A DNA stretch of 43,021 bases, from the NCBI GenBank assembly GCA_002633005.1, contig NMRA01000840.1, positions 78,196-121,216 of the forward strand, in the 5' to 3' direction. A program made the position numbers and the translations under genes. Shown here one piece after another: positions 1 to 43,021 of the stretch; position 1 is the stretch's first letter; the number at the start of each line of letters is the position of its first letter. Source of the DNA: Phoronis australis (Eukaryota > Animalia > Phoronida). The notes below the pieces were generated by a model. The model saw only the letters and a program-made list of their open reading frames with translations. It did not search any database and had not been told where the DNA came from.

Positions 1-1295
1 AAAAAAAAACGATATACCCGCTTTCCTCGCAGCTGCTTATTTCGGACAAGCGGGAACGATGTACCGCAACATAGCGGCATTCATTCTGCATATGACCCAC
101 TGACGTCGCCAGCGTCGTTTCTCACCTTCCTCACAGGTTAACGCGACACCTCTTGGCAAGGTAAGGTCGACCGTATGCGAGGCGAAGTGGATATAGACCG
201 ATTAAGACGGCAATAAAAACTAATTAAATCGGATGGCATTCTCCTTTAAATACGTTTTTAACTGACACGTGTGAGGGAAGCCCATATCAGTGCTGTTAAC
301 TTGACAAATGATTTAAAATTAAGGTTGTTTCAAGTTCGTTTGGTCAAGAAAATCCTCTGCACCAACGCTGTTCTGTTGAAAATCGGAGTAGCCGTTTCGA
401 ATGTTTGGAGTTTTTGCGGAAAGAACCAGAGGAAATTGTTCGTCTTTATTCGTCACATGACTGTGTGTAATCTTTACGATACTTCTCGCATGTATTTCAT
501 TGGATATTTAAAAAAAATAATTTGTCTAGAACTTATGGTATTGAGAAAACAATCATCGGCAAATTGTTACAACCAAAACTTTTGAATTAAGAACAACCAC
601 TGGTAATTACCAAATATAAGGCCACAAATTTGTTATATGCTTGCCATGTTTCAATTTGCTAAAAACGAAAATATTTGAATATTACAAAATAGACAAATTT
701 ATTTGTTTCCAAAAATGTTAATTGTAATTTTCCAACTGTCGATGGTTCTTCTGTTTGCAGAAGACTTGAAATATCACGTGACCTATGGTTAATGTGAGTG
801 ATTAACATCAACTTATTAATCGTAATCATAACAGTTCAATTTCGCTGCTTGTTTATTCTGTCTGTGAGTATGACTGAATCAAAAAAGGAAATCGCTACAT
901 GTAATCATACGCAACAAGATCGTTTAAATGCCTGTTTATTGATATCCAAATGCATGGTGCTGTTAAAGTAATACATATTTCAGAATAAGGACATAATTCA
1001 GCCACCATTATCATGGCAATCTCCAATTATATATTGCTTTTTGAATAAAATTTATATAATTAAAATAAGGAATGTAGAAATACAAAACGCTATTTAGTAC
1101 TTGCATCAATTGACCTTTTTACTGACAGCAAAAGTCCAGCCTTTTTTGCTGGTACCCTGCGTGCCGATAGGTGGTCAGTAGCCAGCACGTGCTGGCTAGG
1201 CGCGTAGGGAACGTCCAAGTCCAGCCATTTTGCGTGCGAATCAGACAGCGTAGATTTGAAAGATTTTATTCATCTAACCAAACCAAGAACACCAG

Positions 1296-2477
1296 GTCAA
1301 AGTTCACGACCCCTACCAAGCTCAGATGCACATGTACACGTGTGGTGCTTTTATCAGGGTTAGCAAGTTTGTCTTCGTATCCCTGTTAATAGGTAGATAT
1401 GCGGAAAGAAAATGTTTTCTCCTTTTCTAAACCCCTAGCAAGACGTCCACGTCGATGACTGCCAAACTTTTCCTTTGCAATAATTTTCCCACGTTAGCTC
1501 CTGGAGTGGACTCAGTTAGGTTTGGATTGCCTTGATCAACATATGTGGTCATTGCCGACAGAGAAGACGACGAATCAGGCACAGCAATGTTCACATTGGA
1601 CTGTGTTTTGTTGATTAGTGTTAGCGTTGTTTTACTGGTTGACAACAACTATTCGTGTTTCGTTTATTTTTTTTCATTACGTTTCGTTTACATTTTTTAA
1701 TTAAAGGCCTTAAAATCACACATGTATATTGTGTTTGTTGGCCGTGCGTTATATGAATGTCCATTATTAAAACAGGTTCACAAGGCGAGTACATGCATGT
1801 GTACATGTACCTTCAATAGAATGAACGGTTCATTCGTTCACAAAGAAAAGCTGTGTGTTTTAACATAGCTATTTGAGTCATANGTCAAAGTTCACGACCC
1901 CTACCAAGCTCAGATGCACATGTACACGTGTGGTGCTTTTATCAGGGTTAGCAAGTTTGTCTTCGTATCCCTGTTAATAGGTAGATATGCGGAAAGAAAA
2001 TGTTTTCTCCTTTTCTAAACCCCGAGCAAGACGTCCACGTCGATGACTGCCAAACTTTTCCTTTGCAATAATTTGCCCACGTTAGCTCCTGGAGTGGACT
2101 CAGGTTTAGATTGCCTTGATCAACATATGTGGTCACTGCCGACAGAGAAGACGACGAATCAGGCACAGCAATGTTCACATTGGACTGTGTTTTGTTGATT
2201 AGTGTTAGCGTTGTTTTACTGGTTGACAACAACTATTCGTTTTTCGTTTATTTTTTTCATTACGTTTCGTTTACTTTTTTTAAGTAAAGGCCTTAAAATC
2301 ACACATGTATATTGTGTTTGTTGGCCGTGCTTTATATGAATGTCCATTAATAAAACAGGTTCACAAGGCAAGTTCATGTACATGTACATGTATATGTATG
2401 TGTACCTTCGATAGAATGAACGGTTCATTCGTTCACAAAGAAGAGCGGTGTGTTTTAACATAGCTATTTGAGTCATA
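1296..2477. repeat. Tandem duplication of about 590 bp around a single N (1883); probable haplotype/assembly artefact
   Basis: 1296-1882 and 1884-2477 are near-identical, with scattered SNPs and indels. Confidence 0.85.
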
Positions 2478-3633
2478 GGCGGATTGGGGGGGGGGGGAGC
2501 NGCAAGAAAAATGAAACAGCAACAGTGCGAAGCGTGAGGGAATATTGAGTTCAGTATCTAGGACCGGTCCGCTGCGACCTGGGGTCTGACCCTCCTCCCA
2601 CAACCGTGTTCCCGTTTGCTTTTTTTAGTCCAACGACAGGGGTTCTGGACAGAAGGACCACATCCCCCGGCCCCAGAACTTGAGCCGCCTGTGCAGATAC
2701 AATCGCGCTTTGCCCAATTCCCCGAGGCAACGTGTAGCCCCTCTTATGGTATCTTAGATCCGCCACTGTGAGTTATCACAATGCAAAGCCTACACGTTTT
2801 CACTAGATGCAGGATCACTTGTGATACAGCTCTTGTGTTTGCAGGGCATATTGTAAAAAGACATTTTCACCAAATTTTATAAAAAAAATGATCTGAAGGA
2901 TATTCTCGTAACTTTGTTGTTTTCTCATTTCCCTGATGACGTTGGTTATCATCCAAAATTTGAGAAAATTTGCAGTCTTTATTTTATCTCAATGCTTCTT
3001 AGAAAATATGATATAAAACGCAGTCGTGTCGAAGTATAAAGAATACAAACGAAAAAAAATTGCTTGAATACGGTTTCGCTCTATAGAAGTTATCAATCTG
3101 AAAAGCATTATAAAGTTTCCGCGGTTATTCCGTGTAGCCTAGTCAGTCAAGGTCAATTTTTAGGCGAATCGTTCACTTTCTGAAAAAATTGTGGACATTT
3201 TATGAATATTGTCCGAGTTTCAAACACTGTTGAGCAACATCGACGAAGGAAGGTCTATGCACGTCATAAGGCAAACCGTTATGTAATTATGGAACACTTA
3301 GAAGTTGTCAACTGCTTCTGGGAGTTTTTTAATGCCACTTCTTGAGTATATTTCAAGAATCACACAGGCTGACAACGAATAATCATTGTTTGTTGGAAAA
3401 GTATTCAGAGAACATATGAGGGCATATGAAACATTTAAAATCCTAGAAGACTTTTGATGTTTTCAGCCGCTCGTAATTCCCATAGTTTTAGTCTGTTTTC
3501 GGGGTGATTCTTTGGTATTAAAGCTGTAGATTTTTCGAAAGTGGTTGGTAATAACATAAATCTCTAAGTAATACTTTGCGATAAAGCACTAATTCTTATT
3601 GTTGGATATCAAGGCATTTTCTATACAGAATAA

Positions 3634-3971
3634 TTATGTTTTCATGCACTGCACGGCGCTGATGACTCCTGGATACTTTTCCAAAAGGCTTTGTTTCAAT
3701 GTGTTGCACGCGGTGGTCTCAATTGTGCTGTTAACCTTAGTAAAGACAGCAGTGACAAGAAACTGAACTGGGTGGCGGGGTCTCTGTGTGGTTGGAGGTT
3801 GCGTGGTTGGGGGTTGTGTTGTTGGAGGTTGCGTTGTCGGAGGTTGCGTTGTCGGAGGTTGCGTTGTCGGAGGCTGCGTTGTCGGAGGCTGCGTTGTCGG
3901 AGGTTGCGTTGTCGGAGGTTGCGTTGTTGGCGGCTGCGTTGTTGGAGGTTGCTGTGTTGTTATTTCGTTAC
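3634..3971 (-). CDS. Coding exon 17 (terminal): Pro/Thr mucin-like stalk and two-Cys tail
   Basis: tttttatag|GT NEITTQQ(PPTTQ)x11 RPRHP...SAVQCMKT*. The T+GT junction restores the last Sushi Cys. Confidence 0.82.
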
Positions 3972-6900
3972 CTATAAAAATCATCATACAATAAAATTAT
4001 AAAACTATTTAATATATCTTAAAAGTTAATAACTATGTCTCTTACTCCGCGGGAAATCAGCGATGGGACTTTCAAGTCTGATTGAATAAGTTTAAAATGC
4101 AATTAACGTTGCGAAACAAACCTAAGACATGAAAATGCATACAGAAATACTTAAACATAGGTGTACCGGGCTAGAAATATGAAGAGGACGTGCGTGAACA
4201 GTTGCCACACAGGGTAGAGGAGGTCGAGAGGCATCTGCAACAATGGTTTGGGATTACAGTCAATTATAATCTTTCAGATATTACTTGGATATTACAATAT
4301 ACCTGTGGTGTTTTCTGTAGGGAAATTGAGGTTTAAAAGAAACTTATATTTCACGCTAACCTTAGTCTTATTTTTAAAGAGTTGTGTTTAAGTGAAAAGG
4401 TGCTTTTGTCCAAAATTGCAGATTTCAAGTCAAAATTAGTATCAAAAAGAAACAATACCAGAACAACTATAGCCCGAAGAAATCTTATGATTCCAATTTT
4501 ATGACACTAAAAGGCCTCAATTATATTTCCGCTTTTTAGCCAACTGAACAAACGAAAATGCAGCATTGCCCAAAATTATTGCATGGGATTAGTACGTACA
4601 TTGTGGAGTAGCAGTGGATTCCCAGGTGCCATTGATAAGACATCTCACGTTTTTTATTCCCTGAAGTTCAAAGCCGTCATAGCACGAGTAAGTCGCTTGA
4701 CTGCCAAAACTTGTTGAAGCATTGAAGTACGACACGATTCCGTTAACCGGCGCTGACAATGGTTCGCAGTCGAAGACTACAACAATAATTTACATGTCGC
4801 TGGGTTTACATTAAACAAAATTCCATTGAACAATTATAAATGAGAAGACAACATGACACTCTTGGGAATGAAAGTTTAGGTCGATCAAACTTCCATAGAA
4901 CCTTGACCCTCCCTCCATCCCTCCATTCACCCTCCCTCACTCATTCCCGCTCTCCGTCGGTCTCGTTCTATCTCTCTTACTATTGAAATTTCCTCAGACT
5001 TGTTCAGAAAGGCAGAACAAATCACAAACGACATGAGGCTGGTTCTCTCTTTACAAAAATCTACCAGTCAAATAAAATGCACGTTTTCATTCCAGAGTTG
5101 TAGTTAAAGGGACAGATGGCGTTTCGGCCATAAAATTAAAAACATTATTATTTGGCCTGTCAAACTTCCTGACATTGATAGCTTTGACTAGAGTTTCAAT
5201 ACAAAAATCATGCTTCGTACATTTCCCACTACGAAGAAGTATCCGCCAACAAAACCAGTGGCTGCAGCTAATAACGCGTGAGAATTTCGATCCTAGCCTG
5301 CGTCAAAAAGCGAAAATTAATTAGCTAACTTAAACTAAACAAATAGTGGGGCGGCAGAGAGTGGTAGTTATTCCCCCTGCTTGTGAATTATTGAAGCCCT
5401 ATATGCACGTTTTAACTGACGTTCCGTCCAACAAATCCGAGTCGGCATCAATCGGAAGACACTTTCGTGCTCTAGTTAGTCTAGAGAGCGCCAAAATGAA
5501 AAATCTCCTATAACTATATACAGTTAGTGGTTCACTATTTCAAAAAAACAAGCGAATTTAATTCCACTGTTAGTCCCCTGTTGTTTTATTAGTTTAAGTT
5601 TTCTAATTTATTGAACCTTTCTGACACCTGCTGGGATCGAAATTCTTCTGCTTCATTAGCCACAGCCACTGCGTCTTTTCCAGGACTCAGTAACTTGTTC
5701 CCAGCTTTGTTGCAGATTTTTCTTTGCAAAGGGAAATGTATGGAATGTGATTTCCTTGTTCATCCATTGGTATTTCAGAAGTTTGACATTTTCTAAATGG
5801 CATTAGTACACCCCACCGCACTTCAGTGGAAATTTACTGGCAATACTACAGCAGGAAAGGTGTTAAAACGCTGAAACAATCTGTAAGCATTACACGGGAT
5901 CTGTAGGTGGCGCTGAACGCCTGTCCACCAACGACCTGATCGCCGTGTTGCGGGATAGTAAATGTCTATAAGGCGCGGCCATTTCGAAATAATTCAGCTA
6001 TTTCAGCACCAGCATGTCTACGCCTTAAGCCAGGACAGGTTTCCCGAAGTGCATCTGTTTCAGTTTTCAGTTGACGTACTCAACACTTACACTGTCTACA
6101 TGTGAAACAGCAACGTTTCCGGTACGAAGCCAGTCTGCAAACGTTGGATGGTGTATAGCCAGAGCAGTCGACTTTGTCCCCGTACTCACAATCTGGAAGT
6201 AGATAAATCAAGATTTATACAATGTTATGGTTATAACGCGAGAAGCATGGTGTCGCTAGTGTAACCATATTTCGACAGGAAGTTTCAAGACACGACATTT
6301 CGTTTTCGCCGTGACTCTCTCTCTCTCTCTCTCCGATTGGCTGCAGGTCAGATCTTGAGTCAGATGTCTTTGAAACAATTGCCAAGGTCAATGATGTCAC
6401 GTTGCCTGCAAGTTGGAATGTTGTATTTAGCAATCATGCCTTACCTGGACATACGTGACCTTAACATCAGCAAAAGCTGGCGCCGATGTGCCTGTGACCA
6501 GACATGTTACAGTATTGTGCATTGCCCCCTACTGTTCATTAATCTGAATCCGTGGCGGATCGATTTATGTCTTAAGTGAGATAACGATGTTTTCTAACGA
6601 AACTTAACGACGTGCGATCAAGTTTGAGAAAAAAAATGTTCTTTTCCGTAAACATCCAACAATTTCAAAGAGACTTACTGTAAAAGTTCTATAATCTTTA
6701 ATGAATTGATTGATTGCAAGGTTGCGTCTTCCCCAAATTATACTTATCCAAACACAAATTACCTTAACGGTAACTGAATTTTTGAAAATGATTCTCCGAA
6801 ATGTTACTGCTTTATTTCCGAATCAGCTAGAAACATGTACATGTATACATGTAAACGTACATGTATACATGTACACGTACATGTATACATGTACACGTAC

Positions 6901-9900
6901 ATGCATATATGTACACGTACATGTATACATGTACACGTACATGCATACATGTACACGTACATGCAACTACGTAAGCAAGTTGCTGGATAAATCTTGAAAA
7001 AATCGCGACAGATGTTGCTCCATCGACTTTGTCGAACTCACGACACTTTACCACGCAATTCCGTTAAAATAAACAATTAGCGACTGGATATACTAATTCC
7101 ACATGAAATTCCGACAAAATTTCGAAAATAACGCTATTTTATTGCGACAAATTTGCGACTAAGTTGCGAACTAATTACGGAAAGAGGTTCATCCAACTGT
7201 GGCAGGGTCTGGCGGAATTCTATCGAAGTCCGTCTTGTTTATTTTAAAAACAGCAGCTGATTCCTTCCAAGACCAGGCTCAGACTCGTATGTAGGAATTG
7301 TTAGCTGTATTTGTACCACTGTCTGTAGTTACAGGTCACACAGAGCCTGAAATAGTAACTCGTTTACTGAAAAACTTGTTGACATGAATTTGTATACTGC
7401 AGTACCCAAGGGCCCTCATTATGCGCCAGAGGCCTTCCTGAACTTAAACACCCTATGACAGCCCAAGATACGAGACCAAATCACGTGTTTTGTGTAAGCC
7501 AATCCTGATGTACCCGAGATTAATTGCGTATTCATAGTATGCAGGGACAAAGCCACATACCAAAATTGTTAAGTCTAATACACTCTCACTTAAAGAATAC
7601 TACAATGTTTTTAATGACACTAAATTGGCGTTAAATTTTATTTGTGTATTTTTACCCACATGCAGCACGGTTAACCATGCTTGTGACGTTAGCCGAGGAA
7701 GGTGGAATCTTAAACCTCCGTTTCGTAAAACCTCTCCGTTCACCGACTGACCGTACCTGGTAGATTCTCGTGTGATACGCACGTTCCGCAGCACTTGGCT
7801 CTCACTTTTTTTGTATAACACTCCCACCTCCCGATATCTGAGCATTTTTTGTCATAATCCTTAGAAATTCGACCAGGCCTGTCGCCAGAGGGACACGTGT
7901 CTGAAACAAAAAGACGTCGATTAAGAATAACCACACGAGACAAGATTATGAAAACCATTACGCACAACTGCACGCTTGACAATGACGTTTTACGACCTGG
8001 ACACACACACGTTTTGGAAGCAATCGCAATAAACAGTAAGAATGATCTACAAACACTGAAGGCAACCAGAGTCGAGAGTATTCGGTCTAGGTCACAATCG
8101 CTTCAACAGAGGAATCTCTGCCCGAGTGCATGAAACAGTCACAAATAGGGAATCGACCAAGTTCCTTAAATCTTTTGCTGACTTGATTCATCCTTTACCC
8201 ACAGACGTAGTTTTTTCTATTTTTTTTATTTCTCGGTTAGCTCCTCTGAATAATGACATTTCGTATTAACATCATTAAAAAACCCTTAATTCAGCCAAGG
8301 TAATTAGGGATTTGGTCCTTAAATCAGGAGTGTTGCATGAAAAGACCCCTATTATTTTCTACAATATTGAGAGTTCAACATAAACTACGCTCTCAATTTT
8401 ATCAAAGCCAAAAAATGACGTAGTAATGAGACTCAAACAGCAAAAGAAAGGACACTTAATGTTCTCACAAGCCCACCCAGTAGATTTGAGGAACTCAGTT
8501 GAGTCCGTGAGAGAGTAGATGAGGGCAAAGCCCTCAGACAGCTTCGCGAGATCGTATTATCTCGCCTTCTGTCCTTGCTGTGGTTGGTGTGGACGCGGAT
8601 CGAGGGCAGGACCTGGTAGGCCGGTGGTGGTAGAGGTGGTGTGCTTGATCTTCTTCTGGAGACGAGACGCTGGCTGGATGGCAACAGCGTTATTGACATC
8701 GTAGAGGTGGAGCTGGCTTGATGGCAACAGCTTAGAGTTGGTTCACATGAAGCCACTCAGTTGAGTCCCAAGCTATTTGGAACTATTTAATGCAACTGAA
8801 CTCAAGCCCCTGACCAGTTGCCCGTGCAGATTGCACTACGAGAGCATCATTCCATAGACCAAGAAAAAAGATTACGACAGGCAGGGTACATGTACATTGT
8901 CACACGCGTGTGCATGTAGTACTGGAGGTCGCAAACACTACAGTAGCTTTGCTGAGAAAAAGAGTCGTGAGAGAGCAACAGGGATATCATCACAACGCCA
9001 CTCAAAAGCCAACACTTCGCTACTCAGGACAAGTTAAGGCTAGAGAGGAAACGCTATCAGGAGCCTTGCCGTTCCCATCCAGTGATAGGGCACGAGTAGT
9101 TAGGAGGAAAAATGACCAGTGTCTCTGACGGCTTTGTTAATTAATGTGTTACGCAATTGCTGCGTAGTCTCGAACAATACATCCAGAATCTTGCTCGATG
9201 ATGCCATTATTAACATCACAGAATTATAACGAAAACACCGCTCGATTAAAGCTCAGTCGAGTGGACAACCTGAAATGAACAGTGATAATTCTCGCCGGCA
9301 GTACCATGAAATATCAAGATCGCAAGTTCTTATTCTAGAAAGCATTGAAGATGACATTTCAGTTCCTATAATTCTTTGCATGCATGCAGTAATATAATCC
9401 TGAGATTTTCTACCGTGGTAAAGACGCATTGACAGCACCTTCTTCAGTGTACTTACCGCTAGCCTTTGGAGCCCTCTCGTCATACACACAATAGCCGCGA
9501 AGACACCACTAAAACATACCAAATTTTAAATATAATTACTCTGTGAAAGCGGCCAAGACATATTACAATGTATGCACTTTCAAATGTTCTTTAAATCCCA
9601 ACAGATGTCACCAGATCATACATCGACGAGCATAGTCACAGAAATCTACAGTCGTAACACCTCGTTCAAAAATCCTAGATCAGACATTGTAATCGCCTGA
9701 ACTGCCATGCTTGGAAGCCCGAAGAGAACGTTAAAAAGAATACGCGACTACATTAAAGTTAACTTCGGCTTGAATTTCATTGAGCGATCCACTACTCCGT
9801 CTGTGGAAAAGATGGAGGATGATCTTTGCAGTCACGCATATATGAGGACGGGGCGATGGAGTTCCTTTAGTTCCACTTCAAAATACAGAACAGTTTTAAC

Positions 9901-12900
9901 GTATCAACTCAATATTTAAACTAGAGGTTGCATTTTTAAAAGGGGCTTTTGGTCATACTGGCATGTATTGAAAGTTCATCAAACCGGAAGTGTGGCGAGG
10001 TGAGTCCAGTAGCACAACGGCTNCGAAGAGAACGTTAAAAAGAATACGCGACTACATTAAAGTTAACTTCGGCTTGAATTTCATTGAGCGATCCACTACT
10101 CCGTCTGTGGAAAAGATGGAGGATGATCTTTGCAGTCACGTATATATGAGGACGGGGCGATGGAGTTCCTTTAGTTCCACTTCAAAATACAGAACAGTTT
10201 TAACGTATCAACTCAATATTTAAACTAGAGGTTGCATTTTTAGAAGGGGCTTTTGGTCATACTGGCATGTATTGAAAGTTCATCAAACCGGAAGTGTGGC
10301 GAGGTGAGTCCAGTAGCACAACGGCTAACTCTGAAACGTAGTTGTATTTGTATTAGTGCCTGCTTCAGGCATTATTCCTCAAGTCAAAAGCACATTGTTA
10401 CGTAACGGAACTGGGACTCGTGCATCTGCGGGAGTCTCCGCCGTTGAGGGCAGTTCGTTACCATACGTATAACTGAAAAGCTAGGGAACGCAGGTTCGTG
10501 TGGAAACCAAAGTTTTTGGAAGTGTTTGAGTGTATAACCCTTTTGGTTAGAGAATCTACTACTTTATCGATTTCATTTTTACTGAAATTGGTTGAAGGGA
10601 AATCACAAGACATGTAGTATGGAAAAATTGCCACATCAACAAAAGAGACCTTCCAAAAGGCACATTCCTTTTAATAATCAACTTTTGATAATGGCGAGCA
10701 AGCAGTTTTGTCAGTCGTCACTGATAACCTACGCTATAGATAAGCACTAAAAATGCTCCTCTGCTTGTAAAATCATATACTCCTTTAAAATGGAGGAGGG
10801 TTTTGGACCATGAAGTTTCTGAAAGAGTGTGCTGCTGACTTATGAACAGTGACAAGGGCACACCATGTCGTCCTGGTGGTAACAACTGAAATGGCCGACA
10901 TAAAGCCGAATGGCCAGTGTTTCGTTACACTCTGAAATGAAAGTTAATACAGCGGACGTCAGACGATGATACAAATGTTTACCTCTAAAAACAATTACCG
11001 TAAATTTTCGATGTTGCGTGTGGATCGGCTTACTGAAAGCATGGGGAAATCCCATGACAAGGGATCGGATAAGTGAGACAAAAATTAACAGGTCATCTTG
11101 GTATAATGCAGAAATGATAATGGTCGGTAAAGAAACAAGACTGAGCAGAGCTTGAGCAAGTACCTTCTTGTTTCCACATGTAGTACCGTCAGCCGCCACC
11201 AGTTGATGTTCCTGCAAACAATACGTGCGCGCAGGACTATAGCAGTACATTCTGTAGCACATCATGGCATCCGTTGAAGATCCCTAAAATAGCAATTGTA
11301 ACCTGAATTCCAAATATTCCAAATTTGTAGCAAATTAAAACCACACCATAACCTAACGCACGGTCTGATGGATAGGGTACTCAGATGAAACATAGCTCTC
11401 ATAAACTAAGCATCCTGAACCATGTAGGCAATCACTTCAGCGACGCAATTTTACACACTTAAGACGAGCATACAAAGTATGTAATTACCGTTATAATAAT
11501 TACTGACATAATAATTACTGGCATAATAATTACTGTTTTAATGATTACTCAATACCTAAAGTTATAGCCAAGGCTAGGGCTATGGATGTTTTCTGTGCGT
11601 TCTCTTTGGAAATGGTGACTTATAAGACCAGGCAAGTTATGGCTGGGCAGAAATCGATACAGGACATTAAAATAAATGATTTATTGATTGACGGAAGGAT
11701 GATTGATACTGTTGTACCCTTTGCCACGTTGTATACTTCGTCTATTCTACGCTAAAGTAATTCAAACGATCCTACCCCACAGAAGTATGACTGTTCGCCG
11801 TAGACTTGTTTGCACTGTTGGTGAATAGTATACTGCTGTCCAGGCATCACGCTAAGATAATTCTGAAATTCTGTTTCGTTGAAGACGGTGCTTGTTTTCA
11901 GCATACAGTTTATGCGGTCTCTGCAATAAAAGACGGAAACGAAGATAATGCCGTACGCGCGGGGCGTTTCGTCGAGCAGATTTTATTATGACGTCGATTC
12001 AGCTCCATAATAAACTGAATAAAAGTGAAGAGATAAACAAACGTGTGTGTCCAGGAATCTTTAGGCCAACTTGAGGCGAGGCGGTCGGACGGTAATTGTT
12101 TCTGCTTCTCTGACGTCACAATGATTTCCCCGCTTCTTTTCAAGTAATTCACAATGGAACTCAAATTTGTAAATTTCTTGTAGTTCATTGCAGTGGACCA
12201 CTTAAGTGACACTTGTACTTGGCCAAACAATCAAAACTTTAATTTGTTTTTGTCACTTGGAAAAGATATCTGCAAATGGACTCCACCTAGTTACTAATCA
12301 CAGTTTGGGCCTTAAAGCAACATTGGTGTGGATAAAAATCACTAAATGTATCTCATATTGACAGAGTCTACAAATATGGGAGTATTTTAACTTAACACAG
12401 TTAATTTTCAAGCCGAACTTCAGCGAAATTTTGATTAAAATTTAGATGAATTGGGCTAACCAGGTATGAGTCATAAAACCTTAGCAAGATAAGAAAACAC
12501 GAATTCAATCAAGCAAATGTAGGCCCGTCAAGTGATAGGTGAAGCTAACTTTTCGTGCCATATTGCATCACTGCGAAATCCCAGGCAAAACAACAAAAGA
12601 CCGATGACAGTTGTAATGAATAGGGATGTGATTAGGAGACCATTGCCTGCGGGTGTTATTCGCAGCTCTTAAAAGTCGAATCTCGCAGTGACGTAGGCAA
12701 AAGCAAGCCAATACGCCTAACATTTCGTTACGTTTGACAATTTATGGCGCTAGTGTGATCAGAGCAATGCTCATAACATCCTGTAGGAAGCAAATTTACC
12801 GGCGATGCCGCTTCAGACAGGTTTCACGATTTACCTGTTGAGTGACGCCACGTATGACGCCATGGCACTAATGGAGCACGAAGAGAAACGATATGTGTTA

Positions 12901-15900
12901 TTGCGAGTCGCCAAGTTGTACGGGTCGGGCAAATATCGCCCTAAGATGAACTGTTTACTGGGATCGCAGCCATTGGTTCCAAGGTTATCCACTCTTGCAC
13001 CCAAGCTGCAAAAAGATCAACGGCACAGTGCAGCACACCCGCTTGTCTTAACATCGAGAGCTACACAACAAGACGATTTCTAGAAGGAAATGTTACAGCC
13101 AAAACAATGTAAAACAGAGACGAAAACCATTGCTACTCATTCACCATGCCTTTAATAATTTGACTAATCCGAAACACATTTTGACAAGGCGTCAATCATC
13201 AAGCAATATTTGCAAGAGTTGTGATACGCTCTAACGCCACTCAATCTCAACTGTGTTCAGATATAATGAACAAAACGTTGCGTTTAACATAACAAGGCAA
13301 AGTGTTTCCTTATCAGCGATACAATTTTCTGCACATGATTCATGGGTGGGTTATCCTACCCGAAAGCAAGTCCTTGGGCAAGGAATGCGGTGCTACCAAA
13401 AGCTCCGGGTTCGTAGCTCATAGCCTGTCCTCTGTAGATTCCATTATACGATTTACACACGCTATCCGGTGAATACGTACCCAGTGAGCCAAGTAAGAGC
13501 TCATACCTGAAAAAGTCAAACGGGCGTAAGAGGGTTTGCTTTAATGTGGGGACATAAACAACTGTGACTACAGCATCTCCATCAAACCTGGGCCACACGA
13601 GTTCGTTCGGCCTACACTATCTCTATCACCGCCTCCGTCCGACACTCACTTTTCTTTCGCCTGCGCAGCACCGTGTCATTCGTCGATCATAGCAGTTTAA
13701 TCCAAGGCCGTAGGCCGGAGGGGGGTTCGACCGCTCCTCCGCTGAACTAGCCCATGCCTATCCGTTAAAGATAGAATACATATGGAAAACAACAAAACTG
13801 TTGCAGCTACTGGTACTACTAACTACAATGATGACTGGGTTAATAATAATTATTAATTTGCTTCTTTTCAAAGCGCTTCACGTAATCATCGTTCCGGACC
13901 CGGCCAACTTCGCCCGAGTGGTATTTTCCGGCGTAGTTGACAGGATCATGCTGACGATTAGATGAGTTTTATGTTACTCATCGGCATTGAACAAACATGG
14001 TGGTTACACTGTAGGGTAACAAGGGAGCCTAGAATCAAATATCTATACTTAGATAAGCTATTTAGCAGCGAAAGAGCTCCCAAAAAGTAGTGCGGGTGAA
14101 TGCTTTACAATCGAAGGACTTTGGATTTGAAAGTGTTCGTCAAGTACATCTTTTTCATCTAGTGTTCACTTCGGTTGTGGATTGGTGGATTGACATGTAT
14201 GTGCATACACGTGTTTGCGTTTCCGTCCTTTTAAATTCAGTAGAAGCCGACAGTAAGTTAACTATAAGCAGCCCTCGGTCGTTCCTTAAAAATTAAAATT
14301 TAACTGTAACCGTGTTTTCTTGAACAGAGAAAACACCGAAGAGCATGTTCACTCCGACAGTTATTTTATCTCAAAACTGCAGCCCAAGCAGTCGCTTTAG
14401 CGTTATATCCAGTTTCTAATTCATAACCTTGCACACATTGTCTAACAATACCAAGCTCAAATGATTAGGAGACACCTACATGTATGTTCAATGCTTGTTT
14501 GTCAGACAGTGAAGCCAGGATTCGTCTCCCAAACAGGAGTCTCAACCTCAAAATACCGAGCCACAGCGCTGATTACTCTGCTAAGGAGTCGTAACAGAAG
14601 TGAATAAAGTATAGTATTTGTGTAACCATTTGAAGGGTGTGTAAAAGTTGAATGGTCCTTCATATATTACAAATGAGCTCAGTTTCAATCACTGTCAATT
14701 GAGATTCTTTTTCTAACTAACGACCCTCACGGGTCAGGACTGCGGCGACCAACAGTTTAAAATTTAAGAAGACTGAATGGGGCTCTATGACTTCGTGAAG
14801 ACTGTCAGAGACAGGGTACTAGCGAGCTAACGACATTAAATTTCAACCCAGCCGTGTGCATGGTTCCGGTGGGTGAGGTTCAGGCACAGAGGCCCTAAGA
14901 TTTTCAGTCGCGCTGTGAAATGATGCAACCCTGACATGGATTTGAGGGTGGTATCTTAATTGATAGTTCATCAATATTCCTACTTCATATTTTTTAAAAT
15001 GCAATAACGTCCTCATTTTTCCGTGTTTGTAAGATATGCGGGAATTTTTGCATGCGCATTAAATCCAAACAAAGTATTTTAGTACCTGGGCGTTGTTTTC
15101 GGTATAGGTAAGTCATTCAGTGTTTCTAATAACCGTAGTATTTATTTTGCACGTAAACGAGAAAAAAATACACGAATTGAAAAAGTTAGATCTTTTAGTA
15201 GTAGTGAACCTTTGAAGCAGTGAACCTTGGGAATGGCGAACCGAATGATGAGCATTAGGCTGTTTCCATTTCCAACGTGACGTAGGCAACTTTAGTAACA
15301 CTCAATTATATACATGTAACTACATGTTGATAAAAAATTGTCTACTTATTCTCCGTCTAAATATTTCTGTCCTAGTACATGTAGGTGTAATCACTCCTGC
15401 TAAAGGAGTGATTTGAACATTTGGCAGGAAGTAGCGCAAAACGTTTAGGACCACATTACATTCGAATTGAGTCCGGGTCTTTGCGAGCAACCGTCATGGA
15501 ATCCTAATATCTGGTATTACTAATACCTTCTCATCTTAAAAAGCACAGAGCTGAGGGTCATCGTTGTGTAAACAAATTTCATTTGCCCTGATTAAGCTGC
15601 GCCAGCTGAGGGCATTAATGAAAACTCTACAGTGTCGACGTTCGCAAAATATCAAAGGTCCACCGTTCTAGAAATTCGAACCACCCCCTGCGCAATGCTG
15701 GCTACGCCTTGAATACCTACTGTACACCTTCGCGGATATGGGGGCTCTCGTCACCATAAGTATAGTCACACTTGAGACTTCCCTAACTTGTCGAATTGCT
15801 ATTTGATACATGTATCTCAAAATTTAAGCTGCGTAGGGCAACTTGAGATTGTTAACTAATTGTATAGATTGGCACTAACTGGGAGTTTTGTCACCTAGAT

Positions 15901-18900
15901 GTATTTATTCCTCACAAACAAAAATGTTTTAGAAACATGCATTCGAATGATCTTTTCTTCTTTCAGTTTTCGGTTAGTGCTTGCACAAAGCTATCTACAG
16001 TGTTTCTTCTTGTCACAGCATACATTTTTATGAGAAACACCTCGAATCTATTAGTATCTTCAAATTTTACTTCGAATGCGATAGTGATTTGTTCGTGCAC
16101 ACTTCACTCATCACATAGTAAGTATCTTGCAAAAAACGTGATTAGGCATGACCATGCAAACTCTCGCGAAAAATTGCACCCGCCTTAGGGTTAGGCCTTT
16201 TCGGTTTTGGGCAGATTCAGAGTCGACATGTTCGCGACTTCACCATCATTGACCGTGCATTATAATAGTTGACAGAGTTGAAAGTGCCGGGTCTTCATGT
16301 CTTTGTCTACAATATTGACGACCTTTCCGACAGCACTCGGCGATGTTGAAAGCGTCGGCAACTATGCTGTGATCATTTGATGATGTTGTTGTTTTTTTAG
16401 AGTCGTTACGGGTGTCATCGCGCCGTACATGTATCAGCTCCAAATTCAATTAAGTGTTTGTCACGGACGTCGCGTGGCCCTGATGATCGTCAGTGGGATT
16501 CACATCGTTGACATTGTCGGCTTTCAGCCAGGTGATTTCATGTCAGCGACGTCATCAGTGTTTGTGGGCTCGTGGTGTGAGAGTTTACGTCAAAGCTGCC
16601 TCCAGTTCAGTAACGCTAGGACCTCGCTAAAAAGCAAGACTTCGCGAGATTACGTGAGAAATTGCCGTGTATTTTAAATAAGAACACGTGACTTTGACTA
16701 GGTTTTACTAGGTCCTAGCGTAGGTCCTAGCGTCTACTGACAGTGGCGGATCTAGGATATCACAAGGGGGGGGGCCAACATTTTGTCCGGCTGTAAGCAT
16801 TTGCGCAAACTGAACCACGATTGTAGATGAGCATAGCACCGTATGGTGGGAGGTCGGGAGGGGGGTTTGCCCGCCTCCCGCTCAGGAAATTTTTCTGTTT
16901 TTACCTCTAAAATTCCTGAAGTATTATCCAAGAAAAAAAGGAAAAAAAAACAAAACAAAACACGGAGAACGTGTCAAACAGGAAAAACTGAACGTACCAA
17001 AGACTCGAACTCACGACCTGGCGGATAGAGAGCGCGTGCGTTACCACTACACCACCACGACTTAACTACAAATCTCACACTAAAAGACCTATTTGTTTAT
17101 GGTCCACAGCGTTTGCGCGCGAAACCTACTTCTTTTCGTAATGCTTATTACACGTTTTATATTTTGTGCCATCAATTGTTAACAAATTTGTCGTATTTAA
17201 AATAGTCTTCAAATGCCCAAAAGACCAAATCCGTTTTTCGTGTTGGCAATAATGACGGGATTGCTTTGGAAATCGTCTTAAGATAAGGTTTGACAAAGAG
17301 AGTATTGCGAGTTTCTGAGTGATTCACTTAGGCTTCGATTAAAATTCACATCTTACCAGCAGCTTCTGTTTTTTCATCGTCACTCAGGTTCCATTCTCTT
17401 TAAAAAATGAAGTAAATTTTCTTCATTGCACAGTGGAGCAGGCGACGAAAACGGAGTCGTAGTGCGCAGCGCCACTGCCGGTCGCCTGGGATATCGCGGG
17501 AGAGCCTATACTTAGCCATAGCTCCGTTACGAATGCGCCGTGTTCCGAATTTGACACTTGAAATTGGGTTTGAGCCCCCCCTTCCCAAAACACTAAAACT
17601 GCACACATTTAAATCATCTTTTCATCCGTATAATTTTAATTACCGGGGTTAATTAATAANATGAGAATGCAATTCAAGCCGCTATGCGATTTACCACTGT
17701 CATAAATGATGCTACAAATCCTTGGTTTACTAACAGCTATTAATAACGATTTTCCCATGCATCTATCTGAAACCAAGGAAGGGTCTGTCACCCTTGTCAA
17801 TCTTCAGAGGTATCTGTTAAACTGACAAGCGTGGTCTACGCTTATAAGGTAACTTACACTACATCAGTCCACCAAAACTATAGTATATTCCGCGACCTAG
17901 TGACTATATCTTTTAGTTGAATCCTGCCCAAGTCTCTCAAATGAGAGGAAAATGGTGCATTAACAGGGGACGGAAGGAATATGGTTATTAAGGTCACTAA
18001 AACTGCTGTGTTTCTGAAGCGATTGGGATGAGTTCATTTATAAGTCGACTCACACGTCTTGCACAAAACAAGGGACATAACACTGATAACGTTTCGACAG
18101 TTATCGACTCACCCAGTATTTAAGACACCGTAGTCGTACTTGGGGATTGATTTGCTGTTGACGCTGGTCTGGGTCCACTTTTTGAAAGCGGCCAGACATT
18201 CATGCCCAGGAATTTTGACGGCACCCCATACGGTTTTCTTGTAGTTTTCCGTAAACGGGGATGCAAGAGCAGTCTGTAGGAGAAGGTAATCTGTTAGCAC
18301 TGAAGATCACTGAGTAACCCAGTGAAGTCACCACATTACTTCAATATGTAACAAAGGGACAGCATGAAGCCCCGGTGTATAGCCACAGAACTTGACTCAG
18401 ATTCAGACTAGAATGAATCCAACCGCCAAAATGTGAGTAGAGACATGAACAGCGTAAGTGTACTCGAAGCGTGCTTTGCATTTGGTCAAGTGTAGGGTCG
18501 AGTTTTGAGTACAAAGATTTTACCCAGGCACTCTTGCTTGAAACTTTATTTGTAGTTTCCTCCAATTGTTTCAAAACAATCGAAAACCGTTGAAATTGGC
18601 GTAAAAGATGGCCAAAGCACCCAAATGTATAGCATTTGTTGAAATCACTCATGTAAGAACTTTCATCTATTATATTAATTAGTTAATATCAATCTAGTTC
18701 GTAATCACTTCGTATTAATTTGTATATATTTTGGATGGGCTCATCCATTAATTCCACCGTTGACAAATGAATGTAGTCCTACCTGAGCAACGTAAATGAA
18801 GGAGAGCTGTACTCTAAAGGAGTATCTCGCATGTTTTATACTTTGAAATCGGATATCGAGCTGAAATTAAAGGGATTACTCTATTACCTAGGTAGTGTTC

Positions 18901-21900
18901 AGTAAACAAATTGTCTTGTAAAAGCGTTCTCAAGCAAAAACAGCGCAAAATTAAGTACCTGTAAGTGAAAGGCTAGCCACGTACAGGTGTATTACAAGAA
19001 TATTGTACATGTATACTCGAGGATTTGAGAGCGTAACCAAGCAAAACGGAGGTCACTAAGTATGAAGTGATCGTACTTGCTGCTGTGATGTTAGAATTTT
19101 GTATTATCGGGCAAAATACACACACGTACGTGTAAATTACCTGTCAGACATCAGTGTGCCGTTGCATCAACGAATCACTGCCGCCGCAAGATTAAGGTTA
19201 TTGCGTCGGATCCAAGGAACGTAGGTACAGTAGTTCTAGAGGTTACAACGCGTGCTCAGCAACCAACGCTTTTTAAATTCATTCTAACATGTTCTAAAGA
19301 TTGCCTGAGCTTGGGTTTTATACCCTAGAAAAATCTTTATAATACTTAATAATGTATCAGTTTTGTTTTTTTTTTCTGTCAGCAAATCAGTATTTGTGAC
19401 AGTGCTTACCCCATTCGACAAATGACACATGTAATATTTTATGTCAGAGAGCGCGTTTTTCTGCTTTTCTTCGGATGTCGAACCTGATGCATCAGCCAAA
19501 AACCTAAAACATTAAAAGTGTGCACTTTATGAAGTAAGCGAAACTGTGATTAGTAAATTGTGTTTGGCGTTTATTTTCATATTGATATCCGGTCTAAATT
19601 ATACTGAAAATTGACAGGAAACAACTTCAAACCTAGTGAGGGTGTCGCCCATTTGCAGTGCGTTATAAGTTTGGATGAGAGAGAGGGAGAGAAACACATT
19701 GATTTACATTAAATTTTAATGAAACAATGATTAGATAATTCGATTTCAATTAGAAGGTTTTCTAAAGGTTATTGACCGCTAATAAGAAGGTCCCTTGTAT
19801 AAAATAAATAAAAGGAAATGCAAACATCAGTAGGAATAGGTGAGGAAGCCATATACAGTATATATATAACTTACTTAAGAAAACAAAAAGTGAATTAGCG
19901 CTGAAAACGACCGACACTCCAGGAACCCAGAAGTGGACTGTCACAGCTAAGGAGATTTTGGGAATGCAATTAGATACTTTTACATACATACATGAAGCAA
20001 TTTGAAATATGAGAAAGTGGATCGTAGTTGCTATCAATAAAATTGGTTAAGAACCCGGAGAAAGCTTGCAAAGAATGCGTTTTATTATATTTAGAGCAGA
20101 GACTCAGTCTGGTATTTCTTTGTTGCTTACAAGTCGAGGAATTTCAAATCTAATACAGGCTCTTGATGACAATTTGTTGAACGGAGGAATTAAAATTGTG
20201 GGTTGTATTGACGAAATACCAGCTGAGTATATGGGCAGAGGGAGTATTATAACTGTAATTTGATATATTCCGAAGGATTCTCTTCTGGGCTATCTGGATT
20301 TTCTTAGTGCTGCCAAAACCCCAATGCCATAGTTTAAATGTGGGAGGACAAGTGAATTACATATTAATTTGAGAGCTCGAAGAGGAAGATAAGATTTCAA
20401 TTTTTGTACGAGTCCACCTAGATTGATAAGTTTGTTTGAGATGAGGTTATTTGAGATGAGGTTTATGTGGGGGGGGGNNNNNNGCATGAGAAGTTTATGT
20501 CAACGGTAATACCAAGGAAAGGAAAACTGTTTGCGTGACATATTGATTTGCTATTTATATACATGTAAATGGTAGGAATAATACATTTTTAAATTTTCTT
20601 TTTGGGAGTAGTGGAAGATTAGTGGTGATTATATTGAGTAGCGCATATCATGTTTAGAAAAAGTTAGGGCCTAGACTACTCTCAATAGGGACTAAACCCA
20701 CGTCCCCGAAATCTCCATGCATCAGTACACTTTTCATGAAAATGTTAAATTTATTTTTATTTGATCTCTTTCATGTGTGACAATTCTTCCATATTGAAGA
20801 TTGAGCTATTACTTCAATGAACACGCTTAGAAAATAAGTCCTTTAATTAGGGGTTATTGTATGAAAAGGCTACCATCCAGTTTCCTTCAAATTAGGAACT
20901 CAACAAAATTTTTACTGTTAGTATAAATCAGCACTAAAACTTCACCAACATAGAAATGAAGATAAAATAGCAAAAAGTACAGTTGTTGTTTGCACAATGT
21001 CCAAATGCAACGCAAATTGATGCTCATCGACAGGAATTAGAATTAAATTTGAACTGGGGTAATAATTCAGCCATGATACTTGAGACATCAGTCATCAAAA
21101 CCATGAATTGTGATCCAGGAGCTAACGAGCGTGACGGACGATGACAACCCATCGTCACTGCCATTTAGTAAATAATGGGGATTTCGTACTATATTATCGC
21201 TTCTAATTCGAAGAAAACTGTGCCAAGTAGTCGTGATGGTAACTGATGTATAGATACCTGCTATAGAGAGCGAAGTCCACAGCCATAAAGAGCTCTATTG
21301 TATTTAGTTGCGGTGTTGCTCGCTTCTGGCGACTGTGTGAACTGTCTTCCCCAGTGAATGCAAGTCGTGAAAGTTGAGAGCTAACTGTAACAACGAATTG
21401 GTTTGTACAGAAATAACACAAGTATGCTACAGCGCCGATTACAGCAATAGCCCTTTATCCAGATTGCAGTAGGTCGAAACAGTCATTTATGTGGCTCACG
21501 TGGCGCCATAGTGTACGTTGTGTGGACGCACTCTACATGTACATGTTCTTACCTTAGGCAGATAAGGAACCTTAACATATTAAGAGCAATTCCATATAAA
21601 AACCAGATGGTGGGTTATATATGCAAAATCAGAAACTTAGCATATCAGCTGGCCTTGTCAAAAGAAACCTGAGTCTGAATTTTTAAGAGTTTCCGAGTTT
21701 TTTCTAACCCTTTTTACGACCACTTTGTACTTTTTCCGAAAAATAGCAAATAATAGTACTTGGAAGTAGGTGACTTTTTGTCAGCAACAACACATCATCG
21801 CTTCACGCTATAAAAAAATAACTATATAGCAGAAAGAAGAAAGAATAACGTACAAGAAAAACTAGTTCGGATGTATTTTTTGATTTTTTATGTCCTCCCA

Positions 21901-24900
21901 TTTTAGCCTACAAAAATGTCATTTTCACTGCTTATTATTAAGGCCATTTTTACGCATTTTTATCACTCTCCGAAATCTATATCGGATTTTTTTGGAACAT
22001 GAGTTAACTTCCATCTGTTACTGCTGTCTTTGTTCAGCCCAACGCAAGAATAAAAAATCTTGTCTCTTTCATAGTTTTTGTGCAGTCAGTTTTTTACATA
22101 ACTCACTTACACACTTTTCTGCCAATCTGTGACTGTCAGTTTGATTAAAAGACTCTAGGAGGCGCTACTCGATTGTGCAATTATCTATCGACCAAAATGC
22201 CAAATAGAACAAATATCATTCGTTTTGGTACATTAGTGACGAAGGAGATCATGGGAAGCTGTACGAGAGATTTTTTCTTCGCGGATTTTCAGTTTTGCTG
22301 GTGCAAAAATAAAAATTTGTTATAGGATTACAGAAATCAAAAAAGTCAATTTTAATGTACTTATGAGTTAATAATACAACCCCATCACCATCTCATACTT
22401 CAGAGAAGCAGGTTTTATTCTTATTAAGGGTGCCCATTACCCATTGCTTGGCCAGTTTTCAAACACCGTAACTGACTAAGAATCCCACGCACTGCCTGCA
22501 GTGCATGCTGGTCCATTTTCAGACCTCCTGGTCAAATCCCTGTATATGCGCATGAAAAAGTCTTCTAAAACTATTAGCAAAGTTCATACTAAAACTAATC
22601 AAGATCTTCGAGATCACACTTGAAAAGAGGACGGTGGATACGAGCAGAAGTGTCGTGTTATTGGACATACAAAGTGTCACGCAATGCTTCTTGTACTACA
22701 CAAAAGCGACCGAGCATGGTGGCAGTGCGCCAGTGGAATTTGCAATTTCAGAAAAATAACAGGTACGGATATTTACGATTGAAAACATAATAGTTTCAGT
22801 GATATCCAAGATACCGGCTTTCCAAACCAGTATTTAAGCAATTGGGTGTTGTTGCGACTTACCAGCTAAAAGTTTCACAATATGTAAATTCCGTTCATGC
22901 GGCGGACTCAAAAGCACAGTTTCTTGTAGGTATGCTAGGTTTAGTGTATGATGCATTTCTACACAACACTTCAAAAAACTGTATTTTGTTTGAAGAAAAC
23001 AAGAGCTACTGAAACACAAAGTCTTTTTATTTTGCTCAGTACACATGTCTAAGATAGACGTTTCTCAAAACTAGATAATCACTCCTTTAAAAATCTCAGT
23101 AGTTTCAAGAGAATCAATCATGTAAAAAGTATGCTTTACCAGTCTCAAACTGAACATAAAACAAAAAACGCTAGTAAAAAGTGACAGAAGATTTCAATGT
23201 TGATCATCAGTGGCTTGGATTATTTTCCCCAAACGGCCACCACTCAAATCTCTCCCCCATGGAAGCCCCTAACTCGCGTCATATTCCATTTTTTTCCAAT
23301 TTCGCCCAGGGTGGGCCCCAGTCCCCTAGCTACGATAATGATGACCACAACAATATCGTAAGAATAGACAACAACTAAAACATGTTCATAATTTCCTCGG
23401 TTTATGATAACTCATTCATGACTTCAAGCTCCAACTCATTCATTGAGGCAAACTCGTGGGCAGCAGCAGCATCAGCATCTTCAATATTCTGAATATTTCC
23501 GATTCGAAACGCGACAACCATACGGGAAAAAATCCAGCAATCTGCTACTCCGACAGCCACTCTTCAGAGGAGAAAACTTTTCTTTGCTTATTCCTGGCTT
23601 CTCGCATCATCTTTTCACAGCCTCAGCTGGCTGTTGTTTTCTGCCTGACTGTTCACCTTCAGAAAATATATCACTGGGTTAAATCTTTACCTTCTCAGAG
23701 AAGCGGACCGCTTTTCTAGTACTTTTCAGGGCCCTATCCTGCGGCGACTTGATCAATAACGTAAACGGGGGACAACTCAGGTGATGATACAGCTGTGGTA
23801 GTGGATGAAATCTCGGATTGTCTTGAAATGTGGTCGAACTGAGTCTCGTTCTGGAGGGATGATGAATGAGCACCAACATCCAAGTGCTCACTTAGCTCAG
23901 CATCTGTAGGAAAAGATTTCGAGCACCCATAGTGTGTGCATGTGAACTTCGAATGACGTTCACGGGATACCAGCCCCGACTCAACCCTTGGAGTTGTAAA
24001 ACACTCGAGTGTTGCAAGGTCAAGACTTTTCAGAGGCAACAGTTTACATGACTTGTTGATGACAAGTTTTCCCTCCCCTACTCTATGGGCCTTCCATGCT
24101 CGAATGCCATCTGTGGAATACTCAAAGTTTGTCAGCAAACTTATCCCTGGGATACTGTGCTTGGGGAGGACCTTTGGGGCATTCACACTACAGGACGACA
24201 CCTAACAGCCTTTGACATCTCCTCTAGACTCTAGCGCATGTTTCAGGTCGACTGCATTTTGAACGTTGTTGCCTTCATTGACGAAGTATTTGGCATGGGC
24301 CTTCAAGGGTGCGATTTTCCTGTCACAGATGTCTTTTCCCTTCTGACTTTCACTGAAGTCGTAACGCAGAATGGAGATGCCGGTGTTACCAGATATGTAG
24401 AACAAATGAATCAGAAGGGCGGCTGAATGGTAACAATTGGCATTGTCGGAGTGTAGGAAAGCTTCCGTTATTTGTGGATCCCTAGCTTTCACCTGCCTTA
24501 GCACATCTAGCGTTAAACAGCAAACAGTGAAAAAGTCTTGCTTGCAGGCATCTAGAGTATGGATGTAAGTATGTACCTGAAATACAATAATTATGTAAGT
24601 CAAATAGGTCAGCTAGTTTAAAGAACTACCTTATTATATCTTATTACCACCTAAACCGCAATCACGCCACTCAACTTCAAACATGGTTCGTCTCAACACG
24701 GTTATTATATCAGTAGCTCCTTCAAAACATTTCTAGGGAGGGGGGAAATTTCCCCTTCACAAAGATATGAAAATCATCCATAAGTACAAAATGGCTTCAG
24801 TTAAAATGAAGGCTTGTGTGCAAAATCTACTAAGAGAAAAATAATGCATCACTGTCAAGCTTTTGTTGGGAAATGGCAAGAAAAAGACTAGATATTAAGT

Positions 24901-27900
24901 GCACACTCCCTGTATCTTGTGAGTGTTACAGTAAATCAATATACTAAAAAGAGGTAAAGGCAACAACATTGTTCATCACTGGCTTTCTGTTTAATATTGA
25001 GCACATCTGAGAATTACTTTGTAACACCTTGAATACTAATTGAGGATTTATTTTTACCTGATGGCTTTCACCTTTCTTTGTGATACAAGCCGCCACGTGC
25101 CATGACATCCTTTTTACCAAACCAGTCGGACTGTGCTTCACGGAAACTGATGGGTATGAACTTCATTGCAAAATCCATTACAACCAAAACTTGGTGTGGG
25201 GTGAGAGATGACATCAGATCCTGTTTTGCTTGTTCCTGGTTTATCCCTCTGACAATATTCTGTGTGTTCGTGATAACAGCACGTCAGTTTTTGTCTAAAA
25301 CCAAGTCCAAACTCATGTCGATGTGTAAAATATATAACGACGCATTTCCATTGGTTTGCCAGTCCAACCTCCTATCTCCAGCTCTGGCAAGAATCAGCTG
25401 TAATTCCGATATAGTTTCAAACTTCTGTGGCACTTTGCACGACCTCAGATGACTTCTGACGTCTTTAACACACCTAATGAAGGCCACATTTCCTCCGCGA
25501 TCACACGTATGTAACGAAAATTGACCAAATGTACAAGAAGGAAATTCCTCCATATTCTTTGCAGTGACAGGAAGTGCATGTAATCTCGAACCCTAAAGTG
25601 CTATTGGTAAAGTTAAACGAAGAATGGAGTGTTTTAGAAAATTGGGGTCTCAAAAGTGAAATTTAAATTTTTGTGATATTCCATTGTTGATATTAGATCA
25701 TATATTTTAGGTGATATCTCTAAACTAAAAGAGTAGCCTCAACTCTCTTGTCAGTCAGAGTAAGGCCACATCACAAAAATGCCCAAATTCGCGGGCCACG
25801 TTTAATACTAAATATATAAGAGACAAGTTTTTTTAAAAGCAATTATCAACGTTCAATCTTAGAAGTGTCTACAAAGAGAATTTCAACTTCAAATATATTC
25901 CGATATAGCAGGCAGGTTAAGCAACATCTTGCCACTTGTGACTGGCCTGAAAAGTGGTCTCGGAGTTTTCTCCCCTGCTGGAAATTTAATTGTACCTATG
26001 AGTTGCAAATTTCTTTTTCTTACTAACCTTACATGAGTCTTTATGACCATCAATGCCAAACTTTGTCACAAGTTTTCCAAGTCTGATTTTTTGCCGTTAA
26101 AAAAATGCAGTTTTACTGACATGAAAAAATGCAAAATATGACTTTATAGCCAAATAGGTCATATCTCGGGTAACCAAAGGTCATTGAGTGCAAATATTGC
26201 AGCAATGCACTTTGGGCCAGCATCCCAACACATGCACAAAGTCTTAGTTCTGTATGAATTTTTGAGTATATAGTGATTTTTCATTTTCATATGGTTTTTA
26301 TATGGAATCATTCTTAAATGCAAACTACTGCCAACAAAGAGCAAATGAAAAAAAATACACAGGTGGTTATAAGCAAGATGTTTATGGTGACTTTCAAGTC
26401 ACAATTTCAAAATGTCCTTACAATGGTATCACCAGAAAACAGGACGTACAGCTGTACATAAAATGCAAGCATCTTTTAGGCTTTTCATCAAAATGGACCC
26501 AAAAGCGTCGGTCTTTTAGCCTGCCGGCTTGCACGGTCAATAACACTCAGTCAGACAACCAAATGGCCGCCCTGTGTACACGTATATGTATGACAATTTA
26601 CATGATACCCATTCTGTCTCTATATCTAGCTGTACAACTACTTGAAACGAAAGTTCTAATTGATTGAACTTGTGTTTACCTAGTTGAGTATTATCGCAAC
26701 ATTTTATGTTTTTGTAAAGGTTTTCAGCCCGGTCTAGTGAGACTTCTCCCAAATGGTACGCATCGTGTGACGAACCATTTAACTTATAATAAATTCCTTT
26801 CAGTCAGATTGTATTGATGAACCAACGTACATGTACATTAGTTTTCAAAATAAACCGGAAACACAAACGAAGGTGTGTCAAGAATGTTGCGTTCTGATTG
26901 CTCAGTTAAGCCGTCAGTCAAAATCTTGGAGGAAGGTCAATTGTTAACGCGTACGGGTTTTACACGCAAGAGCGTTAATGTAATAACCCTTTAGCTGATA
27001 CGTCACATACAATGTATTAAGTGTCTAGAACGATTTGTTTACTATCACCTGTAGAATAGCATTAAATACGGCCACTCGATCCTTTCATTTATGACAGATG
27101 AGCTTGATTCATGTTCTGGAAGATTCAGGGGAATCCGCTGGCTGCTGCTTTTGTGTGTTTATGAGTTGACATGATAAATAAACTAACATAAAAAACTCTC
27201 TTCTCTCTGGGTTTGATATGTCGGTGATGTATTTAAATAACACAAAAGAACAAGACTTCTTTCAGTCTTGAAAATCTAATGTCCCAGCAAACAAGGGTGA
27301 ACGCAGAACTAGTGTCACATAACGTCACCAGTCTGTAAGTTCATTATTGTTTATTTTGTTAGGGATATTAAAGTTTGAATTCAGTAACTGGTCTGGCACA
27401 TTGCATCCCGAACAACACCCTATAACAGCATGTTGTACAGCAGAGTCTCTGTCTCACAAGTCAAAATTTTAGGACTGCAACATCACAAACTACCTTAATT
27501 CTTATTGCACAGAAGGACGACAGTTTCCACACATCTAGTTCATCACAACTTGGTCGATAAATTAATGCGTTATATAACACACGTAGGCCTAGATTAAACC
27601 CCTAACTGACTGGCTTGGACTTCCGTAGAGTAAACAATTCACAAGTACGTGTTAGTATGTTTTCAGGTCTACTATGTCAGCCAATGTGTTACTCTACTTT
27701 AAGGGACATCAGCGGCGAGAGAAGAGTATTTTCATATTAATTAGCATCAACAGTCAGGTTGCGTGCGGACCAGACAAAGAAATGTTTGCAATTAATGTCA
27801 GCGGAAATTGTTCCCAACAAAGCTCCACAGCTCCACAGCTCCATAGTAGCCGTTGAACGGGTTTTGCCGATGCCCCATACATATCCCGCGCGATAAATAG

Positions 27901-30900
27901 CAGCGAATTTTTAAAGGTGAAGGCAACCTTTTTTGTGTCTTTTTAAGCAAAAATAAGGTTTGTTGTTTATCCCAGACATATTTTCCACTTAGTTTCAGCT
28001 TTTCGTAGTTTAATTGATCACGCGTTCTCCAGTCCGGAAATGACGTTTTGGGCGGCAAGAATTTCGTGCCATTTTTTCATATAAGCTGACTGTGAGAGCT
28101 GCCGAGCCAGTCATTGTTCTATATCGGTTGTGATAAGTTCGGTCGTCATTTGCTTTTGTTTACGAGTCAGTCAACATGCCACAGTGTTGCTGCGTACCGG
28201 GATGTTCTCATCATCACCATAATAATTCTCATATGGTTTTAATTCTATGTTGAAATCCGCTGGGTAAAGGCAAGGCATTACTGTTCAAGAAAGCACTCAT
28301 GCGACCTTTCAAATAAAGAAGTGAATATCGTCTGGAGCGTGACTATTTATCAGTTCGGCTTGTACGATGGTGGAACGAGGCTACATCAGCTTTTAACTCT
28401 ACTAACATAGTGTAGAACTGCAACAGCTTGAGTAAGAGATTCAAATCTGCGTCAGACCTGACGTGCTTTCAGTAACACTAGGACCCATCTAAAAACTAGT
28501 AAATGTCATGTGCTCTCTTTAAAACTACACGGCAATGCCTCACGTAATCTCGCGAAGTCTTGCTTTTCAGAGAGGTCCTAGCGTTACTGAACGGGAGGCT
28601 GATCTCACGTACACAACGTTGTCGTACGTAATGCTGTGTGTTAAGGTGAAAGCCGCCTAACAGAATCGCTAACACGGTTTATGACACAGTCACATGCTAT
28701 TTCGGAATGGAAGACATGAATGAGCATCTTCTGTCAGCCAGATGGTATCAGATTATAATTTTTGGTCCGGATGATACGTAGGCCTACAACGCGAGGCAAA
28801 AGCGTGTGTGGAGTGCGCCTGCAAACACGCGTGCATATATTGAATGCGAATATATCCATGTGTAATTATGGAGTAACATTTTGTCCCTCACCGTAGTCAT
28901 GCACCCGATCTTCTCGTTTCTTCATTTTCACCATGATGTGATAGTCCACCACATCCACGTCATCCACAATTTCTTTCAAACTTCGCTTGTGACGAATCTG
29001 CTCATCGGAGGCTGGCTGAACTAGGTATTCATCACCTCCATAAAACATCGTTCCCTCCTGTAACGATATTTCACCAGTCTTACGGCTGTAAAGATTTCAG
29101 TATCTCCGTCACAACTGTCCAAACCAGATATTCTTATACATGTACATGTATGAAAAAGACGCGGTGATCATTTCTCTTGTGTAAGATTTTTTACAAGTTC
29201 ATCATATTATCAATAAGTATCTGGCTACTTACCACACTTCTAATCACTTGTCCTTTGTTATCAACGGATTTCCTGATGGACATGGCTGCTCCATTTTGAA
29301 CATCTTGATAAAACTTGACGTCCTGCTATAAAAACAAGTGCAATACGTCTTTAAGAATCATCATAGAAAGCTTCAGTCAGTCTGATGATATAGCACATTT
29401 TAGATTAATCGGTAACATTTAGAGTTGGATTCGGGTTAAACTGAAATTTATATAAATTACATACATGTATGCATGCTACTTTTTTATGATTCAAAAGAAT
29501 CCCTAAACCTTATCCACAATACAAAAAATGATTACCCCAAAATCCGGAATGTCCATTCTCTTTCTTTTGTCAACTCCATCTGCCGACGTAAATACTGGCA
29601 CATGCGAACCGACGTTTACAGTGCGAGTTAACTTAAGATTTACGTCGTGCGTGGTCGACAAAACGTTGGTGAAGATTTGGCCTTCCGTCAGGGGACCATC
29701 GTCTTTAGCAAATCCTATGAGCTCATAGCCTGAAAACAGAATCGAAGTTGCCATAATCATTCGTTGAATCAAGTACTTTCATGAAGTGGGTTGACTTGGC
29801 CTCTCTTCCGACATAAGAATTGGTTTCACTCGAATCGGAATTATGACTTGATCATACTCGGATGTCCTGTGTATAAAGGTAGAAATATGCTATCGTCACG
29901 ACATAGGTCTTTGCAAGACCATAAACTGTCACAACTACATAAACTGATATACAGTTTTTATTGTAAAACTGTGGCCTGCTATTGCGTCGGAAGCATGTCC
30001 ATATAGGTTCAGCAAATGACCAACAAAGTCGGCAGTGTGGAGGGTACGGGAGGGGTATTCCTTCCAGTAAAGAGGTCTGGGAGGATTCCCCGTAAGATTT
30101 TGAGAATTTTAGTCTCAATTTGGTGACCTTTAGAGGTTTCGAAATACCTTTTTGACATTCTTTATTAAACACGTGACCTAAATTGACACTTATCATTTCT
30201 TTGATGTTGCAACGATCAAAATTGCGATTTAACAAATTTTTTTAATGTTTAGAGTGAATGTTTGACTAATTGGTTTACAACATCTAAACAAAAGCAAGTT
30301 GATCAACAAAAATCAACTTCCTTTATTCCCGATTACAAGAAGCCACTTGAGATGTGAGTGAGTATTTGTTCAAACCGGTCATTATTTAAAGTCGGTGAGT
30401 TTATATCCACACACATTATGTAAGGTGTGTCTAAGCTCTTAATTTAACTGATACTAAAATTTGCACCATTGAATAGTGTGTCTATATTTTTCAGAATTCA
30501 AGAGTGGGAATTCTTCCGTGTCTCACATTCGATTTGCATGAGTCAGGGCAATTCACTTAGAGGTTTATTAAGAGAATAGCAAATTTGTGTTTTCTGATTT
30601 CACTGTTCTCAAACGATCATACTCCTTTGACCGTAACTGTTTACGAAGCTAACTAGGCTGCGAACGTTGATGGGTTTCTGAAAAAAATTCCATGGAAATA
30701 TTTTGACGAATAATAAAACAAATCAGGACATGCTCTTTTAATCGAAAAAGTATTTTTCCTGAAAGAATAATGTTATACATGTAGGAGCAGCTATTGCAAT
30801 ATGAGCCCATAGACACTTGGTTGACGTAACGTTAGATCCACGCCAGTCGAACAATACTTGGAAGTCTACAACGCTAATGGAACAATTGTTTTGATTGTAA

Positions 30901-33900
30901 ATGAAGTGTCAAACATTAATTGAGCTAATTCAGCCAATTGCTACAAAAGAGAATTAGAAATAATACTAAAACGTATATATGCAATTTTTTGTCTATGAAT
31001 TCCATTCATTTTAGTGTTACGAGTGTCCATTTTAAAAATTCCAATTTTCAACTGTCAACAGTAGAAAAAGAAATTAATTTTTATTAAGTGAGAAATTGGT
31101 TTGATATGACTAGTAAAAACTTAAGTCACTTTCAGAATCACTTAAAGGAAGTTCTGCTTAATCATTGAGAAATGGTAGGGTTCATCCTAAAACAGGAACT
31201 CGTTACGAAATTTGTAAATTCTGTGTTTCTAACCCTCATCTACTGTAAAGAAGGTGAAAACGTAAAGTTCATAATCTGTAATAAAAAGAACTGCACAATG
31301 TGTTAGCCTAGACAACACAGCAAACTATTCAAAATCTAAACAAAACCAAAAGTTTGGATATTGACTGGATTCTGCTATGTTGAAAAAGGGCCAAAAAGGT
31401 TAACGAAATGTAGTGTACGTACCCCCTAATAAAATTCAATAACGCAAATGGTAATTTCAAATAAAATTATTGCATTTTAAGTAACGCCATGGTGCTTATT
31501 ATCATCAAAGAAAAATAAGTGACCATCCATCATTATGATGCAGGAAAAGTGGCGTAGTGTACGTACACCTTTTGTAGTGTGCGTACACCCACGTTACAAA
31601 TACCATGAAATTAAAATATTACTTGGTAAGTGAGCTACATTGGTCACAGACATTTCCCTTCCTTACAAATGATATGTTAAAATGGTGTTCATTACAAAAA
31701 CATTTGTTTTGAGTGAAGTATTGGCATTTATGTATGTTGTACGTACCCCTATATTTTAATGTGTGCCTATTTTTAAAGAATGGCAGATATGCACATGAGT
31801 CCTGCGTTTTTATTTTTTCTCTTTGAATGGATTTAGTAAATAAACTAACTCTCAAAAGATTCTTATTGTTTAGTTACAAACCTGACATGTCATTGCCATG
31901 TGATGTACGTAACCTTGTGTAGTGTACAGACCTTCAACCTCTGTGCTATAGAATATTGCCCACAAGTATTTTCACATACTGCAGTTCTCATGAACAATAC
32001 TGATATTTCCAAAATGCACCCGGTCTGATAAAAAAGCAATGGACATTTTCAAATGTGTGTGCAATAGAATGCCACACAGGACTTGGCCAGTAACATCCTA
32101 GAAGACAAGTTATGTGGCAACTGATGTTTCAGGGGCAGGATCTCTATATCTCAAGACAATAGTGGCAGCACAAAACTCGAGACCACACCATACATTTGAT
32201 GTTGATTGACTGTTCGCAATTACATAGTGTAGGTACTCGCCCAGCCAGAACCATTTTTGCTGTTAACAAGTTGAACAATGGACCTAGCATTGCTTTAACT
32301 ATTTTGACCAACTGGTGAATGTATTAAAACTGGGTAAATAGCACCAATATTTTTTGGAAAAAAGTATTTTCTTGTTTTCTTGTTGTAAGCATCATACTGT
32401 AAGAGAAAATGTTCTTATACTGTGATGATATATGCAATTTCGTTATTGTACTTCGGGCCAGAGGTCTTTAATACAAGTAAACGTATTGCATATGGAATGC
32501 TTGATCACCTAGATTAACTTGAGCAGCACGATAATAATTTGTCTTATTTTGGTATGTGATACTTCTTCCATTTGATCAATAAGATATTAAATTAACAGCT
32601 ACATGTATCTTATGACTTTTTGCATGGCAGAAGTAGACTGTGACCATAAGTTGAAGTGTACGTACGCTTTTATAGAGCTTTGACGCATCAGGCAAATAAA
32701 ATTTTATTCGCCGGTTCTTGTTCAAAAGTATTTTAGGTTACAAACCTGGAATGATGGTAGTTTAAAATAACCCAGCTTTTACAGTTATATGACAACTTTC
32801 ATTTTTCATCAAAAGTCGACATCAAATATGGACCTTGATTGTGATTTGCCCGTAAAGCACTTTGTTTGGATTTCGTGCGCATGCGAAATTGCCCGCATGT
32901 CTTACGAATACCACAAAATGAGTATGTACTCGCATTTGAAGTAGGGATATTGATGAATCATCAACCAGGATACATTCATCAAAGCAGCGCACAGGTATCT
33001 TTACCGCAAAAACGTCAGGGTACTAAAGCACTGTGTTTTTAGATTTCATACGCATTTGAAATTGCCCGCATGTCTTACGATTACAGAAATAGAGATTACT
33101 ACACGAGCCTCAGGTTTACGACATGGGTAAAACCTCTTAGAAATTTCGTCAAAATCCCAGGCTTGCCGTGCAAGCTACCAAAGTACAGTAGAAGATAACA
33201 AAGAATTTTCTGCTGTTCTGTTTCTTGGTCGATCACTTGAAGGTGTTCACACGGCACTACTATTTTGGGAGCTCTATCGCAGTACTGTGTAGCTTAGATA
33301 GGTATGCGCATTTGTTTCTGGACTCCTTGTTACCCTATGGTGTAGCCACCACACGCGCTCAAGCCTCTGAATAACAAGACCTCCCTTAATCGTATGCACG
33401 ACCCTGTCATCTACGCAATTACACAACTCTGGTGAAGTTGGCGGGGTATGGGCCCGAAAATAGGCCTTTTGCGAGTTTATAACAATAACGCGAGATTATG
33501 TGAGACTTAACTGTGACGTCACGGGAAGTGGGGCAAAAGCTTGTCGTTTGGTCATTTGCCCAATACGGTAGCAGAGTGTATTCTGTTATTGTCTTCGAGT
33601 TTTTAGCCGTTTAGTTCGAAAAATGTCCAAAAGCATTGCTGTTATGGCAAATGAACTTCAGATTCGCACTACAATACGTTCTATCGCGTTCTGTACTAAT
33701 TTCGTCCCGTGTAGTTTAAACGGGCGGTAGGCGAAATCCGCTCACTGGTACAGTTTTCACCTCGTCGAAAATACATTCTACACCTAAAATTAGCACCTAA
33801 AAGGCTCTTACTTTCTTCAGTGACTCTTTCTGCTTCTAAGTATATCTTCGATGAAGCATATATACGGGAATTCAGGTGACTTAGGCGAAGAATTCCAACT

Positions 33901-36900
33901 CCACTTTGTGGTTACTGTTAACTTTGTCCGCGCGCGCGATTACCACAATCAAGTAGTTCAACTGAGTCAGGTGAGTATGAGGCAAAGGCTAGCGCGAGAC
34001 TGAGCGAAGCGCGAGATCTGGCGCGTGACCTGGCGCGTGACACTTGCAAAATAGCATGAGAAAATATCAAGTGAAATTTGTAAGATTTGTGTCCCTTGGA
34101 CTTTTTGTTCGTCAACAGGCGTGATTTCACGTAACTTCTTCAAAATGGCGGCTCTTTAGTGAGAGAAACTCGAGAGAACCGCGAGGTTTTCATGAATATG
34201 CTCAAGTTATTTGTAGACTAAATTGTGTCCAGAGTCAGGGTATGTGTTAATTATAACTTCATGTGCACATATGCATGTTTCATTTGATTTTATTTGCTGT
34301 ATTTTGAAGTGAATATCTTTTTATGGGGATACACTATCGCCCCTGTATGCCTGCGCCATTCAGGCCTAGAGCGGGTTAAGTTCCAATTTCAGTCCGTTCA
34401 CAGCTTCGCACAAGATAACAAGGTCACATTTTCTTCGTCTAATCACAGTTATTCTACGACCCATCTACCATATCTTACGTTGTTTTAACGTTTTAAGCGT
34501 AAAATTCACCATAAGAACTCCAGTAACTTTTAGCGTGTGTAGCAAAGACTCGGGGCAAAACAAGAGCAATATGGCGGGTTTTGCCCCCTTTCCGGTGACG
34601 TCACAGTGACTAGCGAGAAACTCGCAAGTGAGCTATTACGTGAAGCGCTTTGAATCAGACGCAAATTCATGATCATTTCTAGCATAGGTATAACTGTAGC
34701 TACATGCAGTAATGCCATGAGCTGTAACAATTTTGTTATTGTTGTCCACTTATATCCTATCTATCGGATAGGCTTGGTTGGACCTTTCCTGTGGGGGTGG
34801 TTCGTTGGAAAACACCTAACCCCCTGGCTACGTGCTTGAATATCTTCCATTGCCTACTACGAAAATAGAGATTCAAATTAGAGGCACGTGATTGTAGCCG
34901 GTGTCTAGACCAATCACTAGCCCCAAACAGGAATATCAGACGAAGTTGCGTGCGTCCAAGATGGCACCGAAGAACAAAAAATAGAATACAAAATTTCACT
35001 AAAATATAAATATGGATTATTACATGGCAAAGTCGTCATTCCCGGTAATCTACAGCCAGAGTGGATTTTGGAGAATTATTGCCCGAGGGGCTCACCGATT
35101 GACTGACCAGCAGTCGGGATACAGCCGTGCCGTTATCAGTTTGGCATGGCAAACCCATGTTTACGTGGTCCAGCTCTCTTATTGTCTGCTTTCATCTGAT
35201 GCTCACGTAATCCAGTAATTATGTTGTAAACAATGGGCCTAACGCTAATCGATACTTTTAAGAAATACTTTGCCAACAACTTTCAACAAATGTCGTGAAG
35301 CAGGATATGTCTTGTATGAAATACATGTACTTTCACAAAAAAAAATTCAAATTGATAAAAATGGTTGACTTTCAGAGAAATTAGACTTAAATTTCACCTG
35401 TTTATTCCTTGGAGTGATTTTAAGCTTTGACCAGCTTAACCACAGTATTGTGTATCAACGCAAATTTCTTGATTTTTACACTCCAGGAGAATGGTACATG
35501 TACCTTAAACTTAATGATGAAATCATTCCTAGAAAACAGTCGCACAGACATCGGGGTATACTGTTAGATGAAAAACTTTCATTCACCCCTCACGTTCGGG
35601 AGCTCGTACAAAAAAAAAACTCAGGAACTAATTAAATCACTTAAGCTTGTCTCTCGTCATCTGAATTCTACACATTTAAAAGTTTTGTTCAAATCCTTTA
35701 TACTTCCACACATTGATTATTGGGATATTATATATCAGTCTGCCATTACGGGTGCACTCCAACATTTGGAGAAGTTACAATATCAAGCCGCCTTACTCAT
35801 AACCGGAGCTTACAGGAGATCCAATAGTGTTAAGGTTTTGAATAGTCTCAAGTGGCCCAAACTGTCTACTCGATGTAATCTTCACATAACCACATTTATT
35901 TTCAAGGTAATAAACAATGTCAACAACGTGTCTGTCAAAAACATATTTGATCTATATACATGTACTAGACAAGGACATCGTAGTGATTTGAGATCCTCCA
36001 CCCCATATGCAATTCCTCCGTCGTTCAGTCAGGCATTCAGAAGTTCTACAGTCATGATGTGCATCAACAACTGGAATTCTCTTCCAGTCTCTGTTATGGA
36101 AAGCAACTCTTTTACGAGTATAAAAATAATTTTAGAACTGTTTTTCATGATTTTGATAACTCAACACCTTTGACTCAATTCTCCCTTACCCGCGATAACG
36201 AAATAGCATTGTACAGATCAAGATGTGGCCTTTTCCTCAACTCTGACAAGTTCAGGCATAACTTTAGTAATGTCTCTCCAAACTGCAGATGTGGTGACCA
36301 TCAATCTTATCCTCATATTTCCTTCAAATGTCCCCTCATCGAATACCTGAGAGACTCACTCTTTCGTGCACTCAATGAAAACCAATCAATTGTTAACGCT
36401 CTCAATTCTTGTAATAATATCCCTACTAGAGTTACATTATTATTGAATGGTAGTCCTAACCTTGACTTCGTTCTCAACGAATTCCTCCTAAGCAACGTTA
36501 GTAAATTTTTATGTACCGTTTATCTATATTGTTGCATCTGATTTCCATACAAGAATCTGTACATATTTTTCTTTTATATATCTGCAATAGCATATCTAAG
36601 TATTGGAATATTTATATTAGATACTACTTAATTATACATACCTCTATGCATATTAGTTTCATTTATGAATTGTTTATAAATCCAAATATAATGGTTCGCG
36701 GTTTCTGGGTTTGTTATTATTTCTTTGTATGTTCTGTGTATTCTTCAATAAATATATATCACTAAAAAATGGTACATGTACTGTACGTACATATTGTCTA
36801 CAAAATCCACGAGAGCTTTAGATAAGGGGGATGACGACTGACAACATGTAATAATCTATTTATACCACATAGTGAACGATAAGCATCGCGATGAATCAAT

Positions 36901-39500
36901 CTACCTTTCTCCAATCTCCTCGGCTTTGACACTTCCTGCTGTGTCAGAATCCCAGTGTCGGAGGTCGTGAGCTTTTAAGAAACGCCGACTTATTCTTTTT
37001 AAAATGATGCTTTTACTCAAAACCAATTGAAATTTTAAATAAAATAGAAATAAATTGATCCTATAAAATAATTTTATAGCAACTAGTCTAGTTTCCTGAA
37101 CATCTTATCGTGTAAGCTTCCACCGTGAAAATATCGTCTACAAAAGTATTAATTTTCGAAATACGTCGGCGTTCGTCGGCGTCTTGTCCAGCGGTGAACA
37201 TGTAACTGAAGCAACTGGTAAAGTCCCCGCCTAATAATCTCATCAGCAGCAGAGATTTCTAACGGACACCAGTCACCAGTTTGCAATGAATCGCCGGGTA
37301 TTGGGCTGTATGGGTCTCCGATACACGCCAGGTTTCCAAGTATGCGGGATTGTATATTAACCTCCCTCTTTTTATCAATCATAATTTGCGGGCATTGCTC
37401 ATTGGCCTGGTGAAGGCAGCGGACTTCGACCGACGGGGGGAGGGCGTGTTCGATTCCTGCTTGAATGCAAGACTATAACAGAAGCTACATGTATACAGCG
37501 AATACAGTATATTTTGTAACAGACGACTGCTGAACTACATTTGCCAGTTTTACGGGAATTTAATCAGTAAACGTCACTTTCGCGCACATGTAAATGTTAT
37601 CTTCTTTAAGTTATGTATCAACATCAATGGCTTTATTAGTCTTGTTTTAACATGTCCATGTGGCTGTGCACCCCGTCATGACCTGTTGTAATAGAAAAAT
37701 CTGCCTATTTTTGAAGGTTAAAATATGTTTATTCAAAATGTCCACAAAACGTTTTAAATGAATTTAAGCCTTGAGCTTCATTTGCACTCCTTTTTTCGCG
37801 TAATGCATGAAACGTAATTTAACCGTGTCCTATTAGGAACAAGAGGTGACTTGCTAGAAGTCACGTTCTCCAGATTACCCTAAGTTAGCGTCTCGTTCAC
37901 AAATCTTGAAGCCACAGTAAAGCGTTGTTCGTGAGATATGGAGTGAATGACTAACTGTAAGCATCATTTTTCCACCCTAAGGTGGCTTTATCGTTACCAC
38001 AACGTCACATGACAGTTCTTTTTCATAGTTTTGCGGTTTTCAGTGTGAAGATTTTGCTGTTATGTAACACAGTAGTGTATGAATTCCAAAAAAAAACATT
38101 TAAAAATCAAATTGTAAAGCCAAACTCATTATCTCCGAACCATACGTATTTACGAACGTCTAGGTTTCCACACAGCTAGGTTGCCCGCACATGTACACGA
38201 CGCAAACACTTCTACATAATTTGTTTGACATTCAAACTCAACAATGCGTGACTTTTAAAACAAAATATTCGATTTTCGAATAACTTAAAAGGAACATTTT
38301 GGTGCAAATTGGCTATAAAATGGGTATTACTAAAGGTGATAACAGTGCATTGGTCTGTTCAATTCTAACTTGGTAAAGGTGTCACAATCAGCGTGGATAA
38401 CGAACATACAGAATTTGTCAGGTTTCATAGCAGATATGCTTTTGGCGTTATGCATTCATATGCGAGATATCATGGAGAGCCATGAAAATAAGTCACTATT
38501 GACAATGGCATTTGCATACTCGCTTTCAACAATAAACGGCTAATTTGTTTGAGGCACCACAACTACACGACCCGACAAAATGTCAGAAACATTGGCATCC
38601 AAACGCCGCAAGGCTGATGTACATGTACATGAACATGTATGTAACAAAACTCAATGGATGTTCACAAAGTCGTCAAGTGATCCCAGTTCTAAACTGTAAA
38701 CAACAAAACAAGACCATTTTTCAACTGTAAGGAGTGAAAACGGTTTTTAACAGAAAGCACGGCTTTAATGCCGCGTGACGTAGAACAGTTGGATACCATT
38801 TGGAGTTCGGGAAATATAGTTCTGAACCATCTCAGTGAATTAAGGTTACGGTGTATGTTGATGCGCATTATCCAAATATCTACGCGACTACATGTACAAC
38901 TGTACAGATTTAAACTCAGCAACGTATTCTTTCTTCGAAACTGGAAAACCTTTAGACTTTGACTTTGCCTTTCTGAGCAATACGACTCATCAACTAGGTC
39001 TCAAGACAGGTCTTTAAGAAAAAATTAACGAAAAGATTTGTATGACAAAACAGGCAAGTGTCAATAAAAGAATGAAATTTCCCTTTTATTTATTAAGACT
39101 ATACATGTACGTACTGAGCTCTCAAAAATCCGTTATAATTTTCTAAAACATTGTTTTGTTTTTACTTTATGCAAAATCTGCAGTTTTTACTTGAAATTCA
39201 TAAAGAATCCTTAGTAGCACTTCATGTCGAAGGGGCTAAATTTAAAATCCTATCATCGTTTTGTAGAGCAGTGCCTAAAGCCTGACATTTGAAAGTTTCA
39301 TTTCGATCCGACCATATCCGAAGTTCGCCAAATTTACAAAATTTTCAAGTGCCCTACACCTGTACATAACCTTAAGGAAACATTTAAGCAAAAAGTTTAC
39401 CTTCACCACGTGGCTTTAGGACGTGCGATATGTACGTGGCGCATGATGGCGCTAGTGTCAACACGAGCAACAATAGTGGATAAGGAACAGCTCGGTACAT
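3634..39500 (-). CDS. Spliced gene (17 coding exons, 801 aa): secreted MIG-17-like ADAM/ADAMTS (reprolysin M12B) family protein, predicted catalytically inactive, with PLAC-like x2, Sushi and mucin-like C-terminal regions
   Basis: join on minus: 39401-39500, 29536-29729, 29233-29322, 28892-29057, 21258-21384, 19410-19503, 18783-18860, 18113-18273, 13360-13506, 12835-13005, 11776-11920, 11164-11283, 9457-9508, 7757-7900, 6091-6192, 4600-4776, 3634-3971. All introns are GT-AG and phases match; total 2406 nt with no internal stop. Family motifs: FYQD, RQKR|A, IELFMAVD, YDYGVLNTG, FSSCS, PGQQY...QC...YG, ADGTTCG..KWC..GYC, CCxTC. Confidence 0.88.
3784..3948 (-). repeat. Coding 15-bp minisatellite (PPTTQ)x11
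   Basis: Plus-strand units such as ttgcgttgtcggagg, with variation only at synonymous positions. Confidence 0.95.
4600..4776 (-). CDS. Coding exon 16: Sushi/CCP domain
   Basis: ttgttgtag|TC FDCEPLSAPVNGIVSYFNASTSFGSQATYSCYDGFELQGIKNVRCLINGTWESTATPQ T|gtacgt; classic CCP consensus, 177 nt, phase 1-1. Confidence 0.9.
6091..6192 (-). CDS. Coding exon 15: PLAC-like six-cysteine module 2
   Basis: ctacttccag|AT CEYGDKVDCSGYTPSNVCRLASYRKRCCFTCRQ T|gtaagt. Confidence 0.88.
6833..6965. repeat. Alternating purine-pyrimidine minisatellite, unit about 20 bp (ATGTATACATGTACACGTAC)
   Basis: About 6 copies read directly from the sequence. Confidence 0.92.
7064..7247. mobile_element. Possible small MITE/foldback
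   Basis: Perfect 13-bp inverted ends TTAAAATAAACAA/TTGTTTATTTTAA, with degenerate extension to AATTCC/GGAATT. Confidence 0.4.
7757..7900 (-). CDS. Coding exon 14: PLAC-like six-cysteine module 1
   Basis: tttgtttcag|AC TCPSGDRPGRISKDYDKKCSDIGRWECYTKKVRAKCCGTCVSHENLP G|gtacgg. Confidence 0.88.
9457..9508 (-). CDS. Coding exon 13: end of Cys-rich module
   Basis: gtatgttttag|WCLRGYCVYDERAPKAS G|gtaagt; completes the DGTxCG..KWCxxGxCV motif. Confidence 0.9.
9720..10326. repeat. 303-bp tandem duplication around a single N (10023); probable assembly artefact
   Basis: 9720-10022 and 10024-10326 differ at only about 2 positions. Confidence 0.88.
11164..11283 (-). CDS. Coding exon 12: disintegrin-like/Cys-rich module
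   Basis: attttag|GSSTDAMMCYRMYCYSPARTYCLQEHQLVAADGTTCGNKK|gtactt. Confidence 0.92.
11482..11549. repeat. 15-bp AT-rich tandem repeat (ATAATAATTACTGAC-like)
   Basis: 4-5 degenerate copies. Confidence 0.75.
11776..11920 (-). CDS. Coding exon 11: end of M12B and start of ADAMTS-type disintegrin-like module
   Basis: ttttattgcag|A DRINCMLKTSTVFNETEFQNYLSVMPGQQYTIHQQCKQVYGEQSYFCG|gtagga. Confidence 0.92.
12835..13005 (-). CDS. Coding exon 10: second half of degenerate zinc motif, Met-turn region, FSSCS
   Basis: ctttttgcag|C LGARVDNLGTNGCDPSKQFILGRYLPDPYNLATRNNTYRFSSCSISAMASYVASLN AG|gtaaat. Confidence 0.9.
13360..13506 (-). CDS. Coding exon 9: M12B domain, first half of degenerate zinc motif
   Basis: ctttttcag|G YELLLGSLGTYSPDSVCKSY...SYEPGAFGSTAFLAQGLAF GG|gtagga. 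Confidence 0.88.
13895..15090 (-). repeat. Inverted, interrupted copy of the 32855-33452 repeat
   Basis: The reverse complement of 13895-14115 aligns to 33230-33452 (GCACTACT..TTTTGGGAGCTCT, CTTGTTACCCTA, GAAGTTGGC). The reverse complement of 14930-15090 aligns to the tandem unit. Confidence 0.65.
16607..16740 (+). mobile_element. Short MITE (about 130 bp), copy 1
   Basis: TIR TCAGTAACGCTAGGACCT ... AGGTCCTAGCGTCTACTGA; homologous inverted copy at 28469-28590. Confidence 0.75.
16741..16925 (+). mobile_element. Terminus of a CAGTGGCGGATCTA-type MITE
   Basis: CAGTGGCGGATCTAGG followed by a G-run. The same terminus occurs inverted at about 2753-2768 (CTTAGATCCGCCACTG). Full extent not resolved. 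Confidence 0.5.
16995..17059 (-). other. tRNA-derived (SINE-head-like) sequence
   Basis: A-box-like TGGTGTAGTGG and B-box-like GTTCGAGTC at tRNA spacing; no clean cloverleaf. Confidence 0.5.
18113..18273 (-). CDS. Coding exon 8: M12B domain
   Basis: ctcctacag|TALASPFTEN...LAAFKKW...IPKYDYGVLNT GG|gtgagt; resembles the reprolysin 'L..F..W...DHA.L.TG' segment. Confidence 0.9.
18783..18860 (-). CDS. Coding exon 7: M12B domain
   Basis: ttaatttcag|LDIRFQSIKHARYSFRVQLSFIYVAQ|gtagga; 78 nt, phase 0-0. Confidence 0.85.
19410..19503 (-). CDS. Coding exon 6: M12B domain
   Basis: gttttag|G FLADASGSTSEEKQKNALSDIKYYMCHLSNG|gtaagc. Confidence 0.88.
19800..20640 (-). mobile_element. Degenerate LINE fragment (RT C-terminal region)
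   Basis: FLGITVDINFS..HINLISNKL...KLKSYLPLRALKLICNSLVLPHLNYGI, with frameshifts and a gap; boundaries approximate. Confidence 0.7.
21258..21384 (-). CDS. Coding exon 5: furin site RQKR and start of M12B domain
   Basis: gttgttacag|..SSHSRQKRATPQLNTIELFMAVDFALYS AG|gtatct; IELxxxVD is the typical reprolysin first strand. Confidence 0.9.
21584..26313 (-). mobile_element. Sola3-like DNA transposon (about 4.7 kb, decayed) in intron 4
   Basis: TTAA at both flanks (21580-21583, 26314-26317). Imperfect TIRs: GAGCAATTCCATATAAAAACCAGATG versus reverse complement GAATGATTCCATATAAAAACCATATG. Contains a transposase pseudogene. TTAA TSD plus GAG terminus is characteristic of Sola3 (superfamily assigned from recall). 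Confidence 0.75.
23402..25553 (-). pseudogene. Transposase pseudogene (Sola3-like), with frameshifts, stops, an intron and an internal deletion
   Basis: SELQLILARAG..HRHEFGLGF..CC..H, then MDFAMKFIPISFREAQSDWFGKK/MSWH, intron 24577-25057, SDNANCYH, DFSESQKGKDICDR, stop at 24202-24204, C2H2-like CTHYGCSKSF..HLDVGAH, and ALKSTRKAVRFSE...QIAGFFSR. Confidence 0.85.
28176..28285 (+). pseudogene. THAP-domain N-terminal fossil (likely transposon-derived)
   Basis: MPQCCCVPGCS.., then a stop/frameshift and RWVKA; matches the THAP start MPxxCCVPGC...W. Confidence 0.45.
28469..28590 (-). mobile_element. Short MITE, copy 2 (inverted relative to copy 1)
   Basis: TCAGTAACACTAGGACC ... CTCACGTAATCTCGCGAAGTCTTGCTTTTCAGAGAGGTCCTAGCGTTACTGA is a near reverse complement of 16607-16660. 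Confidence 0.75.
28892..29057 (-). CDS. Coding exon 4: prodomain with internal RHKR site
   Basis: cgttacag|EGTMFYGGDEYLVQPASDEQIRHKRSLKE...YHIMVKMKKREDRVHDY G|gtgagg. Confidence 0.87.
29233..29322 (-). CDS. Coding exon 3: prodomain (FYQD motif)
   Basis: ttttatagcag|DVKFYQDVQNGAAMSIRKSVDNKGQVIRSV|gtaagt; 90 nt, phase 0-0; not in the ORF track. Confidence 0.85.
29536..29729 (-). CDS. Coding exon 2: prodomain
   Basis: ctgttttcag|GC TAT GAG; YELIGFAKDD...VNLKLTRTVNVGSHVPVFTSADGVDKRKRMDIPDFG|gtaatc. Confidence 0.85.
30546..32851. mobile_element. Putative non-autonomous DNA transposon with internal GTAGTGTACGTAC motif array
   Basis: Termini GGGCAATTCAC ... GTGATTTGCCC (10/11 inverted match); flanks GTCA/GTAA (possible 4-bp TSD); about 8 motif copies at 31410-32667; no ORF. 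Confidence 0.45.
32855..33452 (+). repeat. Dispersed repeat with an internal tandem unit of about 165 bp
   Basis: AAGCACT..GATTTC..GCAT..GAAATTGCCCGCATGTCTTACGA occurs twice about 165 bp apart. Homologous segments lie at 13895-14115 and 14930-15090 (inverted) and about 41900-42005 (direct). Confidence 0.7.
33459..34638. mobile_element. MITE/non-autonomous DNA transposon with imperfect TIRs
   Basis: Left AATAGGCCTTTTGCGAGTTT...ACTGTGACGTCACGGGAAGTGGGGCAAAA. Right (reverse complement) AATAGCTCACTTTGCGAGTTT...ACTGTGACGTCACCGGAAAGGGGGCAAAA. Confidence 0.65.
35504..36767 (+). mobile_element. 5'-truncated non-LTR retrotransposon (CR1/L2-like RT C-terminus and 3' UTR) with 14-bp TSD
   Basis: HRHRGILLDEKLSFTPHV / LFKSFILPHIDYWDIIY / LEKLQYQAALLITGA / WNSLP / CRCG..H..FKCP, with frameshifts. 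Ends in AATAAA and an A-run. TSD AATGGTACATGTAC at 35490-35503 and 36768-36781. Confidence 0.88.
37395..37462 (+). other. Degenerate tRNA-derived (SINE-head-like) sequence
   Basis: TGGCCTGGTGAAGG ... GTTCGATTCC box pair. Confidence 0.35.
39401..39500 (-). CDS. Coding exon 1: start codon and signal peptide
   Basis: ttattctag|AAGG ATG: MYRAVPYPLLLLVLTLAPSCATYISHVLKPRGE, with a hydrophobic core then small residues. Donor G|gtaaac is phase 1 and matches exon 2. An acceptor 4 nt before the ATG implies an upstream non-coding exon. Confidence 0.75.
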
Positions 39501-41440
39501 CCTTCTAGAATAAATCTATTGCTGCACTCGTTCGGTATTTCTAAAGCGGGATGACTGCAACCCTTCCCTTGAAAAGGCGCTGTCTAATCTGTCGCTGATC
39601 CAGTGAAAGCAGTTTTAATATGACCATGCGCTAGCGATTTTGCCGTTAAATATTCAAATGAATTCCCAACGCCCCGGGGGAACTTTCAGAGAAAAGATAT
39701 GAGGGAAATGCGACGCACGGGAGTGACTTTCTCATGACATTTTCTTACGTAAGGCTGTCTTTGACAAAATTCCCTCCGAAAGAGGGCATTTCTGACACCA
39801 AATGTAATTCGCTAGGAAAGGTTGGCTTTTTGATTTGTACTTCCCTGTAAAATAGTACTTTTGGGATTCAAGCTCTAAACAAGTTCCAATAACAAATAAA
39901 CAAATCTACATATGATTTTAGCCCTCATTTGTGTTAATTTTAAAAATGGGGTTGCAATACATGTAAATGTAAACCTTCTCAACTTTGACCACATGATATC
40001 ACTTACAAAACTGAAGTGTCATTTAACCGGTGCTTCCTATCAAAAATTCAAGGTTTGGTTTAGACCATTTATCGTTATAAACATTGTCTTAAACCTTACC
40101 TAATCAGTCAAAAAAGTGGGGTATCTCAGATTGCAAAGAATTAACAACCGTTAGTTCTTGAGGTCAAGCTCCTCCATTTTTAGGTCAAGCTATGAACTGA
40201 AACGTTACGATCGTGATCTCAAGAGACAGCAAACTGTTTAGTCCAAAAATTTGACATAGTTTTCCTAAATCACTATTATAGACCACTTTCATAATGGTAC
40301 ATGTAGATAGCCTGTATTAAAATCTGATTGTTTAATGCTGCTTTGAGAACAGGTCAAAATCCAACTGTTCAAGACTATACGAAACTTGACCCGTTCCACG
40401 CACCTTTAGTTTAACATCAGTAGACATGTATATGTAGAAGAACCGATGTTGCTAGGAAGCCTGTCTATCAGGAACGCTGACTTAAGTTTCTTTTTTAAAA
40501 GAAACATTCGAATCCTCGTCGACGATAGGCCTGTTTGTAATGCTACATGGATACACACGACCGTTGAAACGTTTAATATCGGACTAGATTGATATTAGGA
40601 ATTTGCCTCGATTTGAATCCAAAGGTGTTTTTGTAAGTATTCTCAGTATCGAAAATCCAATTTACAGTAGTGTAGTGTAGGTGAAATAAACACTCAAAAT
40701 GATGCTTGTCACATTTCATTTAATCTACTCACTGTGTCAGAAGTACAGTCGTGACACCCCCCAGAAAGAAACATCTGACTAATTGTTTTGTCTCATAATT
40801 TCCAGGCTACCCGAACAACATGGCTCACGCACTTGAGATCATTCCTTCTCACCATATGAAGACGGTTCTTGGACTTCCACTCTTAAAAAAATCAACCTGC
40901 TAACTCAAAAATACGCGGCTAATGAACAAGAAGGTTTCAGTCTGTGATCTGAGTTAGCAGGATCTTGAGCCGTGTTTCTACAATGTACATGTAAGTGGCG
41001 AACGATGTTTGTAAGCGCATAAATGTATGCCGTGTTGTTCGGGTAGCCTATTTGTCACACGGACCCTCTCAAATTACATGTCCGTGGCCAACCTGCGCGA
41101 GAATGTATAGAGTGGCGATAGATGGTATCGAAGTGAGGGTCATTACAGATTAATAAAGCGCAGCCCCGTGTACAGCATTGCGCTGGAGGGTGGTTGGATT
41201 TTCTAGAAACGTGAACTTTGCAAACGTCGGCACTGTAGAATTTTCAACAAGGCCCTTGACGCGGCTTAATTGGGGGGNNNNNNNNNNNNNNNNNNNNNNN
41301 NNNNNNNNNNNNNNNNNNNNNNNNNNNNNNNNNNNNNNNNNNNNNNNNNNNNNNNNNNNNNNNNNNNNNNNNNNNNNNNNNNNNNNNNNNNNNNNNNNNN
41401 NNNNNNNNNNNNNNNNNNNNNNNNNNNNNNNNNNNNNNNN

Positions 41441-41780
41441 ATGACTCTAAGCTCTATGTTCCTGAAATGAGGGTGCCGTGATTGTTGCTGACAGGCAACG
41501 GGACTCAAATTCGGATGTAATGTGGTACAAACAGAGAAAGTTCTCGCGTTTCCTCTTGCCAAACACTCAAATCAAGCTTGCACACAGCAATCAAGAATTA
41601 AACTTCATTACATAGTAGCACGGATATATTAAGTCGGAGAAGGACTTCACGAAATTTTTCATCTGATTGTATTTAGGTGATACTTAAGTTGCTTACATCG
41701 CTGGAAATGGGAACAACTCACTATTCCTAAGGCTCACTACTCCAAATATATATAAAATTTCGGACTCCGGTCTAATTTCT
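41441..41780 (+). mobile_element. Highly decayed LINE reverse-transcriptase fragment
   Basis: (D)DSKLY immediately after the gap (YADD-motif tail), followed in another frame by QRDSNS..MW and later EKD; multiple stops. Confidence 0.4.
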
Positions 41781-43021
41781 ACACCTTTACGTGCAAAAAT
41801 GAACGACACTTCGCTTATTAGAAACACTGAGTGGGGACAGGTATCTATACCGAAAACAACGCCAGCACTTTGTTGTGATCTCGCTTGCATGTCAGGCGTG
41901 TCAAACGAATACCGATAATGAGTACGTACTTGAATTTATAAAAGAAAATGAAGTAGGGATATTGATAAATTATCAACCACGATACATTCATCAAATCCAT
42001 GACAAGAGTGCCTCATTTCACACCAATGATCCTACACCTATACGTTTGACATGCTATAGAGCACATATCAGACAACGTTAACTGATCGTAGCTCATGCTT
42101 GTGTGAAAATCTTATTAATATTGTGTATCCGTAGTTAGTAGACGTAGTTTTACATTTTACTTGATATGGTACATTATATTTAGGAGGTCCAAAAACCTTT
42201 GAAAATTGTGTGCATAGTTTGGTAGTTTTTAGTCACCATAAATACATGTAAGGCCCTGGGCTGTCGCAAAACTGAAGAATGTACGTGGCGTATGGCAAAA
42301 GTTGCGCATGTATCACAAATTATCAATTACATTCCTTCAACCTTTACTAAAAAGTTATTCACTTCCCCCTGAGAAGAAATTTCCAGAAAAAATGACCCAA
42401 TTCATGGTTTTTGAAAGAAGTACGAAGAAAAGCTTGTATGGTAACCACCTATACCTGCCTACATGTATCTTCCTTTCACTTATTATAAATGCGCGCATGC
42501 GCTCAGTCATTCGACAAACGAACAGCTGATTCAGTGTCGAGAGTGTTGTTGAGTGAATACTTTGCCTCCCAATGTGCTTATACCTCGTGTCGTGTATTTT
42601 GTGCCTACCTCTACGATTCTTCATGATTGGACCATTACTTGAGATTTGATCATGCTGATCTGCAGTGGACTATTATTCATTTACACTACGTGTCAGAGAA
42701 CGGTGCTGCGCTAATAATCGTTGACTGGACGCAGTTTTGCAAGACGATACGAGACAAGATGTCGGACAGTGGAAAGCTGGGAAAGAAAACGGGTCGTTCG
42801 TCTAAGCTAACCGACTCAGTTAGAAAGAAAAGAAGGCAAGTCTTGCAGCTGAAAGTTAATAAACGACGCATTTATCTGGGTACAGAGCACTGCCGCTGGG
42901 AATCTCTTATAGAAGTGAGCTATCCGTCACTAATTCCGAGCTGGCCAAACGATAGCTTGATCATGCGTACGGTAAGTACTTGTTCGGTCCTGCATACTTC
43001 GGTAGTTATCGGGACATTGCG

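What the first reader, a model, noticed from the sequence alone, without database searches (positions are those of the whole stretch)
3634..39500. Unusual architecture: pro - dead M12B - disintegrin-like - PLAC-like x2 - Sushi - mucin stalk, with no TSP1, spacer or TM segment
Seen: the domain order comes from the hand-spliced 801-aa protein. Established: canonical ADAMTS proteins have TSP1 and spacer domains, ADAMs have a TM segment, and nematode MIG-17 lacks TSP1 and ends in PLAC. I do not recognise a described family member that adds a CCP module and a Pro/Thr stalk. Inference: a lineage-specific secreted matrix, mucus, shell, gamete-coat or immune-recognition protein.
Basis: partly seen in the sequence, partly recalled or inferred. 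Interest (0 to 1): 0.7.

Follow-up and report, generated by a model that had tools for sequence, protein, structure and literature searches.

The report
Dead secreted metalloprotease with mucin tail
This is a real, spliced animal gene for a metalloprotease relative that has lost all its zinc-binding residues and ends in a Sushi domain and a mucin-like repeat; it is likely a secreted, non-cutting mucus or matrix protein, and a similar one is already reported from limpet adhesive mucus.

Summary
The architecture is real. A 17-exon minus-strand gene (39500-3634, all introns GT-AG) encodes 801 aa. RNA reads join exons 10-17 directly, including PLAC-like to Sushi and Sushi to mucin, so the 'separate transcript' objection fails. 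Against HExxH-intact relatives, the three zinc histidines, the catalytic glutamate and the Met-turn are all replaced, while nearly all structural cysteines are kept: a pseudoprotease, not a pseudogene. There is no TSP1, spacer or transmembrane segment.

It is not a lone design. It belongs to a spiralian TSP1-less, MIG-17-like M12B family (best relatives in Lingula, 33% identity) whose tails vary freely. Mucin tails occur in 3 of 8 long relatives, a chiton member has lost its zinc histidines, and a dead 'ADAM mig-17'-like protein with Ser-Pro-Thr-Thr repeats is published from limpet adhesive mucus. Only the single Sushi exon (0 of 8 relatives) and a 49-aa cysteine-pair tail are unmatched; the Sushi exon is a phase 1-1 module, easily shuffled.

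Most likely role (inferred): a secreted, glycosylated, non-catalytic binding protein of mucus or matrix. A new variant of a known kind; modest interest.

The parts
39401..39500 (-). Exon 1: start codon, predicted signal peptide (aa 1-33)
   Evidence: link to exon 2 not tested by reads
29536..29729 (-). Exon 2: prodomain (aa 34-98)
   Evidence: prodomain 25-32% identical to Lingula P0005/P0011
29233..29322 (-). Exon 3: prodomain (aa 99-128)
28892..29057 (-). Exon 4: prodomain, furin-type site RHKR at aa 150-153
21258..21384 (-). Exon 5: furin-type site RQKR at aa 202-205 and start of the M12B-like domain
   Evidence: stranded read depth in X1 and X2
19410..19503 (-). Exon 6: M12B-like domain
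18783..18860 (-). Exon 7: M12B-like domain
   Evidence: low read depth
18113..18273 (-). Exon 8: M12B-like domain
   Evidence: joined to exon 9 by loose read ends
13360..13506 (-). Exon 9: first part of the lost zinc site (His to Gln381, Glu to Gly382, His to Phe385)
   Evidence: joined to exon 10 by loose read ends
12835..13005 (-). Exon 10: rest of the lost zinc site (His to Val391) and Met-turn position (Leu407)
   Evidence: junction reads
11776..11920 (-). Exon 11: end of M12B-like domain, start of ADAMTS 'disintegrin-like' domain (Pfam ADAMTS_CR_2)
11164..11283 (-). Exon 12: ADAMTS_CR_2
9457..9508 (-). Exon 13: end of ADAMTS_CR_2 (17 aa, too short for a TSP1 repeat; not scanned in Pfam)
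7757..7900 (-). Exon 14: PLAC-like six-cysteine repeat 1, phase 1-1
   Evidence: no Pfam hit
6091..6192 (-). Exon 15: PLAC-like six-cysteine repeat 2, phase 1-1
   Evidence: (PLAC, below cut-off)
4600..4776 (-). Exon 16: one Sushi/CCP domain, phase 1-1
3784..3971 (-). Exon 17, first part: about 11 copies of a five-residue Thr-Thr-Gln-Pro-Pro mucin-like repeat (aa 694-749)
3634..3783 (-). Exon 17, second part: 49-aa tail with Cys778 and Cys798, then the stop codon; no family assigned
2978..3633 (-). 3' untranslated region, read-covered to at least about 3000; candidate poly(A) signals near 3333 and 2983
   Evidence: true 3' end not mapped

Best explanation
This expressed gene encodes a MIG-17-like M12B protein that has lost every zinc ligand, so it is predicted to be a secreted pseudoprotease that likely works by binding rather than cutting, as a glycosylated component of mucus or extracellular matrix. 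Shown: one spliced chain from exon 8 to exon 17, loss of the three histidines, the glutamate and the Met-turn, kept cysteines, and no TM segment. Inferred: the signal peptide routes it to secretion; a furin-type convertase removes the prodomain at aa 202-205; the folded dead M12B and disintegrin-like domains, two PLAC-like repeats and the Sushi domain form a protein-binding head; the Thr/Pro repeat is O-glycosylated into a stiff, hydrated linker that holds a small disulfide-closed tail. It likely arose from a spiralian family of TSP1-less M12B proteases by active-site decay plus shuffling of phase 1-1 tail exons.
For: Junction reads chain exons 10-17 and loose ends add exons 8-9. At the five catalytic columns the gene has Gln, Gly, Phe, Val, Leu where 5 of 5 aligned relatives have His, Glu, His, His, Met. 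It keeps 23 of 25 and 24 of 25 core cysteines of the two Lingula relatives, and 52-54% identity in the disintegrin-like domain, which argues for a folded, selected protein. Full-length BLASTP to Lingula P0011 and P0005: 33-34% over about 600 aa, E 4e-98 and 1e-93. Exons 14, 15 and 16 all start and end in phase 1. Relatives swap tails at the same place: mucin-SEA-EGF-TM, CAP repeats, or only cysteine repeats. Precedent: dead mig-17-like P-vulgata_8 with SPTT repeats was found by proteomics only in the interfacial adhesive mucus of limpets (PMC7333891, passages). 'ADAM family mig-17' transcripts or proteins are listed for mussel mantle (PMC4581086, passage) and triton salivary secretion (PMC5519703, passage).
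Against: No function was tested. Tissues of the RNA runs are coded, so the site of expression is unknown. Depth is only about 7x from 1.6-1.8 billion letters, roughly 4 reads per kb per million by my arithmetic, low for a bulk mucus protein in those samples. I could not align P-vulgata_8 to this protein (its alignment is a figure), so orthology is untested. The limpet authors report no specific in situ pattern for P-vulgata_8 (section 3.4) and call its function unclear. Introns 1-7, including the link to the signal-peptide exon, lack read support here. The tree of nine cores is unresolved, with a long branch for this gene.
Confidence: 0.55

Rival explanations
1. It is a decoy or regulator for active paralogues: the dead domain binds their substrates or inhibitors in basement membrane or secretions and so tunes matrix remodelling.
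For: Active relatives exist: 7 of 8 long relatives keep HExxH, and 26 short exon-sized hits suggest a large family. The disintegrin-like domain, needed for MIG-17 function (PMC4856095, passage), is the best conserved part.
Against: No active paralogue lies in the window and no genome was held to look for one. Catalytically dead MIG-17 mutants behave as loss of function in worms (PMC7164957 and PMC4856095, passages). The cleft residues are heavily changed, not just the glutamate.
Confidence: 0.2
2. It is a secreted immune-recognition or defence protein in which the Sushi domain and cysteine repeats bind microbes or complement-like factors.
For: Sushi domains are common in complement regulators (own knowledge). 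'ADAM family mig-17' genes change expression in schistosome-exposed or resistant snails (PMC13619432, table passages). Expression is sample-restricted: present in X1 and X2, absent in X3.
Against: A single Sushi domain is unspecific; no lectin or other recognition domain was found; the snail entries are automatic names and their active sites were not checked.
Confidence: 0.13
3. It is the soluble remnant of a membrane protease-mucin: the 49-aa tail is the first half of a SEA domain, and the gene encodes what would be the shed outer part of a Lingula-type M12B-mucin-SEA-EGF-TM protein.
For: In Lingula P0011 the mucin run is followed by a Pfam SEA domain (E 8.4e-7), EGF repeats and a hydrophobic segment; P0005 has an aligned region. 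Both carry a cysteine pair there, and the tail here sits in the same position, has a cysteine pair and ends about where their Gly-Ser-Ile-Ile motif starts (by eye).
Against: No statistic supports it: 980 and 615 of 2000 shuffles reach the pairwise scores, 134 of 1000 shuffles reach the profile score, hhalign probability 0.1%, no Pfam SEA hit, and the single-sequence model is one helix. No EGF or TM exon was found in the 3.6 kb downstream.
Confidence: 0.1
4. It is a decaying transcribed pseudogene or a mis-joined gene model.
For: Long branch; the assembly has duplicated stretches around single Ns.
Against: An intact 801-aa frame over 17 exons, kept cysteines and accurate splicing; 3 of the 5 read-supported coding differences I checked are synonymous and none adds a stop.
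Confidence: 0.02

Closest known systems
Limpet P-vulgata_8 (Patella vulgata; PMC7333891)
   Same: Secreted, reprolysin domain without HEXXH, best hit 'ADAM family mig-17', C-terminal Ser/Pro/Thr repeats; found in adhesive mucus.
   Different: Reported as 638 aa and incomplete at the C-terminus, with reprolysin as the only domain listed (no Sushi); repeat unit differs; sequence not available to me for alignment.
Lingula anatina XP_023932197.1 ('mucin-5AC', P0005) and XP_013409946.1 (P0011)
   Same: Collinear prodomain, furin site, M12B, ADAMTS_CR_2, PLAC-like repeats and mucin run; no TSP1; 33-34% identity over about 600 aa.
   Different: Both keep HExxH and the Met-turn, have much longer tails with EGF, SEA (Pfam hit in P0011), CAP (P0011) and a hydrophobic TM-like segment, and have no Sushi.
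Chiton Liolophura sinensis XP_064599216.1 (P0024)
   Same: M12B with the zinc histidines lost, ADAMTS_CR_2, three PLAC-like repeats and a five-residue Thr-rich mucin run.
   Different: Keeps the glutamate, has a different C-terminal domain and a hydrophobic end, no Sushi; its N-terminus looks mis-modelled. Whether the loss is shared or independent is unresolved.
C. elegans MIG-17
   Same: Signal, prodomain, metalloprotease, disintegrin-like and PLAC order (PMC4856095, figure legend).
   Different: MIG-17 is an active protease and needs its catalytic glutamate; it has one PLAC and no Sushi or mucin run in the listed domains. Orthology was not tested.
Vertebrate ADAMTS-1, -4, -5, -13 (M12B plus disintegrin-like structures)
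   Same: Best PDB matches of the active relative P0018 (E 2e-13 to 1e-9).
   Different: They carry the zinc motif, TSP1 and spacer (PMC4349717, passages); this protein has none of these.

Membership tests
ADAMTS proteases (canonical) | Zinc motif HEXXHXXGXX(H/D) with catalytic Glu | tested here: not met
   motif definition from PMC4349717
ADAMTS proteases (canonical) | ADAMTS disintegrin-like domain after the M12B domain | tested here: met
   Pfam ADAMTS_CR_2 on exons 11-12
ADAMTS proteases (canonical) | Central TSP1 repeat and spacer | tested here: not met
   No Pfam hit on 16 of 17 exons scanned; reads join exons 12-13-14 with no extra exon
ADAMTS proteases (canonical) | Signal peptide, prodomain with furin site, no TM | tested here: met
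   Hydropathy and motif scan, alignment; no dedicated signal-peptide predictor was available
ADAM (membrane) family | TM segment and cytoplasmic tail (feature recalled) | tested here: not met
   reads run through the stop into the UTR
ADAM (membrane) family | True disintegrin domain (feature recalled) | tested here: not met
   No Pfam Disintegrin hit; the domain is ADAMTS_CR_2
MIG-17 (nematode) | Order signal-pro-MP-disintegrin-like-PLAC | tested here: met
   PLAC match is below the Pfam cut-off
MIG-17 (nematode) | Catalytic activity | tested here: not met
   All ligands replaced; judged from sequence, no assay
MIG-17 (nematode) | Orthology by phylogeny | not tested
   No nematode sequence was retrieved
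Spiralian TSP1-less M12B family (automatic names 'ADAM family mig-17', 'ADAMTS-like') | Collinear pro-M12B-ADAMTS_CR_2-(six-cysteine repeat)n core without TSP1 | tested here: met
   I found no formal definition of this family, so this is my working one
SEA-domain mucins | SEA domain after the Pro/Thr run | tested here: not met
   power is low (49 aa, two templates)
Mucin-like glycoprotein | O-glycosylated Pro/Thr tandem repeat | not testable with these tools
   The repeat is present; glycosylation is inferred

The most novel reading that the evidence does not exclude
Spiralian animals use an unrecognised family of mucus-associated protease and pseudoprotease pairs: membrane-tethered M12B-mucin-SEA-EGF-TM enzymes, and soluble dead copies such as this one, which has gained a Sushi exon and stops where SEA self-cleavage would cut, so that it is made as a ready-shed decoy or cross-linker for the active enzymes.
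Probability: 0.1. Interest if true: 0.55.

Novelty: new variant of a known kind. Interest (0 to 1): 0.27.

Why it matters
It adds a read-supported example to a small but recurring theme: dead MIG-17-like proteins with mucin tails in a limpet, a chiton and this animal. If they prove to be structural parts of mucus or glue, that would explain an orphan component of invertebrate adhesives and show proteases being reused as building material. As a single gene it is ordinary domain shuffling within a variable family.

Tried and rejected
No whole genome was held, so paralogues and neighbouring genes could not be counted. No RNA holder was listed by the index; same-species-label raw reads were laid instead, and X4 contigs were uninformative. 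Word-index searches with exons 11 and 12 found 1 and 2 candidates and no hits. The profile search with five relatives returned only 6 proteins among 7990 scored candidates, probably crowded by mucin words, so the census of architectures is small. Of 33 representative hits, two long ones (P0009, P0019) are fibronectin-repeat false positives and were dropped, and 26 are fragments under 300 aa. Alignment A1 with exon pieces was mis-aligned and not used. PDB searches with single exons gave nothing relevant. Half-SEA reading of the tail: not supported; the one-helix model was not sent to a fold search. A downstream TM or EGF exon: none found in 1-3633; beyond the window edge is untested. A duplicated exon or second copy in the window: none. 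tRNA and Rfam scans were empty. NCBIfam gave no hits. Five look-ups of earlier findings returned nothing relevant. Nine literature searches listed no paper describing an M12B protein with a Sushi domain; I read passages of only some hits, and most subscription papers are not held.

Full report
Gene model. The window is animal DNA of about 39% G+C; no whole genome is held. Reading the minus strand gave 17 exons from the start codon at 39500 to the stop at 3634. Exons 16 and 17 are the Sushi and mucin exons, as stated.

RNA support. The index listed no RNA holder, but offered three raw-read runs and one contig set with the same species label. At 96% likeness, runs X1 and X2 gave seven joints in 3000-15500, all matching introns 10-16, all on the strand expected for a minus-strand RNA: 2+3, 5+11, 7+8, 5+4, 4+3, 13+6 and 3+8 reads. 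No alternative joint was listed. Loose ends at 13006 (5 reads) and 13507 (3 reads; 17 of 30 letters checked) match the ends of exons 9 and 8; 10 of 17 loose ends were shown. Depth per exonic base is about 5-9 in X1 and 3-15 in X2 for the eight other bins checked, lower on exon 7 (1.9 and 0.4), and 0-0.2 in X3. Coverage continues past the stop to about 3000. So Sushi and mucin exons belong to the same spliced chain as the dead catalytic domain.

Domains. Pfam finds ADAMTS_CR_2 on exons 11-12, Sushi on exon 16 and a sub-threshold PLAC match on exon 15; no TSP1, spacer, disintegrin, EGF or SEA. The ADAMTS 'disintegrin-like' domain is this cysteine-rich module rather than a true disintegrin (own knowledge). 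Exon 14 has no Pfam hit, but a profile of 18 repeats from relatives finds both repeats. Exon 10 has reprolysin look-alikes in the Atlas (scores 0.80-0.89, leads only). There are two furin-type sites (150-153, 202-205), five N-glycosylation sequons, about 11 five-residue Thr/Pro repeats, and no hydrophobic stretch apart from the N-terminus. After the repeat comes a 49-aa tail with cysteines 778 and 798, which the finding does not mention.

Relatives. A search of 1.84 billion representatives with exon 11 gave 33 hits: 26 fragments, 2 fibronectin false positives and 5 long relatives. A profile search added 3. Named ones come from Lingula (three), Octopus, a chiton and the flatworm Macrostomum. 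The best align over about 600 aa at 33-34% identity and are collinear with exons 1-15, which supports the unread 5' exons. The source is therefore likely a spiralian, perhaps near brachiopods, but the tree is unresolved: 1 of 6 inner branches is well supported and this gene has a long branch. Among the 8 long relatives, Pfam found TSP1 in 0 and Sushi in 0; two of them are truncated or partial. Three have Thr-rich mucin runs, seven keep HExxH, and the chiton protein has lost its histidines. Seventeen of the 26 fragments end the exon-11 match with the same residues that read-through of a splice donor would give, which suggests many genomic copies with a shared intron (inference).

Dead site. At the columns where five aligned relatives have His, Glu, His, His and the Met-turn, this protein has Gln381, Gly382, Phe385, Val391 and Leu407. 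The motif is defined in PMC4349717 (passages). It keeps 23 of 25 and 24 of 25 core cysteines of the two Lingula proteins and 52-54% identity in the disintegrin-like domain. It also has two cysteines (252, 309) that the aligned relatives lack. Of five coding differences seen in reads that I checked, three are synonymous and none is a stop. This is a maintained pseudoprotease.

How the architecture arose. Exons 14, 15 and 16 each begin and end in phase 1, the class of extracellular module that is readily shuffled (own knowledge). Relatives differ at exactly this place: two to four cysteine repeats followed by nothing, by mucin, or by mucin with CAP, SEA, EGF and a hydrophobic segment. One extra Sushi exon is an expected outcome in such a family. 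I tested whether the tail is half of the SEA domain seen in Lingula; position and a cysteine pair fit by eye, but no score beat shuffles and the single-sequence model is one helix. I found no TM or EGF exon downstream in the window.

Literature. PMC7333891 (passages, section 3.4, supplement text search; its alignment figure was not visible and may bear on orthology) describes limpet P-vulgata_8: secreted, 'ADAM family mig-17'-like, no HEXXH, nine Ser-Pro-Thr-Thr repeats, incomplete C-terminus, found only in interfacial adhesive mucus, function unclear. MIG-17's domain order and need for catalysis come from PMC4856095 and PMC7164957 (passages). Mig-17-named entries appear in mussel mantle, triton salivary secretion and snail infection tables (PMC4581086, PMC5519703, PMC13619432, PMC9463173; passages). 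PMC4595640 and PMC12549020 (passages) added nothing on this family. Nine searches listed no paper on M12B with Sushi; six papers hold both words, of which I read passages of two.

Verdict. The best reading (0.55) is a secreted non-catalytic binding glycoprotein of mucus or matrix; rivals are a decoy for active paralogues (0.2), immune recognition (0.13) and a ready-shed remnant of a membrane protease-mucin (0.1). It works like P-vulgata_8 by inference; it is not a canonical ADAMTS or ADAM. New variant of a known kind, interest 0.27.

Noticed in passing
window 1296-2477 and 9720-10326: Two head-to-tail duplications (about 590 bp at 94%, 303 bp at 99%), each split by a single N: likely assembly artefacts from uncollapsed alleles.
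   Followed up: partly
window about 23700-25600, minus strand (intron 4): Broken open frames that look like a degraded DNA-transposase-like element with a weak C2H2 finger match (E 0.05). The label is recalled; Pfam and NCBIfam gave no family.
   Followed up: partly
window 35369-36541 (+) and about 20050-20500 (-): Frames resembling the C-terminal part of non-LTR retrotransposon reverse transcriptases (recalled resemblance; no Pfam or NCBIfam hit).
   Followed up: partly
window about 16590-17660: High-copy repeat cluster with read depth of 90-250 on both strands in all three raw runs; a related copy lies at 28475-28614. No tRNA or Rfam match.
   Followed up: partly
window about 8500-8740: Intronic repeat read on both strands with many variant letters.
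   Followed up: no
P0005 (XP_023932197.1) and P0011 (XP_013409946.1), Lingula: HExxH-intact M12B proteases fused to long mucin runs, SEA or SEA-like, EGF and a TM-like segment, P0011 with two CAP domains; annotated only as 'mucin-5AC' or uncharacterized. These membrane protease-mucins may be more unusual than the gene in this window.
   Followed up: partly
window 19410-19503 and 18113-18273 (aa 252 and 309): Two cysteines in the dead M12B domain that aligned relatives lack; possibly a new disulfide.
   Followed up: no
window about 39505: A splice-acceptor-like AG lies just upstream of the start codon, so an untranslated first exon may exist further up.
   Followed up: no

Follow-up and report, generated by a model that had tools for sequence, protein, structure and literature searches.

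The locus described here raises the question whether a metalloprotease-like gene in which the catalytic residues have been replaced still encodes a functional protein, or whether it is decaying. It lies in a window of 43,021 nucleotides, the whole stretch of Phoronis australis DNA that was analyzed (contig NMRA01000840.1). An initial annotation had described a 17-exon ADAMTS-like gene without stops, regarded as a case of selected loss of catalysis on a MIG-17-like chassis. Its observation is confirmed and its interpretation is supported by the present analysis, according to which the gene would be a real pseudoprotease. We consider it likely that this is an intact, transcribed MIG-17-like M12B gene from which the zinc site has disappeared, and that the product, predicted to be a non-catalytic pseudoprotease, acts by binding.

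Gene structure

The gene model occupies the minus strand (39500..3634) and comprises 777 codons in 17 exons with zero internal stops, in agreement with the open frame claimed earlier. Profile matches to the six-frame ORFs run collinear on this strand, from 29778 to 6083. Exons 1 to 4 lie outside the region that was compared with RNA reads; they are modelled, and so are the signal peptide and the C-terminus. The candidate exon 1 (39401..39500) is the top match in a scan for an ATG, a hydrophobic core and an in-phase donor. It has an in-frame stop upstream, encodes a signal-peptide-like sequence (MYRAVPYPLLLLVLTLAPSCA...) and ends in phase 1 at the donor GAAG/GTAAAC. On the basis of this candidate signal peptide, the protein is likely secreted. 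The predicted exon 2 (29614..29729; YELIGFAKDDGPL...) starts the prodomain. It has an acceptor score of 10 and its ORF (29778-29506) matches positions 53-91 of the family profile, collinear with the rest, while its donor was picked by a frame-and-score chain search. The prodomain continues in the predicted exons 3 (29248..29325; QDVKFYQDVQNGAAMSIRK...; profile positions 93-118, 8.8 bits), also from the chain search, and 4 (28892..29078; TGEISLQEGTMFYGGDEYLVQP...; profile positions 121-167, 8.0 bits; donor ACG/GTGAGG). Exon 5 (21258..21384), with a predicted acceptor at 21384, contains the prodomain end, a furin-type RQKR site and the start of the mature protein (ATPQLNTIELFMAVDFALYS). This site directly precedes the mature domain (ATPQLNTIELFMAVD) and is aligned with the R/K-rich sites of the homologues.

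The catalytic-like domain starts in exon 6 (19410..19503; profile positions 230-254), whose acceptor is joined to the exon 5 donor in RNA reads (21258 to 19503, 3+5 reads) and whose donor GGG/GTAAGC is predicted. Exon 7 (18783..18860; LDIRFQSIKHARYSFRVQLSFIYVAQ; profile positions 253-279, 12.2 bits) is predicted as part of the top-scoring frame-preserving chain, and read depth is low in both bins that it straddles. Exon 8 (18113..18273; ..ECLAAFKKWTQ..KYDYGVLNT; profile positions 278-328, 14.6 bits) is followed by exon 9 (13360..13506), the acceptor of which is seen in RNA and which carries the first half of the dead motif (..STAFLAQGLAF + GG). The second half (LGARVD), a cysteine, the Leu at the Met-turn position and FSSCS are encoded by exon 10 (12835..13005). 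In exon 11 (11776..11920; donor seen in RNA, acceptor 11920 predicted) the catalytic-like domain ends (INCML) and the disintegrin-like module starts; this module extends over exon 12 (11164..11283) and ends in exon 13 (9457..9508; WCLRGYCVYDERAPKAS; profile positions 524-541). Exon 14 (7757..7900; profile positions 539-580, 15.5 bits) encodes a first PLAC-like six-Cys module and exon 15 (6091..6192) a second one, which scores 21.2 bits with Pfam PLAC, below the cut-off of 26.4. Exon 16 (4600..4776) encodes a Sushi/CCP domain (Pfam Sushi, E 1.1e-12). Both junctions are seen in RNA for each of exons 12 to 16, as is the acceptor of exon 17 (3634..3971), which encodes about 11 PTTQP mucin-like repeats (at the DNA level a 15-nt tandem repeat of 10.6 copies), a tail of 47 residues and the stop codon. 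A hydrophobic C-terminal segment or membrane anchor was not found in the modelled tail.

Homology and domain architecture

The spliced protein matches a profile of 12 active homologues, all carrying Pfam Reprolysin families, with 351 bits (E 6e-109). The 243 residues of the catalytic-like domain alone score 118 bits, as compared to 2.0 for the top of 500 shuffles. Judged by whole-domain homology, this domain is an adamalysin/reprolysin (MEROPS M12B; Pfam PF01421 and relatives), as the first reading had proposed. Phmmer reported 18 lophotrochozoan homologues of full or nearly full length, of which 13 score 168-185 bits and five 125-152. Exons of the domain scanned singly gave zero matches to Pfam Reprolysin, and exon 9 by itself had no recognisable match in the searches made, including that with the family profile. 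Exon 10 alone matches profile positions 377-434 (19.2 bits), is found when the Lingula homologue serves as tblastn query (E 0.004) and has Reprolysin clusters at ranks 2-11 in a language-model search.

Among solved structures, the family profile comes closest to human ADAMTS-1 (PDB 2jih/3q2g), -5 (2rjq), -4 (2rjp) and -13 (6qig), with 111, 99, 92 and 74 bits, respectively, the match spanning the catalytic and disintegrin-like domains. All four are active enzymes, and no counterpart of their central thrombospondin repeat, Cys-rich domain or spacer was found in the Phoronis protein. The disintegrin-like module is recognized by Pfam ADAMTS_CR_2, collinearly in exon 11 (positions 1-22, 23.1 bits) and exon 12 (positions 27-61, 30.5 bits), and leads straight into the PLAC-like module in the profile alignment. 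TSP_1 was found neither in the 131 minus-strand ORFs of 3637-24201 nor in 14 exon peptides. Because the thrombospondin repeat is absent, the protein is regarded as MIG-17-like rather than as a canonical ADAMTS.

Caenorhabditis elegans MIG-17 is described as having a signal sequence, prodomain, metalloprotease, disintegrin and PLAC domains and no thrombospondin repeat (PMC4856095). The Phoronis protein has the same order, its signal sequence being modelled; this is a likeness of architecture. Similar TSR-less M12B proteins occur in other lophotrochozoans under automatic names, i.e., 'metalloprotease mig-17-like' in Argopecten irradians (P0019, the NCBI name from which the label is taken), 'ADAMTS adt-2-like' in Ostrea and Saccostrea, and 'ADAMTS 5' in Lingula anatina (P0025). 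They align end to end over the prodomain, the catalytic-type domain, ADAMTS_CR_2 and two PLAC-like Cys modules. TSP_1 is absent from the 13 lophotrochozoan homologues scanned, and some relatives also have T-rich mucin linkers. The Sushi domain of the Phoronis protein, in contrast, is found in none of the 13 (E <= 0.001).

Loss of the active site

Minus-strand splicing of 13506..13360 to 13005..12835 gives ...AFLAQGLAFG/LGARVDNLGTNGCDPSKQFILG...RFSSCS. The first segment is preceded by the acceptor ...TTTTTCAG and ends at the donor CGG/GTAGGA; the second one has the acceptor ...CTTTTTGCAG and the donor CAG/GTAAAT. Across the junction the reading is YELLLGSLGTYSPDSVCKSYNGIYRGQAMSYEPGAFGSTAFLAQGLAF-G-LGARVDNLGTNGCDPSKQFILGRYLPDPYNLATRNNTYRFSSCSISAMASYVASLN, in which the Gly codon is split GG/C, confirming that the motif is divided by an intron. 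The 12 active lophotrochozoan homologues have HELGHNLGxxHD...C...YIM...FSxCS, and in the Phoronis protein H, E, H, H and M are replaced by Q, G, F, V and L. On the minus strand, the first His position is Gln (13376-13374), the catalytic Glu position Gly (13373-13371), the second His position Phe (13364-13362), the third His position Val (12992-12990) and the Met-turn position Leu (12944-12942). Within this region the G, the motif Asp (12989-12987), the cysteines and FSSCS (12887-12873) are retained, as the earlier reading had stated. The residues fall in the HE(L/M)GH(N/S/G)LGxxHD and Met-turn (Y/C)(I/V)M columns, both in a MAFFT alignment with 17 homologues and in a separate profile alignment. 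The columns of HExxHxxGxxHD read QGLAFGLGARVD, with G and D as sole survivors, and the Leu (FIL) occupies a column that is Met in all eight non-redundant active homologues. The TSR-less relatives from Argopecten, Ostrea, Saccostrea and Lingula keep HE(L/M)GH..G..HD and the Met-turn Met, the bivalve ones with one additional residue ahead of the third His.

The loss of the active site in the catalytic-like domain is, judging from the alignment, targeted. From 30 columns invariant in the eight non-redundant active homologues, 18 are kept and 12 lost, and all five catalytic positions are among the lost ones; random loss of 12 out of 30 would take in all five with a P of ~0.006 (our arithmetic). 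Of the 25 invariant positions without a catalytic role, 18 are conserved, and the four invariant cysteines, D208 and F-S-x-C-S are intact. Metzincin chemistry is described as needing three His/Asp ligands and a Glu (PMC4349717). Since the zinc site and the Met-turn Met are both lost, the protein is predicted to be non-catalytic.

Expression and splicing

Same-species RNA-seq contains at least eight of the 16 junctions of the model among those listed, all GT..AG and on the minus strand. Spliced, strand-specific transcripts occur in two of three runs (X5 and X6), with read depth on the strand expected of a gene in this orientation. Run X7 gave no signal at the gene, which indicates that its expression is regulated. 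The junction between exons 8 and 9 (18113/13506) is present in RNA (3+2 reads), so that the whole 4.6-kb intron is removed, including the N at 17660, where an exon supplying HExxH could have been hidden according to the initial annotation. Such an exon was looked for and not found, as HExxH is absent from every frame on both strands over 1..41600 of the window, within which the whole gene lies.

The junction between exons 9 and 10 (13360/13005) is not among the junctions listed, and rests on depth and homology. Exon 9 has a bin depth of 1.42/1.0, and the intron bin 13020-13283 has 0. The per-base depth of exon 10 is ~7, like that of exon 11; that of exon 9 is ~2.5, compared to 5 and 7 for its neighbours. 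With a length of 147 nt, exon 9 could also be skipped in frame. The splice score of 13360/13005 is the top of 21 frame-preserving pairs, in a tie with a pair that cuts exon 10 to 33 nt, and in the profile alignment the spliced protein fits the family gap-free through the junction. Altogether, depth, splice score and alignment fit indirectly support the join as modelled.

Constraint on the two domains

The disintegrin-like module has conserved all 18 family-invariant positions. Its identity to the homologues is 39-47%, vs. 21-30% for the catalytic-like domain, for which no orthologue with more than about 25-30% identity was found. In the tree with the homologues, the terminal branch of the Phoronis protein is 0.27 for the disintegrin-like and 1.66 for the catalytic-like domain. 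The corresponding branches of active relatives are 0.75/0.69 (Lingula), 0.57/0.61 (Littorina) and 0.47/0.51 (Potamilus). The disintegrin-like branch is therefore shorter than in active relatives (0.27 vs. 0.47-0.75) and the catalytic-like one longer (1.66 vs. 0.51-0.69). The long branch would also be compatible with a domain on its way to loss.

Alternative explanations

Pseudogene decay is unlikely, because the frame is open, transcripts are spliced and the disintegrin-like module has kept its invariant positions and a short branch. A transcribed pseudogene, i.e., a duplicate drifting without its active site, would account for the loss of all five catalytic residues, the long catalytic-like branch and the low expression (depth 1-7). 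This reading is nevertheless improbable, as 777 codons over 17 exons contain no stop or frameshift and the introns are spliced at canonical sites. By our count, the five replacements moreover took at least seven base changes, so the loss must be old, though the frame is still open. Still less probable is an error in the model, in which another exon, isoform or allele provides a working HExxH, or exons 9 and 10 are mis-assembled. The missing 13360/13005 junction and the single-N gaps in the assembly would fit such an error; against it, reads join 18113 directly to 13506, HExxH occurs in no frame across the gene span, reads cover exons 9 and 10 and not the intron between them, and the alignment passes through the junction without gap.

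The least probable explanation is that the protein still acts as a hydrolase, with a metal or catalytic site of a non-canonical kind. In its favour, the Asp that follows ligand position three is retained and the Gln at position one is polar; against it, the general base has become Gly, two of the ligands have become Phe and Val, and the Met-turn has lost its Met. The ligands and Glu described as required in metzincins (PMC4349717) are thus missing, and already the E303Q substitution of the catalytic Glu, in whose column the Phoronis protein has Gly, is reported to leave MIG-17 unable to rescue (PMC4856095). A more serious alternative, though one to which we give a clearly minor share of the probability, is that the catalytic-like domain is carried along without being needed and only the C-terminal modules (disintegrin-like, PLAC-like, Sushi and mucin) are functional. 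The dead domain would then be tolerated, aid folding or secretion, or be clipped off as in sperm ADAM1/2/3; removal of the metalloprotease domain is described for sperm ADAMs (PMC11266112), which offers a precedent. A catalytic-like branch six times the disintegrin-like one and the loss of 12 of 30 invariant positions agree with this. However, 243 codons of the domain are still open, its four invariant cysteines and most non-catalytic invariant positions (18/25) are retained, and no RX[KR]R site was seen between the catalytic-like and disintegrin-like domains in the model translation. The reading as a pseudoprotease that would retain its fold is preferred.

Comparison with other inactive family members

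Among the ADAMs, ADAM2, 11, 18, 22, 23 and 32 and UNC-71 are described as M12B pseudopeptidases with substituted zinc motifs, which work by binding (PMC11266112). According to the same source, many of them have Q at the first His, as has the Phoronis protein, and they typically retain the Met-turn Met, which the Phoronis protein has lost. They are membrane-anchored and have ADAM-type disintegrin, Cys-rich and EGF modules, whereas the Phoronis protein is of the ADAMTS type and an anchor was not found. Pfam gave zero matches to these ADAM-type modules in the minus-strand ORFs and exon peptides. Because they are absent and the nearest solved relatives are ADAMTS and not ADAM proteins, the Phoronis protein is placed outside the non-catalytic ADAMs, and the likeness is one of analogy, not of membership.

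A second family member with a dead motif (FALDMLLGAEDD) is 'mucin-5AC-like' from Haliotis rubra (P0026). This protein is recognized by Pfam through ADAMTS_CR_2 only, contains a mucin region, sits on a long branch and was not reported by phmmer with the spliced model. It has zero replacing residues in common with the Phoronis protein and, unlike the latter, keeps the Met-turn Met and ends in a transmembrane helix at the C-terminus. The best tree does not support a shared origin, nor is such an origin rejected (AU p 0.119).

Proposed function

Because an intact gene continues to be expressed and spliced in spite of its replaced active site, the product is likely secreted and likely works by binding, without cleaving any substrate. 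After removal of the signal peptide and cleavage by furin at RQKR, the mature protein would consist of a zinc-less metalloprotease fold, the disintegrin-like module, two PLAC-like modules, the Sushi domain and a mucin stalk. Its place of action may be the extracellular matrix, with a role in adhesion or as a scaffold or decoy, and its contacts would most likely be made by the disintegrin-like and PLAC part, which is under strong constraint. Possibly, it occupies matrix sites that are used by its active MIG-17-like relatives.

Gene Model and Expression

The two halves of the altered zinc motif lie in exons 9 and 10 (13506..13360 and 13005..12835, minus strand), which are flanked by canonical splice sites. 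Joined, they encode ...GAFGSTAFLAQGLAF-G-LGARVDNLGTNGCDPSKQFILGRYLPDPYNLATRNNTYRFSSCSISAM..., the Gly codon being divided between the exons as GG and C; this is the sequence that the initial annotation had described for this splice. The intervening intron is 354 nt long and, if retained, places a stop directly after the Gly. The 13360/13005 junction is absent among the junctions listed in either RNA mapping, and the support for it comes from read depth, splice score and alignment fit. In the mapping of 11700-19600, depth is zero in the intron bin 13020-13283, with 1.4/1.0 and 4.5/2.2 in the exon bins. A length of 171 nt for exon 10 is required for its per-base depth (about 7) to agree with that of exon 11 (about 7.6). 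Among 21 frame-preserving pairs, 13360/13005 has the top splice score, tied with one pair that gives a 33-nt exon and against which the depth speaks. The model is also gap-free across this junction in the family alignment.

For the remainder of the gene, raw reads from three RNA-seq runs labeled Phoronis australis (X5, X6, and X7) were mapped on two stretches, 3500-22500 and 11700-19600; in the latter mapping, at 90% likeness, the extra reads are mostly from repeats. Among the junctions listed, X5 and X6 show eight minus-strand GT..AG junctions: 21258/19503, 18113/13506, 11776/11283, 11164/9508, 9457/7900, 7757/6192, 6091/4776, and 4600/3971. Junctions 6/7, 7/8, 9/10, and 10/11 are absent among those listed. 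Exonic read depth is nearly all on one strand. X7 shows none of the eight junctions and no exon depth within 3500-22500, and reads cover an intronic repeat in each of the three runs. Because X7 lacks these junctions, expression differs between samples and is specific to sample or condition.

The other junctions were modeled so as to keep the frame open, to score well at the splice sites and to match the family profile. The resulting model has 17 exons (39500..3634) and 777 codons without internal stops, the same exon count and the same stop-free frame as in the initial annotation. Exons 1–4, which lie outside the RNA-mapped stretches, and the 3′ end are modeled. Candidate exon 1 (39500..39401), reading MYRAVPYPLLLLVLTLAPSCA... 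and followed by an in-phase GTAAAC donor, comes from a wider signal-peptide scan; a scan limited to 36000 found no more than weak candidates. The G+C content of the window is about 40%, and the DNA is eukaryotic. At position 11232 the assembly has C and all RNA reads have T (9/9 in X5, 16/16 in X6), by our reading an amino-acid replacement in exon 12 (Ala to Thr) that sets the sequenced animals apart from the assembly.

Relationship to Lophotrochozoan Homologs

Short length and divergence put single exons of this gene beyond the reach of most search tools. Pfam Reprolysin was not matched by stop-to-stop ORFs or by the exact exons, phmmer of exons 8, 9, 10, and 12 against PDB gave no ADAMTS match, a word-based protein search with exons 10 and 12 returned nothing, and a language-model search with exon 9 gave no Reprolysin cluster. 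The same type of search with exon 10 placed Reprolysin clusters at ranks 2–11 (scores 0.89–0.76), which served as a lead only. Downstream, Pfam ADAMTS_CR_2 is divided collinearly between exons 11 and 12 (23.1 and 30.5 bits), and PLAC and Sushi match in exons 15 and 16, respectively.

An exhaustive phmmer search with exon 12 gave four fragmentary relatives, one of them a Capitella teleta model, and a spurious match to a repeat protein. When exon 12 and parts of the four relatives were combined in a profile, 27 proteins were retrieved from 982 candidates, including full-length ones from bivalves, gastropods, a brachiopod and a leech, with source names such as ‘mig-17-like’ and ‘ADAMTS adt-2-like.’ The public gene model P0002 (Capitella teleta CAPTEDRAFT_196314) has two disintegrin-like exons with unrelated sequence between them and no catalytic domain; it looks like a mis-modeled fragment of a family member.

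With phmmer, the spliced model scores 168–185 bits against 13 of the 18 reported long homologs; the scores for the remaining five are 125–152 bits. When matched to a profile built from 12 active homologs, it reaches 351 bits (E 6e-109) in a single alignment that runs from the late prodomain to the second PLAC-like module. The catalytic-like domain alone (243 residues) scores 118 bits, the best of 500 shuffles scoring 2.0 bits. On six-frame ORFs the family profile finds 12 collinear minus-strand ORFs from 29778 to 6083; exon 9 alone gives no match to it.

Loss of the Active Site

Zinc ligands and general base are absent from this protein. In the alignment, the zinc-motif columns read SHEMGHNLGAV-HD in Lingula, with YIM at the Met-turn, and HELGHSLGALHD in the active Haliotis members, with YVM. 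In bivalves they read HELGHNLGVIYHD, with one extra residue, and the Met-turn is YIM or CIM. The phoronid protein has AQGLAFGLGAR-VD and FIL. Over eight non-redundant active homologs, 30 columns of the catalytic domain are invariant. The model retains 18 of these, among them each of the four invariant Cys, the Asp that follows the third ligand position, and F-S-x-C-S. The 12 columns lost comprise the five catalytic ones (H, E, H, H, and M), three Gly beside the site, and four others. By our arithmetic, if 12 of the 30 columns were lost at random, those five would all be among them with a probability of about 0.006.

The extra residue in the bivalve homologs (P0010-P0017, P0019, and P0023; GVRDHD in Potamilus) lies between the Gly and the third His, and the Mytilus motif is HELGHNLGVIHHD. 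This spacing is unusual for a metzincin.

A second dead member was found in the abalone Haliotis rubra (P0026). Its zinc motif is FALDMLLGAEDD, and the Met-turn Met is kept. Pfam sees only ADAMTS_CR_2 in this protein, which also has a long mucin region rich in Thr and, at the C-terminus, a transmembrane helix. The public name, ‘mucin-5AC-like,’ conceals its protease ancestry. The best tree does not join P0026 and the phoronid protein, nor does the AU test reject a topology that joins them (p 0.119); one ancient loss and two separate losses are each possible.

Retention, Decay, or a Hidden Exon

A gene that has lost its active site could be decaying, or could regain the site from an exon missing in the model. 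The first explanation has in its favor the rate of the dead domain, which evolves about 2.4 times faster than that of Lingula. The terminal branch of the model is 1.66 for the catalytic-like part and 0.27 for the disintegrin-like part, compared to 0.69 and 0.75 in Lingula, 0.61 and 0.57 in Littorina, and 0.51 and 0.47 in Potamilus. These lengths were obtained from a trimmed alignment with fixed topology; a tree from untrimmed proteins had inflated branches and was set aside for the trimmed one. Of the family-invariant columns, the model keeps 18/30 in the catalytic-like and 18/18 in the disintegrin-like domain. Its identity to the homologs is 21–30% and 39–47% in these two domains, compared to 31–37% (21% with the dead P0026) and 33–46% for the active Lingula protein against the others. 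From the kept columns, the identities and the short branch it follows that one part of the gene is constrained at least as strongly as in the enzymes. Moreover, the dead domain retains its cysteines, and its 243 codons stay in an open frame. Judged from these comparisons, a drifting pseudogene would not give such a contrast between domains, which agrees with the initial annotation in its rejection of pseudogene decay.

The initial annotation had also considered that an exon hidden at the single N at 17660 could supply HExxH. RNA reads connect 18113 straight to 13506 across the 4.6-kb intron, and therefore no exon of this intron, including one at the N, is used in those molecules. There is no HExxH in any frame within the gene; in the window the scan gave only two matches, which lie beyond the gene, one at 42406 on the minus strand and one at 41648 on the plus strand. 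A hidden catalytic exon thus finds no place in the reads or in the gene. A tblastn search with the model found no second copy in the window.

Several intronic stretches deserve mention in their own right. The 4.6-kb intron contains a repeat (16180-18081) of which both strands are transcribed at 40–340x in all three runs, the gene itself being at 1–7x. The N at 17660 and numerous variant positions fall within this repeat, which matches no Rfam family; the entire window gives 0 Rfam matches, and 25 other long ORFs give 0 Pfam matches. A near-identical pair of plus-strand ORFs (9701-9919 and 9972-10223; ..KRTLKRIRDYIKVNFGLNFIERSTTPSVEKMEDDL..) lies on either side of an intronic N at 10023 and reflects a local duplication or else an artifact of assembly. 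Within the 7.5-kb intron 4, long minus-strand ORFs of 155, 136, and 102 aa (23737-25592) have no Pfam match and a weak hint of a C2H2 finger (E 0.052); they may be mobile-element remains. Finally, 12492-12755, between exons 10 and 11, has a depth of about 5 on both strands and several fixed differences, and looks like another repeat instead of an exon.

Comparison with Known Systems and Possible Function

Dead-site relatives of enzymes are common, and they are well studied in family M12B. The best solved relatives of the family profile are ADAMTS-1, -5, -4, and -13 (111–74 bits), above snake-venom enzymes and ADAMs. No thrombospondin repeat was found in the gene or in the 13 homologs scanned, and the protein is therefore not a canonical ADAMTS. 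The domain order Pro-MP-DI-PLAC, described for MIG-17 in the available text of PMC4856095, is common to this protein, and together with the missing repeat it bears out the MIG-17-like chassis initially proposed. According to the same text, the MIG-17 E303Q mutant is non-functional, whereas the phoronid protein lacks the catalytic Glu altogether; unlike MIG-17, it has an extra Sushi domain and about 11 PTTQP repeats. The initial comparison with ADAM11/22/23 holds as an analogy but not as family membership, as non-catalytic ADAMs are membrane proteins that typically keep the Met-turn Met, at least in the accessible sections of a 2024 review (PMC11266112). Those sections treat M12 pseudopeptidases among ADAMs only and mention ADAMTS once, with no ADAMTS-type case. 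Literature searches outside subscription journals gave, among the titles listed, no ADAMTS pseudoprotease and nothing relevant on an ADAMTS with an inactive zinc-binding motif; the matches listed for ‘mig-17-like’ were C. elegans mig-17 and snail omics surveys.

The protein would be secreted, processed at RQKR, and would bind instead of cut. The likeliest working surface is the disintegrin-like and PLAC part, given that constraint is strongest there. That the protein acts as a decoy or in localization with respect to active family members is a guess, made from the common architecture. The gene is not a new kind of system. It is conceivable, albeit doubtful, that it represents the first described ADAMTS-side M12B pseudoprotease lineage: a lophotrochozoan MIG-17-like family in which the site (here and in P0026) was lost either repeatedly or in a single ancient event, and in which the disintegrin-like module is more tightly constrained than in the enzymes. 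This would mark a switch from matrix cutter to a matrix-binding regulator or a decoy, in competition with its active relatives for basement-membrane sites.

Together with the dead abalone member, this gene indicates that a secreted ADAMTS/MIG-17-type scaffold can persist without catalysis. Automatic annotation masks such genes, as the homologs bear protease names, the abalone one a mucin name, and Pfam misses the dead domain. The gene is a natural experiment on how the disintegrin-like and PLAC parts in these matrix proteases act by themselves.
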